A DNA stretch of 57,385 bases from Deltaproteobacteria bacterium GWF2_42_12 (GTDB taxonomy: Bacteria > Desulfobacterota > GWC2-55-46 > UBA9637), in assembly GCA_001797665.1 (NCBI GenBank), contig MGQA01000109.1:1-57385 (forward strand), in the 5' to 3' direction. Under the pieces are notes generated by a model. It saw nothing but the letters and a program-made list of their open reading frames with translations, was not told the origin of the DNA and did no database searches. The number at the start of each line of letters is the position of its first letter. The first letter of the stretch is position 1. The position numbers and the translations under genes were made by a program. Positions 1-57,385 of the stretch are shown here, piece by piece.

Positions 1-136
1 TATAATCCTTATAAAATGCAACCGTCTCTAACACTGATTAGCACATTGCGAATATTAATGCACTCATTATGTGTCTGTGGCTTTTCCCTTTTGCAAGACA
101 GATAAAAGTGCCTGTTGTCCTAATTAAAAGCAAATG

Positions 137-334
137 CTAATGTAAACAACGAATATAAGCCATTCTCAAATAATTAGAACCGTCCCCGTAAACTACCCGT
201 AAACTAACTACCCCTTCTGAAACAGATTCCTCAAGCCGAATATCTGCATATTCAACACCCCTTTTTTTGAGATAAGAGATGGTATGCTGAAGGATGGGGA
301 TGAAGGTATGTTTTGATAAAGGATCAATAATCAT
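137..334 (-). CDS. hypothetical small protein (65 aa)
   Basis: ORF only. No family motif recognised. Flanked by hairpin repeats at 340-480. May be spurious. Confidence 0.15.
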   Translation of the reverse strand: MIIDPLSKHTFIPILQHTISYLKKRGVEYADIRLEESVSEGVVSLRVVYGDGSNYLRMAYIRCLH

Positions 335-482
335 TCAAGAATATGTTGAAGAACCCCGCAGCAAGCTACGATGATTCTCCTCGGTAAGGAATTTTATTAT
401 TGACATAGCTCGCCTTGACCCCGCTCCAAGGAGCGGGGATTGCGGCGAGCATTCCGTTCAATGAGGGTGGATGAAGGGATAA

Positions 483-707
483 TTACGCAACCTGAAGTTT
501 TTTCTCCATTGATTTAAGAACATTCTTAAACATGCGAGAGGCTTTGAACAGTTCAACACCGATAAGGTTGCCATTGCTGTCAAGTTCCATATTCACACCG
601 GGAGATATTTCTACAACTTCAGCCTCTTCGCCCTCTTTTGCAAGATAAAGGATGTCCTCTTCTTCATCGTAAAATACTTTAAAATCGTCCATTATATTTT
701 CCTCCAT
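483..707 (-). CDS. DUF2283 family protein (antitoxin-like partner of DUF4258)
   Basis: 74 aa. The pattern FYDEEEDILYL...EISPGVNMELDSNGNLIGVELF matches the DUF2283 signature (YD.E.D.LYI ... D.D..G.IvGIEI). Its start overlaps the end of the upstream DUF4258-like reading frame. Confidence 0.7.
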   Translation of the reverse strand: MEENIMDDFKVFYDEEEDILYLAKEGEEAEVVEISPGVNMELDSNGNLIGVELFKASRMFKNVLKSMEKKLQVA

Positions 708-973
708 CTTCCTGATTGAATTCGGTTTTCTTTTTGTCCTTCCTTCAAAGGATGTATGGTCAGCAGTTTAATATCTGCATTCTCATGTTTATATGCTACC
801 CTTATATCCCTTTCTTTGCCATACAATACTGCCTACATAACTGCAATTTCATGCCCTGTTGCTGTATCTATGAATCGTTCCTTTGCATTTTCGTAAATTC
901 TCTGAGGCAGACTGTATTCAATTTTTCTCATAGCAATTCTTGTCTCAATGTGCCTTGAATATTTAATCTGCAT
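692..973 (-). pseudogene. DUF4258-like toxin gene interrupted by an in-frame TAG
   Basis: Hand translation of the minus strand gives MQIKYSRHIETRIAMRKIEYSLPQRIYENAKERFIDTATGHEIAVM*AVLYGKERDIRVAYKHENADIKLLTIHPLKEGQKENRIQSGRWRKI. The TAG lies at 833-835 (plus-strand cta). Both halves are under 60 aa, so they are absent from the ORF track. The 3' end overlaps the DUF2283 start. Confidence 0.55.
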
Positions 974-1173
974 ATTTATCTTTTCCCCTCCACAATTTTA
1001 ATCTCTTCAATTGAGAAAAGTTTCATGCGATATTCCCCTCTCCCTGCGCTCCTGTAATTATCTTTTCAATCCACCTTTCCGCACTGCCTGCCGTGAGAGC
1101 AGAATGGTTTTTAAATGTCTGCCCCATAGGTTGACACAATCGCACATAAAAAGAATCGTCCCCATTAACATGC

Positions 1174-4100
1174 TCAATCTCCTTCCCTTTCCATCTCCCT
1201 AATAATCTTCATTGTCTCCACGCTTACGGTGCAGACCTGTTTCAGCAGGTCTATTACCTTGTCTTTGTAATCTGAAAAGCGGTAGGTGTTGAATTTCTCG
1301 GCTATGGTGGGGTCTGATGGCTTCTTTTCCTTGTATTGGTCGAGTACCCATTCTATTGCGCTCCTGTTGCCGAGTTTATATGCCCAAGCCTCTTTGGGTA
1401 TGCCCGTCATTGTGGTGAGTTCGTCTACCTCGATGACGCCCCTCTCCTTGTCAGCCTTGAGTTTCACCTTTATTTTAGGCTTGTAACTGAACATGGCAGT
1501 CGGCTCATGCACCTCAAACATATCTTTGACCATTTTCTTGTGCTCGCCCTTTGTATCGCTGGTGATGACCTTTAGAGAATAGGGCTCGACAACCTCATAG
1601 CCGATATGCAATTCCATGAGCTTCTTGCCCCATTTGGCCCACTTCCGGAAGTCTTTATAAAAAGGTATCCGCGGGAACTCTCGTTTAAGGTTCAATTCGT
1701 ATTTTTTGCGGTAGGCGGGATTGTGCAGAACGGCATAGACGTAATGGAAGATGTCTTCCTTCTTAATCTTCTTGTCCTTGTAATGGCTGCGAAACTGTTC
1801 TAATCCCCAATCCGTGATGTTGTCTATGCGGTTGCCGTGCTTATCGTAACGGTAAAGGGGAAGACTTTGAGTTTTTTCAAGGAAATCAACTCCAAATAAT
1901 AAACTTGTTGCAACTACTGAGAAGGGTTTTGATGAGCCAATGCCAGAGAAACCGATGACTAAATTATTTTCTTTCAAATCATGTCCGAACATTTCAAAAT
2001 GATTACTCGTCAATCTATCAGATAAATTCTTGTCAGAGCAATAATGTAGTTTAAAAAATGGTCTATAAATAAACGGTATTGATAAGCCAGAATCTAATGC
2101 TAATTTATTTTTATTTTTGAACTTTGCTTTTAGCGAATCGCTCCACTTGATATCTTTTATTTTCTCATCATTAAAATCAACGGTCTTCAAAGACAATTTT
2201 GAATTATATGAATCGATAAAATACCTAACTTTCTTCATCAATGCATTTGCATCCAAATCAAATACCCACTCATCCCTGTTGGTTGATGCACCAATGGATA
2301 TAAAACCTACGAGCGATTTTTTGCTTTTTTCCTCAACTAATATCATCAAATCTTCCCAACCATTTTCGGATATGTTTATCCAATTGTGGCCTTTATCGGG
2401 TGTGACTTGGGCAAATTCAATCTTCTGAAGCTGGTTTGTACGCAGCCATTCCAGCTTTTCTTCTTTGCGCCAGAAATCATCCATAGAAACATATTCAATC
2501 CTGCAATTCGCTTCCTGTTTCTCTTTCCTGACAAGAAACATAATAGCAACGCCTGTCTGGATGCCGAATACATTATGCGTTGTCCCTGCAATCTTGGGAT
2601 TGGCGCGAACATCGCTTTTTGTGTCAACTATGTATGCATGGCTGAAATGGTCTTCCACCCACTTGCGGAAGCCGTCAAAGGTGCGGCTGTCAATGAAGCT
2701 GCGGTTGGTAATGAAGGCAATTACGCCGTTTTTATCAATTCTGTCCATAGCCCAGCGGTAAAAGCGGGAATACATGTCATACATCTTCGTCTTCTGCGCC
2801 GTGCTGTTTTTGATGTAGGTTTCCTTGATTCGCTTATCAATTTCAGGGTATTCACGGTTCTTGTTGTTCTCGTTTTCATTCTTCTGGTTGGCGTTGTAAG
2901 GAGGATTGCCGATGATGACCGAAATCTTCTTGCGATTCTGCCTGCGTATGCGCTCGGCATTCTCATTGGTTAGCGCAAATATGCTTTCCTGCTTGCCTGA
3001 GTAGTCAAGTGGCGCGGTATTGTCCAACGTATCCACAAAACAGATATTCGGAAATTCCTCGTAATTCCCCATCTTCTGCTTGTATGTATACTCTATGTTG
3101 AGGTTTGCCACATAATACGGCAGTATAGCGACCTCGTTGGCGTGGAGTTCATTCTTGTATTTGTAGGTCAGGTGTTGCTTCGGTATGTGCTCGATGATGT
3201 CGCAGATGAAGGTGCCTGTGCCTGAGGCAGGGTCGAGTATCTCCACGTTTTTGTCGGCCAGGGTCTTGCCAAAGTGCTTGTGCAGAAGGTAGTCGGCGCT
3301 CTCTATCATAAACTTCACTATCTCGTTGGGCGTGTAAACGACGCCGAGGCGGTCGGCAGCCTTCGGGTTATAAACCTTGTAAAAGTTTTCGTAAAGCACC
3401 TTTAGAAATTTCTGCTTTTCGTGATGGTCTGCAATGGCGGCAGCGGCGGCATTGATAGCGTCGTAATAGTGTTCTATTGAGGCCAGCAGGTTTCTTCTCT
3501 CGCCGTATGTGAACAAGGCGCCGATCAGCTTTTCCAACTCTGCGGCAATGGTATTGTGGCGGTGGAATTCCGGGTCGTCAAATATCTTATTGAATATGTC
3601 GCCTGTAAGGATGTGCTGTATCATCATCTCGCGGATGTCCGCGAGGGTTATGTCCGGGTTTATCTCGTCTTTACAAAGTTTCAGGAACTTGTCGCGCTCT
3701 TTTATAAACTTTTCATTCTTTGCCCCGGCCTCTTCTATGCGCCTTCTCAGGGTTTCTATGATGACAGGGATATCGTGCTTAAACTTCTCTATCGCATCTT
3801 CGAACTTGTATACAGCCTCGTTCTTGTAAGAAATGAAGGCTGTGATGATGGCGTGCAGCTTGTCGGTGTCGCGGACTGAAACCCGCATCACCTCTTCGCC
3901 GCGTTGGAACAGTACCGCCGTCTGGCTGTCTTCAAAAAGCGTATTGCTAAGCGGATACCCCTTTTTAATCTTTGCACCTATCTCGTCATCAATTACGTCC
4001 TTCTCATCCTTGCTTTCCCAATAGCCGACATCCAGACCCCAAAGGTTTTTGAGAATCCCATCGGGCTTTACCTTGCTGCCACACGTTCCCATGCAATAGA

Positions 4101-4251
4101 CTTCGCGGACTACTTCGTAATTGTTCTTGTGCGCATAGTCATTGAGGAGCATCCAGAAATAGCTCTTTATGGCATCTTCATTGCGGGACTTGCCGAATTG
4201 CAGGGCGCGGTCAAGATTGGTGTAGTATTGATTTATGAGGAGTTTTGACAT
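1174..4251 (-). CDS. fused endonuclease / N6-adenine DNA methyltransferase / target-recognition enzyme (type IIG, MmeI- or type ISP-like), paralog 1
   Basis: 1025 aa. N-terminal PD-(D/E)xK-like motif KPDG..x..GYWESK. SAM motif I ILDPASGTGTF. Catalytic motif IV IIGNPPY. C-terminal block IFHYVYAVLHNPAYRKKYELNLKREFPRIPF is typical of ISP/YeeA-type C-terminal domains. Confidence 0.8.
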   Translation of the reverse strand: MSKLLINQYYTNLDRALQFGKSRNEDAIKSYFWMLLNDYAHKNNYEVVREVYCMGTCGSKVKPDGILKNLWGLDVGYWESKDEKDVIDDEIGAKIKKGYPLSNTLFEDSQTAVLFQRGEEVMRVSVRDTDKLHAIITAFISYKNEAVYKFEDAIEKFKHDIPVIIETLRRRIEEAGAKNEKFIKERDKFLKLCKDEINPDITLADIREMMIQHILTGDIFNKIFDDPEFHRHNTIAAELEKLIGALFTYGERRNLLASIEHYYDAINAAAAAIADHHEKQKFLKVLYENFYKVYNPKAADRLGVVYTPNEIVKFMIESADYLLHKHFGKTLADKNVEILDPASGTGTFICDIIEHIPKQHLTYKYKNELHANEVAILPYYVANLNIEYTYKQKMGNYEEFPNICFVDTLDNTAPLDYSGKQESIFALTNENAERIRRQNRKKISVIIGNPPYNANQKNENENNKNREYPEIDKRIKETYIKNSTAQKTKMYDMYSRFYRWAMDRIDKNGVIAFITNRSFIDSRTFDGFRKWVEDHFSHAYIVDTKSDVRANPKIAGTTHNVFGIQTGVAIMFLVRKEKQEANCRIEYVSMDDFWRKEEKLEWLRTNQLQKIEFAQVTPDKGHNWINISENGWEDLMILVEEKSKKSLVGFISIGASTNRDEWVFDLDANALMKKVRYFIDSYNSKLSLKTVDFNDEKIKDIKWSDSLKAKFKNKNKLALDSGLSIPFIYRPFFKLHYCSDKNLSDRLTSNHFEMFGHDLKENNLVIGFSGIGSSKPFSVVATSLLFGVDFLEKTQSLPLYRYDKHGNRIDNITDWGLEQFRSHYKDKKIKKEDIFHYVYAVLHNPAYRKKYELNLKREFPRIPFYKDFRKWAKWGKKLMELHIGYEVVEPYSLKVITSDTKGEHKKMVKDMFEVHEPTAMFSYKPKIKVKLKADKERGVIEVDELTTMTGIPKEAWAYKLGNRSAIEWVLDQYKEKKPSDPTIAEKFNTYRFSDYKDKVIDLLKQVCTVSVETMKIIREMEREGD

Positions 4252-4347
4252 AACTTATTTTACTTCAATCATTTTCTGCTTTTAAACACATTTGCTTTTA
4301 AATCACACTCCTGCTGATAAAGCACAGTCTATACTACGCCACTGCTT

Positions 4348-4734
4348 TCAAATGACAGGAAGGATTCCAGATGTTGCTATTTCTTCGTCTTCTGTAAGGA
4401 TGCCTACTTCCTCTCTCAAGATATTCTTGTAAACAAGTCCTGTCCCAACTATCAAAGCATCGTGGATATTGAGGCTGTCAGGCATCTTTTCAACAACGTT
4501 TTCGTCCACAGGGTAGACAACGCAGTTTTCAGATTCACTGAGGTATTCTAAAACCATATCGAAATCTATATTGATACGCTTGATTGAAATGAGGTGCTTG
4601 ATCTCTGCAAGCACAATGGCGGGAAAGACAAAGTTGTTGCCTTTGTTTATAAGAATTTGACGGTGCTGCGGCTTTAATCTCTTGTTCTTATCTAAAAACC
4701 ATATAAATATATGAGTGTCAACAATATAGGTCAT
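4348..4734 (-). CDS. vapC: PIN-domain ribonuclease toxin (VapC-like)
   Basis: 128 aa. Begins YIVDTHIFIW (first acidic PIN residue) with later D/E positions. There is a 4-nt ATGA overlap with the upstream small ORF. Confidence 0.75.
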   Translation of the reverse strand: MTYIVDTHIFIWFLDKNKRLKPQHRQILINKGNNFVFPAIVLAEIKHLISIKRINIDFDMVLEYLSESENCVVYPVDENVVEKMPDSLNIHDALIVGTGLVYKNILREEVGILTEDEEIATSGILPVI

Positions 4735-4919
4735 ATCTTGTTCTTAAAGGAGTATTCATATTTTTTGATCTCTTCAAGGGAAATATCCATTTTACCCTCA
4801 TAAGCTCCATACAAATCCGATAAGAACTTTCCTTTTTTAGGAGCAATAATTTTCGACTTCAGCACCTTCAATTGCTGCTCCAGACTTTCAATTTGCAATT
4901 TTATTACCGCTTCTTTCAT
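4731..4919 (-). CDS. putative antitoxin of the VapC-like toxin
   Basis: 62-aa coiled-coil-like ORF. Its stop overlaps the toxin start. AGGAGG lies upstream at about 4926-4931. No family motif recognised. Confidence 0.45.
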   Translation of the reverse strand: MKEAVIKLQIESLEQQLKVLKSKIIAPKKGKFLSDLYGAYEGKMDISLEEIKKYEYSFKNKI

Positions 4920-5062
4920 AAAACAGACCTCCTTGTTTGCTGCTTTATAATTCTATATCATAATACCAGCTTATTCTATAGCTAAAAAGAAAAACTGGAC
5001 TGACCTATTCCCCCCCCAACCCTCTCCCGCAAAGGGGCAAGGGAGAAAGTGTGTCCACTATC

Positions 5063-6118
5063 TTAGAATTGCCCCTTCTCCACTTCTCTCACTATCGCCT
5101 CCACAATATCTTTTTCTTTTATTTTTTTCGCAGGCTTGCCTTTTATGTATAACATGCCGACTCCATCTCCGCCTGCTATGCCGATGTCTGATTCAATTGC
5201 CTCACCCGGGCCGTTTACCACGCACCCCATGACAGCTATATTTATTGGCTTTGTGATGTGCGAAAGCCTCTTTTCTATCTCATTTGCAAGGGTAATGATG
5301 TCAAGCTTGATTCTTCCGCAGGTTGGGCAGGATATGATATTGACCCCCCTCTCCCTTAATTTCATTGCCTTGAGAATCTCCCACCCTACCCTCACCTCTT
5401 CCACAGGGTCTCCTGTAAGAGAAACCCGTAAGGTATCGCCTATGCCTTCTGCCAATAAAATGCCGAGACCGACTGCTGATTTAACTGTGCCTGAAAAGAT
5501 TGTCCCTGCCTCTGTGATGCCTATGTGAAATGGATAATCAACCTTTTTAGATAGAAGCCTGTATGCGTCAATTGTTTTCCAGACATCAGATGCCTTTAAT
5601 GATACCTTAATATCATGGAAATCTAAATCTTCCAGTATCTTTATATGCCGCAATGCACTCTCTACCATTGCCTTTGGCGTTGGGTGGCCGTATTTTTCCA
5701 AAATATTCTTTTCCAGAGAGCCGGCATTCACGCCAATTCTAATGGGTATCTTCTTTTCCTGTGCAGCCTTTACTACTGTCTTGACCCTTTCTTTATCCCC
5801 TATATTGCCGGGATTCAGCCTTAGTCCATCAATTCCGTTATCTATGACCTTCAACGCTAATCGATAATCAAAATGAATATCCGCAATAAGGGGAAGATTG
5901 ATAGCCTTCTTAATCTTGCCTACTGCCTCTGCCGCCTCCATATTAGGGACAGCAACGCGCACAATTTCACACCCTGCCCTTTCCAATGCCTTTATCTGAT
6001 TCACCGTTGCCTTCACATCAGCAGTATCAGTATTGGTCATAGACTGGACAGAGATGGGGGAATTGCTTCCAATCTTTATGCTGCCAACTGAAATCTGTCT
6101 TGTTTTTCTGCGGGTCAT
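5063..6118 (-). CDS. ispG: 4-hydroxy-3-methylbut-2-en-1-yl diphosphate synthase
   Basis: [30 protein letters not shown]... plus the C-terminal CPTCGR and GCVVNGPGE Fe-S motifs. Start chosen at 6118 by similarity to the usual IspG N-terminus. The ORF extends to 6172. Confidence 0.9.
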
Positions 6119-6187
6119 GATTTTCAAGATTTTTGCAGTCATTGCAAAGCCGACAAATATCGGCTGAAGCAATCTCTTACCTGCTGC

Positions 6188-6256
6188 GTCATTTAAGAAA
6201 CGAGATTACTTCGCTTCACCCTGTACCATTTGGTTCAGGGCTTCGCTCGTAATGAC
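6188..6256. repeat. GTCATT...AATGAC palindromic element, copy 1 (intergenic)
   Basis: GTCATTTAAGAAACGAG...CTTCGCTCGTAATGAC. Same termini and size class (64-69 bp) as the copies at 18943-19010 and 27791-27854. Confidence 0.55.
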
Positions 6257-6359
6257 ACGATGAGAAGGTTTTTCAAGCACTATCATACCAAAAAAATTAG
6301 GCTGAAGGTCAAAGAAAATCAATAAAAATCTTCAGCCCTCAGCCTTAAGTCTTACTACG

Positions 6360-6448
6360 TGGTGCCCGAGGCCGGACTCGAACCGGCACGGTAGTTTCCC
6401 ACCTCGGGATTTTAAGTCCCGTGCGTCTACCAGTTCCGCCACTCGGGC
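6360..6448 (-). tRNA. tRNA-Leu (anticodon TAA), CCA encoded
   Basis: Minus-strand read GCCCGAGTGGCGGAACTGGTAGACGCACGGGACTTAAAATCCCG...GGTTCGAGTCCGGCCTCGGGCACCA. Shows acceptor pairing, a long variable arm and a TPsiC arm. Anticodon loop is CT-TAA-AA. Confidence 0.85.
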
Positions 6449-6531
6449 AAAGTTAGTGATAAGTTTGGAGTTAGGAGTTTTGAGTCAAAGACAAAAAAGA
6501 ATACTCTAACTCAGGACTCTGAACTAAAAAA

Positions 6532-6607
6532 TGGAGGCGGCGAGCGGATTTGAACCGCTGCATCGCAGTTTTGCAGACTGCTCCCTTAGCCACTTGGGTA
6601 CGCCGCC
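6532..6607 (-). tRNA. tRNA-Cys (anticodon GCA), CCA encoded
   Basis: Minus-strand read GGCGGCGTACCCAAGTGGCTAAGGGAGCAGTCTGCAAAACTGCGATGCAGCGGTTCAAATCCGCTCGCCGCCTCCA. Anticodon arm is GCAGT-CTGCAAA-ACTGC. Confidence 0.85.
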
Positions 6608-6654
6608 TTAGTGTGATAGTATAATTGCCGTATCCGCTTTTTGTCAAGGCAAAA

Positions 6655-6693
6655 AGTGTACCCCAAAAATCAATGTCTATTTTTGGAGTGTAC
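6655..6693. repeat. 25-bp hairpin CCCAAAAATCAATGTCTATTTTTGG flanked by a perfect 7-bp direct repeat AGTGTAC
   Basis: Hairpin at 6662-6686. AGTGTAC at 6655-6661 and again at 6687-6693. Related hairpins at 20829-20853 and 34653-34681. Confidence 0.6.
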
Positions 6694-6796
6694 TCAATGT
6701 GAGGGTTTACATATGGAGGGGATAAATGGAAAGGCCTTGGCCTTTACCCCAAACAAAAAAATTGTGGCGAAAGGGTTTAGCACAGGGTGTGAGGTT

Positions 6797-8695
6797 TCAC
6801 TCCTTTAAATTCCTTTCCTTAAGCCTTTTTAAGCCTGTAATTGCTGCTTTATCATCTGGATTTATATCCAATGCCCTTTGAAATGCCTCTTTAGCCATCT
6901 TCATATCGCCTCTTTGCATATACAGCTCGCCAAGGGCTACATGGGCAAAACCAATATCAGGGTTTATTGTTACAACCTTTTTCCACTCCTCGAACTCTTC
7001 ATTTCGCATACCCAGATTAAAGTAAATATAGGCAAGGGATAGATGAGATTCTTCATTATCCGGATTCATAGAAAGATTCCTCTTAAACTCCTGCACGATT
7101 TCATTTATAATTTCTTTATGCACCAGATACCTGTTCAGGTAAGTAGGATTTAGCTCATTAGGCCTTGCATATCTATATTCAAATCTTTTGATAATATCCT
7201 TATTCCTTGAACCTCTTTTAGCATAGACTATGGCCTCTCTATCCCAGTAGATCAATGCCCATTCAGGGTTTTCGATGAGATGTGCTATCCGCTCCTTTCT
7301 TGCATAGTCTCTTGAATATTCCAGTATTACCCAGTCTATATCATAATCTTTAACTACCTTTTGCCATGCATCTGGAGTAAGATGCGCATCCAGATAACTC
7401 TTGTAGAAATCCTGTTTGTAAACATCGTTTCTTCCGTCTATAAAGACCTTTTGTTCAGGAAATAACCTCCATATAAGATAACCGCCATAGCCTATAGAAT
7501 TAAACATATTCCCTTGAATATTATTGTGTCGTAAAAAATCCACTGTCTTTACTGGAAAAACCCTCTCTTTCAGCCCAAGGCCGAATGCATATGTTTTACT
7601 GTTTAAAACAACCAGATAAAATATAATGCCTATGCAGACGGTCAAGATGAGCGGTGTAATAAATTTAATACGTTCAAATCTCGAGGATATCTTAGGAAAA
7701 GAAAATAGGTTAAGCCTTCTTGCAACAATAGGGCCTACTGCTATTGCAAACTCTGGCAACAGTCTTATCCCTTTTACAGCAAGATAGAGAAAAGCAAAAA
7801 AGGTCAACAACTCTGTAAAATCTATCTTCTTAAATTGGCGGATAAACACAAATAGGCAGAGAGTGAGAAGCAGGGAAAAGCCCCATGTGTATCTAATCCC
7901 ATAATCAAGGTCAATAAGGTGAACCAATCTGAGGGGCTGCCATTCCTGAATATTCTGCATATAGAGTGTTTGCCCGGTCAGAAAAAATGGAAATAAAAAG
8001 GCCTTGAATCCAGCAGGATTTATCAGGGTTGCAATCACCAGTGCCACTATGGCAAGGGTTAGGTTGATAAATTGTTTCTTGGTAAAGATAGGTGCTTCTC
8101 TGTTGCCAGAATATACTGCAATACCCTCGCCCACTAAAAAGATTAAAGGTGTCATGAGACCAAGAATGTGGCTTCCATGGATATTGACCCAGAAGAGCTG
8201 GACTATCGGCAGAATAAAGAGATAATTTTTCCCTCTGAATTTATAAATATTGAGAACATAGAAAAATATTGCCAGAAAAAGGAATTCAAAAATGTGAGGC
8301 CGGATACTCATCCTGAATCTTACAACAAATGCGACAACTATCAAGGTAAAGAGAGTTAGATAACCCTTTGCCCCGGTAACCTGCATGGTCTTATAAAGAA
8401 TAAAGAAAACCAGAGTTAAAAGGATTGCCTTGCAGATGATAAGTCCATTAAGGCCTCCTATGGTGTAGACCCAGTAGAAGACAACACCTGATAGCCATGA
8501 CTGTATTGATAAGGGAGTATTGCCTGCTGTAAAAGAGAACGGATCAATCTGGTTAATCTTGCCTGTTTCAAGGATGTACTTACCAGTGGCAAGATGATAG
8601 AAAATATCATAATCTGCAATCTGAGAAAGCCCCATCGAAAATATAAACGAAAAGAGCGCACAAAGTAAGATATTATCTGTTTTTTCTGAAGTCAT
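6797..8695 (-). CDS. polytopic membrane protein with C-terminal TPR repeats (putative glycosyl/oligosaccharyl-transferase-like)
   Basis: 632 aa. About 12 hydrophobic segments in the N-terminal 370 aa. The C-terminus has TPR-like repeats (AYIYFNLGMRNEEFEEWKKVVTINPD..AHVALGELYMQRGDMKMAKEAFQRALDINPDD). Confidence 0.5.
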   Translation of the reverse strand: MTSEKTDNILLCALFSFIFSMGLSQIADYDIFYHLATGKYILETGKINQIDPFSFTAGNTPLSIQSWLSGVVFYWVYTIGGLNGLIICKAILLTLVFFILYKTMQVTGAKGYLTLFTLIVVAFVVRFRMSIRPHIFEFLFLAIFFYVLNIYKFRGKNYLFILPIVQLFWVNIHGSHILGLMTPLIFLVGEGIAVYSGNREAPIFTKKQFINLTLAIVALVIATLINPAGFKAFLFPFFLTGQTLYMQNIQEWQPLRLVHLIDLDYGIRYTWGFSLLLTLCLFVFIRQFKKIDFTELLTFFAFLYLAVKGIRLLPEFAIAVGPIVARRLNLFSFPKISSRFERIKFITPLILTVCIGIIFYLVVLNSKTYAFGLGLKERVFPVKTVDFLRHNNIQGNMFNSIGYGGYLIWRLFPEQKVFIDGRNDVYKQDFYKSYLDAHLTPDAWQKVVKDYDIDWVILEYSRDYARKERIAHLIENPEWALIYWDREAIVYAKRGSRNKDIIKRFEYRYARPNELNPTYLNRYLVHKEIINEIVQEFKRNLSMNPDNEESHLSLAYIYFNLGMRNEEFEEWKKVVTINPDIGFAHVALGELYMQRGDMKMAKEAFQRALDINPDDKAAITGLKRLKERNLKE

Positions 8696-8711
8696 ACGTT
8701 AACGCAAAGAT

Positions 8712-9248
8712 TCAATCAACTGCCACCATTTCTCTTATCTTTTCAAATTTCTTATCTCCTATCCCTTTTACCTTTTTAAGGTCTTTTATACTCTTAAATC
8801 CGCCAAGCGCCTTTCTGGTTTCAATAACCTTCTCTGCTAATTTTGGCCCTATGCCTGGAAGGGCCTCAAAATCCTGTGCAGTAGCCTCATTGATATTTAG
8901 AGGAATCGAGAAGATTAGGTGCTTTTCTCCGCTCATCCGTCCTTTGGTAGCAGAACCGTTTTTGTTTATGGTAATCTTTGAACCGCTTTTGACTCCGCCT
9001 GAGGCGGATGACTCCTGATCCCCGATAGTTACATTCGAGGACAGGCTTCTGCCCTCTGGTTTCTTTTTTGGCAATACATAGACCTTGCTATTACCAGAAG
9101 GGTCTTCTACCTCAAAAACGGTCTGCCCTGCAGAAGATGCCGGGGTAATCTCGGTAGGCTCTTTAGATGTATAAAATTCTTTCAGAAAAAAAACTGCTGT
9201 AAGAAAGACAGCTATAGCAAGGAGGGCTATGTCTCTTGATTTAACCAT
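8712..9248 (-). CDS. comEA: ComEA family helix-hairpin-helix DNA-binding protein
   Basis: N-terminal membrane anchor. C-terminal INEATAQDFEALPGIGPKLAEKVIETRKALGGFKSIKDLKKVKGIGDKKFEKI, a tandem HhH. Confidence 0.8.
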   Translation of the reverse strand: MVKSRDIALLAIAVFLTAVFFLKEFYTSKEPTEITPASSAGQTVFEVEDPSGNSKVYVLPKKKPEGRSLSSNVTIGDQESSASGGVKSGSKITINKNGSATKGRMSGEKHLIFSIPLNINEATAQDFEALPGIGPKLAEKVIETRKALGGFKSIKDLKKVKGIGDKKFEKIREMVAVD

Positions 9249-9277
9249 GCTATCTCCTATGAAAGAATATTGATTAC

Positions 9278-9601
9278 ACCCCGCTAAGCGGGGTTACACA
9301 GATTTTTGAAATACGATTACGCAGATTTATACAGAGCGACATAACTTCTCATACCCGCGTTGCCTGTCTGCGTGCGGACACGCACAGGCAGACTCCTCGG
9401 CTCGACCCGCTAAGCGGGTCTCGTCGTTGCGGCGTATGCTTAAAATACGCCTCACTCCTCGCTTTCGTAGCGCCCGGGGAACCCACGCGAAGCGTGGGTC
9501 GTGCCTTGTTCTGACGCCCTGTATGCGGAATTATTCATGACGCTCATAAAACCCCTATTGTGCTTTAATCTGTGTTATCTGCCTTTATAATCGGTGTAAT
9601 C
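9278..9601. repeat. composite nested repeat: GATTACACAGATT-type inverted arms enclosing five GC-rich hairpins
   Basis: Left arm TTACACAGATTTTTGAAATACGATTACGCAGATT (9294-9327). Right arm AATCTGTGTTATCTGCCTTTATAATCGGTGTAATC (9567-9601). Internal hairpins include ACCCCGCTAAGCGGGGT, GACCCGCTAAGCGGGTC and CCCACGCGAAGCGTGGG. Confidence 0.6.
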
Positions 9602-9608
9602 TTTCATA

Positions 9609-11201
9609 TCATCTCTTTTTTTTACCTTGCATTCCTTTTCGCTTTTCATCTTTGTAGAGTTTGTACTCAAGACTGTCCACAAGCGCCTGCCAGCTCGCCT
9701 CAATCACATTCTCAGAAACTCCGACAGTGCCCCATTTTTCCTTTCCATCCCCTGACTCTACGAGCACTCTGACAGACGCAGCCGTCCCTTTGCCTGCGGT
9801 CAACACCCTTACCTTGAAATCAAGGAGTTCAACATCTTTAAGGCTGGGATAAAATTTTTCAAGCGCCTTTCGCAGGGCGTTATCAAGGGCGTTCACAGGG
9901 CCATTTCCCTCGCTTGCTGTATGCTCAACCTTGCCATCAACTTCAAGCTTTATCGTAGCCTCAGCATATGGCGGTTCAACCTCCTTTTTCTTTTCATCAA
10001 TGACTCTGAAACCGAGGAGTTTAAAGTATTTTTTTCTGGCCTTCATGGCCTTCTGCATCAAAAGCTCGAATGACGCCTCTGCGCCTTCATACTGAAAGCC
10101 CTTATGCTCAAGCTCTTTAAGGGTCTTGAGTATACTCTGGATAATTGGGTCTTTGCTCTTTATGTCAATGCCAAACTCCTGCGCCTTATACAAGACATTT
10201 GATTTTCCAGAAAGGTCAGAAACAAGAACCCTCTGATGATTGCCAACCAAATCAGGCTTGACATGCTCATATGTATCAGGCCTTTTCAGTACCGCGCTTA
10301 CATGCACGCCGCCTTTATGCGCGAAGGCGCTGTCTCCAACATAGGCCTGATGTTTATTGTGAGGCAGGTTTGCCAACTCATAGATAAACCTGGATGTCTC
10401 TCTTAGCTTTCTTAACTGCTCAGAGCTTATGCAGTCTATTCCCATTTTTAATTTGAGATTAGGAATGATAGAACAGAGATTCGCATTTCCGCACCTCTCG
10501 CCAAAACCATTTATAGTTCCGTGCACCTGAACAGCGCCTTCTTTTACAGCAAGGACGGAGTTTGCAACAGCGGTCTCTGAATCATTATGGGCATGGATGC
10601 CCAGTGGCGCATTTACATGATGCTTTACATCCCTCATAATCTCAATTAGCTCATCAGGCAATGTCCCACCGTTTGTATCGCATAAGATAAGACACTCTGC
10701 TCCGCCTTCCTGCGCAGCCTTGAGCGTTTTTAAGGCATATTCAGGATTTGCCTTATATCCATCAAAGAAATGCTCAGCATCATAAAAGACCTCTTCTACT
10801 TTATCTTTTAGATAACTGAGCGAGTCACGGATAAGTTCAAGATTTTCATCTAAAGAGATTTTTAATGCCTCTTTTACGTGCAGATCCCATGACTTGCCAA
10901 ATATCGTTATAGCCTTAGTATTTGCCTTTAAAAGCGCCTTTATGTTGGAATCATCCTTTGCCTTTGCGCCTGCCCTTTTTGTGCTGCCAAAGGCAACGAG
11001 TCTGGCATTGTATAGCTTCACGTTCTGCATTTCTTTAAAGAACTGAATATCCCTCGGGTTTGAGCCAGGCCATCCGCCCTCAATATAATGGATGCCGAGT
11101 TCATCCAACTTCTGGGTAATCCGGATCTTATCCTCAACAGAGAAATTTATATCCTCTGCCTGAGTGCCATCTCTTAATGTTGTATCGTAGAGTTTAAACA
11201 T
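9609..11201 (-). CDS. cimA: (R)-citramalate synthase / 2-isopropylmalate synthase family
   Basis: 530 aa. [21 protein letters not shown]... is an HMGL-like TIM barrel. [13 protein letters not shown] metal site. C-terminal LeuA-type regulatory domain. Confidence 0.8.
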
Positions 11202-11264
11202 AAGTTATCCTTTTTGGCATACTCCAACGGCAAAGTAAAAAGCTCCAGATGCAAGGCGGAATAA

Positions 11265-11317
11265 GTAGCGTGGGGGTTTATCCCCCACCAACAGCCGACC
11301 ATAAAGGTCGGCGCTAC
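11265..11317. repeat. Y-shaped double-hairpin element between lysC and cimA
   Basis: GTAGCG-[GTGGGGGTTTATCCCCCAC]-caaca-[GCCGACCATAAAGGTCGGC]-CGCTAC. The nearby TCCGCCTCAGGCGGA (about 11364-11378) recurs as TCCGCCTAAGGCGGA (about 24079) and TCCGCCTTAGGCGGA (about 34341). Confidence 0.5.
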
Positions 11318-11415
11318 AGAGTATGTTGAGCGAAGAAGCCGCAGCCAATGCCGAGATTCCTCTCCGCCTCAGGCGGATCAGAACAGGCTCCGCAGATGGA
11401 CTTTTTACGAAGCCG

Positions 11416-12651
11416 CTACCTCTCCTCCTCCACATCTTCCTTCCCCAACCCAAACGCATCATGCAAAGCCCTTACCGCAAGTTCAGTATACTTTGCATCT
11501 ATAACAGCGGATATCTTTATCTCTGATGTTGAAATCATCTGGATATTGATATTTTCCTTTGCCATGGTCTCAAACATTTTAGATGCAACACCAGCATGAC
11601 TTCTCATGCCAGCGCCAACAATAGAAACCTTCGCAATATTTATATCAGAGAGCACCTTTCCTGCCTTTAATTCTTTTGCAGTCTTCTCTACAAGCTGTAA
11701 CGCCTTCTTAAAATCAGCCTTTGATACCGTGAATGTCAAATCTGTATGTGCATCATGGCTCACATTCTGCACAATCATATCAACATTTATATTTGCTTTT
11801 GTAAGCGGCGCAAAAAGCTTTGCCGCAATGCCTGGCCTGTCAGGCACTTTTGCCACTGTTATCTTTGCTTCGTCTTTATTATATGTTACGCCAGAAACAA
11901 TTACCTTTTCCATGTCTTTATCCTCCTTAGTAACTAATGTCCCTTCCGCATCCGTAAAGGACGATTTCACAAGCATAGGGACATCATACTTCTTTGCAAA
12001 CTCAACAGACCTTGTCTGTAAAACCTTTGCACCCATGCTTGCCATCTCAAGCATCTCGTCATAAGAAACCTTTTTTAACTTCCTTGCATCAGGGCATATA
12101 TTAGGGTCTGTTGTATAAACACCTTCCACATCCGTGTATATCTCGCACACATCTGCCTTGAGCGCTGCTGCAAGGGCAACCGCTGTTGTATCAGAACCGC
12201 CTCTGCCAAGTGTTGTTATATTGCCTTCTTTATCAACTCCCTGGAATCCTGCAATAACAACGACATTTCCTTTTTTGAGCTCAGAAAGTATTCTACTAAT
12301 CTCTATCTCTTCAATCCTTGCCTTGCTGAATGCGCTATCCGTTATAATCGGTATCTGATGGCCGAGAAATGATTTTGCACCAAAACCTAAATCCTGAAGC
12401 GCAAGCGCCAGAAGCCCTATGGTAACCTGCTCGCCTGTTGCCACAACAACATCATATTCCCTGCCAATGGGAAACTCCTTCATCTGATTCGCCAGATCAA
12501 CCAGCTTATTGGTCTCCCCAGACATGGCAGATACAACCACAATCACCTTATGCCCTTTCCTTTTTGTCTGCGCAACCCTTATAGCAACATTTCTAATTCT
12601 TTCTATATTACCAACAGATGTGCCGCCGTATTTCTGGACTATTAAGGTCAT
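11416..12651 (-). CDS. lysC: aspartate kinase
   Basis: 411 aa. [17 protein letters not shown]-terminus, AAK fold motifs ([11 protein letters not shown]) and two C-terminal ACT-like segments. Confidence 0.9.
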
Positions 12652-12697
12652 TGTTTTCTCCTACGAAAAGATGTTCTTAATAACTGTGAATCATATC

Positions 12698-13102
12698 TTA
12701 CAGCCAGTTTTCTACTCTTAGCAGCAGAACTTTGGAAAAATGCCGTACATTCCCCGTAATAATCATTAAATTATTGTGTAACGCAATTGCAGCTATTCTC
12801 ATATCCGGTTCTGATAATGATATTCCTTTTTTCTCTAACTCTGCCCTCATTTTCCCATATACCTTTGCCGAACCTTCATCAAACGATAATATCTGGATAT
12901 TCGGCCATACTACGGTTTCCAGTTTCTCTAAAAAATAAGCAGGGCGATTGCTTTTATAAGCACCATATATCAGTTCGCCAACGGTTATCGTAGTTGTAAA
13001 CTGTTCTTCTGGTGAGATAGATGCCAGCTTCTTAATGAAAGGCAGTGAGGGGTTACGTTTGATTATATGGCTTATTGTGTCTGTATCAAAAAGATACATC
13101 AC
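12698..13102 (-). CDS. vapC: type II toxin VapC (PIN domain)
   Basis: 134 aa. MYLFDTDTISHII..., ...TVGELIYGA..., ...DMRIAAIALHNNLMIITGNVRHF is the canonical VapC pattern. 4-nt overlap with the upstream antitoxin. Confidence 0.85.
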   Translation of the reverse strand: MMYLFDTDTISHIIKRNPSLPFIKKLASISPEEQFTTTITVGELIYGAYKSNRPAYFLEKLETVVWPNIQILSFDEGSAKVYGKMRAELEKKGISLSEPDMRIAAIALHNNLMIITGNVRHFSKVLLLRVENWL

Positions 13103-13392
13103 AAAACCCCTTTTATCTTTCGGTCTCTGGCTTCTCCCCTCTTTTTGTAAATAAGCGCGATAATTTTATCCAACTCCTTAAAATCATCCCATGCACCTAA
13201 TGCGGCCAGCAGACCTTTTCTTTTCTCTTTTTGTTTTTGTTTTTCAATAAGTTCAAGTTCTTTTATACTCACCATAGCTGCCATTGGTTTGCCTTTCCGC
13301 TCAATAACGAAGTGTTCCCCCTCCTTACTTACTTCGCTTACTACCTCAGAAAAATGCCTCTTTACCTCGGCGACCCCTATTGTCTTTGACAT
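13099..13392 (-). CDS. Phd/YefM-type antitoxin
   Basis: 97 aa. IGVAEVKRHFSEVVSEVSKEGEHFVIERKGKPMAAMVSIKE is the Phd/YefM N-terminal fold pattern. Overlaps the vapC start. Confidence 0.7.
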   Translation of the reverse strand: MSKTIGVAEVKRHFSEVVSEVSKEGEHFVIERKGKPMAAMVSIKELELIEKQKQKEKRKGLLAALGAWDDFKELDKIIALIYKKRGEARDRKIKGVL

Positions 13393-13412
13393 AATCTTGA
13401 CCTCCCATTATG

Positions 13413-13454
13413 ATGTCATAATGACATTATGACATCTAAGATAGCCATAGTCAA
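13413..13454 (-). promoter_or_regulatory. sigma70-like promoter with a perfect 23-bp palindromic operator upstream of the phd-vapC pair
   Basis: Minus strand reads TTGACT-N17-CATAAT (-35 at 13449-13454, -10 at 13426-13431). The palindrome ATGTCATAATG-T-CATTATGACAT (13413-13435) overlaps the -10. GGGAGG SD precedes the ATG at 13392. Confidence 0.5.
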
Positions 13455-13527
13455 ATTATTTTTAGTCCGCAACTTCAAACTCAAGATTTGAGCCGAGCAT
13501 ATAATATTTCCGTTTCTCAATTCACGC

Positions 13528-14931
13528 TCAAGAATGCGACTTTTTCCTCCCTATCTTATGTATCGCCATCCCATGCACATCCTCGGCCGCCTCCAAAACA
13601 ATCTCTGGCAACGTGGGGTGCGCATGAATTGTCTCTATTATATGCTTTAATTTCCCACCGCCCTTTACCACAATCGCCGCCTCGCCTATCAAATCCGTTG
13701 CATGGGCTCCTACTATAGTCGCGCCAAGAACCCTTTCCGTGCCTTCCTCAACAATTATCTGCATGAACCCTTCTGACTCACCCATTGTCAACGCCTTTCC
13801 GCTTGCGGCATACGGAAATCTTCCGATACTCACCTTAATCCCCTTTTCCTCCGCGTCCTTTTCTCTCAGACCCACGCTTGCTATCTCCGGGTCTGTAAAG
13901 ATGCCTGCAGGCACTGCTGAATAATCCATCCATTTTTCCTTGCCAAGGGCGTTTTCCACCGCAACGATTGCGCCTGCGCTTGCAATATGCGCAAGCAGCA
14001 TCCTGCCTGTCACATCGCCGATGGCATATATCCCCTTAACACTGGTCTCCATCTTGTCATTTACCTTTATCCTCCCCTTTTCCATCTCCACACCCGCTTT
14101 ATCAAGCCCTATGCCTGCAGAATTGAAACTCCTCCCGATTGTAACAAGCACCTTTTCAGTTAAAAATTCCTTTCCGCCTTTGAGCCTTGTCTTAACCCCG
14201 CCGGCTGTCTTCTCAACGCTTTCAACATTTGCCTCTGTATAGACCTCAATACCTGCATCGTTGAATGCCTTTGCAATCACCCTCACCACCTGCTTATCCT
14301 CTGTTGAAAGAATGGTGGGAAGCAGCTCAACAACCTTAACAGAGCTTCCGAACTTAGAAAATATGTTTGCAAACTCGCACCCCATCACGCCGCCGCCGAT
14401 TATCAGAATGTCCTTCGGCACCTTTTTAAGATTCAATGCCTCAGTTGAGGTGATGATATTTTCCTTATCAATATTAAATACAGGTATCATCGCAGGCTCA
14501 GAGCCTGTGGCAATGATGATGCTCTTTGCGCCAATAACCTCTGTTGAGCCATCCTTTTTCTCAACCTTGACCCTGCCGACTGCCTCAATAGAACCGGTTC
14601 CATTCATAACCGTAATGCCGTTCCCCTTGAGGAGCTGTCCAACGCCGCCCACAAGTTTTTTTACAACATCATCTTTTCTCTCAACAGCCCTTGCAATGTC
14701 AAAGCTCACCTCGCCTGCATTTACGCCAAATTCAGCAGCTTTTTTAACTGTGGAAAGTGTCTTGGCCGAATAATAAAGCGCCTTTGTGGGAATGCACCCC
14801 CTGTTAAGGCATGTGCCGCCGAGTGTATCCTTTTCAATAAGCGCCGCCTTTGCGCCAAGCTGCGCTGCCCTTATAGCGCCAACATATCCTCCTGGTCCGC
14901 CGCCAATTATAACAACATCAAATTCCTGCAT
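13528..14931 (-). CDS. lpdA: dihydrolipoyl dehydrogenase
   Basis: 467 aa. VVIIGGGPGGY FAD motif, redox-active GGTCLNRGCIPTK, second dinucleotide fold IIGGGVMGCEF and C-terminal HAHPTLPE. Confidence 0.9.
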   Translation of the reverse strand: MQEFDVVIIGGGPGGYVGAIRAAQLGAKAALIEKDTLGGTCLNRGCIPTKALYYSAKTLSTVKKAAEFGVNAGEVSFDIARAVERKDDVVKKLVGGVGQLLKGNGITVMNGTGSIEAVGRVKVEKKDGSTEVIGAKSIIIATGSEPAMIPVFNIDKENIITSTEALNLKKVPKDILIIGGGVMGCEFANIFSKFGSSVKVVELLPTILSTEDKQVVRVIAKAFNDAGIEVYTEANVESVEKTAGGVKTRLKGGKEFLTEKVLVTIGRSFNSAGIGLDKAGVEMEKGRIKVNDKMETSVKGIYAIGDVTGRMLLAHIASAGAIVAVENALGKEKWMDYSAVPAGIFTDPEIASVGLREKDAEEKGIKVSIGRFPYAASGKALTMGESEGFMQIIVEEGTERVLGATIVGAHATDLIGEAAIVVKGGGKLKHIIETIHAHPTLPEIVLEAAEDVHGMAIHKIGRKKSHS

Positions 14932-14950
14932 TAAGCCTCCATAAATACGA

Positions 14951-15038
14951 ATTACACAGATTTTTGAAAAGCGATTACACTGATTAAAGCGTTTACTTTA
15001 TCCGAATCTGTGTAATCCATTTTATAATCTGCGTAATC
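14951..15038. repeat. minimal copy of the GATTACACAGATT inverted-repeat element
   Basis: ATTACACAGATTTTTGAAAAGCGATTACACTGATT (14951-14985) faces AATCTGTGTAATCCATTTTATAATCTGCGTAATC (15005-15038). Same arms as the 9294/9567 copy. A one-armed remnant lies at 24793-24832. Confidence 0.6.
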
Positions 15039-15413
15039 ATAGTATCTCCCAAATTACAAATCCCAAACAATACCCAATAATCAATGACCATAAACCAAAA
15101 CAGCTTACTCAGCTATTACATTTCAGCTTCAGTAGGTAACATATTTCAAGGAATATTTAAAGAGAAAATGATTGAATCAACATACTTGATATGATATTAA
15201 CAGTCTCGTAATAGTAACAATATGCTTATGGCTTTTATAAAATCTGACCAACCAATTTTGTCATGTCATCGTGACAGGTTTATTTATTTGACCTAAAATC
15301 AGCCAAAAATGATGCTGCGACATAAAAAAAATGTTATGCGGCATAAAAAGATGCACTCATAATCGGTAAACATGATATACTAAAACAAAACATATTTTAT
15401 GGGGAGGGTAAAC

Positions 15414-15632
15414 ATGATAAAGACCAAGGAACTTTTTGACAAAGCAGTTTCGCTACCAGTTGAGATTAGGGCGCAACTTGTAGATAAACTTCTCCGAAGC
15501 CTTCATCCCTTTCAGAAAGAAATAGATGAATTATGGGCAGCGGAGGCGGAAAAGAGGGTTAAAGAAATAAAAAGTGGTAAAGTAAAAACGATACCAGGTG
15601 ATGAAGTATTTAAGAAAATACTTGGCAGGTAA
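15414..15632 (+). CDS. putative addiction module antidote component (antitoxin)
   Basis: MIKTKELFDKAVSLPVEIRAQLVDKLLRSL...ELWAAEAEKRVKEIKSGKVKTIPGDEVFKKI matches the addiction-module-component family pattern. GGGGAGGG SD precedes this ATG. The ORF track starts 15 nt earlier. Confidence 0.65.
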   Translation: MIKTKELFDKAVSLPVEIRAQLVDKLLRSLHPFQKEIDELWAAEAEKRVKEIKSGKVKTIPGDEVFKKILGR

Positions 15633-15637
15633 AGTTC

Positions 15638-15943
15638 TTGAAATATTCTTTCCATCCCGATGCCGAAAAGGAGTTAAATGAGGCTATCGCTTATTATAAC
15701 GAGTGCCAAAATGGTCTCGGATTAGAATTTGCAAAAGAACTCTACTTGTCAATTCAAAACATTCTTTCCTTTCCCCATGCTTGGGCTCCACTTTCTGCAA
15801 ATACCAGAAGATGTTTGACAAATCGTTTCCCTTACGGGGTTATATACCAAATTACAGATGAAGAGGTGTTTATAATCGCTGTGATGTACCTCAACAGAGA
15901 ACCCAGCTATTGGAAAAATAGGGGAAAAAGGCATAATAAATAA
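15638..15943 (+). CDS. RelE/ParE family toxin
   Basis: 101 aa with a TTG start 6 nt after the antitoxin stop. YSFHPDAEKELNEAIAYY...RRCLTNRFPYGVIYQITDEEVFIIAVMY is the ParE/RelE plasmid-stabilisation pattern. Confidence 0.7.
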   Translation: MKYSFHPDAEKELNEAIAYYNECQNGLGLEFAKELYLSIQNILSFPHAWAPLSANTRRCLTNRFPYGVIYQITDEEVFIIAVMYLNREPSYWKNRGKRHNK

Positions 15944-16032
15944 ATCCACTTAATGTGTTAATATACTTCGCTGATTTAAGTCGTTCCAAGATAAAATATC
16001 CACTCTTTTGAATCTGAAAGATAGGGGGTATT

Positions 16033-16725
16033 GTGAAAACTAATCTACATATAAGACAGTTACTCATCATAATCTCTGTATTCGCATTGCTGTCATATCC
16101 CATAACAGGTTGGTCAGACGAACATAAACATAAAGCACCCCTTTCCCAGCAGAGATTCAATGAAATTCAGAAATGGATTGATATCTTTGAGGCGCCTGAA
16201 AGGGCTGAATGGCAGAAACCTGACGAAGTAGTGAAAAAACTGGAGCTTAAACCCGGAGATATTGTTGCTGACATTGGCGCTGGCACAGGGTATTTTACGC
16301 GCCTCTTTGCAGCGGCTGTTGGGCCTGAAGGCAAGGCCATAGGCCTGGATATAGAGCCGGCCATGGTTGAATATATGAAAGAAGATGCCCAAAAACGAGG
16401 TCTAAAAAATTATGAAGCCCAGGTAGTTAAGCCGGATGATGCAGAAGTTCCTTCAAAGTCTGTTGATGTCATATTCATCTGCAACACATATCATCATATT
16501 AAAGACAGGGTAAGCTATTTAAAGAAGCTGGCGAGTGCGCTTAAACCTGATGGCAGGGTTGTGATTGTTGATTTTTACAAAAAGCCTTTGCCTGTAGGTC
16601 CGCAATCGGTTGCCCACAAAATATCTGAGGAGGATGTGAAAAAGGAGTTCAAGAAAGCCGGTTACCGTCTTATAAAATCACTGGACTTTCTGCCCTATCA
16701 GTACTATCTGGAGTTTTCTTTATAA
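16033..16725 (+). CDS. class I SAM-dependent methyltransferase with N-terminal hydrophobic anchor or signal
   Basis: Motif I VADIGAGTGYFT, later DVIFICNTYHHI and LKPDGRVVIVDF. The first 25 aa or so are hydrophobic (LLIIISVFALLSYPITG). Confidence 0.75.
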   Translation: MKTNLHIRQLLIIISVFALLSYPITGWSDEHKHKAPLSQQRFNEIQKWIDIFEAPERAEWQKPDEVVKKLELKPGDIVADIGAGTGYFTRLFAAAVGPEGKAIGLDIEPAMVEYMKEDAQKRGLKNYEAQVVKPDDAEVPSKSVDVIFICNTYHHIKDRVSYLKKLASALKPDGRVVIVDFYKKPLPVGPQSVAHKISEEDVKKEFKKAGYRLIKSLDFLPYQYYLEFSL

Positions 16726-16776
16726 TAAGAAAGTAAATGTATGTGTCGACAATTACCATTCCCAATTACCACAATC

Positions 16777-17238
16777 TCACCTCTTTAAGAACTCCTTCGG
16801 CGTTACAACCTCTGCATTCATCTTTCCGGTAAAATGCTCCTTATCCCATGTCACAAAATGCGACGCATTGGGAATATATGCCGTCACCGATGCAATGGTC
16901 AGGGCATCACCGAAACTTGCCCTTTGCGTCATGACATCCATAATATCTTTTATATTCAATTCAGGCAGATGGCCATCAAGTGAAAAAGACGGAATAATAT
17001 CTATATTGTATCTCCGTGGAAAGTATCCGTAAAATTCCAGCAACTGCCTCTCGTTCAGGTTAAATGATAATATCCCCACTATTTCAAGAAGATTGATAAG
17101 AGATACAACGCCGCGCCGCTTCGCAGCGACCAGCTTCAAGAATCTGCTGTTGACAGCGAAATTTCTGTCGCTCTGATATCGCAGGTCTATGATAAAGATA
17201 TTGCTGTCAATGACAACTACTTCCGCCTTCTTGACCAT
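16777..17238 (-). CDS. PIN-domain toxin
   Basis: VVVIDSNIFIIDL..., ...LLEIVGILS..., ...FGDALTIASVTAY.. are PIN-like acidic positions. Start set at MVKKAEV. Overlaps the antitoxin 3' end. Confidence 0.6.
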   Translation of the reverse strand: MVKKAEVVVIDSNIFIIDLRYQSDRNFAVNSRFLKLVAAKRRGVVSLINLLEIVGILSFNLNERQLLEFYGYFPRRYNIDIIPSFSLDGHLPELNIKDIMDVMTQRASFGDALTIASVTAYIPNASHFVTWDKEHFTGKMNAEVVTPKEFLKR

Positions 17239-17480
17239 CGTATGCCTTCCTTCCATGTTTTAAATGCCGGCTTTGTCTTTTTTAAAGCATTTTCTATGTC
17301 TTTCCATGCCTCTTCAAATGGTCTTGCCACCATGCGGACTTTTTTCTTTGCCTCGTTGAAAGACACAATGACAGCAGACGGTTTCCCGTGAAAAGTTACC
17401 ACCACCTCCTCCCCCTTTACCACAGCCCGCATCACCTCGCCGGTATGGTTTTTTAAGTCCTTTGCAGTCATGGTTTTCAT
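17217..17480 (-). CDS. Phd/YefM-type antitoxin
   Basis: 87 aa. MTAKDLKNHTGEVMRAVVKGEEVVVTFHGKPSAVIVSFNE is the Phd/YefM N-terminal pattern. Confidence 0.65.
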   Translation of the reverse strand: MKTMTAKDLKNHTGEVMRAVVKGEEVVVTFHGKPSAVIVSFNEAKKKVRMVARPFEEAWKDIENALKKTKPAFKTWKEGIRWSRRRK

Positions 17481-17494
17481 AGTCGGGCTCCTAA

Positions 17495-17540
17495 ATAGCT
17501 ATTTTAATAATAAAATAGCTATTATTCCTGTCTTTGTCAA
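17495..17540 (-). promoter_or_regulatory. candidate promoter and operator of the Phd/PIN pair
   Basis: Minus strand reads TTGACA (17535-17540)-N17-TATTTT. A perfect 12-bp inverted repeat ATAGCTATTTTA / TAAAATAGCTAT (17495-17506 and 17511-17522) sits just upstream of the AGGAG SD. Confidence 0.4.
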
Positions 17541-17551
17541 GAAAAAAGCGG

Positions 17552-18013
17552 TTACCGTTGCGTAATCTCTATCTTTCTCGTCCTTTCCCCTGTATAAAAA
17601 AATTTAATCAATAAATATCCATGTGGCAAAAAAGAATATGCCTTTTCTGCCCATTCAATTATGCAAACACCATCCCCATAGAGATATTCTTCTATTCCAA
17701 GTTCATATATTTCATTTACATCGCCGAGGCGGTAAAGGTCGAGATGATAAACTGGGAGACTCCCTTCATACTTATTAACAATTGTAAATGAAGGGCTTTT
17801 TACATAGCCCTTTACCCCGAGCCCCTGCACCAATCCCTGTGTAAATAAAGTCTTGCCTGTGCCAAGCTCTCCTGTAAGGGCAACCACATCTCCTACTTTA
17901 AGCCCCTCGCCTATCTTTCTGCCCAATTCTAGAGTTTCCTCTGGCGATGAGGTATGAAATGTTTCGGATTTCGGATTTCGGATTTCGGATTTTTTTTTAC
18001 CTTTTACCTTCAA
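17552..18013 (-). CDS. tsaE: tRNA threonylcarbamoyladenosine biosynthesis ATPase TsaE
   Basis: ALTGELGTGKTLFTQGL P-loop, ..SPSFTIVNKY.., ..HLDLYRL.. TTG start at 18013 preceded by GGTGA. The N-terminal extension is encoded by a heptamer array. Confidence 0.85.
   Translation of the reverse strand: MKVKGKKKSEIRNPKSETFHTSSPEETLELGRKIGEGLKVGDVVALTGELGTGKTLFTQGLVQGLGVKGYVKSPSFTIVNKYEGSLPVYHLDLYRLGDVNEIYELGIEEYLYGDGVCIIEWAEKAYSFLPHGYLLIKFFYTGERTRKIEITQR
17962..17989. repeat. perfect heptanucleotide array (TTTCGGA)x4 followed by T9, inside the tsaE 5' coding region
   Basis: The four units were counted directly from the sequence. They are translated as SEIRNPKSE. Confidence 0.9.
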
Positions 18014-18021
18014 CCTTTCAC

Positions 18022-18900
18022 CTATTTTACATTAATCAGATATACGGCAATAATAGCCGTCAACCCGCCGACAATCGTTGACACCCTCGGCTGTTCACCC
18101 AGAAAGAACCAGCTAAAGACAACTGCACTGGACGGGACTAAAAAGACAAACGAGCTTGCCCTGTGCGAGCCGAGTCGGTTTGATGCGAAAAAATATACGG
18201 TTGTGGCAAGGCCGCTGGATATGACCGAGAGATATATCATGTTGAACCAGAAGAGATTATCCTGACCTGCAATGGATAATGTTCCGTGAGCCAGACAGAG
18301 AAAAAAGAAGAGCACGGCGCAAAAGCCGGATGTAAAAAGATTGAAGAAAAGCGGAGAGATGGAACTGCCCGACTTCTGGCTGCAAATGGTCAGGAGCGCC
18401 CAGAGAACGGCGCCGAGCAAAAAATAAAGATTACCGTGCATAAAAATCTTATTCGCATCCAGCGTCCAGACCTGAAGGAGTATGCCGCCTCCGATAACGC
18501 CTAATGTCAATCCCAGGAAATCTCTGGCTGATATGCTTCGTCTGAAGAATAAAACTGACAAGGCAAAAGTTATGATGGGAATCATCGTGGTAACAAGAAC
18601 GCCTGCTGCTCCGGCAAAACCATATGTCAAACCCTTAAAAAACACATAGAGGTAAAGCCCCATGAAAACAGAGCCTAATATCGTATAGACAAGACCATGT
18701 CTGTTGAGTCTGACCGGCTCTTTCAGAAAAAGCAAGATAGGGGCTAACGAAATAAAGGTAATGATAAATCTCCAGAAGGTGAGGGTTTCAGGAGGCAATG
18801 TATCGGCAATGGCCTTTGCCGAAACCCAGCTCCCGCCCCAGATAATCATGGAAATGACCATGAAAAAAACGAATAAAAAAGTTTTGTTTGAGGTATTCAT
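18022..18900 (-). CDS. DMT superfamily (EamA-like) transporter
   Basis: 292 aa with 10 hydrophobic segments arranged as two EamA-like halves. Confidence 0.75.
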   Translation of the reverse strand: MNTSNKTFLFVFFMVISMIIWGGSWVSAKAIADTLPPETLTFWRFIITFISLAPILLFLKEPVRLNRHGLVYTILGSVFMGLYLYVFFKGLTYGFAGAAGVLVTTMIPIITFALSVLFFRRSISARDFLGLTLGVIGGGILLQVWTLDANKIFMHGNLYFLLGAVLWALLTICSQKSGSSISPLFFNLFTSGFCAVLFFFLCLAHGTLSIAGQDNLFWFNMIYLSVISSGLATTVYFFASNRLGSHRASSFVFLVPSSAVVFSWFFLGEQPRVSTIVGGLTAIIAVYLINVK

Positions 18901-18942
18901 ATCACCTTTTCATCTAACGGTTATTGGAAAACTCTCTTGATT

Positions 18943-19010
18943 GTCATTGCGAACGCAGAGAAGCAATCTTATTTTGCGGGGATTGCCACGGGCTTCGCCC
19001 TCGCAATGAC
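18943..19010. repeat. GTCATT...AATGAC palindromic element, copy 2; supplies the nnr C-terminus and stop
   Basis: GTCATTGCGAACGCAGAGAAGCAATC...GATTGCCACGGGCTTCGCCCTCGCAATGAC with perfect 10-bp termini. The nnr reading frame ends at 18969 inside it (tail ..NVIARAKPVAIPAK). Confidence 0.65.
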
Positions 19011-20681
19011 ATTCTTTTTATTTCTCGACGGCAGATCATCTATAAAGAAGCCAATCACCTTTGGCAAAATATTAAGAATGTCTGTTGCAATCATCCCCAC
19101 CTGCCCCTTTTTTTTCGCCACCTCATCACCTGCAAGACCGTGCATATACACAGCTATCGTGGATGCATCAAGAGGGGTATATCCCTGGGCAATAAAACCA
19201 CCTATCATGCCAGCCAATACGTCGCCTGTGCCTGCTGTTGCCATGCCAGGATTTCCTGTGGGGTTTATAAAAATTTTCCCAGAGGGCTCTGCAATAACCG
19301 TTCTTGCCCCTTTCAGCACCACGATAACCTTATTCTCTTTTGCAAACCTTGATGCTATGCCGAGCCTGTCTGCCTGAACATCCTTTGCCGTTAAACCAAC
19401 GAGCCTTGCCATCTCTCCGGGATGGGGCGTAAGAACAATCGGGGCTTTAGCCTTTTTCAAAACATTCACCCCCACACCAAAACTTTTGGTGTGGGGGTTT
19501 ACATCATCAACAAAGCAATTTATGCCATCAGCGTCAATGACTAAAGGAATCTTCGACGCAACAATGAGTCTTAAAACAAGCTTCTTCACGGATTCTTCGG
19601 CTGTAAGTCCGGGGCCAAGCACAACCACTTCTTTATCTTTAATAAATCGCAGTATGCTGTCAATTGCCTCATACGCAAGTATACCTAACCCCCCTTTTCC
19701 CCCCTTTGGTAAAGGGGAGACTATGGGGAGTTCAGGCAAAGGCAATGTCATAACCTCTGTTAGCTTTCTTGCCATAACTTGATTGAGGCTTTTTGGAATA
19801 CCCAGGGTAACAAGGCCAGCCCCGCATCTCATTGCGCCAAGAGATGTCATTGCGGCAGCGCCGGTCTTTCCAACAGAGCCGGCAAGAACAAATACATGGC
19901 CATAACTTCCTTTATGCGTATTGCCATACCTTGGCTTTAAGATTTTTTTTATTACCTCACGGTCAAGGAGTTCCCAACGAATCTTCTCATCTTTGAGAAG
20001 CGGCTGCGGCATACTGATATCAACCGCTTCAACCCTTCCTGCATAATCTACACCAGGATAGATTAAAAGCCCTATCTTTGGAACCGCCATTGTTGCTGTT
20101 ATTGTTGCCTTCACGCAACTACCCAGAACCCTGCCATTTGAGGCATTAAGGCCAGAAGGAATATCAACGGATACAACCGGTTTGTTGAGGCTATTTATGA
20201 ACTCTATAACATCCTTTTGAATCCCTTTTATATCTGCTGAAAGTCCTGTGCCAAAGATTGCATCCACAATCAAGCTTGAATGTCGTATAGCAGATTTATA
20301 TTTCTTTAAGCCTTTTGCTGATAAAATCTCTATTACCTCTCCGCCCATCTTTTCCCATATATTCAAATTTACCTTCGCATCGCCTTTAACATCTCGTCTT
20401 TGTGCGAGCAGGTAGACGCATACCTTAAAACCCTTATTGAGCAAATGCCTTGCTACAACAAACCCATCGCCGCCGTTGTTTCCTTTACCTGCAAAAATAG
20501 AAATCCTTTTGCCTTCGTATGGGAGGGGCTTGTCCCCTCCCGTAAGGCCGCCAAAATCCCTCTCAATAATCTCAGCCGCACCCCTGCCTGCATTCTCCAT
20601 GAGCACAAGCCCGGATATGCCATACTCCTTTATGGCCTTCTCATCCAACTGCCTCATTGTATCTGAATCAACGATTTTCAC
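18969..20681 (-). CDS. nnr: bifunctional NAD(P)H-hydrate repair enzyme (epimerase / ADP-dependent dehydratase)
   Basis: 570 aa. YjeF_N motif FAGKGNNGGDG. C-terminal carbohydrate-kinase motifs HKGSYGHVFVLAGS and GTGDVLAGMIGG. GTG start with AGGAGG upstream. Confidence 0.9.
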   Translation of the reverse strand: MKIVDSDTMRQLDEKAIKEYGISGLVLMENAGRGAAEIIERDFGGLTGGDKPLPYEGKRISIFAGKGNNGGDGFVVARHLLNKGFKVCVYLLAQRRDVKGDAKVNLNIWEKMGGEVIEILSAKGLKKYKSAIRHSSLIVDAIFGTGLSADIKGIQKDVIEFINSLNKPVVSVDIPSGLNASNGRVLGSCVKATITATMAVPKIGLLIYPGVDYAGRVEAVDISMPQPLLKDEKIRWELLDREVIKKILKPRYGNTHKGSYGHVFVLAGSVGKTGAAAMTSLGAMRCGAGLVTLGIPKSLNQVMARKLTEVMTLPLPELPIVSPLPKGGKGGLGILAYEAIDSILRFIKDKEVVVLGPGLTAEESVKKLVLRLIVASKIPLVIDADGINCFVDDVNPHTKSFGVGVNVLKKAKAPIVLTPHPGEMARLVGLTAKDVQADRLGIASRFAKENKVIVVLKGARTVIAEPSGKIFINPTGNPGMATAGTGDVLAGMIGGFIAQGYTPLDASTIAVYMHGLAGDEVAKKKGQVGMIATDILNILPKVIGFFIDDLPSRNKKNVIARAKPVAIPAK

Positions 20682-20828
20682 CCGTTAGACCTCCTGTCCC
20701 CATCAGATCCCTTTCTTATATGAGAAATTTTAAAAACGCCATCGTAAATACTCAAAAAGGTCTAACGGGGTTCATGGTTTGAAAAAAATATCACACTCAA
20801 CATGGTTTTGCAATTTTAAACACTCTCC

Positions 20829-20853
20829 GTAAAAATCAATGTCTATTTTTGGG
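20829..20853. repeat. second copy of the AAAAATCAATGTCTATTTTTGG hairpin
   Basis: GTAAAAATCAATGTCTATTTTTGGG, which is 22 nt identical to 6665-6686. It lies in the divergent nnr / tRNA-Lys spacer. Confidence 0.6.
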
Positions 20854-20992
20854 CCTATTTAATTTCTATTTAATGTAGTGTTTTTCCTTGACCGGTTATA
20901 ATAGATTCTGCTATATTAATGAACCTTTCAATATCTGCAAACTGCAATTACTTCCCATAATTGCGATGCAAAAATTAAGAGAATTTAAAAAT

Positions 20993-21068
<76 letters not shown>

Positions 21069-21386
21069 AGCTTAGCTTGGTGTTGGCGCGCTCAGCGTAT
21101 CCACCAGTAAAATCAAAGGGTTATGCATTATCATATACCCTTTTTATTTGCACCTATTTTTCTCTCATCTGTAGACAATGAAAAAAAGTGTGCTATGCTA
21201 TACCAAGTCATACTGGTAGAGGAAGACTTAGCATACTTGACCTATAATTAAAGAATATTGTTGGAAATAAATATACTTATTATAGGCTTCGCTTGGAATA
21301 CTTTCCATTCACCCCCGTGTTTATCCGCCATAGGCGAAGGGCTTTCTGATGTGGTCGAAATAAGCGTTAAGAGAGGGGCCGTATTC

Positions 21387-22475
21387 ATGGAACAGACAAA
21401 CAAGGGGACTATTTTAGCAGTTGACGATGACCCATTTGTGCTTAGCGCTACTTCCGAGTTACTTATCAGCCGCGGCTATACTGTTACTGCCCTCAATGAC
21501 CCTCGCGAAGCTGTAAAAAAGCTGCAAACTACCTCATTTGACATTATCTTATCAGATATAATGATGCCTAAGCTTAATGGTATTGAACTGCTCAAAATCA
21601 TCCACAAAAATTATCCTGATACGCCTGTAATCCTGATGACCGCATTCGCTGAACTGGATACTGCTGTAAATGCAATAAGGGAAGGCGCTTTTGATTTTAT
21701 TATAAAACCTTACAAGGCAGAATATCTTTTCTTTACTATTGAAAAGGCTATTAGATTTAAGAAGATTATAGAGCTTGAAAAAAATTATAAGACACTATTG
21801 GAAGAACTTGTTCGGGAAAGAACTAAAAAACTTGCAGATGCCCTCACTTCCTTAAAAGAATCAAGCCTTGAAATGGTAAATAGGCTTACGGTTGTAGCAG
21901 AATATAGGGATACTGAAACAGGGGCGCATATATCAAGGATGGGTTTTTATGCGCAAAAGGTTGCAGGGGTATTAAAAATGCCTGCGTCCCTTATAGAGAC
22001 AATCGGACAACCAGCAATGATGCACGATATCGGAAAAATTGCTATCCCTGATAAAATTCTTTTAAAGCAAGGGCCGCTTACAAAGGAGGAATTTGAGGTT
22101 ATAAAAACTCACACAACCATTGGATATAATATGCTTGCTGGTTCAGTGCATAAAAATATTCAGATGGCTGCTAATATTGCCTTAAATCATCATGAAAAAT
22201 ATGATGGCTTAGGGTATCCACGAGGGCTGAAAGGCAAGGAAATACCTATAGAGGGTATGATAGTAATGATATGCGATGTGTATGACGCCTTGATGAGTAA
22301 GAGGCCTTACAAACGTGCTTTTTCTCACGATGAGGCATTTAAAATCATTACAGAAGGGGATGGCAGAACTAGACCAGAAGACTTCGATCCTGTAGTATTA
22401 AAGGCATTTAAAGAGGCAGCGCCAGCGCTTGAAGATATTTTTCATAAAAATCAAGAACTAAAACCCTCAATATAA
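21387..22475 (+). CDS. response regulator receiver fused to an HD-GYP domain (c-di-GMP phosphodiesterase type)
   Basis: Receiver: ILAVDDDPF..., ILSDIMMPKLNG, ..MTAF. HD-GYP: MMHDIGKIAIP ... HHEKYDGLGYPRGLKG. Start at MEQTNKG with GAGAGGGG SD. The ORF track starts 129 nt earlier. Confidence 0.85.
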   Translation: MEQTNKGTILAVDDDPFVLSATSELLISRGYTVTALNDPREAVKKLQTTSFDIILSDIMMPKLNGIELLKIIHKNYPDTPVILMTAFAELDTAVNAIREGAFDFIIKPYKAEYLFFTIEKAIRFKKIIELEKNYKTLLEELVRERTKKLADALTSLKESSLEMVNRLTVVAEYRDTETGAHISRMGFYAQKVAGVLKMPASLIETIGQPAMMHDIGKIAIPDKILLKQGPLTKEEFEVIKTHTTIGYNMLAGSVHKNIQMAANIALNHHEKYDGLGYPRGLKGKEIPIEGMIVMICDVYDALMSKRPYKRAFSHDEAFKIITEGDGRTRPEDFDPVVLKAFKEAAPALEDIFHKNQELKPSI

Positions 22476-22477
22476 AA

Positions 22478-22510
22478 GGCTTAGATAGGAAAGCTAAGCC
22501 CTTTATATTT
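22478..22510. terminator. bidirectional intrinsic terminator between convergent genes
   Basis: GGCTTAG-ataggaaag-CTAAGCC followed by CTTTATATTT. The reverse strand gives the same stem followed by TTTTATATT. Confidence 0.5.
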
Positions 22511-22555
22511 CACCCCTACCCAAATCAATTTTTAATCAATGCCGAATTGTCGGCA

Positions 22556-23026
22556 TCAATGCCTAAATTTATTGTGGCACATGTTGCAATTATTGATTAG
22601 TTCTGCTAATGCTGTAAGGGCATTATCCCGATTACCTGCCTTAGCTGCCTCTGATAGCTCATCTGCCTTTAAATGGACAGCCTTGCCGAGTTTCATAAAG
22701 TCCGGCTCTCTTGTCATCTTTTCAACCATTGAACAGCGCTTCTCCTCTTCCTCAGTCCAGCCTAATTTGTCTTTTGCTATCTCTGCTGCCTTATTTAAAT
22801 CATTGACTGCAAGCGCTGCCGCAATCTCGCTTAAAGTATCCATATGCTGGCGCATCATCTGCTTCTGCATAGTCTTCATAGCTTCAGGGAGTTTGAGCTC
22901 AGTCCTGTCATCTGATTTCTGCCCCTCTTGTTTCATCATCTCGTGCCTGTGGCTGTGCTCAGCAGCGCAGGAAACGCCCCCTGTCAAGAAAATTGCAGTT
23001 ACTGCCATTGCTAAAATATGTTTCAT
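22556..23026 (-). CDS. periplasmic class II (cytochrome c'-like) c-type cytochrome with a His/Met-rich N-terminal segment
   Basis: Signal peptide, predicted all-helical body and a single heme motif CNMCH four residues from the C-terminus. His/Met-rich stretch EHSHRHEMMKQ...MKTMQKQMMRQHM. Confidence 0.5.
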   Translation of the reverse strand: MKHILAMAVTAIFLTGGVSCAAEHSHRHEMMKQEGQKSDDRTELKLPEAMKTMQKQMMRQHMDTLSEIAAALAVNDLNKAAEIAKDKLGWTEEEEKRCSMVEKMTREPDFMKLGKAVHLKADELSEAAKAGNRDNALTALAELINNCNMCHNKFRH

Positions 23027-23045
23027 TCATTTCTCCTTTCTTTTT

Positions 23046-23468
23046 TTAATTCCTAAACATTGTATGGCACTGCACGCACCCGTCTAAAAGCTTATGGGTC
23101 ATATCCTGAACCTTTTTCATATCGCCTTTTCTTGAGGCAACAATAAGCGCCTCCATCTCTTTATGAAACCGTTCGTCCATCTCAATAAATTGCTTCATTT
23201 TGTCGCTGTTTTTAGGGAGTTTCAGCCCGCCTTTCTTGATTGCCTTTTCTGTATTGGCCTTTGCCTTATGCACTTCATGGAATGGCTCCTCTATAGCCTT
23301 TGGATTGTTGAGCACAAGAGCATTTATTAAGTTAATAAATGCTGCATTAAGCAGCCTCATCTCAACCTTGATTGGACTTTCATTTTCTCCTGCCTTTGCC
23401 TCCTCTGTATACCCTGCTGTTGTTTGTAATACAACAGAAACAATTACACTTAAAATAAATATTCTCAT
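23046..23468 (-). CDS. periplasmic class II (cytochrome c'-like) c-type cytochrome
   Basis: Start at MRIFILSVIV (signal peptide). C-terminal CVQCHTMFRN. Same size and layout as the downstream paralog. Confidence 0.5.
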   Translation of the reverse strand: MRIFILSVIVSVVLQTTAGYTEEAKAGENESPIKVEMRLLNAAFINLINALVLNNPKAIEEPFHEVHKAKANTEKAIKKGGLKLPKNSDKMKQFIEMDERFHKEMEALIVASRKGDMKKVQDMTHKLLDGCVQCHTMFRN

Positions 23469-23593
23469 AGCTTGTTTCCTCCAATATCTATTGATATATG
23501 TAGCCCTTACAGCGAAATGTATAATATAACGGCAAATTAATTCAAACAAAAAAATTTAAGATAGTCAATTATAATCAGACCGAATAGCAGCAG

Positions 23594-23621
23594 TTGACAA
23601 TATAAAAAATTAGGCTATAAT
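23594..23621 (+). promoter_or_regulatory. near-consensus sigma70 promoter for the SmbP-like gene
   Basis: TTGACA (23594-23599)-N16-TATAAT (23616-23621), about 57 nt upstream of the ATG. AAAGGAGG SD. Confidence 0.55.
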
Positions 23622-23677
23622 TTTGTCACCAAAAGATATCAAGGTATTCGCCTTGAAAAACCGAAAGGAGGAAAAAT

Positions 23678-23968
23678 ATGGGCAAAAGGATGGTGTTTAA
23701 TCTGATTATATCTTTTCTCGTAGCTGTAGCTTTCAGCATAGCCAATCCGGTAGCATCCATAGCCGGAGGTGAAGAACATGCAAAAGAAGGGGTAAAGCAT
23801 GTAAAGGAAGGGATAATGCATGTTAAGGAAGCTATCAAGCATCTTGAGCAATCCAGCGACCCACATGCTAAAGAGGCTGTTGAGCATGCAAAAGAGGCTA
23901 TTGAGCATGCTGAAGAGGCAATATCACATGGTGAAAGCGCCAGCGGTTCATCAAAGAAGAAGTACTAA
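23678..23968 (+). CDS. small periplasmic His-rich metal-binding protein (SmbP-like)
   Basis: 96 aa. Signal peptide followed by repeated helical H-x-K-E-(A/G) units (EEHAKEGVKHVKEGIMHVKEAIKHLE...HAKEAVEHAKEAIEHAEEAISHGE). Confidence 0.55.
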   Translation: MGKRMVFNLIISFLVAVAFSIANPVASIAGGEEHAKEGVKHVKEGIMHVKEAIKHLEQSSDPHAKEAVEHAKEAIEHAEEAISHGESASGSSKKKY

Positions 23969-23992
23969 TAGCGCTGAAAGAAAACATATCGC

Positions 23993-24144
23993 AGCAATAT
24001 GCGGCCCCACAGTAAACCCCGTTAGAGAACTTTGTTCTCTAATGATTATACAGAGTTAAGAAGTTTTCTCAACCGCCGTCCGCCTAAGGCGGAGGAGTCG
24101 GCGGCTTTCTCTAACGGGGTAAAAGAACTGCGGGGCCGCATTGT
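23993..24144. repeat. about 150-nt multi-stem inverted-repeat element between the SmbP-like gene and hpf-CSD
   Basis: Outer arms CAATATGCGGCCCCACAGT / ACTGCGGGGCCGCATTG. Inner arms AAACCCCGTTAGAGAA / TTCTCTAACGGGGT. Internal hairpins TTAGAGAAC-TTT-GTTCTCTAA and CCGCC..CCGCCTAAGGCGG..GGCGG. Confidence 0.55.
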
Positions 24145-24148
24145 TTTA

Positions 24149-24177
24149 TTGACAAGAATGAAGAAAATAAAGATAAT
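24149..24177 (+). promoter_or_regulatory. candidate sigma70 promoter for hpf-CSD
   Basis: TTGACA (24149-24154)-N17-GATAAT (24172-24177), 50 nt upstream of the ATG at 24228. AAGGAG SD. Confidence 0.45.
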
Positions 24178-24227
24178 AGAAATGCCTGCGATAATTGAAT
24201 TTTACTCTTAATAAAAGGAGATTACCT

Positions 24228-24764
24228 ATGAAACTTGAACTGCAAATCGCTTCTCACAATTTTGAACTCACGGAGCCGCTGCGTGAACTCATACGCGAAA
24301 AGGCAGAAAAACTGGACAGTTTTTACGAGCATATCATGCGATGCAGGGTTGTGGTGGAAGTTCCCCATCGCCACAAGCATAAGGGCATCCTCTATAACAT
24401 AAATATTTATATAACAGTGGCAGGCGGAGAGGTTGTGGTAAAACGCGAACCAAATGAAGATATATACGTAGCCATAAGGGACGCCTTTGACACAGCGCGC
24501 CGCAAACTTGAAGATTATGCCAGAAAACAGCGGGGTGATATAAAATCTCATGAGGAAATACCGCATGCGAGGGTAAGCGCATTATTCCCAGACAAGGGAT
24601 ATGGCTTCTTAACAACCGGTGACGGCAGGGATATATATTTTCACGAAAACAGCGTGCTGAATAGCGAATTTAAACAGCTTAAACTCGGCTCTGTAGTACA
24701 TTTTGCAGAAGAACAGGGAGAAAAAGGGCCTCAGGCAAGCACAGTAAGGGTAATAGTAAAATAG
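24228..24764 (+). CDS. HPF/RaiA (S30AE) ribosome-associated domain fused to a cold-shock domain
   Basis: N-terminus: MKLELQIASHNFELTEPLRELIREKAEKL...YVAIRDAFDTARRKLEDY (S30AE pattern). C-terminus: ARVSALFPDKGYGFLTTGDGRDIYFHENSV...GSVVHFAEEQGEKGPQASTV (CSD RNP1-like KGYGFL and FHxxxV). Confidence 0.8.
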   Translation: MKLELQIASHNFELTEPLRELIREKAEKLDSFYEHIMRCRVVVEVPHRHKHKGILYNINIYITVAGGEVVVKREPNEDIYVAIRDAFDTARRKLEDYARKQRGDIKSHEEIPHARVSALFPDKGYGFLTTGDGRDIYFHENSVLNSEFKQLKLGSVVHFAEEQGEKGPQASTVRVIVK

Positions 24765-24885
24765 TTCATGCTGAAAAATTCATCATGAACTTGATTACAC
24801 AGATTACAATCAGATTACGCCGATTAAAGATTTAGTTGTCAACCATTCTTCAGTGGCAACTAAATAGGTCTTTTCTTTTATAAAA

Positions 24886-25848
24886 CTAAAGCGGAAAATG
24901 GCAGGCAGCCAACCGATTATCTCTCCTTGGCTCTAATAGAGGCACTTCTATCCTGCATCTCTCCTGTGCATAAATGCACCTTGTATGAAATACACATCCT
25001 GACGGCGGGTTTATCGGGCTTGGTATTTCGCCTTTCAGTATAATCCTTTTCTTCTTTGTTTTGGGGTCAGGCATGGGAACTGCTGACAAGAGCGCCTCTG
25101 TATAAGGATGCACAGGATGGCGGTAAATTTCTTTGGATGTTGCTATTTCCATAATCTTTCCCAGATACATGACCGCAACCCTGTCGCTTATATATTCCAC
25201 AACACGCAGGTCATGGGCAATAAAAAGATAGGTCAGGTCAAACTCCTTTTGAAGTTCTCTAAAAAGGTTTATAATCTGCGCCTGGATGGAAACATCCAAA
25301 GCTGATATGGGTTCGTCTGCAATAATAAATTTTGGATTCAAAGCCAAAGCCCTGGCAATGCCGATTCTCTGTCTCTGTCCTCCGCTGAATTCATGGGGAT
25401 AGAGCGAGATGGAATTCTTTGGAAGGCCGACAATATCAACAAGTTTTTTTACCCTTTCCGCTTTTTCTGCGCCACTTGCTACCTTATGTATGCTTAATGC
25501 CTCTCCTATAATCTCTCCAACAGGCATCCTCGGATTGAGGGACGCATAAGGGTCCTGAAAGATTATCTGCAACTCCCTTCTTACCGATTTAAGCCCTTTT
25601 GATTTTAGATGGGTTATATCCCTGCCATCAAAGATTATATTGCCTGCTGTCGGCTCCATCAGCCTTGCAACAATCCGTCCCAACGTGGACTTTCCACAGC
25701 CGCTCTCACCAACAAGGCCGAATATCTCTCCTTTCTCTACAGAAAAACTCACCCCCTCAACTGCATGGACAATGCCGGCGCTTTTCTTAAACATGCCGCC
25801 ACAGGCTGGAAAGTGTTTTGTGATGTTATTTAATGTGAGAAGTTGCAT
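24886..25848 (-). CDS. oppF: oligopeptide/dipeptide ABC transporter ATP-binding protein
   Basis: Walker [10 protein letters not shown], signature FSGGQRQRIGIARAL, Walker B FIIADEPISALD and the C-terminal oligopeptide-type extension ..PSGCVFHTRC. Confidence 0.85.
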   Translation of the reverse strand: MQLLTLNNITKHFPACGGMFKKSAGIVHAVEGVSFSVEKGEIFGLVGESGCGKSTLGRIVARLMEPTAGNIIFDGRDITHLKSKGLKSVRRELQIIFQDPYASLNPRMPVGEIIGEALSIHKVASGAEKAERVKKLVDIVGLPKNSISLYPHEFSGGQRQRIGIARALALNPKFIIADEPISALDVSIQAQIINLFRELQKEFDLTYLFIAHDLRVVEYISDRVAVMYLGKIMEIATSKEIYRHPVHPYTEALLSAVPMPDPKTKKKRIILKGEIPSPINPPSGCVFHTRCIYAQERCRIEVPLLEPRRDNRLAACHFPL

Positions 25849-25871
25849 AAAGTTTTGAGAACAAGAAAAAC

Positions 25872-26061
25872 TCCACCCCCTGCACCCCCGCCAGCGGGGG
25901 ACAAGACTGTGTCCCTCTCTGGAGGGTGCTATTTGTTTATCCCCATCTGGAGGGGGTAGGGGGAGGATTGTCCTCCAACTGTAAATATCCCTTCTCTGTC
26001 CCCCACTGATGGGTAGCTATTCCTTCTCTGTCCCACTCTGGCGGGGGATCAAGGGGGTGGA
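25872..26061. repeat. about 190-bp element with about 38-bp terminal inverted repeats in the oppD-oppF spacer (MITE-like)
   Basis: Left end TCCACCCCCTGCACCCCCGCCAGCGGGGGACA. The reverse complement of the right end is TCCACCCCCTTGATCCCCCGCCAGAGTGGGACA. An extra internal copy of the right arm lies at about 25989-26012. Confidence 0.55.
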
Positions 26062-26233
26062 CTGTTCCATGTGTTTTTTGATATTTTTTCCATCTTTCGT
26101 TTTCCTGTCATAATGTTCCCTGGTAGATTGCATTCAATTGATTAGACATAACATTCTTTTATATCTCCATACATCTTTTAGCGAATTTCAGGTCAATTTG
26201 TGCGGAGATTCACCACAAATTAGATAGGGCAAA

Positions 26234-27268
26234 CTACGCTTTATAACAAGCTACTAAATGCCCTTTTTTAATTTCTACCAACTCCGGCTCATGTTCTGTG
26301 CAGCCAAAATCTGCCTTTGGGCATCGGTCATAGAAAGTGCATCCGGCTGGAAGATTCAGAAGCCCCGGCACTGTTCCCGGGATTGTTTTCAAAAGACCCC
26401 TGCCTCCCATTTCCCCTTGTTTTGTAGGGGAGGGGCTTGTCCCCTCCAAAGGGGAGACCACAAGGGTCTCCCCTACGCTCTCCATTGTGGGCAGAGAGTT
26501 GAGAAGCCCGATAGTGTATGGGTGCATCGGTTCTGCAAATAAAGTTTTTGTATCCGTATACTCCACAATCTTGCCCGCATACATCACTGCAACATCATCT
26601 ACTGTCTCTGCAACAACGCCGAGGTCGTGGGTTATGAGAATCATAGCCATATCAAGCTGCTTTTGCAAACCTTGTATCAATTCCAGAATCTGCGCCTGAA
26701 TCGTGACATCAAGGGCTGTTGTAGGCTCGTCTGCTATCAAAATACTGGGATTGCACGAAAGCGCCATGGCAATCATGGCCCTCTGCCTCATGCCGCCGCT
26801 CATCTGGTGCGGATAGTCTTTTATCCTTTTTTCAGGCGAAGGGATGCCCACCAATCTCAGGGCATCTATGGTCTTTTCCATGACTTCATTTTTATGCAGA
26901 CTCTGGTGCAGGGTAATGGCTTCGGAAATCTGGTTGCCGATAGTCAGCACAGGATTGAGTGATGTCATGGGCTCCTGAAAAACCATTGCAATCTCAGCGC
27001 CCCGTATCTTCCGCATCTCATCTTCAGAAAGCTTTAGCAGGTCTTTCTCTTTATAAAAAACCTCCCCACGCACAATTCTTCCGGGAAAAGATACAAGTCT
27101 CATAAGGGAGAGCGCTGTAACGCTCTTTCCGCACCCGCTCTCTCCTACAAGACCGAGGGTCTGGCCTTTCTCAAGGCTAAAGCTCACCCCGCGCACAGCC
27201 TTTACCTCGCCTGCATCGGTAAAGAATGATGTGTGGAGGTCGGTTATTTTAAGTAAGGGGGTTGGCAT
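26234..27268 (-). CDS. oppD: oligopeptide/dipeptide ABC transporter ATP-binding protein
   Basis: Walker [10 protein letters not shown], signature [15 protein letters not shown], Walker [13 protein letters not shown] and C-terminal ..[11 protein letters not shown]. Carries a repeat-derived insertion. Confidence 0.85.
26395..26475. repeat. double-hairpin insertion inside oppD
   Basis: GGGGAGGGGCTTGTCCCCTCC (26427-26447) followed by GGGGAGACCACAAGGGTCTCCCC (26451-26473). The first hairpin recurs at 20521-20541 inside nnr. Translated as ..[24 protein letters not shown].. Confidence 0.65.
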
Positions 27269-27274
27269 AGTGTT

Positions 27275-30200
27275 TTACTGGTGAAATTCAATAATCTCTT
27301 TTTCAATACCAGGATATACGTTGTCTATCTGAGCCTGAATCTCTATTGTTTTCTTCAGGACAGCAACTATCCCGCAGTAATGTTTTATATCATCAAGAGA
27401 CAGCACCCTGTCTTTCCTATCCTTGAGCCATTTATCCAGAACCTGATAACCGCCGATCCGGTATTCCCAGACCTCCGGCAGTATGCCTTCAAAATACTGT
27501 TCCTTGTTTATAAAGAGATTGCCTTTTTCGTATTTCAGCTTCTCAACTTTATCATTCCCCTTGCCCTGGAATTTTGCAACCGGAGTATCAATCTCCGATG
27601 TCTTTAAAAGATGCAACTCAATAAGCCTTTCCCCATAGCCAGCCATCTTCTTAAAGAGTTTATAATCCTTTGTAAAGGGAATCCTTGGAAAATCTATCTT
27701 TAAGAACTCTGCGTATTTTGTGCGGTAGGTGTTTGAATAAAGGATAGCATAGATATAATAGAAGATTTGCTCTGGGGTAATGTATTGTTTGTCATTCCCG
27801 TGAAAACGGGAATCCATATCCTTTTCTCTGGATTCCTGCTTCCGCAGGAATGACGAATCATGAATAAATGATTTTTTATACTCTTTCGTCAATTTCTCCA
27901 CCAATGCAGGAGAGAGATTTGGCTTCTTTGCCGTATATTCTGCCTGCGGCTCAAAGAGCATCATGGTGCTGCCAAAAGAGCGTTTTTTAGGTTTGTCTTT
28001 TTGCTGGTAAAGGTAGAGGGGGAAAATGTAGCCTGTTTCCCTGGTCTTGAGTGAAACGAAACACATATCTGCAACCTTCTTGGTTACAAAAGCGTGTAAA
28101 AAGTCCATAGTGGATAATTGCCTTGTTACACAAATTCCAAGGTTGTCCTCAAAAAAGTTTTTCATCAAACCCCATCGGTCACATCCTCTGTCAATTAAAT
28201 CTTGGATATAGCAAATCTGCCTATCATCAAAGGGGCGATAAGAGTAAGGTCTTATGTATTCTTTCCAGTCTATTTTCTTTAGGCTCTCTCTTGCAGTTTT
28301 TAATTTCCAATCTCTTGTGTCTTTTAAGTTTAAACTCTGGGCAGCAAGTTCATCAGGCAGATTGCTGACAAAAGTTCGCATTTTTTGTTTGACCTCCTCT
28401 TCTGTGAAGCCTACTAAAAAATGGTCACGATGAGTTTTCACCCCGCTTGAAGACTGAATGAATATGCCTTGAATGGGAATAAATTTTTTATATTTTGCTT
28501 GTTCTGAAAAATCCTTTTTAACAAAGAAATAATAAGGCTCGGTCGGTTGCAACTTAAACCATTTTGTTGAATCAGTAGCATACTTATTTAGATATTCATG
28601 TTTCTTTTCCCGAATGCCATAGACATCCTGATAGAAAACTTTGCCATGACCTTTCTGTTTTTTATCTTTAACAAAGATAGCAATCGAAACCCCTTGCTGA
28701 ATATCAAAGACATTTTCATCCTTGCTTCCATCAGAACATCTTTCGCCAATGCGACTGTTTCCATGAATGTTGAGAATATAAATCTCATTAAAACTTTCCA
28801 ACAAGCGCTTACGCATGCCTCGGTGAATTAATCCTGAAAGATAGGAGTTGTTAGTAATCATCCCGATAATACCTGTGCCGGCATTATCTATTTTCCAGTG
28901 CGCAAATCGGATGAATTTAATGTAATCATCAGACAAAGGCTGGATGTTTCTTTCGTCACGAACATCTTCTTTATATACGTCCATTTCTTTTTCTATAAAC
29001 TTTGATTTATTTGCAGAACTAACTGAATACGGCGGGTTGCCGAGGATGACCAAAATAGGCTGCTCCTTTTTGATTTTGCCTGCAAGATGGGATTCTTCTG
29101 AAAGAGATGCCATGCCGGGAAGTTCAGTCTGCGAGAGCTCTTCCATCTCAAGGGTATTGGTGAGATAGAGTTTGAACCTGTCATCCCCCTGCAATCCGTA
29201 ACCCAACTCTTCAAGAAGAAAAGACATCTTTAAATGACCAATAGCATAAGGCGCCATCATAAGTTCAAAGGCGTAGAAGTTTTTAAGGATATGCTCTTTA
29301 ATAAAACCTGTCTTCTTTCCTTCTCCGTATTTTGATGTCCACTCCTCCATTGCCAGCTTCGCAGCCTCTGCCAAAAATGTGAGCGTCCCCGCAGCAGGGT
29401 CTAACACAGTAACTGACTGATTTGCGAAGCCGTCCTTTTTATTGAAATACTCTTTTAAGATATGATGAAGGGAGCGAACGATGTATGAGACCACAGGCTC
29501 CGGCGTGTAATATACGCCTCTCTTTTCCCGTGTCTTTGGGTCGTATTCAGCAAGAAATGTCTCATAAAAATGGACAATGGGGTCTTTGCCTTTATGTTTG
29601 TTAAAATACTCATCAAGTATCTTATAAACATTTGTTGTAGCCAGAACATCTGATATGTCATCAATAATCCATTCCATCTGCCGGGGCAAATCGCCCAACG
29701 AGATGAATCTGAATACATCTCTTAATATGCCTATTGTCCGGGGAATCTTATCGTATGCGAGTTTTCTGTTAAAACCGTTTTCTGTGCGGGTTCTGGCAGC
29801 AAAGAGACCGTAGGCGATAGTTTGCGAATAAAGGTCTGCAAAGTCCTCCTTTGTCAGCCCGCTTATAAGGTGCTCTTTAAACGCCTTATAAAAACCGAGA
29901 ATGTTCCCTTTCCCCTTTTTTTCTTCTTCTTCCAACTCCTGTGCAATCACCTCATCCTTTAAAAAGCGAGTCCTCTTTGCAAGCTCTATTGCTAATGCTT
30001 TGGCATCATAGACCTTTGGCAAAGAAAAAGAGAGGAATTTTTCCAATAGATTACAAAAATCCTTTTCTTTCTCAACCGGCGGGACGGTCTTGAGTTTGTG
30101 AATGACATACGGCCGCGCAATCTGGGCTTTATCAATTAACTGGCCATTGCGGTAAAGTCTGAATTCAAAAAAATTAGTTAATATGAGGTTGGGAAAGGTA

Positions 30201-30523
30201 TGAAGGTAACGTTTTAACTGCTCGGTTTCTTCTATCTGGTCCAAATATTCAACCCCCCGATATCCCCCCTTATCAAGGGGGGAAGTAAAGGGGGGTGTCT
30301 TTGCCTCAATATATCCTACTATCTGCTGTTTTCCATCCCATATTCTGAAATCAGGGTTGCCGGCATCGGTTTTTTTAGGCAGGGTTGTAATGTCTACATT
30401 TTCCCTGTTTATTGAGTCAGCATAATTTGTTAAAAGCTCCTCAAGGCACGAATAGTAGCTCTCTTCCCTTGCATCGCCTCTATTTGCAATATCAGATATG
30501 CGTTTAAGATATGATTTCAGCAT
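27275..30523 (-). CDS. fused endonuclease / N6-adenine DNA methyltransferase / target-recognition enzyme (type IIG, MmeI- or type ISP-like), paralog 2, embedded in the opp operon
   Basis: 1082 aa. N-terminal NPDF..x..GYIEAK (PD-ExK-like). Motif I VLDPAAGTLTF. Motif IV ILGNPPY. C-terminal IFYYIYAILYSNTYRTKYAEFLKIDFPRIPF. Collinear with the 1174-4251 protein block by block but strongly diverged. Confidence 0.8.
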   Translation of the reverse strand: MLKSYLKRISDIANRGDAREESYYSCLEELLTNYADSINRENVDITTLPKKTDAGNPDFRIWDGKQQIVGYIEAKTPPFTSPLDKGGYRGVEYLDQIEETEQLKRYLHTFPNLILTNFFEFRLYRNGQLIDKAQIARPYVIHKLKTVPPVEKEKDFCNLLEKFLSFSLPKVYDAKALAIELAKRTRFLKDEVIAQELEEEEKKGKGNILGFYKAFKEHLISGLTKEDFADLYSQTIAYGLFAARTRTENGFNRKLAYDKIPRTIGILRDVFRFISLGDLPRQMEWIIDDISDVLATTNVYKILDEYFNKHKGKDPIVHFYETFLAEYDPKTREKRGVYYTPEPVVSYIVRSLHHILKEYFNKKDGFANQSVTVLDPAAGTLTFLAEAAKLAMEEWTSKYGEGKKTGFIKEHILKNFYAFELMMAPYAIGHLKMSFLLEELGYGLQGDDRFKLYLTNTLEMEELSQTELPGMASLSEESHLAGKIKKEQPILVILGNPPYSVSSANKSKFIEKEMDVYKEDVRDERNIQPLSDDYIKFIRFAHWKIDNAGTGIIGMITNNSYLSGLIHRGMRKRLLESFNEIYILNIHGNSRIGERCSDGSKDENVFDIQQGVSIAIFVKDKKQKGHGKVFYQDVYGIREKKHEYLNKYATDSTKWFKLQPTEPYYFFVKKDFSEQAKYKKFIPIQGIFIQSSSGVKTHRDHFLVGFTEEEVKQKMRTFVSNLPDELAAQSLNLKDTRDWKLKTARESLKKIDWKEYIRPYSYRPFDDRQICYIQDLIDRGCDRWGLMKNFFEDNLGICVTRQLSTMDFLHAFVTKKVADMCFVSLKTRETGYIFPLYLYQQKDKPKKRSFGSTMMLFEPQAEYTAKKPNLSPALVEKLTKEYKKSFIHDSSFLRKQESREKDMDSRFHGNDKQYITPEQIFYYIYAILYSNTYRTKYAEFLKIDFPRIPFTKDYKLFKKMAGYGERLIELHLLKTSEIDTPVAKFQGKGNDKVEKLKYEKGNLFINKEQYFEGILPEVWEYRIGGYQVLDKWLKDRKDRVLSLDDIKHYCGIVAVLKKTIEIQAQIDNVYPGIEKEIIEFHQ
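27791..27854. repeat. GTCATT...AATGAC palindromic element, copy 3, in-frame inside RM paralog 2
   Basis: GTCATTCCCGTGAAAACGGGAATCC-atatccttttctct-GGATTCCTGCTTCCGCAGGAATGAC, two hairpins. Translated as SSFLRKQESREKDMDSRFHGNDK. Confidence 0.7.
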
Positions 30524-30526
30524 GAA

Positions 30527-31375
30527 TTATATCTTCAACCTCGGGTCTATAGAATCCCGTATCCCCTCGCCTAAAAGATTATATGCCAGCACTGTTACAA
30601 ATATGGCAAGACCGGGAAATACTGAAATCCACCAGGCAATCTCAATATTGTCTTTTCCAATGGTTAAGATATTCCCCCAGCTTGCAGTTGGTGGCTGGAC
30701 GCCAATGCCAAGAAAGCTCAATGCTGATTCAATAAGCACTGCGCCTGCAATTCCCAACACCGCTGACACAAGCACAGGGGACATGGCATTGGGCAGGATA
30801 TGTCTGAAGATTATCCTAAAGTCGCTCGCACCCAATGCCCTTGCTGCAAGGACAAACTCCCTTTCTTTCAAAGACAAAAACTCTGCCCTCACAAGCCTCG
30901 CAACACCCATCCATGATGTTACGCCTATGACAATCATTATATTCCATATGCTCGGTTCAAGGAATGCAATGACTGCAAGGATTAAGAAGAAGGTTGGAAT
31001 TGCAAGCATGATGTCAACAAAACGCATACTTATCCTGTCAACCCAACCGCCATAATAGCCTGACAATGCGCCAAAGATTATGCCGATGATTGTGGCAATG
31101 CCGACGGCAACAAACCCAACTTGCAGAGAAATCCATGACCCATGTATGACACGGCTTAAGATGTCTCTCCCAAGATCGTCCGTCCCGAATGGGTGCTTTG
31201 AACTTGGCGGCTCAAGCACATGCTTGACATCTATCGCACTCGGGTCATACGGCGCAATCAAGGGTGCCAAGACAGCAATAGCAAAAAGCAAAAACACAAT
31301 AATCCCGCCGATAACCGCAAGCCGGTTCTTTTTAAATCTATGCCAGAAGAGAGTTTTTAAAGTTGGTTGACCCAT
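30527..31375 (-). CDS. oppC: oligopeptide ABC transporter permease
   Basis: Six TM segments, BPD-transporter EAA-like region (..EFVLAARALGASDFRIIFRHILPN..). Start set at MGQPTLKTLFWHRF. The longer ORF reads into the upstream repeat. Confidence 0.85.
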   Translation of the reverse strand: MGQPTLKTLFWHRFKKNRLAVIGGIIVFLLFAIAVLAPLIAPYDPSAIDVKHVLEPPSSKHPFGTDDLGRDILSRVIHGSWISLQVGFVAVGIATIIGIIFGALSGYYGGWVDRISMRFVDIMLAIPTFFLILAVIAFLEPSIWNIMIVIGVTSWMGVARLVRAEFLSLKEREFVLAARALGASDFRIIFRHILPNAMSPVLVSAVLGIAGAVLIESALSFLGIGVQPPTASWGNILTIGKDNIEIAWWISVFPGLAIFVTVLAYNLLGEGIRDSIDPRLKI

Positions 31376-31389
31376 ATAATTAAATAAAC

Positions 31390-31545
31390 GGGAGAGTGGG
31401 GGAAACGGGGAAACGGAGAATATGAAAAACACGAATCGGGGAATCGGAGAATGGGGGAATGGGAGAAAGATTTTTCCCCGTTTCTCCGTTTCTCCCGCTC
31501 TCCGATTCTATCCTTTGTCTCCCATTCGCCGATTCTCCGATTCGT
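31390..31545. repeat. palindromic array of octamer repeats in the oppB-oppC spacer
   Basis: G-rich arm GGGGAAAC GGGGAAAC ... GAATCGGG GAATCGGA GAATGGGG GAATGGGA. C-rich arm CCCCGTTTC TCCGTTTC ... GCCGATTC TCCGATTC. Confidence 0.6.
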
Positions 31546-31552
31546 ATTTCCT

Positions 31553-32527
31553 TTATCTTGCCCTAATCCTCGGATCCGCCAGCGCATACCCAATATCTGC
31601 CAGTAAATTGCCAAGCAAGGTCAATATTGCGCCGATGGTCAATATGCCCATTATCACAGGATAATCCCTCATCATCACAGACTGAAAAAAGAGCTGACCC
31701 ATGCCTGGGATGCTGAAAATATTCTCAAAGATTACACTCCCGCCGATCAACCCCGGAATAGACAAGCCAAGTATTGTTATCACTGGAAGCAGGGCGTTTC
31801 TCAAGGCATGTTTATATATAACCTTCTTTTCAGGAAGCCCTTTTGCCCTTGCAGTTGTTATATAATCCTGCCGTATCACCTCCAGCATATTGCTCCTCAT
31901 GTATCTTGAAAGCCCTGCAAGCCCGCCAAATGCCTCAATGGTAACAGGAAGAATCAGATGGCTGACATTGTCCCAAATCTTATTAAGTGTTGAAAAGTTC
32001 TCATAACCAAGGGATTTTAGCCCTGATATAGGAAGCCAGTGCAGGTTGACGCCAAAGAGTATCATTAAAAGCAGCGCAAGCCAGAATGTTGGAATGGCAA
32101 AGCCAATAAAAACAATAACGGTAGTAATCTTATCGTAGAGAGAATACGGTCTGACAGCAGAAGACACCCCTATCGGAATAGCAATCATAAATATTAAAAT
32201 AAGGGCAAGGCTGTTAATGAGGATAGTAATTGGAAGTCTTTCTTTAACTTTTGTCCATACCGGCCTTCTATCCGTTGAGAAAGAATCTCCAAAATCAAGC
32301 TTTACAACCCTTTTAAGCCACATCCAGTACTGCTCATGAATGGGCTTGTCAAGACCATAGTATTTCTCAAGCCTCTCCCTTGCCTCAGGCGTCATCTTTG
32401 GATTAAGGTCTGCTAAAATATCTGTTGGCTTGCCCGGTGCAAGGTGGATGATTAAGAAAGAGATAATGGTAATCCCGATAAGCGTCGGAATCATCTCAAG
32501 GAGTCTTTTAAATAGGTAGATTAGCAT
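31553..32527 (-). CDS. oppB: oligopeptide ABC transporter permease
   Basis: [25 protein letters not shown]-terminus is typical of OppB/DppB. Six TM segments. ..[28 protein letters not shown].. EAA loop. Confidence 0.85.
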
Positions 32528-32537
32528 ATGCAAACAA

Positions 32538-32653
32538 TGTCAAATGTCAAAGCTCAAAATTCAAATGAAATTTAAAGCTTAAAGTTCAAATTAATTTACA
32601 TTTGGTTTTTAGTTTTGACATTCATTTGATATTTGGATTTTGACATTTGGATT
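32538..32653. repeat. palindromic array of AT-rich heptamers in the oppA-oppB spacer
   Basis: GTCAAAT GTCAAAG CTCAAAA TTCAAAT ... faces CATTTGA TATTTGG ATTTTGA CATTTGG. Confidence 0.55.
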
Positions 32654-34380
32654 TATTTTGTCATTTTATGCCTTTGCTGTTCTTTTGGCACATACCACTT
32701 GTTAACGTTATAACCCATGCCTATAAGCGGCGCCGGGTCTATGCCCTTAAATCGCGCATGGACAATAGGCGTTGCATCAGGCACATAGAGAAATATGTAC
32801 GGAACTTCGTCTGCGAGTATCTCCTGAATTCTAAAATATGCCTTTTTCCTTTCTTCTATATTATATGTCCTTCTCCCCTTTTCTAAAAGTTCATCCACCT
32901 CCGGATTATTATAGCTTACAAAGTTAAATTCCTTTTCTTTCATCTTGCTGCTGTGCCATATATCATACTGGTCCGGATCAAGTCCGAGGCTCCATCCAAG
33001 AATGATTGCCTCAAACCTTCGCTTATCAATAAATTCATTTATAAATGTAGACCACTCGAGTGTCCGCACCTTTACATTTATTCCAATCATTCTAAGCTGC
33101 CACTGGATAATCGTTGCTACATTTATACGCACCGTGTTCCCCTGATTTGTAAGGATGGTAAACTCAAACGGCCTTCCGTCTTTATCCAGAATACCATCTC
33201 GGTCTGTATCTCTCCACCCTGCCTCAGCAAGAAGCTCCTTTGCCTTTTCTGGATTATATTCATATTTTTTTACATTCTGATTATATGCCCATGTATTCGG
33301 CACATAGGAGCCTGTGGCTGGTGACCCAAGGCCGAACAAGACGCCATCAACTATCTCTTGCTTGTTTATCGCATACGCCATAGCCTGCCTCACCTTCTTA
33401 TCGCTAAACCAAGGATGTTTTTCTAAACACCTTGCCGAGGCTTTATCCCATCGCAGACAAAGATTAAATCCCATATATGTATAGACAGGCGCAGGATATC
33501 GGTATTTTCTAAAGTTTTTTTCAAAATAAGGGTTATTCGTCTGTTTTGTATACTGGATTGGCGTAAGCCCCATCCAGTCTATGCCGCCTGACTTAAGCTC
33601 AAGAAACATTGTCGCAGGATCAGGTATTACACGGTATACATATTTATCTATATATGGTCTGCCCTCAAAATAGCCCGGATTTGTCTCAAGCACAACTTCC
33701 TGTCCAGGTGTCCATTTTACAAATTTGAACGGGCCCATGCCTATTGGGTATCTCCCCAGCTCACTCTTTGTTATATCTTTTCCTTCAAGGAGGTGCTTTG
33801 GGAGGACAGTGAGGTTTCCCCAACTGCTGAGCGCCGGGGCAAACGGCTGTTTATATGTAACCCTGAATGTATATTTATCTAAGGCCTCTGCCATTTTGAC
33901 CTGCCTGTAATCCTCTGAATATGCTGTTGGAGTTTTCTCATCTACGATAGTCTTGTAGCCAAACATCACATCTTCAGCAGTAAATTCAACTCCATCAGTC
34001 CATTTGACGCCTTTTCGCAGATGAAATGTAATTATAAGGCCGTCTTTGGATATATCCCACGACTGCGCCAAATCGCCAATAATGCTTAAATCTTTATCGT
34101 ATTTGACAAGGCCATTAAAGACGAGGCTTGCTACATTGTGGGATGCAGCGTCGCCTGCAAGCATGGGAATGAGAATGCTTGGCTCGCCGATTGTGCCTTC
34201 AACAAGGGTGTCGCCGTAAGCAGGGCCTGTGTCGTAATTTATAACCTGTTCTGCGTCTGCCTCTTTGTCTATTTTTGTGCAACCGCCGGTAAAAATCAGA
34301 AGTAGGGTAAGAAATGGTATTGTATATTTGAGATTTGAGTCCGCCTTAGGCGGATGGGATTTGAGACTGCTCAGGCGCAT
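32653..34380 (-). CDS. oppA: ABC transporter substrate-binding lipoprotein, family 5 (oligopeptide-binding)
   Basis: 575 aa. Lipobox LLIFTGGC. SBP_bac_5 layout (..FHLRKGVKWTDGVEFTAEDV.., ..GWSLGLDPD..). Confidence 0.85.
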   Translation of the reverse strand: MRLSSLKSHPPKADSNLKYTIPFLTLLLIFTGGCTKIDKEADAEQVINYDTGPAYGDTLVEGTIGEPSILIPMLAGDAASHNVASLVFNGLVKYDKDLSIIGDLAQSWDISKDGLIITFHLRKGVKWTDGVEFTAEDVMFGYKTIVDEKTPTAYSEDYRQVKMAEALDKYTFRVTYKQPFAPALSSWGNLTVLPKHLLEGKDITKSELGRYPIGMGPFKFVKWTPGQEVVLETNPGYFEGRPYIDKYVYRVIPDPATMFLELKSGGIDWMGLTPIQYTKQTNNPYFEKNFRKYRYPAPVYTYMGFNLCLRWDKASARCLEKHPWFSDKKVRQAMAYAINKQEIVDGVLFGLGSPATGSYVPNTWAYNQNVKKYEYNPEKAKELLAEAGWRDTDRDGILDKDGRPFEFTILTNQGNTVRINVATIIQWQLRMIGINVKVRTLEWSTFINEFIDKRRFEAIILGWSLGLDPDQYDIWHSSKMKEKEFNFVSYNNPEVDELLEKGRRTYNIEERKKAYFRIQEILADEVPYIFLYVPDATPIVHARFKGIDPAPLIGMGYNVNKWYVPKEQQRHKMTK

Positions 34381-34550
34381 GATGGCCTAAAATAACTCAA
34401 TTATGTTATTTTTGCAAGATGATTGAAGTCCAGTAAAATAGAGATTAAAAACCTCGCTATTTTACAAACCTGCGATTTGCCCGCCATACTTCGTTATCGG
34501 CGCATCCCTGATAAAAGCACTCAGGGACATGTTTTTGCTCCTCGCCGTAT

Positions 34551-34681
34551 CCTCCCCCTGTCCCCCTGTGAAAAGGGGGATAAAGGGGGAGGGCTCGTCG
34601 CAAAAATAGCCTCTGTCCCCGATTGAATCTATCGGGGACAACTTGCAGGTTTCCCCAAAAATCAAACGCTATTTTTTGGGG
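34551..34681. repeat. cluster of three hairpin repeats upstream of oppA
   Basis: CCTCCCCCTGTCCCCCTGTGAAAAGGGGGATAAAGGGGGAGG (34551-34592). GTCCCCGAT-tgaatct-ATCGGGGAC (34615-34638). CCCCAAAAATCAAACGCTATTTTTTGGGG (34653-34681, third member of the 6662/20829 family). Confidence 0.6.
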
Positions 34682-34691
34682 TCTGGAAAAT

Positions 34692-34728
34692 AAAAAACCC
34701 TGTGTGTTTAAACACACAGGGTTTTTTT
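34692..34728 (-). terminator. rho-independent terminator downstream of rpoZ (structurally bidirectional)
   Basis: AAAAAACCCTGTGTGTTT|AAACACACAGGGTTTTTTT. A perfect 13-bp stem flanked by A and T runs. Confidence 0.8.
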
Positions 34729-34746
34729 GGTAACACTTGTCTATTT

Positions 34747-34971
34747 TCAGTCATTCGATTTATGTCTTTTTTTGACAATCGCCTTTGACTCCTCATAGGT
34801 AATCTTGCCTGCTGCTATCTCTCTTAATGCTGTCACAATAGCCCTGTTATCCGAATCTACAAATGGTTTTGCGCCCTTTAGTAATTCCTTAGCCCTTTGT
34901 GATGAGAGTACCACAAGCGAAAACCTGTTCGGCACCCTTGCAAGGCAATCTTCAACTGTTATTCTTGCCAT
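34747..34971 (-). CDS. rpoZ: DNA-directed RNA polymerase subunit omega
   Basis: [30 protein letters not shown] is the canonical RpoZ N-terminus. Confidence 0.85.
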
Positions 34972-35010
34972 TTAAATACCTCCTTAATAAATACATTTTT
35001 TGTCCATTTA

Positions 35011-35640
35011 TTAACAAATAACATCAAACAACTTCTTAACCTTTTTTAACATCCTTTCTTTCTTGCTTCTTTCTGCAATAATAATGGACTTAAGTCTTTC
35101 AAATGCGTAATCAAGATTATCATTTATAATAAAATAATCATATTTTTTTGCTTGTTTTATTTCCTTTTTTGCTGTTTCCAACCTGTCGAGAATGACTTCA
35201 TTGCTGTCTTTACCTCTGTTCCTAATCCTTTCTTTGGTCGTCTCTAATGAGGGAGGAAAAATAAATATAAATACTGCTGACATGCCCTTTTTCTTAACCT
35301 GCGCTGCACCCTGAACATCAATATCCAGAATTATATCTAATCCCTTCTCAAGAATGGCTTGAGTATCCTTAACAGATGTTCCGTATTTATTACCATGAAC
35401 ACGGGCCCATTCCAGGAATTCACTGTTATCAAGCATTTTCTGGAATATCAGCTCACTTACAAAGTGATAGTCAACACCGTTTTTCTCGCCTTCCCTGGGA
35501 GACCTTGTTGTGTATGATATAGAGTGCCTTAAATCAGGAAAATAGTCAACTGCCTTTCTGCAAAGCGTTGTCTTACCAGCCCCAGAGGGGGCGGAAACTA
35601 TGAAAAGAATGCCACCGCTTCTGACTTCTTTTTTACTCAA
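35011..35640 (-). CDS. gmk: guanylate kinase
   Basis: P-loop SAPSGAGKTTL, ..SYTTRSPREGEKNGVDYHF.. Start placed at TTG 35640, overlapping the yicC stop. The ORF track extends to an ATG at 35691 inside yicC. Confidence 0.85.
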   Translation of the reverse strand: MSKKEVRSGGILFIVSAPSGAGKTTLCRKAVDYFPDLRHSISYTTRSPREGEKNGVDYHFVSELIFQKMLDNSEFLEWARVHGNKYGTSVKDTQAILEKGLDIILDIDVQGAAQVKKKGMSAVFIFIFPPSLETTKERIRNRGKDSNEVILDRLETAKKEIKQAKKYDYFIINDNLDYAFERLKSIIIAERSKKERMLKKVKKLFDVIC

Positions 35641-36505
35641 TGTTTTGCACCTGCTCCCTAATCTTCTCCAACTCCGCCTTTGCCGACACAACGAAACTGC
35701 TCAACTCAAAATCGTTTGACTTTGAACCAATGGTATTTATCTCTCTTAAAATCTCCTGACACAAAAAATCCATCTTCCTGCCAACAGGCTCGTTTAACTT
35801 AAGCATACTCTTAAACTGGGTCAAATGACTGTTTAGTCTCACCAGCTCTTCAGTTATGTTACTCCTCTCTGCAAAGATGGCTGCCTCTGTCAAAACCCTT
35901 GCTTCGTCTATGCTTACACCGCCCAAAATACCTGTTAATCTTTCTCTCAGTTTCTCTCTATATGTTTCAGCAACCATCGGCGCCCTCCCGGTCATCTTTA
36001 CAACGATATCCTCCATGTCTTTTAATCTTGAAGCTATATCCCTTGATAACGCTTCACCCTCTTCTTCTCTCATCTTAGCAAGGGAATTCAGCGCAACATT
36101 CAGTCCCTGTTTTATCCCTTGCCAGTCGTTTTCTAAATCATGCGCTGCCGCTCCAGACGAAAATACATCTTTGAATCTTAATAATAGTGATATATCTATC
36201 TCGCCTCTAAGGTCAAGCTCTTTTTGAAGCTCCTGAAGAACCCCTAAATAATGTTTTGCTAAAGGGATATTTGGCCTTAATTCTATCCCAGCTTCTCTCT
36301 CGGCAGTAATTGATATATATAAGCACCCCCTGGAAAAAAAGTTCTTTATCTCATCCCTAATCTTATTTTCCAACAAGAAAAATCTGTCCGCAGCCCTGAC
36401 ATTTATCTCAATAAAGCGATGATTAACACTCTTTATTTCAAGGGTGAACTTATCCTCACCAATCAAGAAATCACACACCCCATATCCTGTCATACTTTTA
36501 ATCAC
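35633..36505 (-). CDS. yicC: YicC/YloC family stress-induced endoribonuclease
   Basis: MIKSMTGYG...IKSVNHRF N-terminus and C-terminal ..EILREINTIGSKSND.. The yicC-gmk-rpoZ order is a widely conserved arrangement. Confidence 0.85.
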   Translation of the reverse strand: MIKSMTGYGVCDFLIGEDKFTLEIKSVNHRFIEINVRAADRFFLLENKIRDEIKNFFSRGCLYISITAEREAGIELRPNIPLAKHYLGVLQELQKELDLRGEIDISLLLRFKDVFSSGAAAHDLENDWQGIKQGLNVALNSLAKMREEEGEALSRDIASRLKDMEDIVVKMTGRAPMVAETYREKLRERLTGILGGVSIDEARVLTEAAIFAERSNITEELVRLNSHLTQFKSMLKLNEPVGRKMDFLCQEILREINTIGSKSNDFELSSFVVSAKAELEKIREQVQNIE

Positions 36506-37043
36506 CTGTTAGTTCCTCCTGCTGCAATTGATGAACATATCGCGCCCGTATACCCTTCAGCAACACCCTCATATCAGCACCTGCATAATCTGGAAAAGTC
36601 CATTCTAATGGCTGAAAATCTCCATTTTTATAAACAAGGGTCAAATCTGCATAAATCCCGTTTCGCAAATATATCCTGTGCGCAAAATTCTTACCAGTTG
36701 CGAGAACCAATTTTTCAAGTGAAATATAGCCAGGGTCTATATTTACAATTCTCTTGCCGCCCTCAGCAAGATGTTCATTCTCAATGGAATTGGTAAAGAG
36801 TTTTATATCTGACAAGGTCTCTGGCTTAATGAGTTTCTCAAAGGAGATAAGCTTCCTGAATAAATTATCCCCCATCTCATCCGTATAATAATCTGTATGA
36901 TTAAACTTAATGCTACCGCTTAAAAAATCTATGCTGCCAAATTTATCTTCCAGTTCTTTTAAAACGGCTTTGAGAATTCCTTTATCGCCTGTTATAAGGC
37001 TGATTATCAATTTGACCGAATTCGGTTCTTTGGGCATGCTCAT
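36498..37043 (-). CDS. DUF4416-like protein
   Basis: 181 aa. Family assignment is from recollection of the general pattern only (PVKLI..L...). Translationally overlapped on both sides. Confidence 0.4.
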   Translation of the reverse strand: MSMPKEPNSVKLIISLITGDKGILKAVLKELEDKFGSIDFLSGSIKFNHTDYYTDEMGDNLFRKLISFEKLIKPETLSDIKLFTNSIENEHLAEGGKRIVNIDPGYISLEKLVLATGKNFAHRIYLRNGIYADLTLVYKNGDFQPLEWTFPDYAGADMRVLLKGIRARYVHQLQQEELTGD

Positions 37044-38095
37044 CTTTCACTTTTGGACCGAGGCGACCGTGTCGCCGTTTTCGCCATTTTGACGCCAACA
37101 CGGTTGGCTTGCTCCATAGCCCTCTTCAGCTCTTTCGGCGCAACTGCAGCTGTCCCTACTTTACCCACAACAATGCCTGCGGCAAAATTGGAAATTACCG
37201 CAGCCTCCTTGAAATTTGCCCCTGTCGCAATTGCGAGGGCAAGCGCACCAATAACAGTATCTCCAGCGCCGCTGACGTCATAAACCTCCTGCGCAACTGT
37301 AGGAATATGCGTTATACCGCCGTTGTTTTCAAATAAGCTCATCCCATGCTCGCCTCTTGTTATTAAAACAGCTTCACAACCGAGTTTATTAAGAAGCACC
37401 TCTCCTGCCCGCAATAAACTATCATCATCCTCAATATCTATGCCAGAGGCCTTTGACGCCTCATCATTATTTGGGGTTACTATTGTTGCAGACTTGTAAA
37501 AATCAAAATGCGCAACCTTTGGGTCCACAGCAACTGGTTTGTCTTTTTTTCTGGCAATGCTTACAACCTCTTCAACAAGCTCCTCAGAAATAACACCCTT
37601 GGCATAATCTGATATGACAATGCTATCAACCAAGTTTATTTTTTTCTTGGTATAGTCTACGATAGTTTTCATTGTATCCAAATGTATCTTATCCTTTCTC
37701 TCTCTATCAAATCTTACTACCTGTTGGCTGTGGGCTATTACCCTCGTTTTTACCGAAGTTGGCCTCTTTTCTTCAATAAAAACACCGCCAGTGGCAATGC
37801 CTTTCAATCTCAGCTCATGCACAAGATTCTTTCCCATCTCATCCCTTCCAATAACACCCGTGACCAAGACCTTTCCGCCAAGACTATGAATATTATTAAC
37901 CACATTGGCAGCGCCTCCCAACATAAGGCTCTCTGAATTGACCTCTACAACAGGCACAGGGGCCTCAGGTGATATCCGCCTTACCTTTCCCCAGACAAAA
38001 TGGTCCATGATAAGGTCGCCAATAACAAGGACCCTTGCCCTCTTAAATTTATTTACAATATCCAATCCCTTTCTGTAGGTCATAATTGATTTCAT
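37040..38095 (-). CDS. D-glycero-beta-D-manno-heptose-7-phosphate kinase (RfaE domain I / HldA type, PfkB family)
   Basis: ARVLVIGDLIMDHFVWGKVRRISPEAPVPVV..GGAANV.. and C-terminal DVSGAGDTVIGALA. No adenylyltransferase domain. The last 26 aa or so are repeat-encoded. Confidence 0.8.
   Translation of the reverse strand: MKSIMTYRKGLDIVNKFKRARVLVIGDLIMDHFVWGKVRRISPEAPVPVVEVNSESLMLGGAANVVNNIHSLGGKVLVTGVIGRDEMGKNLVHELRLKGIATGGVFIEEKRPTSVKTRVIAHSQQVVRFDRERKDKIHLDTMKTIVDYTKKKINLVDSIVISDYAKGVISEELVEEVVSIARKKDKPVAVDPKVAHFDFYKSATIVTPNNDEASKASGIDIEDDDSLLRAGEVLLNKLGCEAVLITRGEHGMSLFENNGGITHIPTVAQEVYDVSGAGDTVIGALALAIATGANFKEAAVISNFAAGIVVGKVGTAAVAPKELKRAMEQANRVGVKMAKTATRSPRSKSER
37051..37119. repeat. inverted-repeat element (GGACCGAGGCGACCGTGT ... 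ACACGGTTGGCTTGCTCC), short copy, forming the kinase C-terminal tail
   Basis: TTTTGGACCGAGGCGACCGTGTCGCCG...GCCAACACGGTTGGCTTGCTCCATAGC. Same termini as 39470-39579. Translated as MEQANRVGVKMAKTATRSPRSKSER. Confidence 0.6.
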
Positions 38096-39447
38096 TTGGC
38101 TACCTCAATAAGTCTTAAAAACTCCTCTACATTTTTTTCTATCGTATAGTTCTCTGCTACCTGTCGCGCCATACTGCCTGCTGCTGACCTCACCTCTCTA
38201 TCCAATAAAGGCCTGATCTTTGATGCCAATTCTTCCGAGTCAGCGGGATCTTCTACAATCATTCCATTCTTCCCATCCGAGAGTATTTCAGAAACTCCAT
38301 TTATTCTCGACGTTACGACAGGAAGCCCGCTTGCCATTGCCTCAAGACAGGCATTGCTAAAAGGTTCGTAGATAGACGGCAGGACGAAAATATCCGCGGC
38401 ATAATAATAATCTTGTGCATCTTTCACTGGACCGACAAATGTTATATCTGTTCCTGCACCGCATCTGTCCGCTATCTCCTGATACTTTCCGTTCTTTCCT
38501 TTTCCTACAACAATCAGTTTCAGCTTGTTGGGTGGGCTTTGCCCACCATTTTGCCCTTGTACTTTCTGGGGGGCAGATCCCACCTTGCTTTCTTTCTTTA
38601 AAGTACCCAGCGCCTCTATCAGAAATCGCAGGCCTTTCCTCTCAAAACCAGAGCCGACAAACAGAAGTGTTGTCTCATTTTTAATTCCGAGCCGTTCCCT
38701 ATAAACAGCTCTCGTTTTGCCTTTTTCATTAAGGTCAAATTGGTTTAAGTCAATTCCGTTGTATATAACACAAATCTTTTCTTCAGGCAATTTATAATGC
38801 CTTATTATCTCAGCCTTGCCACGGTTTGAGTTTGCCACGACAAATTTTAAACTCTTGCTCTGAAAAAGCCTTTTTTCAAGATAAAGCAAGGTGAGATGGA
38901 GCGGATTGAGAACATAGTATAGCGCATAGAGCATAGAGTAAAAACCCTTTGCCCTTTGCCTTTTGCCCTTTGCCCTTTGAATCAGCCACTCTTTATGACA
39001 GCCATCCCCTGCCCTGTATATATCCTGATAAAGCGTCCTGTCAAAACTTAAAATAATATCAAGACTTGCCTTTCTGACAGCAAAATAGCTATTTATGGCA
39101 AATGTTAATAGCCGCAAAAAAGAGGGGCCAAATGTTTTAATCTTGTGGAATATAAGTTTTGACCCCTGCTTACTGCTTGCAGAGGCATGGTTTTGTCCTG
39201 AAAATCTCCCCTCACCCTTTCCCTCTCCCGCAGGGGGAGAGGGGATCAAAGAAACCTCCCCTCCCTTGACCCCGCTTAGCGGGGTGACGGGAGGGGACTC
39301 TGGGGAGGGTGATATATTTTCTTCCCATTTTGCTGCAAATATATGGCAGGTATGGCCTCTTTTCAAAAGCTCGCCTACAAATCTGGAAACAAAAACCTCT
39401 GCCCCGCCATATGGGTTATATCGCATCCTTATAATACCGATATTCAA
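38092..39447 (-). CDS. glycosyltransferase family 4 (LPS core, RfaG-like) carrying three repeat-derived insertions
   Basis: N-terminal YNPYGGAEVFV, C-terminal EX7E block YEPFSNACLEAMASGLPVV. See the repeats at 38531-38590, 38947-38981 and 39205-39315. Confidence 0.8.
   Translation of the reverse strand: MNIGIIRMRYNPYGGAEVFVSRFVGELLKRGHTCHIFAAKWEENISPSPESPPVTPLSGVKGGEVSLIPSPPAGEGKGEGRFSGQNHASASSKQGSKLIFHKIKTFGPSFLRLLTFAINSYFAVRKASLDIILSFDRTLYQDIYRAGDGCHKEWLIQRAKGKRQRAKGFYSMLYALYYVLNPLHLTLLYLEKRLFQSKSLKFVVANSNRGKAEIIRHYKLPEEKICVIYNGIDLNQFDLNEKGKTRAVYRERLGIKNETTLLFVGSGFERKGLRFLIEALGTLKKESKVGSAPQKVQGQNGGQSPPNKLKLIVVGKGKNGKYQEIADRCGAGTDITFVGPVKDAQDYYYAADIFVLPSIYEPFSNACLEAMASGLPVVTSRINGVSEILSDGKNGMIVEDPADSEELASKIRPLLDREVRSAAGSMARQVAENYTIEKNVEEFLRLIEVAK
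38947..38981. repeat. degenerate heptamer array (CTTTGCC-like x5) inside GT4
   Basis: CTTTGCC CTTTGCC TTTTGCC CTTTGCC CTTTGAA. Translated as KGKRQRAKGF. Confidence 0.75.
39205..39315. repeat. nested GC-rich hairpin cluster inserted in the GT4 N-terminal domain
   Basis: CCCTCTCCCGCAGGGGGAGAGGGG (39221-39244). CCTCCCCTCCC-ttg-[ACCCCGCTTAGCGGGGT]-gac-GGGAGGGGA (39256-39298). The inner hairpin equals the intergenic one at 9278-9294. Confidence 0.65.
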
Positions 39448-39469
39448 GCTATGCTTAAACCTCCTATAT

Positions 39470-39579
39470 TTTGGACCTGAGCGACCGTGTTTTTTGAATC
39501 AAGGCAACCGTGTTGCCGTGCTTTTTACGCCGACACGTCGGCTTGCTCCATAACACCAACACGGTTGGCTCGCTCCATA
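39470..39579. repeat. long copy of the GGACC..GACCGTGT / ACACGGTTGGCT inverted-repeat element (intergenic)
   Basis: TTTTGGACCTGAGCGACCGTGT...GACACGTCGGCTTGCTCCATAACACCAACACGGTTGGCTCGCTCCATA. The right arm is duplicated in tandem. Confidence 0.6.
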
Positions 39580-40623
39580 TCATCTCCACAACTTTTCAAA
39601 TGCCGCCATCACTTCCTCGGCCGTGATCTCATCTGCCGTTTTCCCTTTCTGGAGTATTATATTATCAACCTTCCACGGCGCCCATCTCCTCTTATCGGTT
39701 GAACCCCATATAGTTAAAATCGGCTTACCAAGCGCAGCAGCAATGTGCATTGCCCCGCCATCGCAGCATATCACCAATCTCGCAATGCTTAACGCAGCAA
39801 TCAGCTCATCAAGCCTTTCAGTGTGATAGGAAAATATTTTCGCATTCACTGCCTTTCTTATCCACTCTGCATCTTCATCGTCTCCAGGATGATACGGATT
39901 ATCCTTGCTTCCCGGCGCCCATAATAGCATGACAGCAGCATTATCATTGTTTACCAACTTATTTATCAATTCCGCAAATTTTTCCTTTGGCCATTTATTA
40001 TTTGGCTTTCTGGAACTTATGTGGACAGCAACTAATTTATCTGTGCTGAAGTTAGAAGACTGCAGTAATGTTATAACCTTCTCTTGCGTTATCTTTGACG
40101 GCATTAAAACAAGTTTGGACGGCTCAACTTCGATGCCAAAAGAAGCAAGTAGCCTGAAAACAGAAATCACCTCATGAACAGGCTCTGAAGCTTCAATAAG
40201 GGGAAGATTATAATATACACTCTTCTTGCCAGCAGGCAGATACCCTATCCTGTATCTTGCGCCGGTCAGAAACGCATATCTGGCAAGTCTTGAAGAATAC
40301 TTATTGCTGCATCCTATAGCTACATCATAACATTCATTGCGTATATCAAATAAAACCCTTGCGTTGGAAGACCATACATTATATCTCCCTTTACTATAAA
40401 CATGTTTAAATTTTTCATATATATGTATTTTGTCAATATCCGGGTTATTTATCACTGCATGCGCGTTATAGCTATTTACGAGGACACCCAGCATTGCATC
40501 AGGATAACTCTCGCGTAAAGCATGTATCGCAGGTGTTGTACATATGAGGTCTCCAATATTATCGCGTCGGATTAGGAGTATTTTCTTTATATTTTCCCTC
40601 TGTATTTTTCTCATAAATAACAA
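39580..40623 (-). CDS. glycosyltransferase family 9 (heptosyltransferase-like)
   Basis: KKILLIRRDNIGDLICTTPAIHAL N-terminus and CDGGAMHIAAALGKPILTIWG C-terminal motif. Lacks the Cys-rich tail present in the other four GT9 paralogs. Confidence 0.75.
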   Translation of the reverse strand: MLFMRKIQRENIKKILLIRRDNIGDLICTTPAIHALRESYPDAMLGVLVNSYNAHAVINNPDIDKIHIYEKFKHVYSKGRYNVWSSNARVLFDIRNECYDVAIGCSNKYSSRLARYAFLTGARYRIGYLPAGKKSVYYNLPLIEASEPVHEVISVFRLLASFGIEVEPSKLVLMPSKITQEKVITLLQSSNFSTDKLVAVHISSRKPNNKWPKEKFAELINKLVNNDNAAVMLLWAPGSKDNPYHPGDDEDAEWIRKAVNAKIFSYHTERLDELIAALSIARLVICCDGGAMHIAAALGKPILTIWGSTDKRRWAPWKVDNIILQKGKTADEITAEEVMAAFEKLWR

Positions 40624-41875
40624 TAATAATAGCAGCTAATGTAAAGGTAAGCACTCCATACGTTTCTTCCCAGAGACCATTCGTTATATTTAACATTGCA
40701 TAGGATATTAATATACCCGGGATGCCATATTTTGCAAAATCACCGCCATATCTCGCTTCAACAAAATAAAGTCTTAAAATTTTGACAACAAGTGTAATCC
40801 AGAACATAAAAAAGGCGATTAATCCCAATATGCCTATTTCGAATATAATCTGTAATATCAAATTATGTGGATTTGCGCTGCCGTAACCGGCGCTTTTAAA
40901 ATAGTTATATGTCCCTGGCAATTCATTCCTCCAATTATCCAGAAACTCCTCATCTTTTGCAACAGTAGCAAGCTTTTTCCATCCATAACCATAACCAATA
41001 AAAGGTCTTTCCTGGATTATGTCAATCATACCCTTCCAGATATCCAGCCTGCCGCTTAGCCCCTCATTTGTTGTAAATGTCTTAATGGAAGCAAGAGTAG
41101 CATACCTGTTAAAAAGTTCGGGCTTCTTTAGATAGCTTACCGCGCCAACAGACATTATAACCACGAGGATAAGCATTAGTATCAGATATTTTCTGGAAAT
41201 AATTAACATAAAGATTGTTGCCAATACTATCGCCATGATAGATGTTCTTGAATTATAATAAAGCCACACAAGCACAAATTCCGCCGCCACTGCTGTCCAT
41301 AATAACAATTTAAGCATAATCTTATTTCTTGAACAAAGAAGATAGCTGATTGCAAATGGCATGTAAAATGCGGCATTGATAGCATAACCGCTCAGGAATG
41401 TATCTCTGGATTCTTTTAATTCATTTATAGAATTCAGTAAATCTGCTATAGGGCTTCGTATAAAAATTATTATCGTCAGAGTGACAAAACTTATAATTAA
41501 GCAATAAAATAATGACTCAAGCCTATTCCTATCTCGAAATTCTGTTAAAATTACAAAAAATGCTACTAACTGATAAAAGAAATTTTTTCTAAATGCATTA
41601 AGGCTTTCTCCACTGTAATTACTAAATAGTATGCTAATTAATATAGTGGAAAGGAGTATTAGGAGTATTATTATAGTGCCGTCTTTCCAATTTATATCAA
41701 TGCCGCCTCGCACTGTTTTTATAAGAAAAAGCACCAACATTAATACAAATGCCGTATTTCGTATACCCGCAAAATGGTTGAATGGCTGAAAAAAGATATA
41801 TATTAAGAGAAGAGGCGGTATTAAGCTAAGCGCTTTTGTCTCATACTTTAACCATAATCTGCGAAGCAAGACCAA
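40559..41875 (-). CDS. O-antigen ligase (Wzy_C/WaaL) family membrane protein
   Basis: 438 aa with about 11 TM segments. Periplasmic loop RLDIWKGMIDIIQERPFIGYGYGW and later NPHNLILQIIFEIGILG are typical of Wzy_C. Confidence 0.7.
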   Translation of the reverse strand: MVLLRRLWLKYETKALSLIPPLLLIYIFFQPFNHFAGIRNTAFVLMLVLFLIKTVRGGIDINWKDGTIIILLILLSTILISILFSNYSGESLNAFRKNFFYQLVAFFVILTEFRDRNRLESLFYCLIISFVTLTIIIFIRSPIADLLNSINELKESRDTFLSGYAINAAFYMPFAISYLLCSRNKIMLKLLLWTAVAAEFVLVWLYYNSRTSIMAIVLATIFMLIISRKYLILMLILVVIMSVGAVSYLKKPELFNRYATLASIKTFTTNEGLSGRLDIWKGMIDIIQERPFIGYGYGWKKLATVAKDEEFLDNWRNELPGTYNYFKSAGYGSANPHNLILQIIFEIGILGLIAFFMFWITLVVKILRLYFVEARYGGDFAKYGIPGILISYAMLNITNGLWEETYGVLTFTLAAIIIVIYEKNTEGKYKENTPNPTR

Positions 41876-42983
41876 ACACCTCCTTCACGCTTATGCGAGT
41901 GATACATTCTCTATGTCCATACCTGCATTCATATGGGGCATCAAAGGCATGCGAACATGGTACGCAGCCCAGTTCTTTCTTCTGCAGGATGTAACTATTT
42001 TTGCCTGTCGGCCTCTGGTCTTCCATATCAGAGGGTCCGGCAATATCAATCAACGGTACGCCTAATGCGTCGGCAATATATGTAACACCTGTATCTACGC
42101 CTATAAATAGCGACAACTTCTCCAGTAGCGCAGGCAACTCGCTAAGCCTAAAGCATCCTACAGAATCAATTATTTTTTCTTTCTGTGTTGCCATAGTTAT
42201 TATTTTACCGGCAGTTTCGCTGTCTGAGCTTGAACCGATAAGCACTACGTGCGCGTTAAATTCAGTTATCAGCTTTTCCGCCAAGGCAACTATCTTCTCA
42301 GCGCCCAATTCCTTCATTTTGTTTCCACTGGAGACGGCTATTCCTATCAGGTTTCCATCCCTTCCTGAAAGCAGATTTTTAACTTTAACATCCGCTATGG
42401 GTGATTTGTAGACCTCTTTGGATAGATTGTTGCTTTTTATTCCAATGGCCTCCAGCATTTTTAAATTAGTCTCAGCAACAAGCCTTCCCCTTATATGCCT
42501 TTCAAGATATGTGCAAAAACGAGAGGCCATCTTGTATGTAATTCCGACAAAACTTGTCCCCGCAGGCTTTAAGCGGGGATCAGGCATAATAAATATTCTG
42601 CGAGATACCAGCCCCCAGAAGGCGGACAGTAGGAATGGTAAAGAAGGATTAAGTGATATAACTGCGTCATATTTGCCTTTATAGAGCATTACTGCTAAAT
42701 TTATCTTACCCGACAGCCCCTTATATGAATCTCTGTTAAGCGATATGAGCTCGTTTATATATGGATTATACTCAAGAACCTCTCTGCTAACAGGGCTAAC
42801 CATCACTGAAAGATGAACATCTCCTAAGCCTTTCTTTATCTCTCTAAATATATGTGTTGAAGAAATAATATCGCCAATCTTTGCAGTCTGGATGACAAGG
42901 ATGCGCCTTATATTTACTCTTCTGAAATAAATTAGCGCGTAAATAAGCGGCGACAACAGGTAGGTTAAGATTATATAGAACAC
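41841..42983 (-). CDS. glycosyltransferase family 9 (heptosyltransferase-like)
   Basis: ILVIQTAKIGDIISSTHIF.., ..VDTGVTYIADALGVPLIDIAG.., Cys-rich tail GCVPCSH...C..GHRECI. Confidence 0.7.
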   Translation of the reverse strand: MFYIILTYLLSPLIYALIYFRRVNIRRILVIQTAKIGDIISSTHIFREIKKGLGDVHLSVMVSPVSREVLEYNPYINELISLNRDSYKGLSGKINLAVMLYKGKYDAVISLNPSLPFLLSAFWGLVSRRIFIMPDPRLKPAGTSFVGITYKMASRFCTYLERHIRGRLVAETNLKMLEAIGIKSNNLSKEVYKSPIADVKVKNLLSGRDGNLIGIAVSSGNKMKELGAEKIVALAEKLITEFNAHVVLIGSSSDSETAGKIITMATQKEKIIDSVGCFRLSELPALLEKLSLFIGVDTGVTYIADALGVPLIDIAGPSDMEDQRPTGKNSYILQKKELGCVPCSHAFDAPYECRYGHRECITRISVKEVFGLASQIMVKV

Positions 42984-44191
42984 TTTGCCAAGACCTCATC
43001 AATAACTTTGCTCACCCCATTTACATAACTATCCATTGAAAAATTCTTTATCACCTTTTCTCTGCCTTTATCCCCCATTTCCTTCCTTAACTTTTCAGAC
43101 CCTATTAAGTGAGATACCTTTTCTGCAAGCATAGATATATCGCTCTCAGCAATCAGAAAACCAGTCCTGCCACTCTCGACAAGTTCGGATATGCAGATTA
43201 CATCGTATGCTACCACAGATTTTGCCATTAGCATTGCTTCTAAAATAACTCTCGGCAAACCCTCTGTCTCGGATGTCATTATAAATATATCCATAGCATT
43301 TATGTAAGATATCGGGTCTGTCTGGAAGCCTGTAAACACCACTTTGTCACTTATCCTATATCTTAAAACCTCTGATTTAAGTTTCTCTCTTTCTGGTCCG
43401 TCACCAACTATCATACATTTAATATTACCGTGTTTTTTCACAAGTTCTGCAAACATCCTGATAATATGTTCTATGCGTTTTCTTTTCAGAAGTGAACCAA
43501 CAGTGCCTATCAATATCTCTCCTTCACCTATTCCCCATTTTTCCCTGATTGCAGCGATTGAAGATGTAGGCATAACAAGAGGATCTATACCATTATAGAC
43601 CACTACACATTTATCATCATCAACCCCCTGGTGGACCAGATTGTCTTTAACACCCTGTGACACGCAAATTACCTTTTTAACCCATTTGTTGACCATATTT
43701 GCCTCAAACCTGTTTAATTTGGCCACTATACGACTGTGCTGTATTGCGGGAATATCGGCATAATTTGCAGCAATTATGCCTTCAAGATTTGATGATGGTT
43801 GATTATTCATATAAAGAAGGTCTACATTATTTAACCTTTTTAAAATATCAAATATTCTTTCAGAATCATATTTAATTCTAAAATTATAATCTATCCAGAA
43901 TAGATAACTCCTACGCAACTTCCTGCTAAAAAAAAAGATTACCCTTCCGGCTTCCTTAAGCATTTTAGCCGCAGCCATCTGCTTATGCCTTCCAAAATGT
44001 ATAAAATCAACGCCAAGCCTTTCAATTTCACTCTTTATATCCGACTTGTCCCCTCTTTTATAGTTGTCATAAAATAAGGCTGTAAACCTATATTTCGTTT
44101 TATCTATACGCTTTAAGAGTTCTATAAGGCTGTTTGTCCCGCCGCCCCATTCTTTGCCTGTGTCTAAAATAAGAACTCGTTTAGCCGACAT
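42971..44191 (-). CDS. glycosyltransferase family 4
   Basis: EX7E block SETEGLPRVILEAMLMAKSVV. N-terminal GGGTNS. GT-B layout. Confidence 0.8.
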   Translation of the reverse strand: MSAKRVLILDTGKEWGGGTNSLIELLKRIDKTKYRFTALFYDNYKRGDKSDIKSEIERLGVDFIHFGRHKQMAAAKMLKEAGRVIFFFSRKLRRSYLFWIDYNFRIKYDSERIFDILKRLNNVDLLYMNNQPSSNLEGIIAANYADIPAIQHSRIVAKLNRFEANMVNKWVKKVICVSQGVKDNLVHQGVDDDKCVVVYNGIDPLVMPTSSIAAIREKWGIGEGEILIGTVGSLLKRKRIEHIIRMFAELVKKHGNIKCMIVGDGPEREKLKSEVLRYRISDKVVFTGFQTDPISYINAMDIFIMTSETEGLPRVILEAMLMAKSVVAYDVICISELVESGRTGFLIAESDISMLAEKVSHLIGSEKLRKEMGDKGREKVIKNFSMDSYVNGVSKVIDEVLAKCSI

Positions 44192-45297
44192 TATTTTCCA
44201 ATAGCCTCTTTTGTTGTTTGAAGGACATATTCAGCCAGCCTATCATTGCCAAGGCGATTTCGTGCAAGCTGATATCCATTCCTGGCAATTTCTGCGCTTA
44301 TGGCAGGGTTTGCAAGGTAATAATCAGCAAGCCTTTCAAAATCCCTGAAATGATTATCTACAAAGACGCAGTTTTCGCCGTCTTTAAAATCTATCGCAAG
44401 TTCTATTGTGGGGCGGGGAAGAAAGAGGAGTCCTCCAAAAAGCGGTAGCTCATAGTGCTTTGGCGTATCCCAACCTCTCCCCTCAGGGCTTACACATATC
44501 CTTGAACGTTTAAGCAGCTTGTAAAACTCCTCCTTCGGTCGTCTGCCGCTCTCTGGGCTTATTACCCTGTATCTTTTCCCAAGCCTGCGGAGAATTGGCA
44601 ATATAAGCTGGCGGCCGTAGCTTGCATAGGTGCTCCCAAGAAAGAGGATATCAATATCCCTTTCTTCATACAGTGTAATATCATCCATCATGGTAAAGGC
44701 GGAGATGGACTCCCTGTCATATGATGTCCAGACAGGCCGTAATTTGTTGGCAAAACTCATCAATTCATCATTAGAAAAACCTAATCTCAACCTAAAACAG
44801 AGAAATCTGTTAAACGGTAGCTCTCTTTTAAAATAGACAGCGCAATTTGCCAGCAGACCAAAATCAGGAGGGTGTATAAATGGGTCGTCAAGGTCATCAA
44901 CCACAACAATAGGAGGAAGGTCAATGCCTTTCCTCAGCCAGTCCAGCACAAGCATACCGCCTAATTTATATTTATTGGATTTCAGTGAATACTTTAGTCT
45001 TCGCACAGCCTTTGAAAAAATGCCGTGTTTGCCTGCATTATAATCTACCCGGCATACCGTTGTTATTATAAGGTCGTAGAGCCCCTTTTTGATATTTCCC
45101 TCTATGACATGATATTCAGGATAGGATATCCTATCTGTATCAAATCTCAGCTGATACGTCCCTGTATGGCCATAACTCCTTGCGAGTATATTAGGATAAT
45201 GGTCAAAATCTATCCCTGCCCTACTCAAGCCAAGGATAGCAGTATCAAAACCAATAGAAAAATCCCTCTTTGGGGTTCCTATTACAAGTATCTTCAT
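44191..45297 (-). CDS. putative glycosyltransferase (GT1-like C-terminal half, CgeB/DUF3880-like)
   Basis: 368 aa. Only a weak GT-B-like C-terminal pattern (DILFLGS...R..ILP.L.., ..SPEGRGWDTPKHYELPLFGG..). Embedded by start/stop overlaps in the glycosyltransferase operon. Confidence 0.4.
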   Translation of the reverse strand: MKILVIGTPKRDFSIGFDTAILGLSRAGIDFDHYPNILARSYGHTGTYQLRFDTDRISYPEYHVIEGNIKKGLYDLIITTVCRVDYNAGKHGIFSKAVRRLKYSLKSNKYKLGGMLVLDWLRKGIDLPPIVVVDDLDDPFIHPPDFGLLANCAVYFKRELPFNRFLCFRLRLGFSNDELMSFANKLRPVWTSYDRESISAFTMMDDITLYEERDIDILFLGSTYASYGRQLILPILRRLGKRYRVISPESGRRPKEEFYKLLKRSRICVSPEGRGWDTPKHYELPLFGGLLFLPRPTIELAIDFKDGENCVFVDNHFRDFERLADYYLANPAISAEIARNGYQLARNRLGNDRLAEYVLQTTKEAIGK

Positions 45298-46262
45298 CTG
45301 CGTCCCTTCAGGGTGTCTTCGTAAAATGCTACATATTCAGAGGCCATCCTCCTGTAGTTAAATCTTTCCTCAATTCTCTTAAGGCAATCCAACGGATTTA
45401 TGGAACCAATCTTTTTTATTGCCCCAACCATCTCATCCACATCTTTGCATAGAAAACCAGTCTTACCGTGATCAACTATCTCAGGCATTGCCCCATTACG
45501 TGTAGTAATGACAGGCGTCCCGCTCGCGAATGCCTCTATGGTAACGATGCCAAATGCCTCGCACCACTGTGTTGGAAAAATCAATGCCTTTGCCTTTGCA
45601 AGAAGCATGGCCTTTAATTCTCCTCCCACTGGCCCGATATAGGTAATTCTATCGCTCAACTTTTTTTTCAGATACCCGCGCCAATAAGAGTTCACAAACT
45701 TTTTCCTGTGAACATTCCCTGCAATTATTAAACGCACACCGGTTTTTTCTGCTGCCTCAACCGCCCAGTCAACCCCCTTCACATCCCAGTCAACTCTTGA
45801 AAGAAAGAGGAAATAATCATCCTTTTCTTCTTTATAGATATACTCGCTTTTGTCGAGGCCAATATGAACTACCGGGTTTTGCGGATACCCCCAGTATTTC
45901 CTCTGCGCATCTGAAATGAAACAATATCTTTTTGATAACCCCCCTACGTTTTTTATTGTGCCATACAGAGTAACTATAGAGGGAATATTATAATCCCGAT
46001 CAAACACCCCATCGCTGTTAAAATGTATCAAATCAGCCTCTTTTGGAATGAGCCCATTCAATTTTTCTGGTTCTGGTATTTTTACTTCTGAAAACGGGGC
46101 TGCGATATTAGTGCAATAAGGAGTTTTTGAACCTTGGGGGCCTATAAATGTAATAATATGGCCAAGCTCGTATAACCCCTTTATTAACCATACTATTGCC
46201 CTCTCAATACCACCATACTCTTTTACTGGCAGTTTCTTATTGTAATAGAATACTATATGCAA
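45294..46262 (-). CDS. glycosyltransferase family 4
   Basis: YGGIERAI N-terminus. EX7E-like block QWCEAFGIVTIEAFASGTPVI. Confidence 0.75.
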   Translation of the reverse strand: MHIVFYYNKKLPVKEYGGIERAIVWLIKGLYELGHIITFIGPQGSKTPYCTNIAAPFSEVKIPEPEKLNGLIPKEADLIHFNSDGVFDRDYNIPSIVTLYGTIKNVGGLSKRYCFISDAQRKYWGYPQNPVVHIGLDKSEYIYKEEKDDYFLFLSRVDWDVKGVDWAVEAAEKTGVRLIIAGNVHRKKFVNSYWRGYLKKKLSDRITYIGPVGGELKAMLLAKAKALIFPTQWCEAFGIVTIEAFASGTPVITTRNGAMPEIVDHGKTGFLCKDVDEMVGAIKKIGSINPLDCLKRIEERFNYRRMASEYVAFYEDTLKGRR

Positions 46263-46305
46263 TGATACTCCGCTAAAAACTTGGCCTAATTAATGCGTTT
46301 GTATT

Positions 46306-46397
46306 AGTTCATGCTGAAAAATGCTTTTTGAGCGAAATTATGAAATTTTTGGGGCAACCCATCTTGGCGACTGGAGCGAAAAAGGCATTTTCCAGCG
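46306..46397. repeat. inverted-repeat element AGTTCATGCTGAAAAATGCTTTTTGAGCG ... CGAAAAAGGCATTTTCCAGCG
   Basis: The arms pair as GCTGAAAAATGCTTTTTGAGCG versus the reverse complement GCTGGAAAATGCCTTTTTCGCTC. The first 17 nt (AGTTCATGCTGAAAAAT) recur at 24764-24781. Confidence 0.55.
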
Positions 46398-46405
46398 TCA
46401 AATAA

Positions 46406-47572
46406 TTAGTCTTTCATTACTTTTTTGTATACATCGTATATTTTTAAAGCGTTTTTCTTGGCGTCAAAATAATTTTCAGCGCGTCTCCTGCCCTTTTGCC
46501 CAAGCTCATTTAATAGCTCTCTTTTATCCACAAATAGGCTTATCTTTTCAGCAAATCCAAAAAAATCTCCAGGGGTAAACGTCAATCCTGCGTCGTCAAT
46601 TATTTCTGGTATAGAACCTGAGGCAGAAGCCACAATAGGTTTTCCACATGCCATCGCCTCAACAAGCACCATTCCGAACTGCTCCTGCCATATCATAGTA
46701 GGATAGCTCGGGCAAACAAACAAATCAGAAAAATTATAGAGTTTATATATCTCCATATAAGGTATAAATCCGGTGAAGCGAAAATGCCTTTCAAGCTTTG
46801 CCTCTGCAATAACCTTCTTAAGATTATCCATTTGAGCGCCGCCCCCTGCAATAAGGAAAGAGAATTTTTTGTAGCCATTGGAAAGCAATATCTTTGCTGC
46901 ATAAGGAAGCATATGAACGCCCTTCCATGAGACAAGTTTACCGATGTACAGGATTATAAAGTCATCTTTATCAATATTATATTTTTTAAAGAGCTCCAAA
47001 TCTTTTTCATAAGGTTTAAATAAATTAAGGTCTAATCCTGTATACACTGTTGTAATCTTTTTTTCAGGAACACCTTCGAGCATGAGAACCTTTTTTATAG
47101 TATCGCACCAGGGGATAAAATGATTAATCCTCTCATATGTTGAATGCTTTATGTAATTCGTCTTTTCATCGAAAATCTGCCTATATGGTATATTTTCAGC
47201 ATAGCTGGCAATGAGCTTGAACCCCTTTTTTTCTTTAAGGTTAGCAAGTGTATAAAGAGAACGGCTTGAGTCAGGGCACTCGACTATATCATAGTTCTCA
47301 AGATGCCTGTTCAAGGAGTTGCAATAAAAATCCATTCTCTTAAAAGGAGCCCTTATGACTCGAGAAAGTGAATACGGCAATCCTGAAAACCCCAATAATA
47401 ACTCTTCCCTGTGCGTTAGCATCTTCTTTGTCAGCTTAACTTCGCTTACGTCGTATTTATTTCTCTCGCCTACAAACACATTTACATCGGTCCCATCTAT
47501 ATCTATGAGAGGTTCAAACATCTGCGACATCCACTTTGAAACCCCATTTTCCCATACAATACCAACTCTCAC
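46406..47572 (-). CDS. glycosyltransferase family 4
   Basis: EX7E block WQEQFGMVLVEAMACGKPIV. GT-B layout. Confidence 0.8.
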   Translation of the reverse strand: MRVGIVWENGVSKWMSQMFEPLIDIDGTDVNVFVGERNKYDVSEVKLTKKMLTHREELLLGFSGLPYSLSRVIRAPFKRMDFYCNSLNRHLENYDIVECPDSSRSLYTLANLKEKKGFKLIASYAENIPYRQIFDEKTNYIKHSTYERINHFIPWCDTIKKVLMLEGVPEKKITTVYTGLDLNLFKPYEKDLELFKKYNIDKDDFIILYIGKLVSWKGVHMLPYAAKILLSNGYKKFSFLIAGGGAQMDNLKKVIAEAKLERHFRFTGFIPYMEIYKLYNFSDLFVCPSYPTMIWQEQFGMVLVEAMACGKPIVASASGSIPEIIDDAGLTFTPGDFFGFAEKISLFVDKRELLNELGQKGRRRAENYFDAKKNALKIYDVYKKVMKD

Positions 47573-48690
47573 ACTTTCACCCCCACGATATCATTGACTG
47601 CATTATACACCTCGTCTACAGATATATTCTCCATACACTTCTGATATTCGCATTTTTTACTTATACAAGAATCACATGTCTTCCATTTCTGGATAACCCT
47701 GTGCTTCTCCAAATCATAATGCGGCCCGGTGATTCTCCAATCTGCAACAGCATATAAAGCCACAACAGATGTCCCGACAGCAATGGCAGTATGCATTATA
47801 CCGGTATCGCCTGTAATAAGAACTTTAAGCCTCTCAACAAGGGCTGGTATCTGTTTCAAAGGAAGCTTTCCTGCAGAGACAATGACCTTGTCTCCAATGC
47901 CATGCGCAATTTTATTGCAGTAGTCTCTTTCATCAGGAGAACCAGTAATAAGAATTTTTATATTGGTATATTCTGAAATAAGCCTTTTCCCCAATTCTAT
48001 AAATCTCTCAGGAAACCACATCCTGCTTACTGTAGAAGCCCCTGCCTGAAAACCTATAAGCAGCTCATTATCTCCAATACCTTCTTTTCTAAGAAATTGC
48101 ACGACAGACTTCTTATCATCCTGCCTTAAGGGCAACACCATCCTCTTATTTAAATTGCCGCACCCTATAAGCGATGCAACCTTAAGCCTTTGCTCAATGC
48201 CATGCCCAAGGTCTCCCCATTTAATCTGAGGCTCCCTGTTGGAAAGAAGAAATTTGTAGCTGCTCGTGTTAGGAAGCTTTACAATAAATCGCGCGCCTGA
48301 TAAATATGCCATTGGTGTAGCCTGAGGCTCATTGCCATGAAGTATCAGGACAATATCAAATTTAAATTTACGAAACTCCTTTATAGTTCGCAAAAATCTT
48401 TTATAACCGCCATAATACGGAATTATTCCGCTTATGTGCGGATTACTCTCAAACATCTCCATATTTGCATTGTTAAAATGGGCAATTATATTCGCACCAG
48501 GATAGCATTCTCTGACAGCCCTTATTGCCGGAGTTGAAAGCAGAGTATCTCCTATAGCAGTTGATGATACAATCAGAATATTCCTGACTTTATTTGGAAC
48601 AAGATATTCTAATTCTGTATGTCTCCTATCAAATGCCTTAAGTATCCGCATTACAAGATAAAGAATGCCATCAATGGGATTCAGCCTCAT
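47569..48690 (-). CDS. glycosyltransferase family 9 (heptosyltransferase)
   Basis: ILIVSSTAIGDTLLSTPAIRAV.., ..GDTGIMHTAIAVGTSVVALY.., Cys-rich tail CDSCISKKCEYQKCM. Confidence 0.8.
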   Translation of the reverse strand: MRLNPIDGILYLVMRILKAFDRRHTELEYLVPNKVRNILIVSSTAIGDTLLSTPAIRAVRECYPGANIIAHFNNANMEMFESNPHISGIIPYYGGYKRFLRTIKEFRKFKFDIVLILHGNEPQATPMAYLSGARFIVKLPNTSSYKFLLSNREPQIKWGDLGHGIEQRLKVASLIGCGNLNKRMVLPLRQDDKKSVVQFLRKEGIGDNELLIGFQAGASTVSRMWFPERFIELGKRLISEYTNIKILITGSPDERDYCNKIAHGIGDKVIVSAGKLPLKQIPALVERLKVLITGDTGIMHTAIAVGTSVVALYAVADWRITGPHYDLEKHRVIQKWKTCDSCISKKCEYQKCMENISVDEVYNAVNDIVGVKV

Positions 48691-49487
48691 TCTTTACCTC
48701 TAAGTTTAAGATATATGTGTGACAACACAGGAGTTGTATATATCCTCACCCTATTCATAAACCATCGCAGATTATCTTTTACCGCTATTCGCTGTATGCA
48801 AGACATGTCAGACTCTTTTTTGACAACGCCTCTTTTCGTTGTAAATAACGCCTTATAACCAATCTCTCTGGCAATTCTTATTGCATCTTCATTATAAGAC
48901 CCTTTAGGCCAACAGAGATAAGAACAGGTCTTGTCCAATTTCTCTTCAATGATATTCTTTGAATCCCCAAGTTCTTTGGACAGCTCTTCAGGAGGCAGCT
49001 CAGCGCATCTCCTGTGGCTCATAGTATGCGAATAAAATTCTATAAGACCGCTTTCTTTCATCTCTTTTACCATATCCCAGTTCACTACAACCTTATCGAC
49101 CCGACCGGCTGCTATGAATTCTTTACCTTCATGGTGAGATGGCAATATTATCTCTTGCCCCTTGCCCCTTGCCCCTTGCCCTTTTGACGCTGCCTCCACC
49201 CAAGCAACAACGATAAAGATTATAGCCTTGATATTATATCTTTTTAAGATTGGAAATGCATATTGGTAATTATCGAGATAACCATCATCAAAAGTGATTG
49301 CGACAGCCTTTTTAGCAGTTTCCATATTCCCGCTAATAGATTTAACTAACTCGTCTGCACTCAAAGTTCGACACCCTGTCTCCGCCAAAAATTTCATTTG
49401 CGCCTCAAAGATGTCGGGGACCACGGTTACCATATCATCTTTATTGGGGTTTACGTGGTGGTACATAAATACCGGGATAGGCCTCAT
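48687..49487 (-). CDS. polysaccharide deacetylase (carbohydrate esterase family 4, NodB fold)
   Basis: NodB motif 1 AITFDDGYLDNY. His motif YSHTMSH. Later CWPKGSYN. Confidence 0.8.
   Translation of the reverse strand: MRPIPVFMYHHVNPNKDDMVTVVPDIFEAQMKFLAETGCRTLSADELVKSISGNMETAKKAVAITFDDGYLDNYQYAFPILKRYNIKAIIFIVVAWVEAASKGQGARGKGQEIILPSHHEGKEFIAAGRVDKVVVNWDMVKEMKESGLIEFYSHTMSHRRCAELPPEELSKELGDSKNIIEEKLDKTCSYLCWPKGSYNEDAIRIAREIGYKALFTTKRGVVKKESDMSCIQRIAVKDNLRWFMNRVRIYTTPVLSHIYLKLRGKE
49154..49181. repeat. perfect heptanucleotide array (CTTGCCC)x4 inside the CE4 deacetylase gene
   Basis: The four units were counted directly and are followed by TTTT. Translated as KGQGARGKGQ. Confidence 0.9.
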
Positions 49488-50590
49488 ACTCCAGCCTCAC
49501 TCACAAGAGATGTGTAAAAATTAAACAAACTCCTTACCATCACATCTATACTGTATTTTTCTTCCACAATCCTCCTCCCTGCATCTCCCATCCTTTTCAT
49601 TTGCCCTTTATCATTAAGAAGGCCCATGATTGCATCAGATAGAGCAACCGGGTCTTCAGGCTCTACAAGGATACCTGAAACCCCATCTTTAACTACTTCA
49701 GGAACACCCCCTACCCTTGTGCCAATAACAGGCCTTCTCATGGCCATGGCCTCGAGAAATGATGTCCCCAATGCCTCTTGAAGTGTTGGCAAAACAAACA
49801 AATCTATTGTATTCAATATCTCAGGTATATCTTTTCTCAAACCAAGGAGTTTGACATTTCCAGCTAATCCAAGCTCTGAGAGCTTTTTTTCTATGTTTTC
49901 TCTCTGCGGCCCATCGCCAACAAAGACAAATCTTGCATTTGGGATTTTCTTCAAAACTAAAGGTATGGCATCAAGCAGTGTATGATGCCCTTTCTTGCGT
50001 CTGAAAATAGCTATAGTTCCTACAACTGGAACATCATTGGGAATACTAAGCTCTTCTCTTGGCACTGCGTTCACAGTATCAGGGGCAAACCGTTCCAAAT
50101 CCACTCCAGTTGGAATACTGACAACCTTATTTGCAGGTATTCTCTTTTCTTTAACTAAATATTTTCTTACATACTCACTTACAGTGACGACCTTATGCGG
50201 AAAAAGAGAATACGTAATTCTTGAAGTTATCGGAAGTGCAAGATGCCGGGTCCTTACAATCACCGGTTTTATTCTCGAAAGCCTACCGGCAATTGCCCCG
50301 AGCATGCTATCCTTGCCGCTATGGGTGCACACAAGGTTGACATTCTCATCTTTTATAATCTTTAAAAGCGAGTAAATAGTAAAAGGAGAAGCGCTATTTT
50401 CCATCTTTACTGTTCTTATATCTATATTGTTCTCGGCCCCTGTCTTCGCAAGTTTACTATCTGGCTGACAAGCAATAATTACCCGAGCGCCCATTTTCTT
50501 TAAACCCACTGCTTCTTTAAGCGTCCTATTCTCCTGTCCTCCCCAACCTTTTGAAGATTCTGTATGTAATATTGTTAAAGGCATGTTCAT
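49484..50590 (-). CDS. glycosyltransferase family 4
   Basis: HTESSKGWGGQE N-terminus. EX7E block LQEALGTSFLEAMAMRRPVI. Confidence 0.8.
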   Translation of the reverse strand: MNMPLTILHTESSKGWGGQENRTLKEAVGLKKMGARVIIACQPDSKLAKTGAENNIDIRTVKMENSASPFTIYSLLKIIKDENVNLVCTHSGKDSMLGAIAGRLSRIKPVIVRTRHLALPITSRITYSLFPHKVVTVSEYVRKYLVKEKRIPANKVVSIPTGVDLERFAPDTVNAVPREELSIPNDVPVVGTIAIFRRKKGHHTLLDAIPLVLKKIPNARFVFVGDGPQRENIEKKLSELGLAGNVKLLGLRKDIPEILNTIDLFVLPTLQEALGTSFLEAMAMRRPVIGTRVGGVPEVVKDGVSGILVEPEDPVALSDAIMGLLNDKGQMKRMGDAGRRIVEEKYSIDVMVRSLFNFYTSLVSEAGV

Positions 50591-51732
50591 CAGTTTATTT
50601 TAAAGCGATTACTTATTATCTCCATAACCTCATCAACGCTTATATCTTCAAGACAGTCACTTACCTTGCTACCCTCACAGCCATCCTTGCCACAGGGAAT
50701 GCAGTCCCAATCTCTCTGGATTACCGTATGCCTTCCAAAGGTCTGCACCCCATTCCTTCTTTGATAAGGTTCTTCTTGCCCCTTGCCCCCTGCCCCTTGC
50801 TCCCTATAGTCATTGTCCCACGGCCCCCAGTGGAATGCCCCTGAAGGGCCAAAGAGCGCTACGACAGGCGTTCCAACAGCAGCGGCAATATGCATTGGCG
50901 CTGAATCTACGCCAAAAAACAACTTTGCCCTTTTTGAAATTGCGCCAAGTTTTTTAAGGCTTATATTACCTATGAATGTAATCGGCTTTTTTCGGGCCAA
51001 TTCAACAATTTTGTTTGCCTTATCCATCTCTCTTTTATCAGGGCTGCAGGTCATGATAACCTTAGCTCCATACTGCTCCTGGAGACGGTCAATCACTTCG
51101 GCCATATATTCATCTTTCCAACATTTAAAAAGCCAGCGGGAGGTGGGATGAACATGGACAATAGCATCGCCTTCTTTAACCTCTCTTTTTGTTAAGGTAT
51201 TGGTCAACCATATTTCATCTTCTTTTGAAATATAAAAATCAACATTTAGAGTTTTTGCTTTTATACCAGCCTTGTCTAACAACTCAACATTCTGTAAAAC
51301 TGTATGTCTGTCTGCGTTAACAGCAAATCTATGTGTATATAAAAATTTTTTACCCCAAAAACCTCCGCTTGTCTCATATCCTATCCTATACCTTGTTCTG
51401 CTTAAAAAAGAATATATCGCAGGTCTGTCTCCCCCGGTCAAATCTATTGCCATATCAAAGTTTTCTTTCTTAATGATATTTAAGAAAGAGAGTTCATACT
51501 TTATCCGCTTGGATAGAGATTGTTTTAACAAAGACCTGTCTAAAATAAACACTTTGTTAATAAGTGCATTACCCTTAAGCATATCCTCTGTTCCTGAATT
51601 TACTAACGCTGTGATGTGACTATCAGGGAAGGTATCTCTAACCGCTCTTATGGCAGGTATAGCAAGCAGAACATCGCCGATATGTCGAAGTTTGATGACA
51701 AGGATTTTCTTTACATTTCTAAATTCAGTCAA
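50590..51732 (-). CDS. glycosyltransferase family 9 (heptosyltransferase)
   Basis: ILVIKLRHIGDVLLAIPAIRAV.., ..VDSAPMHIAAAVGTPVVALFG.., Cys-rich tail CIPCGKDGCEGSKVSDCL. Confidence 0.8.
   Translation of the reverse strand: MTEFRNVKKILVIKLRHIGDVLLAIPAIRAVRDTFPDSHITALVNSGTEDMLKGNALINKVFILDRSLLKQSLSKRIKYELSFLNIIKKENFDMAIDLTGGDRPAIYSFLSRTRYRIGYETSGGFWGKKFLYTHRFAVNADRHTVLQNVELLDKAGIKAKTLNVDFYISKEDEIWLTNTLTKREVKEGDAIVHVHPTSRWLFKCWKDEYMAEVIDRLQEQYGAKVIMTCSPDKREMDKANKIVELARKKPITFIGNISLKKLGAISKRAKLFFGVDSAPMHIAAAVGTPVVALFGPSGAFHWGPWDNDYREQGAGGKGQEEPYQRRNGVQTFGRHTVIQRDWDCIPCGKDGCEGSKVSDCLEDISVDEVMEIISNRFKIN
50775..50802. repeat. degenerate heptamer array (CTTGCCC CTTGCCC CCTGCCC CTTGCTC) inside GT9
   Basis: Counted directly. 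Translated as EQGAGGKGQEE, between the GPSG..HWGPW block and the Cys-rich tail. Confidence 0.8.
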
Positions 51733-51797
51733 TAAAACTAAGCCTCTCTAAGACCTTAAACATGATTTGACTCTTCAATACTTATATTCATAACCCA

Positions 51798-52544
51798 TCA
51801 TTGTCTTTCCGACATCTCCCACAGTTTGGCATACTTGGAAAATGTATAACTCGCATAAAGGCCTGACAGGATAAGACCTCTATATCCTTCCAAAAAACCT
51901 TTTTGCAAGAAAAACATCTTGAGAAAGGTAGCTATTGGCCTTGATAATATACTTAGATAGCTAACCTTTCTTCCATTTTTCAGCATCTCCTCTGCTGCGA
52001 GGGTGGAATACCTGTCCATCCGCTTCAAATAATCGCTTATGTCTCTATATGTATAATGAACCAACGGTGCATTGAGATAGCCAACTTTTCCATCTATCTT
52101 GACTGCTTCATGCACATCACGTTCATTGAAACTACCCTTATCTTTTCTATATAATCTCAGATTATAATCAGGATACCAGCCACAATATCTTACCCATCTG
52201 TTGCCGAAAAAGTTTTTTCGAGGGATATTGTAACCGTCACAGTCATCTTGATTTAAAACAGTCTCTATCTCTTTTCTCAAATCAGGTGTTACCCGCTCAT
52301 CTGCGTCAATATTGAGAACCAAGTTATTCTTAGCCCTGCTGGCTATCAAATTCTTCTGCTTGCCGAAACCAAACCATTTGTCTAAAAAAACTTTTGCATT
52401 ATATCCTTTACAAATCTCAACTGTCCTGTCAATGCTTCCAGAATCAGAAACAAGCACTTCATCAGCCCAGCTTACACTTTCAAGGCAGGCTTGAATATTA
52501 GCCTCTTCATTCATAGTTATAATGGTAACCGAAACCTTTTGCAT
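51798..52544 (-). CDS. glycosyltransferase family 2 (LPS core, WaaE/KdtX-like size class)
   Basis: VSVTIITMNEEANIQACLESV.., ..DSGSIDRT.., ..NIDADERV (DxD). Confidence 0.8.
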   Translation of the reverse strand: MQKVSVTIITMNEEANIQACLESVSWADEVLVSDSGSIDRTVEICKGYNAKVFLDKWFGFGKQKNLIASRAKNNLVLNIDADERVTPDLRKEIETVLNQDDCDGYNIPRKNFFGNRWVRYCGWYPDYNLRLYRKDKGSFNERDVHEAVKIDGKVGYLNAPLVHYTYRDISDYLKRMDRYSTLAAEEMLKNGRKVSYLSILSRPIATFLKMFFLQKGFLEGYRGLILSGLYASYTFSKYAKLWEMSERQ

Positions 52545-52548
52545 AGGT

Positions 52549-52621
52549 TAGTTGATTAGCGAATTAGTGATTAGAGAATTAGCTTTTCTAATTCACTAAT
52601 TCTCTAATCCTCTAATCAACC
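52549..52621. repeat. palindromic array of GATTAG-type 7-8-mers between Trm112 and GT2
   Basis: TTGATTAG CGAATTAG TGATTAG AGAATTAG C-tttt-CTAATTCA CTAATTCT CTAATCCT CTAATCAA. Confidence 0.6.
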
Positions 52622-52782
52622 GCTATTGCCTCATCTATCAACATTACCGGAATATCATCCTTTATTGGATATATGAGCTTACATGTGTCGCATATTAACC
52701 CACTGCCGTCTTTTGTCAGCCGTATATCGCCTTTACACTTTGGACATGCAAGAATCTCTAACAATTCTTTATTTATCGACAT
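52612..52782 (-). CDS. Trm112/YcaR family small zinc-ribbon protein (56 aa, below the ORF-track cutoff)
   Basis: Hand translation gives MSINKELLEILACPKCKGDIRLTKDGSGLICDTCKLIYPIKDDIPVMLIDEAIAVD. The LACP.CKG...C..C...YPI.DGIPVML pattern defines the family. Confidence 0.75.
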   Translation of the reverse strand: MSINKELLEILACPKCKGDIRLTKDGSGLICDTCKLIYPIKDDIPVMLIDEAIAVD

Positions 52783-52878
52783 ATACACCTCCCATAAATA
52801 TAGACAAAAGTCGGAAGCCTGCCCCTGCAGGCGTTAAGCAGGGGTCAGAAGTCAATAGTATAAGAATAAACTTTTTAA

Positions 52879-52995
52879 CTCCTGACTCCTGACTTTTGAC
52901 TAATGACTATTCTCTTGACTCCTGACTCTCGACTCCTGACTTTTGACTAATGACTATTCTCTTGACTCCTGACTCTCGACTCCTGACTTTTGACT
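52879..52995. repeat. 47-bp tandem repeat (about 2.4 copies) built from TGACTCC-type heptamers
   Basis: GACTTTTGAC starts at 52891, 52938 and 52985, giving a period of 47. Sub-units are TGACTCC TGACTCT CGACTCC TGACTTT. It overlaps the 3' end of the UPF0104 gene. Confidence 0.85.
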
Positions 52996-53939
52996 GTGTC
53001 TTTCACACTGCCAACTCTTATATACTCAACACCACCCACCAAACCAAGCAAAACCATAATTGCAAAACCCGCAAGAGAAATACTGAGCGCCTGTGCGCTG
53101 GTCATGCCAACTTTTGAAAAAAGATAGACAAAAGCGCCTTCTCGCAAGCCAAGACCAGAAAGAGAGATTGGTATCATCGAGATTGAGACAGCAATTGGCA
53201 CAAACATAAAAAAATAACCGATAGATACATTGAGCCCAAATCCTCTCGATATTAAGTAGAATATAACCACGCCTTTGATTTGAACAACAAATGAGATCAA
53301 AAATGCCTTTAAAAGAACCTGAGGTTCGCCCTTATAGAGCATAACAGCATTATAAAGCGATTCAAACTTTTCATTGATACCCAACAACCGTATCTTATCA
53401 ATGAAGACAAGCGCCCCCCTATGGAGACTTCTATTCCAAATGATGAGGCTTACCAGTAGGAACATGCTTGTGAGCGATATGACGAATAACGGAATGTTGG
53501 TATCTTCTACATACCTGTAACCTATGATAAGCGATACAAAGGCAATGGTAACTAACGCAAAAAAACCCGTAAACCTATCCAGAAATACCGAGGCAATAGA
53601 GTTTCCACCCTTTCCAGAGAATTTATAAAGATAATAACTTTTTACAACATCGCCGCCAATTATAGTCGGAAGAAACATATTAAAAAACATGCCAATGTAG
53701 TAGAGCGAAACCAATTTCAGAAATGGCAAATGAATATCTGCATGAGGCAGAAATAAAGACCAGCGGAATGCTGATACAATCTGTGAAAGTGCATATAAAG
53801 ATATTGCAAACAGAAACAGCGTAATATCCATTGATCTCATAATTTCCAGAACCTTATTTGTATCCGCTTGCTTGAAAAGAAAGACGATAAGAAAAACACT
53901 TACAAATATCTTCAACGCTAAAAATATTTTTTTTCTCAT
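52947..53939 (-). CDS. UPF0104 / lysyl-phosphatidylglycerol-synthase-TM-region family (flippase-like) membrane protein
   Basis: 330 aa with about 8 TM segments. ..FLPTIIGGDVVKSYYL.. is characteristic of the family. The tail SQESRVRSQENSH is repeat-encoded. Confidence 0.65.
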   Translation of the reverse strand: MRKKIFLALKIFVSVFLIVFLFKQADTNKVLEIMRSMDITLFLFAISLYALSQIVSAFRWSLFLPHADIHLPFLKLVSLYYIGMFFNMFLPTIIGGDVVKSYYLYKFSGKGGNSIASVFLDRFTGFFALVTIAFVSLIIGYRYVEDTNIPLFVISLTSMFLLVSLIIWNRSLHRGALVFIDKIRLLGINEKFESLYNAVMLYKGEPQVLLKAFLISFVVQIKGVVIFYLISRGFGLNVSIGYFFMFVPIAVSISMIPISLSGLGLREGAFVYLFSKVGMTSAQALSISLAGFAIMVLLGLVGGVEYIRVGSVKDTVKSQESRVRSQENSH

Positions 53940-53950
53940 ACGCCTTTCCT

Positions 53951-54907
53951 TTATTTTAGAATTTTTCTGATAGTATAAATGGCCTTACTCTGAGATTCAT
54001 GATAAACCCTTGCAAGCATCTCACCTAAAAGCCCCATTACAACAAGTTGCGCACCGAGGATTATAAGAAGAACAGCCAAAAGAAGAAGCGGTCTGCCGCC
54101 TATTTGATAACCAAGCGCAAGTTTAGCATAAGTAAGATATAAAGATATTAAAAAACCTATTCCACCCAATACTAATCCTGGTGTGCCAAATGCATGAATG
54201 GGTCTCGTTGAAAAACTCTGAAGGAATTTTACAGTTAGCAAGTCTAATAAGACTCTTAAGGTTCTTGAAATGCCATATTTAGACTTTCCAAATCTTCTGT
54301 GATGATGTCCTACAACCTCCTCTGTAAATGTTGCGCCTATCCAGTTTGCAATAGCAGGTATAAATCTATGCATCTCACCATATAATCGTATATTCTTCAC
54401 TACCTCCTTCCTATAGGCCTTAAGCGTGCAGCCATAATCATGCAAATAAACGCCTGTCACCTTCGAGATAAGATAGTTTGCTATCATTGACGGCAGTCTT
54501 CTTGAAAAAAACGGGTCTTTTCGATTTTTTCTCCACCCGCTCACCACATCATACTCCTTAGCCTTTTCTAAAAGTCTTGGAATATCTTTGGGGTCATTTT
54601 GCAAATCTGCATCCATGGTAACAATAATTTCCCCCCTGGCATAGTCAAAGCCAGCAGCCATAGCCGCAGTTTGTCCAAAATTTCTTCTAAAACTTATGAC
54701 AACAACATTATTATCAATTTTTTGGATACTACTAAGGAGTGAGAAGGTATTATCCGCGCTCCCATCGTCAATGAAAATAATCTCATATTGCAAGCCGGTA
54801 TCATCCATTACATCTTTTATAGCCTTATAAAGTATGGGCACACTTTCTTCTTCGTTATAGACCGGCACTATTATAGAAACTGTCTTCTCAGACAAAATAT
54901 CCTCCAT
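53951..54907 (-). CDS. polyprenyl-phosphate glycosyltransferase, GT2 (ArnC/GtrB/DPM1-like)
   Basis: VSIIVPVYNEEESV.., ..IFIDDGSADNT.., ..MDADLQNDP.., two C-terminal TM helices. Confidence 0.85.
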   Translation of the reverse strand: MEDILSEKTVSIIVPVYNEEESVPILYKAIKDVMDDTGLQYEIIFIDDGSADNTFSLLSSIQKIDNNVVVISFRRNFGQTAAMAAGFDYARGEIIVTMDADLQNDPKDIPRLLEKAKEYDVVSGWRKNRKDPFFSRRLPSMIANYLISKVTGVYLHDYGCTLKAYRKEVVKNIRLYGEMHRFIPAIANWIGATFTEEVVGHHHRRFGKSKYGISRTLRVLLDLLTVKFLQSFSTRPIHAFGTPGLVLGGIGFLISLYLTYAKLALGYQIGGRPLLLLAVLLIILGAQLVVMGLLGEMLARVYHESQSKAIYTIRKILK

Positions 54908-54911
54908 TTAC

Positions 54912-56477
54912 TTAATAAGTATTAACATACTTTGTATCTATCCCTTTGAAATCATAACATCTATATATTGTAGCTTTCCTGACTATTAGATTGCCTCTAT
55001 ATGAATTAAAAATTGGTTCTTTCTCACAACTTTTAAAGGCATTCTCAACCAAAATATCAAGCTCTGCATCTCCGCCTTTTACATACACAGCATCCTTACC
55101 TTTTAATGTATTGAAACCACCCCAGATGTCGTATTGGTTCATTCTCCTATCGCCTAAGTTTATATTGTATGTAACAGGGTTCTTGGGAACATAAAATGCC
55201 AACTCACTCGCCATCTGATAAGTATCACTAAAAATAAACGCCTCGTTCTTTCTTGACATGTCATGATAAATATCGCCCACCTTCAACCCCAGTTCTTTCC
55301 AGGCTATAATGCGATTTATAGGGGCCTTGGCTTCAAGGTTTCTTATGCCAACAAATTTAAGGAGTCCTGGGAAATAAGTAACCATTACTGTCAAAAAACC
55401 AATAAATAACGATATTGCAAATATTATTTTAGCCATTTTTTTTGTATATAAGTATTCATAAATGCCAATCGACGCAAATACCGTAAAATACGCTGGCGCT
55501 GCCCAGTTTGCCTCAACCTCTGCCTGAAGACTCTTAAATAAAAAAAACAAAAAAACAGGCACTGACGTAAGAAAAAGAAGCAGATAATCTTTTTTCCATT
55601 GCTTGAAACCTATGACACCGGTTTTAAATATGCCATACATAGAAATGAGAAAAATAAATGGCGTAAGAAGGCCAAGCTGAGAGCTTAGAAATTCAACAAG
55701 GGATACACCTGATAACATAAAACCTCTTTCAACATGCGCATGCCCCATTGTATGCCGGACAGTAACCCAGTCTTGCTGACTATTCCAAATAATTACCGGA
55801 CTAAAGATAAAAAGGCTTATGAGAACAGCAATATAAGGCTCTTTTTTCCTAAACCAGAACCTATCCTCCTTTGAAAAAAAGAGATAGAGAAAAAGACATG
55901 GAAAGATAAGAGCCATTGTGTATTTACTCAAAAGACCTATACCAATTGAAACGCCAACGAGATACCACCAGATTTTGGATTGTGGATTTTGGATATTAGA
56001 TTTAAAGTTTGCAATTTGCAATTTGCAATTTGCAATTTTTTCTTCTCTCACTGCCTTTCTGAAAAAATATATCGTAAGTCCCCAAAATAAGATGAGCGGG
56101 GCATCTGTTGTCATGAGAACAGAACCGGCGGCATATAACGGTGTCAGCGATGGCATCAATCCAGCAAAGAAACCAGCCCTCTCGCTATCGAATATCTCGC
56201 GAGCTAAAGCGAATAATATTAAAGAGACTATCACAGCAATGATTACCGAGCCGAGCCTAACAGAAACCTCATTGTTACCGCCAATCTTTGTAAAAAAGGC
56301 TATTATATAGGCAATCGCCGGGCCTTTACTGTAATAACTCAAGTCTAACCTTCTTGACCATTCCCAGTAATGAGCTTCGTCAGCAGAGAGATCAAATGGC
56401 CCCTGCCAGATATAATAAATACGAAATATCGTTATAAATATTAAAAATATAAAAAAATTTTTTTTATTAAAAGGCAT
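54912..56477 (-). CDS. ArnT-like polyprenyl-phosphate-sugar dependent glycosyltransferase (GT39/GT83 fold)
   Basis: 521 aa. N-terminal loop DLSADEAHYWEWSRR..YYSKGP, more than 10 TM segments and a soluble C-terminal domain. Carries a repeat-derived insertion. Confidence 0.8.
   Translation of the reverse strand: MPFNKKNFFIFLIFITIFRIYYIWQGPFDLSADEAHYWEWSRRLDLSYYSKGPAIAYIIAFFTKIGGNNEVSVRLGSVIIAVIVSLILFALAREIFDSERAGFFAGLMPSLTPLYAAGSVLMTTDAPLILFWGLTIYFFRKAVREEKIANCKLQIANFKSNIQNPQSKIWWYLVGVSIGIGLLSKYTMALIFPCLFLYLFFSKEDRFWFRKKEPYIAVLISLFIFSPVIIWNSQQDWVTVRHTMGHAHVERGFMLSGVSLVEFLSSQLGLLTPFIFLISMYGIFKTGVIGFKQWKKDYLLLFLTSVPVFLFFLFKSLQAEVEANWAAPAYFTVFASIGIYEYLYTKKMAKIIFAISLFIGFLTVMVTYFPGLLKFVGIRNLEAKAPINRIIAWKELGLKVGDIYHDMSRKNEAFIFSDTYQMASELAFYVPKNPVTYNINLGDRRMNQYDIWGGFNTLKGKDAVYVKGGDAELDILVENAFKSCEKEPIFNSYRGNLIVRKATIYRCYDFKGIDTKYVNTY
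56008..56035. repeat. perfect heptanucleotide array (TTTGCAA)x4 followed by T5, inside the ArnT-like gene
   Basis: Counted directly. Preceded by ATTTTGGAT-tgtgg-ATTTTGGAT (55972-55994). Translated as KIANCKLQIANFKSNIQNPQSKI. Confidence 0.9.
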
Positions 56478-56492
56478 CTTATGTTGTTAAGG

Positions 56493-57071
56493 TTATGATT
56501 GCGCATTCGAGAACCGTTTCTTAGACCACGACACAACCACCGGAACGAGCCATTTATCTAATTGTATAAAAAGAATAGCCCCCATGATCCCAAAGATGGA
56601 GCCGCCAATCACATCTAACGGATAATGAACGCCCACATATATCCTTGAGTAGGCAACAAGTATTGCGATAACCAAGAAGATTATAGAATATCTTCTGTAA
56701 TTGTAAGAAAGATAAGTAGCAGCAGCAAAAATATTGGCCGCGTGACCTGAAGGGAATGAAAAGGACTGGGTGCAGCTCACCAATATGCGAACATCGGTCA
56801 ATACATTGCAAGGCCTACCCCTCTGAATTAGATATTTCGTGGTATTTGCGGCCAAATCACTCATCAATACAGCTAACACGACTATTATTAGAACCTTCCT
56901 ATCGCGCTGCTTTCCCATTATAAATATTATTAACCAACTCAAAATTATAACACCTACAAAATTTGCCTTAGATGTTATAAATGGCATAAAAAAATCCAGA
57001 ATAGAGGCAGTTAGCTGAGTATTGAGAAAATAAAAAAGGTCTCTATCAAGTTGTAAAATGTAACCCACCAA
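56493..57071 (-). CDS. PAP2 family phosphatase (undecaprenyl-diphosphatase / lipid A phosphatase type)
   Basis: All three PAP2 motifs are present: KYLIQRGRP, FPSGHA and SRIYVGVHYPLDV. Confidence 0.8.
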   Translation of the reverse strand: MVGYILQLDRDLFYFLNTQLTASILDFFMPFITSKANFVGVIILSWLIIFIMGKQRDRKVLIIVVLAVLMSDLAANTTKYLIQRGRPCNVLTDVRILVSCTQSFSFPSGHAANIFAAATYLSYNYRRYSIIFLVIAILVAYSRIYVGVHYPLDVIGGSIFGIMGAILFIQLDKWLVPVVVSWSKKRFSNAQS

Positions 57072-57385
57072 CCTTCTCCCTTAAAACATGAAATTTATTT
57101 TCCACTGCCTTCACTACATCACCTACTTCAATATCTTCCATACATGCCATGTTATTATTACAAGACCTTGAAAAACATGGACTACAGGATAATTCCTTCC
57201 TGATAACTGTATGACCTTTACCATATGGTCCTGTCCTCCATGGCGCTGTTGGTCCAAATATCGCAATAACTGGCACAGACATAGCAGCCGCAATATGCAT
57301 AGGCCCTGAATCGACAGTAATAACCATAGAAGAAAGACTCATGATATATGCTAATTCTTTTAGATTTAACCTTCCTGCAAAATTA
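57046..57385 (-). CDS. glycosyltransferase family 9 (heptosyltransferase), 3' part only (runs off the window)
   Basis: ..VDSGPMHIAAAMSVPVIAIFG.., Cys-rich tail CSPCFSRSCNNNMACM. The frame stays open to the window edge. Confidence 0.7.
   Translation of the reverse strand, partial: NFAGRLNLKELAYIMSLSSMVITVDSGPMHIAAAMSVPVIAIFGPTAPWRTGPYGKGHTVIRKELSCSPCFSRSCNNNMACMEDIEVGDVVKAVENKFHVLREKVGGLHFTT

Follow-up and report, generated by a model that had tools for sequence, protein, structure and literature searches.

GC-rich hairpins and tandem heptamer runs, two classes of very short repeats, within at least 11 genes of an uncultivated groundwater bacterium

The hairpins and 7-base runs that litter the intergenic DNA of an uncultivated groundwater bacterium also yield extra loops or tails in at least 11 ordinary genes, and the slip of a single 7-base unit has turned an envelope gene off in one natural strain. 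The observations are probably best explained as a whole by a genome saturated by very short repeats of two classes, GC-rich hairpins and tandem heptamer runs, which are distinct phenomena that the original prediction had mixed. The window (the whole stretch of DNA analysed, 57,385 nucleotides) comes from an organism whose genome bins are labelled Deltaproteobacteria and whose contigs recur in many metagenomes. The coding repeats amount to 17 segments in 11 genes over about 39 kb, 15 cited earlier and 2 added here, a density above the one insertion per 4-5 kb originally claimed. All 15 cited segments were found in place, with the expected sequences and peptides, in frame and in minus-strand ORFs. 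At least ten genes had been named, and Pfam confirmed ten identities: TsaE, YjeF_N+Carb_kinase, ABC_tran+oligo_HPY, N6_Mtase+Type_ISP_C, PfkB, GT4, Polysacc_deac_1, Glyco_transf_9, LPG_synthase_TM and PMT_2. Alignment with orthologues showed that the segments are insertions whose indel boundaries match repeat boundaries, although the limits first given were usually too narrow (the oppD segment extends to 72 nt, the C-terminal one of RM2 to about 90 nt and one of GT4 to 147 nt). The segments and two intergenic comparators are the following:

11270-11312, no strand assigned: GTAG...CTAC inverted hairpin doublet, intergenic comparator with the architecture of the oppD insert
17962-17992, minus: (TCCGAAA) x4.4 at the tsaE 5' end, peptide SEIRNPKSE, an N-terminal tail (the TsaE domain begins at aa 22)
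18943-19041, minus: nnr C-terminal extension (18969-19041) into a 68-nt inverted doublet (18943-19010), from stop positions in relatives
19470-19502, minus: nnr 33-nt hairpin insert, 14-bp perfect stem (z = -5.7), DVNPHTKSFGV, newly added
19687-19722, minus: nnr hairpin insert (site 2), peptide SPLPKGGKGG, from orthologue comparison
20516-20542, minus: nnr 27-nt hairpin insert, peptide GGDKPLPY, from strain comparison
26407-26478, minus: oppD 72-nt insert, a REPIN-like inverted pair of GTAG-tagged hairpins plus spacer, from strain and PDB comparison
27782-27874, minus: insert of about 90 nt in RM2 (type ISP/IIL-like), from orthologue alignment
30258-30293, minus: RM2 36-nt hairpin insert right after the GYIEAK motif, peptide PPFTSPLDKGGYRG, from strain and orthologue comparison
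34612-34641, plus: intergenic copy of the 27-nt hairpin family (second copy at 52818-52847)
37052-37107, minus: C-terminal tail of the PfkB-type (heptose) kinase hepK, 51 nt of hairpin-rich element, from strain comparison
38527-38586, minus: two hairpin copies (GGTGGG...CCCACC) in GT4, peptide KVGSAPQKVQGQNGGQSPPN, from orthologues; coil, pLDDT <50
38944-38981, minus: GT4 heptamer run (CAAAGGG) x5, peptide QRAKGKRQRAKG, from orthologue comparison
39166-39312, minus: GT4 147-nt composite insert, at least three hairpins, one nested inside the loop of another, from alignment and folding
42553-42579, minus: 27-nt hairpin insert in a GT9-like gene (41841-42983), PRLKPAGTS, newly added
49154-49181, minus: (GGGCAAG) x4 in the CE4 deacetylase, from TRF and relatives
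50775-50805, minus: (GGGGCAA) x4.3 in heptosyltransferase III (GT9), residues 303-323 at pLDDT <50
52878-52995, minus: 17 AGTCAGG-type units arrayed with a higher-order period of 47 nt; one such 47-nt unit is missing from L146
55976-56038, minus: 60-nt insert in the ArnT/PMT_2-like gene, (ATTGCAA) x4, spacer and (CCAAAAT)-type x3, not in L017

The abundance of these elements was compared with that in shuffled sequences. Perfect GC-rich hairpins with a stem of at least 7 bp number 33 in the window against 3.8 (maximum 8) in the shuffles. Of the 33, genes contain 19 (0.38 per kb) and intergenic DNA 14 (1.91 per kb), so that the intergenic density is five times the genic one. Perfect arrays of at least three units, for which TRF was also run, occur with period 7 only (3 versus 0 in shuffles). 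DNA folding gave z-scores from -2.4 to -6.9 across the elements, with nnr site 2 (z = -1.0) as the single exception. The claim that the coding families also lie between genes was borne out: CCCGCTWAGCGGG has two intergenic copies and one in GT4 (0.03 expected), the 27-nt family has one coding and two intergenic copies in the window, and both ends of the hepK-tail element are found again at 39448-39579, between genes.

The hairpins are 17-36 nt long and GC-rich, and frequently form REPIN-like inverted doublets of 64-72 nt. The 27-nt (9-codon) family is built of a conserved 5' tag and a 7-bp stem, covarying in 5 of 7 pairs, around a loop of 9 nt. Across 11 copies pairing holds in 98.7% of the cells, a value inflated by the partial choice of copies for their hairpin, and none of the slid registers tried came near the pairing of the true one. 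The GTAG tag is present on 9 of 70 hairpins, about 2.7 being expected by our own estimate; both arms of the oppD doublet bear it and many hairpins do not. Sense frames are open in 39 of 51 cases (about 75%): the hairpin elements are intrinsically ORF-friendly. The internal inserts all have lengths divisible by 3 and lack stops, with conserved domains in frame on either side, and these intact frames suggest that the inserts are translated.

Hairpin units vary between near-identical strains, L018, L019 and L020 each being without one. L018 matches the window at 99.8% identity across 21.7 kb, with the nnr 27-nt hairpin as the sole indel; L019 (99.3% identical), like most orthologues, lacks the RM2 36-nt insert; and the oppD insert is found neither in L020 (99% identical upstream) nor in any PDB OppD/DppD homologue. 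The segments are therefore not ancient: individual copies are missing from strains with 99.0-99.8% identity. The 51 nt of the hepK tail are likewise missing in L022 (92.7% identical). Substitutions cluster beside the indel (7 of the 11 mismatches of L018 lie there, as do most of the 10 of L019), a pattern for which allele exchange by recombination is as good an explanation as fresh transposition, or better. In 14 further orthologue sets, six of the nine internal indels of 3 aa or more are hairpin or heptamer elements. Relatives also possess in-frame copies of their own: L017 in ArnT (27+39 nt), GT9 (51 nt) and a GT4 paralogue (27+72 nt), and L015 in the Wzy_C-domain gene (window 40559-41875; 27 nt). 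No transposase or RAYT gene was found in the window or the annotated neighbouring loci; any mechanism of hairpin mobility is therefore putative.

Single genes illustrate the range of outcomes. The nnr 33-nt insert is not present in L009, L010, L012, L014 or the PDB homologue TM0922, while nnr site 2 is unoccupied in L009, has a similar hairpin in both L014 and L010, and has a different one in L012. The insert of the GT9-like gene is common to the window and L017 and missing from L015. Most GT4 orthologues lack the two-hairpin insert (P0122 and P0123 are 12 aa shorter), and at the GT4 heptamer site they have other heptamer-type peptides or nothing. The core of the larger RM2 insert is a 64-nt doublet, GTCATTCC...GGAATGAC (27791-27854), with the peptide SSFLRKQESREKDMDSRFHGND; the insert is missing in 12 of 17 aligned orthologues and occupies the same site in P0335, P0340, P0363 and P0435. 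Some orthologues, 69-80% identical and patchily distributed, have both RM2 segments at identical sites with similar peptides. Such sharing touches on the insertion reading, which stands because most orthologues lack both segments and the N-terminal one is missing from the 99.3% identical strain.

The inserts had been placed between conserved blocks, which is correct except in four cases that are tails: the tsaE N-terminus and the nnr, hepK and UPF0104 C-termini. The tsaE array is identical in L012, with an upstream ATG, and degenerate in L014 and L010; its translation is likely but not certain, because gene callers disagree over the start (143, 153 or 157 aa). The nnr doublet, GTCATTGCGA...TCGCAATGAC, supplies the stop codon. 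In relatives nnr ends about 23 codons sooner, at a TAG in L014 and L010. The window no longer has this ancestral stop codon, and the tail arose by reading on into an intergenic element. In LPG_synthase_TM (UPF0104), the last 49 nt of the AGTCAGG-type array (52947-52995) provide both the C-terminal tail and the stop codon. Placement in loops agreed with AlphaFold models for GT4 and GT9, where two of the three GT4 inserts and the GT9 insert are mostly low-confidence coil (pLDDT <50; residues 44-95 in the 147-nt insert), but not for the GT4 heptamer run, modelled with moderate confidence as part of a helix.

The heptamer runs had been grouped with the hairpins as insertions that behave like Rickettsia palindromic elements. 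They are not lineage-specific palindrome insertions but slippage-prone arrays, which also occur in the same loops of orthologues from other phyla. The runs have four to five units, and from one distant lineage to another the loops that contain them in envelope-sugar genes stay the same while the unit differs. The GT9 loop holds (GGGGCAA)x4, (ATTGCAA)x4, (ATTTCAA)x4 or a short remnant, depending on the lineage. At the CE4 site L015 has a short non-repetitive segment only, L017 has other heptamers with a nested hairpin, and L021 (94.5% identical) has the same heptamers as the window with a 27-nt hairpin at their centre. In the ArnT-like gene the insert splits the PMT_2 match at aa 148. Here L146 has three units instead of four, and the missing AATTGCA, the only difference from the window over 4.4 kb aligned, shifts the frame and splits the gene. 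In a pair of Dissulfurispira genomes, the only two indels in 9.2 kb are one-unit changes in heptamer and octamer arrays; around the GT9 run the flanks are 99.7% identical, every unit differs at two positions, and 24 of the 33 mismatches of the gene fall inside 67 nt around the run. Heptamer runs thus change by slippage of single units and are homogenised in concert.

We propose that hairpins, gained and lost as units as the near-identical strains show, would land or recombine anywhere, selection purging the copies that break genes. The copies that survive in genes have a length divisible by 3, are stop-free and lie in a tolerant loop or at a terminus, where they are probably translated into short peptides rich in Gly, Pro, Ser or Lys. 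Heptamer runs behave like microsatellites and persist in the same permissive lipopolysaccharide and envelope loops across phyla while their unit sequence turns over; in genes they would be functional only in frame-preserving states, a one-unit slip giving an OFF allele, as observed once. Hairpins also enter the centre of heptamer runs. The selection filter alone does not fully explain the same-site recurrence in divergent RM2 and CE4 orthologues, for which target specificity or horizontal exchange may be needed.

Target-specific insertion, by a RAYT/IS200-like enzyme acting on a short motif or by hairpins homing to the centres of heptamer runs, is a tentative possibility. It would account for the same 27-nt hairpin lying centrally in the CE4 runs of L021 and L017 despite their differing heptamers, for hairpins flanked by heptamer-type sequence in GT9 (P0003, P0010) and GT4 (P0154) peptides, for the RM2 sites, for the GTAG tag on a subset of hairpins and for the various occupants of nnr site 2. 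However, no candidate enzyme was found, neither a common target motif nor a target-site duplication was recognised at empty sites, an automatic scan for nested hairpins gave one case only, and shared ancestry with precise loss, or allele recombination, gives the same pattern. We consider it unlikely that the coding heptamer runs are maintained contingency loci in which one-unit slips reversibly switch ArnT-like, GT9, GT4 and CE4, for instance for phage escape. This would explain perfect four-unit runs across phyla and a GT9 run that stays perfect and constant in length though its unit changes; the L146 allele, ArnT-like variants of 414 aa without the N-terminus on two further contigs, and the one-unit polymorphism of the intergenic Dissulfurispira arrays agree with it. 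Five of the six coding arrays are in envelope genes, but this is weak evidence because the envelope gene cluster is half of the window, and similar arrays also occur in tsaE and intergenic DNA. Moreover, a single OFF allele was seen, whereas the commonest exact protein of array-bearing genes is on 35-50 contigs, and four units are short for a high slippage rate.

It is very improbable that the segments lie outside functional proteins, as mis-called starts or stops, pseudogenes, assembly artefacts or sequence removed before or during translation. The ambiguous tsaE start and the three C-terminal tails, which could be functionally irrelevant read-through, would fit; however, identical sequences are found in independent ENA, NCBI, JGI and Logan assemblies, Rfam detects no intron or other known RNA family, and preserved frames without stops would be needless in internal inserts that are spliced out or bypassed. 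Less credible still would be ancestral, functionally selected low-complexity linkers of the protein families: GT9, GT4 and CE4 orthologues of other phyla do have extra residues at the same loops, but near-identical strains without individual inserts contradict this origin, the peptides at one site are unrelated between lineages yet always repeat-derived, and the nucleotide motifs are shared with intergenic DNA.

Among known systems, simple-sequence-repeat contingency loci belong to host-adapted pathogens. The heptamer runs resemble them in having a unit that is not a multiple of 3, in their presence in lipopolysaccharide and RM genes and in the frameshift allele produced by a one-unit slip; they differ in having only four units and in their environmental hosts, and reversible high-frequency switching would be hypothetical here. 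Heterocystous cyanobacteria are said, in work attributed to Elhai and colleagues (2008), to carry SDR and STRR heptamers. The likeness extends to a size of 21-27 nt, compensatory changes in hairpins, embedding in heptamer runs and mutual nesting, whereas the hosts here are unrelated, namely groundwater 'Deltaproteobacteria' and Nitrospirota-like lineages, the sequences differ and the emphasis is on in-frame coding copies. Four units are preferred too in the GGGNATC repeats of Xanthomonas and Nostoc.

The elements had been compared to Rickettsia palindromic elements (RPEs), a likeness that holds for behaviour: both are palindromes that lie between genes and also, in frame, within a wide range of unrelated housekeeping genes, where they are translated into peptides that the protein fold is predicted to accommodate. 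As summarised in PMC10969869, RPEs measure about 150 bp, fall into ten sequence families with a conserved peptide in each, are confined to Rickettsia (Ogata et al. 2000, 2002) and number 44 insertions in the whole R. conorii genome. Membership of that family is ruled out by size (17-90 nt here), by the many unrelated sequences and by the non-rickettsial host; our elements are also far denser and accompanied by tandem heptamers. REP/REPIN elements, Nostoc small dispersed repeats nested in heptamers and the four-heptamer elements of Geobacter metallireducens appear to be closer parallels. RAYT-mobilised REP/REPINs (PMC3116915) share imperfect palindromes of 20-40 nt and inverted doublets, here represented by the oppD insert, the intergenic 11270-11312 element and GTCATT...AATGAC doublets, and the GTAG/CGTC-tagged REPs of PMC3733652 recall our tagged subset; REPs are, however, extragenic by definition, whereas the hairpins here are also coding, often untagged and seen without a RAYT. 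The G. metallireducens elements consist of four heptanucleotides of unit GGGACCG and were read as regulatory (Aklujkar et al. 2009, PMC2700814); the units differ from ours, and turnover at orthologous sites, nested hairpins and frameshift alleles are not reported there. The larger MITE families QMITE1 and QMITE2 of the intracellular pathogen Coxiella burnetii, at about 50 copies per family (PMC5896051), also insert in frame in ORFs; the C-terminal extension of enhC, with its stop supplied by the element, parallels the nnr, hepK and UPF0104 tails described here.

Independently assembled groundwater and sediment metagenome contigs and bins, GCA_003450795.1 (DMET01000020.1, 57,548 bp) and GCA_001797585.1 among them, match the window at 99.9-100% identity with 0 indels. 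Related bins are titled 'Deltaproteobacteria bacterium', belong to the Rifle and NC_groundwater series and encode Nnr proteins 75-78% identical to that of the window, whose G+C content is ~41% and whose minus strand holds nearly all genes. The original prediction stated that hairpins and short tandem repeats lie in frame in at least ten unrelated genes, with the behaviour of Rickettsia palindromic elements (RPEs). Pfam confirmed the ten gene identities, the cited segments had the sequences stated and their peptides were read in the frame of their ORFs; the observation was thus confirmed, while the interpretation found support in part. Perfect GC-rich hairpins with a stem of at least 7 bp number 33 in the window against a shuffle mean of 3.8, and they are depleted in coding relative to intergenic DNA, since 19 are wholly coding, at 0.38 per kb, and the 14 that lie in intergenic DNA or reach into it amount to 1.91 per kb. 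Among perfect tandem arrays, those with three or more units have period 7 only (3 vs 0 in shuffles); further imperfect arrays of period 7 and period 8 were listed by TRF. Folded as single-stranded DNA, all elements gave z values from -2.4 to -6.9 except nnr site 2 (z = -1.0). Intergenic stretches visibly consist of the same repeat material as the coding inserts; CCCGCTWAGCGGG has two intergenic copies and one within the glycosyltransferase gene GT4, where 0.03 are expected, and the ends of the element in the heptose kinase (hepK) tail are found again upstream of GT4. An Rfam search of the window returned three tRNAs and nothing else; the hairpins thus belong to no curated family of RNAs.

The hairpins of 17-36 nt, often in inverted doublets, are insertions relative to orthologues, as predicted. 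The nucleotide alignment of nnr (YjeF_N and Carb_kinase domains) with four relatives shows clean gaps coinciding with hairpins, and the same three gaps appear in the PDB homologue TM0922. The third site, 19687-19722, is empty in one relative (L009); L014 and L010 have a similar hairpin there, and the hairpin of L012 is a different one. The following inserts include two overlooked by the original prediction.

Hairpin inserts placed by alignment with relatives
20516-20542, nnr, 27 nt, clean gap in the relatives
19470-19502, nnr, 33 nt, clean gap in the relatives, overlooked before
42553-42579, GT9-like gene, 27-nt hairpin, common to L017 and missing in L015, overlooked before

Hairpins are gained and lost unit-wise between near-identical strains. 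Length variants were found among members of 90% protein clusters and the DNA of those strains was then aligned. Locus L018, 99.8% identical over 21.7 kb, differs from the window by a sole indel, the 27-nt nnr hairpin; L019 (99.3% identical) misses only the 36-nt N-terminal hairpin of the restriction-modification gene RM2, L020 the whole 72-nt insert of the ABC transporter gene oppD, and L022 (92.7% identical) 51 nt of the hepK tail. The oppD insert pairs two inversely oriented hairpins, both headed by GTAG, an architecture shared by the intergenic doublet at 11270-11312. The C-terminal insert of RM2 is ~90 nt long with a 64-nt GTCATTCC...GGAATGAC doublet as its core, and the segment is missing in 12 of 17 aligned orthologues. 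GT4 encodes 451 aa vs ~370-400 aa in orthologues and carries three additions: a 147-nt composite insert, where the loop of one hairpin contains a second hairpin; a segment of two hairpins; and a heptamer run.

Relatives carry in-frame inserts of their own: in L017, two copies of one 27-nt unit (27- and 39-nt inserts) in the ArnT/PMT_2-like gene, a 51-nt GTAG doublet in the heptosyltransferase III gene GT9 and 27- and 72-nt inserts in a GT4 paralogue; in L015, a 27-nt insert in the Wzy_C-domain gene (window 40559-41875). In 14 additional orthologue sets, six of the nine internal indels of at least 3 aa were hairpin or heptamer elements; no such elements occurred in nine conserved genes, leuA and aspartate kinase among them. 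The PDB alignment for GT9 ends before the insert, so orthologues were used instead.

The window contains two restriction-modification paralogues.

Restriction-modification paralogues
1174-4251, N6_Mtase and Type_ISP_C domains
27275-30523, RM2, same domains

The products, of ~1,030-1,080 aa, are 24% identical, too distant for one paralogue to serve as comparator in placing the inserts of the other. Both are without the helicase part of LlaGI/LlaBIII, and 7lo5 is the best match of comparable length in the PDB. The N-terminal insert (30258-30293, aa 76-88) directly follows a conserved D...EAK motif (PDFRIW...GYIEAK), which we suspect to be the PD-(D/E)XK nuclease motif of a type IIL/ISP-like enzyme, and several orthologues have the same insert at this site. 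Orthologues P0347, P0365, P0435, P0363 and P0452, several of them from Nitrospirota, contain in-frame repeat-type peptides such as WLSLRGRAEAISKDEIL..., PACRESFLKKDAGQAGM and PPSPPFAKGGLG, from which it follows that in-frame hairpin inserts are widespread in metagenome proteins outside this lineage too.

One family is a 27-nt hairpin with two intergenic copies and one coding copy in the window. Eleven copies have in common a YYTGYC tag and a 7-bp stem with a 9-nt loop; 98.7% of their stem cells are paired, a figure biased by copies partly chosen for having the hairpin. Both sides have changed in five of the seven stem pairs and no slid register comes close. Being nine codons long, the element cannot shift the reading frame. 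A metagenome scan with the pattern CTTGTCCCCG-N9-CGGGGA gave at least 120 matches in unrelated habitats, human gut for example, and was uninformative, since a pattern with only 16 specified bases is expected to match that often by chance.

The heptamer runs had been listed together with the hairpins, but they are a separate phenomenon. Besides intergenic arrays, the window contains five coding arrays of similar unit number.

Coding heptamer arrays of the window
tsaE, 4.4 units
CE4 deacetylase, 4.0 units
GT9, 4.3 units
ArnT-like, 4.4 units
GT4, 5.0 units

At the GT9, CE4 and GT4 sites many orthologues have heptamer-encoded peptides as well, the peptides differing. One loop of heptosyltransferase III is an example.

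DNA of the heptosyltransferase III loop
window and L017, (GGGGCAA)x4
L024, (ATTGCAA)x4
Dissulfurispira thermophila, (ATTTCAA)x4, in a protein with the peptide ISNFKFQISNYW
L015, short remnant only

Comparison of two Dissulfurispira genomes with each other and of locus L146 with the window leads us to conclude that the runs slip one unit at a time, undergo concerted homogenisation and are able to inactivate a gene. The Dissulfurispira pair has flanking DNA 99.7% identical (9.2 kb) and GT9 proteins 98% identical outside the run; within it, two positions differ in every unit, and 24 of the 33 mismatches of the gene fall in 67 nt around it. Only two indels occur in the 9.2 kb, both of a single unit, one in an intergenic heptamer array and one in an octamer array. 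Over 4.4 kb aligned, the one difference of L146 from the window is that its ArnT-like gene has 3 AATTGCA units vs 4. The missing 7 nt break the gene into two ORFs, of 177 and 334 aa. It is a single case, and no further frameshift allele was found among the short 90%-cluster members inspected (P0300, P0254, P0313, P0314 and others), several of which start or stop mid-sequence, resembling proteins cut at contig ends. Two ArnT-like proteins of 414 aa from two further contigs (P0331, P0332) are called from Met108 only with the heptamer run intact, and a different lesion may have disrupted their N-terminal region.

Hairpins also lie within the runs. In L021 (94.5% identical) the exact middle of the CE4 run is taken by a 27-nt hairpin, and L017 has the identical hairpin at the identical place among different heptamers; hairpins lie within heptamers in the UPF0104 (LPG_synthase_TM gene) tail of L017 too. 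A script for such nested hairpins, with thresholds that proved too strict, recovered the CE4 case of L017 alone, and the other cases come from manual alignments. A G-quadruplex as the reason for the preference for four units was not adopted because AT-rich units (ATTGCAA, ATTTCAA, TCCGAAA) cannot form one. It is conceivable, although we consider it unlikely, that in environmental anaerobes, here the groundwater 'Deltaproteobacteria' bins and Thermodesulfovibrionia/Dissulfurispira, the four-unit runs form a switch system that works by slippage on lipopolysaccharide-core and envelope-modification genes and is actively maintained, with concerted homogenisation holding the runs at fixed loops across phyla. 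The runs would then also be landing sites of a 27-nt (9-codon) hairpin that never breaks the frame.

All insertions had been placed between conserved blocks, which failed for four cases that are tails and not loop insertions. In nnr the tail follows from loss of the ancestral stop codon, a TAG in L014 and L010; translation goes on for ~23 codons, into a 68-nt GTCATTGCGA...TCGCAATGAC doublet that provides the stop codon. In hepK and UPF0104 repeat DNA fills the interval from the end of the conserved domain to the stop codon, and the array after the LPG_synthase_TM gene (52884-52995) has a higher-order period of 47 nt in 2.4 copies, with one 47-nt unit fewer in L146. The heptamers of tsaE precede its TsaE domain and follow a start codon positionally conserved in relatives; gene callers place the start differently, so their translation is likely, not certain. 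An EamA-family transporter gene (18022-18900) separates nnr from tsaE in the window, and in L010, L012 and L014 tsaE directly follows nnr.

Further repeats lie in intergenic DNA, and toxin-antitoxin modules stand among the housekeeping genes.

Other features of the window
31433-31552, 32534-32652 and 52545-52616 (inside the opp operon; after the GT2 gene), spacers with an octamer/heptamer array followed by its own reverse complement
6665-6686, 20831-20852 and 34657-34678, AAAAATCAATGTCTATTTTTGG, 22 nt, read as a small AT-rich hairpin
9294-9327, 14952-14985 and 24793-24826, repeated GATTACAC/TTACACAGATT motifs in three intergenic regions
6462-6485, AGTTTGG-type heptamer run between tRNA-Leu and tRNA-Cys
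12698-13392, 15414-15943, 16777-17480 and 4348-4734, toxin-antitoxin modules (PIN/PhdYeFM, ParE/Unstab_antitox)

The array spacers form long hairpins on folding (z = -4.4 and -6.9) and might be terminators or mRNA stabilisers. One copy of AAAAATCAATGTCTATTTTTGG lies ~140 nt upstream of tRNA-Lys and another ~60 nt from tRNA-Cys, and L009 has a similar sequence after nnr. The GATTACAC/TTACACAGATT motifs may be protein-binding sites.

Tolerance of the inserts is apparent at several levels. Of the frames of the elements, 39 of 51 in sense and 36 of 51 in antisense are open, so that most landings bring no stop codon. Every internal insert is a multiple of 3 with conserved domains in frame on either side, which argues for translation rather than removal. 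The inserts of nnr, oppD, RM2 and CE4 mark the exact points at which Pfam and PDB alignments are interrupted; in the ArnT-like gene the insert splits the Pfam match to PMT_2. The predicted placement in loops agrees with AlphaFold models for GT4 residues 44-95 and 289-306 and GT9 residues 303-323, all coil with pLDDT <50, but not for the GT4 heptamer run (aa 156-167), modelled with moderate confidence as part of a helix.

We propose that selection would filter insertions, leaving in-frame, stop-free copies in tolerant loops. No transposase and no RAYT (Y1 transposase) was found in the window or in annotated neighbouring loci. Mismatches between near-identical strains cluster by sites of hairpin presence or absence (20547-20571, 30224-30298), and in L018 seven of eleven fall within 30 nt of the nnr hairpin; this clustering beside indels suggests that alleles may be exchanged via short recombination tracts. 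The RM gene has an additional cluster of 4 mismatches at 29594-29615. GTAG is present on 9 of 70 hairpins vs ~2.7 expected by our own estimate, both oppD arms and the pair at 11270-11312 included, and would point to a REP/RAYT-like route for this tagged subset.

Selfish or slippage-prone DNA of just 17-36 nt remodels 11 of ~34 genes in 39 kb of a free-living bacterium, with gain and loss caught among strains >99% identical. The main interest resides in the density of coding copies, the live polymorphism in near-identical strains, the same-site turnover of heptamers across phyla and the natural frameshift allele. Since the same heptamer site is present in cultured D. thermophila (complete genome AP022873), translation, slippage rates and the mobilising enzyme are open to experiment. 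In practice, the inserts inflate protein lengths, give rise to low-complexity peptides that are spurious, and disrupt both assembly and gene calling in metagenome bins.

Like RPEs, these elements are palindromic, lie in frame in protein-coding genes, are read through and occupy surface loops compatible with the fold (AlphaFold, PDB alignments), apart from the GT4 heptamer run, which the model puts in a helix. Membership of the RPE family was nevertheless rejected. PMC10969869 gives RPEs as ~100-150 bp long and restricted to Rickettsia, whereas the inserts measure 27, 33, 36, 51, 60, 72 and 90 nt with the 147-nt composite of GT4 as the sole exception, the host is not Rickettsia but a groundwater MAG labelled Deltaproteobacteria, and the encoded peptides are diverse, short and Gly/Pro-rich; the distinction is one of length, host and peptide description. 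REPINs are inverted REP doublets (PMC3116915), as are the oppD 72-nt insert, the 64-nt RM2 core, the 68-nt nnr-tail doublet and the intergenic pair at 11270-11312. A REP is an imperfect palindrome of 20-40 nt with a GTAG/CGTC end tag; GTAG marks a subset of the hairpins here, most being untagged. REPs are extragenic, whereas 19 of the 33 hairpins in the window are coding. MITEs have terminal inverted repeats, a target-site duplication and a parent IS; here terminal inverted repeats (GTCATT...AATGAC) are present, no clear target-site duplication was seen at empty or filled sites and no IS in the window. Elhai reportedly described in 2008 the small dispersed repeats (SDR) of Nostoc as 21-27 nt hairpins nested in heptamer runs. 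The resemblance to these cyanobacterial SDR/STRR extends to 21-27-nt hairpins with compensatory changes (27-nt family, copies partly selected for pairing), their position within tandem heptamers (CE4 of L021 and L017, UPF0104 tail of L017) and nested copies (GT4); SDR1-8 are known from heterocystous cyanobacteria, and it is by the host, which is not a cyanobacterium, that the present elements are set apart from them. As in SSR contingency loci, a tandem unit not divisible by 3 lies inside a coding region and a frame-shifting unit-number polymorphism separates close strains (L146, single case). Four units are likewise preferred in the heptamer repeats of Xanthomonas and Nostoc, and 49 sites of the Geobacter metallireducens genome, both between and inside genes, hold four-heptanucleotide elements (PMC2700814), similar in unit number and in their many sites, with units that here are not GGGACCG. 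The QMITEs of Coxiella form in-frame insertions and a C-terminal extension (PMC5896051). These known features are found together here in coding sequence, at very high density and in a new lineage, which extends the Rickettsia and Coxiella picture to far smaller elements and uncultivated groundwater lineages and joins three usually separate literatures, those of REP/REPIN, cyanobacterial SDR/STRR and phase-variable repeats.

Follow-up and report, generated by a model that had tools for sequence, protein, structure and literature searches.

A DrdV-like restriction-modification gene at a variable defence site between oppC and oppD

The opp operon of Deltaproteobacteria bacterium GWF2_42_12 raises the question of why a large gene for a DNA-cleaving enzyme lies between two cistrons of a peptide transporter, how such a gene came to be there, and how it might be expressed. 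The operon is located on the minus strand of the window, which is the whole stretch of 57,385 nucleotides that was analysed, and the ORF list and the sequence give the order oppA, oppB, oppC, a 1082-aa ORF, oppD and oppF.

The inserted gene and its product

The first gene of the operon, oppA (32653-34380), encodes a substrate-binding protein (Pfam SBP_bac_5, 1e-103; NCBIfam Opp4A-like) and is followed by the permease genes oppB (31553-32533; Pfam BPD_transp_1 and BPD_transp_1_N) and oppC (30527-31432; Pfam OppC_N and BPD_transp_1), the latter being the left anchor of the insert. The ORF (27275-30523) is intact and features 1082 codons between an ATG at 30521-30523 and a TAA at 27275-27277. It is separated from the oppC TAA stop (30527-30529) by the 3-nt spacer TTC (30524-30526) and from the oppD ATG (27266-27268) by the 6-nt spacer AACACT (27269-27274). 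The right anchor, oppD (26234-27268), and the last gene, oppF (24886-25848), both encode ATPases with the Pfam domains ABC_tran and oligo_HPY and have NCBIfam matches to OppD/DppD and DppF/OppF, respectively; they are separated by a gap of 385 nt (25849-26233). This layout with its two short spacers had been reported in a preliminary description of the DNA and was found again in L085, a separately assembled 32.9-kb ENA contig that has the same oppC-ORF-oppD order and an identical protein.

The reading of the ORF as a fused nuclease-methyltransferase of the restriction-modification type is borne out by Pfam, PADLOC and PDB profile matches and by alignment with DrdV. The Pfam matches are Type_ISP_C (5.2e-89), N6_Mtase (2e-11) and Eco57I (9e-7), with N6_Mtase and Eco57I above cut-offs. 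PADLOC assigns REase_MTase_IIG (1.9e-240), and a second Type IIG model, PDLC03631, spans aa 11-726. The PDB profiles matched are LlaBIII (5e-64), DrdV (8e-60) and LlaGI (5e-55). A PD-(D/E)xK nuclease domain is predicted at the N-terminus (approximately aa 1-150; 30074-30523) from a phmmer alignment of aa 2-77 with DrdV residues 6-83, a match that is weak taken alone (domain E-value 1.4). The DrdV active site residues D64, E79 and E25 correspond to D58, E73 and E20 of the ORF, and E20, P57-D58 and E73-A74-K75 are invariant in an alignment of 36 homologs that includes the window copy. The AlphaFold model of the product has a mean pLDDT of 52, which is too poor to confirm the nuclease fold. The gamma-class N6-adenine methyltransferase domain (aa 313-640; 28604-29587) is identified by N6_Mtase and Eco57I and features motif I, LDPAAGTLTF, and motif IV, NPPY; D375-P-A-A-G-T-L-T-F and N496-P497-P498-Y499 are both invariant in the 36 homologs. 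The Type_ISP_C target-recognition domain (aa 687-1062; 27338-28465) aligns with the recognition domains of LlaBIII and DrdV. Pfam and PADLOC revealed no helicase, ResIII or AAA/ATPase domain in the ORF, and just aa 1-310 lie ahead of the methyltransferase. The predicted chain runs from a PD-ExK nuclease through a helical connector and an NPPY N6-adenine methyltransferase to a recognition domain, without a translocase motor. Enzymes of this class modify a single strand of an asymmetric site and cut at a fixed distance from it, with multiple sites stimulating cleavage. If the ORF product works like DrdV, it would methylate host DNA on one strand of such a site and would cut incoming DNA that carries several unmodified sites.

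The oppC-oppD junction in related lineages

The oppC-oppD junction was compared in about 12 related contigs, here designated by L numbers, and the synteny comparison proposed at the outset revealed both presence and absence of the insert. The junction is empty in one of these contigs (L007), where the oppC TGA overlaps the oppD ATG as ATGA, and L007 nests among the occupied loci by OppD identity. The empty site of L007 means that the transporter does not need the gene. There are at least four occupied states: the ORF family, the ORF family with extra genes, an Eco57I-like enzyme (L005 and L175), and RadC-N with an NmeDI-like methylase and RtcA (L086 and L172). At least five further lineages (L006, L166, L167/L168, L173 and L169-171) carry the ORF family at the orthologous junctions. 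In L166 and L169 the family member is preceded by other cargo, and its upstream sequence differs. OppD is 98% identical between L169 and L172, yet the cargo differs. All cargo genes called in these loci share the opp strand, and the genes near the site in relatives are classic defence genes (TIR, Type III Res/Mod, PIN, ParE and AAA ATPases). The gene had been presented as an oddity in an otherwise fixed operon; the junction itself is instead a variable defence hotspot in this clade, at which related uncultivated bacteria have repeatedly gained, swapped and lost anti-phage genes. Relatives do carry the gene family routinely at this position within the one clade, but not across phyla. In the wider family, Opp operons are not regularly contiguous, as relatives with 70-80% OppC identity mostly feature oppABC followed by unrelated genes. 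Paralog 1 (1174-4251), which had been placed in a variable island, adjoins ispG/gcpE.

The boundaries of the insert are homologous between lineages. The left junction, ATATAA-TTC-ATGCTGAAATC, is found again in L173 and, with the spacer CTT, in L167. The right junction, CACCAGTAA-AACACT-ATGCC, is found again in L169 with the spacer AACTCT, and the spacer of L173 is AACACT. No target duplication is visible at the window insert beyond a trivial AT. The homologous junctions across several diverged lineages suggest a single old insertion.

A second variable site lies one gene downstream. At the oppD-oppF junction, relatives carry TIR/Type III/PIN, DUF559 or RND cargo. Comparison of the window's gap with the related loci by blastn revealed that 26146-26231 matches the leader upstream of the TIR_2 gene in L169-172 and that 26061-26143 matches the upstream region of the Type III mod gene in the same loci together with its first ~17 codons. 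The remainder is a palindromic element with inverted repeat arms near 25861-25903 and 26029-26072; copies of these arms flank the DUF559 gene of L006 on both sides, and one more lies inside that gene. The 385-nt gap is the deletion scar of a TIR/Type III island, and the earlier suggestion that the locus is being remodelled holds in the form of a remnant left by a larger island. Intergenic pieces common to the islands are gene leaders.

The ends of the gene are more alike between relatives than the flanks are. ORF residues 1-475 and 826-1082 match the same-locus alleles of relatives at about 80-98% nt identity; for aa 1-475 these values refer to L167, L166 and L169, and L173 is 90-98% identical up to approximately aa 330 and then falls to 62-74%. 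For oppB, oppD and the initial half of oppC, nt identity with relatives is mostly 71-84%. In the last ~500 nt of oppC, identity with relatives carrying the insert climbs to 82-93% toward the junction. Because of this gradient and the greater likeness of the ORF ends, the gene is suggested to have been transferred between relatives by homologous recombination in the opp flanks. The oppC gradient, the low dS of the cargo (0.24-0.62 for the ORF gene, where the opp genes have 0.87-1.36) and the difference in cargo beside 98% identical OppD all fit flank exchange, in a comparison of incomplete genomes by identity and dS. The lower dS of the ORF gene could, however, come partly from composition or codon constraints rather than from recent transfer.

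Expression and persistence of the insert

No promoter-like or terminator-like site was found at either ORF junction, which agrees with the earlier remark that the spacers leave no room for separate signals; counts in the region are at chance level, with 29 promoter-like matches found versus 23.7 ± 5.1 expected. In the empty L007 allele, the ancestral Shine-Dalgarno sequence of oppD, GAGG, is located 8 nt before the oppD ATG. The same GAGG in the window is 15 nt upstream of the ORF ATG, and no Shine-Dalgarno-like match precedes the window oppD (duplex energy +0.7 kcal/mol). Co-transcription and translational coupling of the ORF with the opp genes are therefore plausible from the sequence. The window copy, which has no promoter, terminator or usable Shine-Dalgarno sequence of its own, is probably transcribed from the opp promoter, and its translation probably starts by termination-reinitiation after oppC. 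With its ancestral Shine-Dalgarno sequence lost to the insert, oppD would rely for its translation on coupling to the restriction gene's end. In relatives, the larger islands probably have internal promoters, as exemplified by TTGACT-16-TATAAT just upstream of oppD in L086, so that read-through is not necessarily the rule at this hotspot.

The ORF could alternatively be expressed from its own promoter in the 3' end of oppC, apart from peptide-uptake regulation, and the tight spacing would then reflect compaction. The last ~500 nt of oppC, co-transferred with the gene, could hold such a promoter; a TATAAT lies within GATATAATTC directly ahead of the ORF ATG, and a 9/12 promoter-like match is located inside oppC (31104-31077). 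This TATAAT ends 2 nt ahead of the ATG, however, so a transcript from it would begin inside the ORF. The chance frequency of promoter-like matches and the different upstream sequence in L166 and L169 also speak against a promoter of its own, which is considered unlikely.

It had also been suggested that the enzyme might have been domesticated for another role. Such a protein would serve as an orphan or regulatory methyltransferase, or in some other role linked to peptide uptake, with DNA restriction lost. Consistent with this, the gene has resided for long in a housekeeping operon under strong purifying selection, and for several of the large genes that relatives carry at this site, methylase is the only annotation. 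Additionally, the window copy has a G/C-rich in-frame palindrome (30252-30296; hairpin -31 kcal/mol) that adds 12 aa (PFTSPLDKGGYRG) beginning two residues past K75, the catalytic lysine of the nuclease. The insert, which could impair cleavage in the window copy, is missing from the locus alleles L167 and L169, with which 458 of 470 codons align. A second, nested in-frame palindrome (27791-27854; -38.6 kcal/mol, z -7.3) adds ~30 aa (SFLRKQESREKDMDSRFHGNDK) within the recognition domain, and L001 has the same element at the same position.

Against domestication, the nuclease residues E20, D58, E73 and K75 are retained throughout the 36 homologs, and the N-terminal half of the ORF, nuclease included, has a dN/dS of 0.05-0.11. 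The opp genes have values of 0.05-0.10, which indicates purifying selection on this half as strong as that on the transporter genes. The central segment (aa 476-825; 28049-29098), which comprises the C-terminal part of the methyltransferase and the core of the recognition domain, is 41-71% identical at the nt level and 22-70% at the aa level to L167, L173, L166 and L169, but up to 94% nt identical to L002, an allele in a Nitrospirota context. These identities indicate that the segment was replaced by that of a different allele type, and a changed target sequence would be a likely consequence. Exchange of the recognition core between alleles fits diversifying specificity and not a fixed regulatory motif. 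Together with the classic defence cargo nearby in relatives and the empty site in L007, these features make domestication quite unlikely. The suggestion is unsupported because the catalytic residues are kept, dN/dS is low and the recognition swap is typical of an active restriction enzyme.

An assembly chimera that joins the restriction gene of another organism to opp fragments might be suspected from the metagenome-like window and from the nearest full-length protein relatives (80-84% identity), which lie on Nitrospirota-labelled contigs whereas the OppD relatives are Deltaproteobacteria-labelled, but it is refuted for practical purposes by the independently assembled L085, by alignments that run unbroken across the left junction (L167 and L173) and the right one (L169), and by the restriction of the Nitrospirota similarity to aa 476-825, the rest matching alleles of the same opp locus.

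The ORF thus likely encodes, in one polypeptide chain, a working Type IIL/IIG enzyme of the DrdV kind, and it is situated in a long-lived defence hotspot inside an ABC-transporter operon. A broader proposal is doubtful: that the opp operon of this clade acts as an expression platform in which promoterless, co-oriented defence cassettes are captured at two cistron junctions, traded by recombination and expressed by read-through, with oppD and oppF translation dependent on the restriction gene. If it were true, restriction and other immunity would follow peptide availability. As the insert took over the oppD ribosome-binding site, translation of oppD and oppF would need the restriction gene to be translated to its end. 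A nonsense mutation or imprecise loss of the cargo would then be costly, which would amount to an operon-level addiction distinct from post-segregational killing. If read-through and coupling are real, the locus would lend itself to simple tests of how the level of a self-toxic enzyme is held low and tied to the host, and of whether operon architecture can stabilise selfish or defence genes. For annotators, conserved-operon cistron junctions can be defence hotspots in these groundwater lineages.

Comparison with known systems

The closest known counterpart of the ORF product is DrdV (PDB 7lo5/7lvv), a Type IIL single-chain enzyme of similar size (1029 versus 1082 aa) with the same order of parts. 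Both feature a PD-ExK nuclease, a helical connector, a gamma-class N6-adenine methyltransferase and a recognition domain, and both lack an ATPase. The similarity covers the nuclease motif, the methyltransferase and the recognition domain, while overall identity is distant, and the two palindrome-derived in-frame inserts set the ORF apart from DrdV. The DrdV-type model (PADLOC PDLC03621) is matched far better by the paralog at 1174-4251 (4.9e-279) than by the ORF, and MmeI and BpuSI resemble the ORF more loosely than DrdV does. The methyltransferase and recognition domains of LlaGI and LlaBIII, which are Type ISP enzymes, are the best PDB sequence matches of the ORF, with Type_ISP_C in common. 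The ORF nevertheless lacks a RecA-like translocase, its matches starting at approximately residue 839 of LlaBIII and 675 of LlaGI, past the motors, so the collision-based cleavage mechanism of Type ISP enzymes cannot apply to it. The ISP coupler domain (PF22240) was not detected in the ORF at E <= 0.001 and is present in the paralog (2.6e-16). A BREX assignment was rejected, as the PglX model matches at just 1.8e-4 over the methyltransferase core and the neighbours are opp rather than brx genes. An integron-like cassette array was also rejected, as the genes annotated around the loci include no integrase or recombinase. L173 has one Transposase_mut gene ~2 kb beyond oppF.

The opp insert clearly exemplifies a variable locus of a known kind and does not represent a new system. 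It brings three known processes together at one site, namely the persistence of a restriction enzyme in a housekeeping operon, the swap of a specificity segment and the probable exchange of whole defence cassettes between relatives by way of the flanks. In the E. coli immigration control region (yjiA-yjiN), restriction genes vary in a cassette-like manner between anchors (Sibley & Raleigh 2004, as reviewed in PMC12707154). This region and the pneumococcal DpnI/DpnII/DpnIII cassettes resemble the opp site in having conserved anchors, an empty allele, varied restriction or defence cargo and a signature consistent with homologous recombination in the flanks. The opp site differs from them in that its anchors are a pair of cistrons from one operon, overlapping when the site is empty, all of its cargo is co-oriented, the cargo of the minimal state has no expression signals of its own, and a second hotspot, oppD-oppF, lies one gene downstream. 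Restriction-modification systems inserted into operon-like gene clusters have also been described (Furuta, Abe & Kobayashi 2010, PMC2853133; Ishikawa et al. 2010, PMC2993543). Like the ORF, these units lie between operon-like genes, span translation start and stop, and leave the target genes undisrupted. The described cases are single insertions, one of them with long target duplications, whereas the opp site shows a trivial AT at most and is multi-allelic across genus-level divergence.

The operon and the enzyme encoded between oppC and oppD

A six-frame ORF list and a direct reading of the junction place oppC at 30527-31432 on the minus strand, with a TAA stop. The ORF of 1082 codons starts at 30523, TTC (3 nt) after the oppC stop, and ends with a TAA at 27275-27277, and the oppD start at 27268 lies six bases (AACACT) beyond it. 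A 385-nt gap separates oppD from oppF (24886-25848). The order oppC-ORF-oppD with 3-nt and 6-nt spacers, which was noted in the preliminary description, is confirmed by the ORF list and by reads of both junctions. Pfam and NCBIfam assign the flanking genes to a standard Opp/Dpp-type ABC importer, which comprises SBP_bac_5, two BPD_transp_1 permeases, and two ABC_tran + oligo_HPY ATPases. The identical protein and gene order are found in L085, a 32.9-kb ENA contig that was assembled separately, so the arrangement is not a private misassembly.

The ORF product is matched in Pfam by Type_ISP_C (5e-89, aa 687-1062), N6_Mtase, and Eco57I. PADLOC classifies it as a Type IIG restriction enzyme-methyltransferase (1.9e-240), and another Type IIG model spans aa 11-726. 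The best PDB matches are LlaBIII, DrdV, and LlaGI. Type ISP identity is rejected because LlaBIII and LlaGI, which are Type ISP enzymes, match the ORF only downstream of their helicase motors, and neither Pfam nor PADLOC detects a motor domain in the ORF. DrdV (Type IIL, 1029 aa compared with 1082 aa for the ORF) aligns at the N-terminus too, through the PD...ExK motif. Residues D58, E73, and E20 align with D64, E79, and E25, which are the active-site residues in the DrdV paper. D58, E73, and E20 show no variation in 36 homologs, the ORF copy included, and neither do K75 and NPPY (496-499). The domain order, the aligned catalytic residues, and the missing motor identify the protein as a DrdV-like single-chain nuclease-connector-methyltransferase-recognition enzyme, new to the DrdV-like Type IIL/IIG group. 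This family is very large: a homolog search gave >8000 matches, and the best 120, with identities of 64-84%, carry the labels Nitrospirota, Planctomycetota, or Deltaproteobacteria. An AlphaFold2 model of the full protein from a shallow 36-sequence alignment was unusable (mean pLDDT 52, pTM 0.35, nuclease region mostly below 50).

A second gene of restriction-modification type, the paralog at 1174-4251 (minus strand), encodes 1025 aa and shares only 26% identity with the ORF. It contains an ISP_coupler domain and matches a DrdV-type model (PADLOC PDLC03621) at 4.9e-279, much better than the ORF does. The paralog had been placed in a variable island, however, it adjoins ispG/gcpE (5063-6172), and the placement is not borne out. 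NCBIfam has no model matching either protein.

Variable cargo at two junctions of the operon

With OppD and OppC as queries, about a dozen related contigs were found to carry the orthologous operon. The oppC-oppD junction is empty in L007, where the oppC TGA overlaps the oppD ATG. It holds an ORF-family gene alone in the window and L085, in L167/L168, and in L173, and this gene is accompanied by a SEC-C/Xre_MbcA gene in L006, by DUF3800 in L166, and by an AAA ATPase, RadC-N, and a ParE pair in L169-171. L005 and L175 carry RadC-N, with or without ParE, and an unrelated Eco57I/MmeI-type enzyme, and L086 and L172 carry RadC-N, an NmeDI-like methylase, and RtcA, with an AAA ATPase as well in L086. 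The OppD proteins of L169 and L172 are 98% identical, yet their cargo differs, which indicates recent exchange. All cargo genes called at these loci share the opp strand. These alleles mark the junction as a hotspot for variable cargo. An intrinsic tie of the ORF family to opp is rejected, since close full-length homologs lie amid unrelated housekeeping genes on the Nitrospirota-type contigs L001-L004.

One short, free-standing gene, UPF0758_N (RadC N-terminal), with the conserved start M-E/Q-QSNP-R/K-WTHPGGKL, recurs in this cargo (L005 4187-4522; L153 3789-end; L086 5921-6217; L169 2848-3153; L172 422-718; L175 247-555). It comes first or after an AAA ATPase and is often followed by a 62-aa + ParE pair. 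Next in order is a large methyltransferase, whose family differs between loci (DrdV-like, Eco57I-like, or NmeDI-like). In Nitrospirota-context contigs, an ORF of 276-288 aa without a Pfam match overlaps the end of the DrdV-like gene or starts 7 nt later (L001 11073-11939, L002 11128-11958, L003 5442-6272). It could be a partner gene, and it is absent from the window.

The oppD-oppF junction is a second hotspot. It contains an 8-kb island with TIR_2, Type III Mod/Res, PIN, and CopG in L169-172 and a DUF559 (Vsr-like) endonuclease gene in L006. Non-defence cargo is also taken up, as an RND efflux pump (membrane-fusion protein + ACR_tran), co-oriented with opp, is present in L167 (10075-14231) and L173 (9966-14532). 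In the window, this gap (25849-26233) opens with ~88 nt that correspond to the leader preceding the TIR_2 gene in L169-172. The following ~83 nt correspond to the upstream region of the Type III mod gene of the same loci plus its first ~17 codons, and the rest is a palindromic element. Arm copies of this palindrome are found at each end of the L006 DUF559 gene, plus one inside it. The 385-nt gap is what a deletion has left of a larger defence island, whose TIR_2 and mod genes are intact in L169-172.

Opp operons had been taken to be normally contiguous, however, relatives at 70-80% OppC identity (L087-L165, metagenome) mostly feature oppABC followed by unrelated genes, so contiguity is not universal in the family. 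The genes that follow oppC in them include GlnE, flavin oxidoreductases, TatD, FtsK, and Fic, and most have no oppDF within 9 kb. In L093, L116, and L117 the ATPase genes lie downstream in convergent orientation. The permease-ATPase linkage is evolutionarily loose in this transporter family. The earlier interpretation holds for the restriction-modification gene and for the remodelling of the locus, which is supported by the TIR_2 leader and mod gene start retained in the oppD-oppF gap, but not for opp contiguity as the norm or for the island placement of the paralog.

Divergence, probable exchange, and origin of the insertion

A nucleotide identity profile of the window against L167 and L173 is 70-84% in oppB and early oppC and 82-93% in the last ~500 nt of oppC, climbing toward the junction. 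The gene is mostly 85-98% identical to about aa 470 (83-98% in L166 and L169), with lower patches near aa 231-280 in L167 (79-80%) and at aa 331-470 in L173 (62-74%). Identity is 41-71% at aa 476-825, mostly 75-95% at the C-terminal end, and 72-90% in oppD. The dS of the N-terminal half of the ORF (0.24-0.62) is well under that of the opp genes (0.87-1.36), and dN/dS is equally low (0.05-0.11 versus 0.05-0.10), which we read as strong purifying selection on the ORF. We further take the profile and the low dS to reflect transfer of the gene among these lineages later than their divergence, via recombination tracts ending in the opp flanks. The central segment at aa 476-825 spans NPPY and its surroundings together with the core of the recognition domain and is up to 94% identical in nucleotides to the L002 allele from a Nitrospirota-context contig, and L006 shows a similar divergence restricted to the recognition core. 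This pattern looks like a specificity-segment swap. Enzymes of Types I, IIG, and ISP ordinarily behave in this way.

The empty allele (L007) reads CCCGAGGTTGAAGATATGACC, and the window junctions, marked by slashes, read GAAGATAT / AATTCATG...TAAAACACT / ATGCC. L173 shares the left junction, and L167 has nearly the same one. L169 shares the right junction, which is recognisable in L167 and L173 as well; in L167 a G-to-T change made an earlier stop. Alignments are continuous over both junctions, and the occupied alleles appear to descend from a single insertion. GC contents of 37-42% for the ORF, 41.4% for the window, and 43-49% for the opp genes are not diagnostic of a compositional anomaly. 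De novo transposon- or integrase-mediated insertion is rejected because the target duplication is only AT, the gene ends have no terminal repeats, and no recombinase is nearby.

Two palindromic mini-elements that form strong hairpins lie in frame inside the ORF. The element at 30252-30296 adds 12 aa two residues past the catalytic K75, is missing from locus alleles that are ~90% identical in nucleotides around it, and has a similar 'PPLxxGxxxG' insert at its position in the homologous protein P0003. The element at 27791-27854 adds about 30 aa within the recognition domain. L001/P0003 and P0008 carry the identical element at the corresponding position, so one palindrome travels with the gene. 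Related inserts occur at other positions in other homologs. Origin from a local repeat family is rejected, since neither palindrome has a further copy in the window.

Expression signals and comparison with known systems

A promoter and terminator scan found no candidate sites at either ORF junction, with region-wide counts at chance, which is a weak negative only. No Rfam family reaches its gathering score across 23000-36000. The empty allele has a GAGG within oppC, 8 nt upstream of the oppD ATG. The same GAGG is 15 nt upstream of the ORF ATG in the window, where oppD is preceded by CACCAGTAAAACACT, which shows no Shine-Dalgarno-like pairing. In the simplest model, the opp promoter would drive transcription of the restriction gene, which would be translated by weak reinitiation after oppC, and oppD translation would be coupled to its termination. 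The model fits the uniform co-orientation of the cargo. The larger islands of relatives probably carry internal promoters. In L086, with an island of 7.5 kb, a near-consensus sigma-70 promoter (TTGACT-16-TATAAT, about 10000-10037) directly before oppD suggests that, with a large insert, oppDF can gain a promoter of its own.

Restriction-modification systems that insert into operon-like clusters have been described (PMC2853133, PMC2993543), and a search of the open-access literature turned up no description of an opp operon with restriction or defence cargo in it. The finding is a well-documented fresh instance of known phenomena, not a new kind of system, and its value lies in the inferred operon-coupled expression and in a clean record from nature of how cassettes and specificities are exchanged. 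In the E. coli immigration control region, restriction genes vary cassette-like between conserved anchors and an empty allele exists, and the pattern is also that of the pneumococcal Dpn cassettes (PMC12707154). The opp locus likewise has conserved anchors, cassette-like variation, and an empty allele. It is less usual in three respects: two cistrons of the same operon, which overlap, serve as its anchors, multiple alleles occupy the site across genus-level divergence, and another hotspot is found at a distance of one gene.
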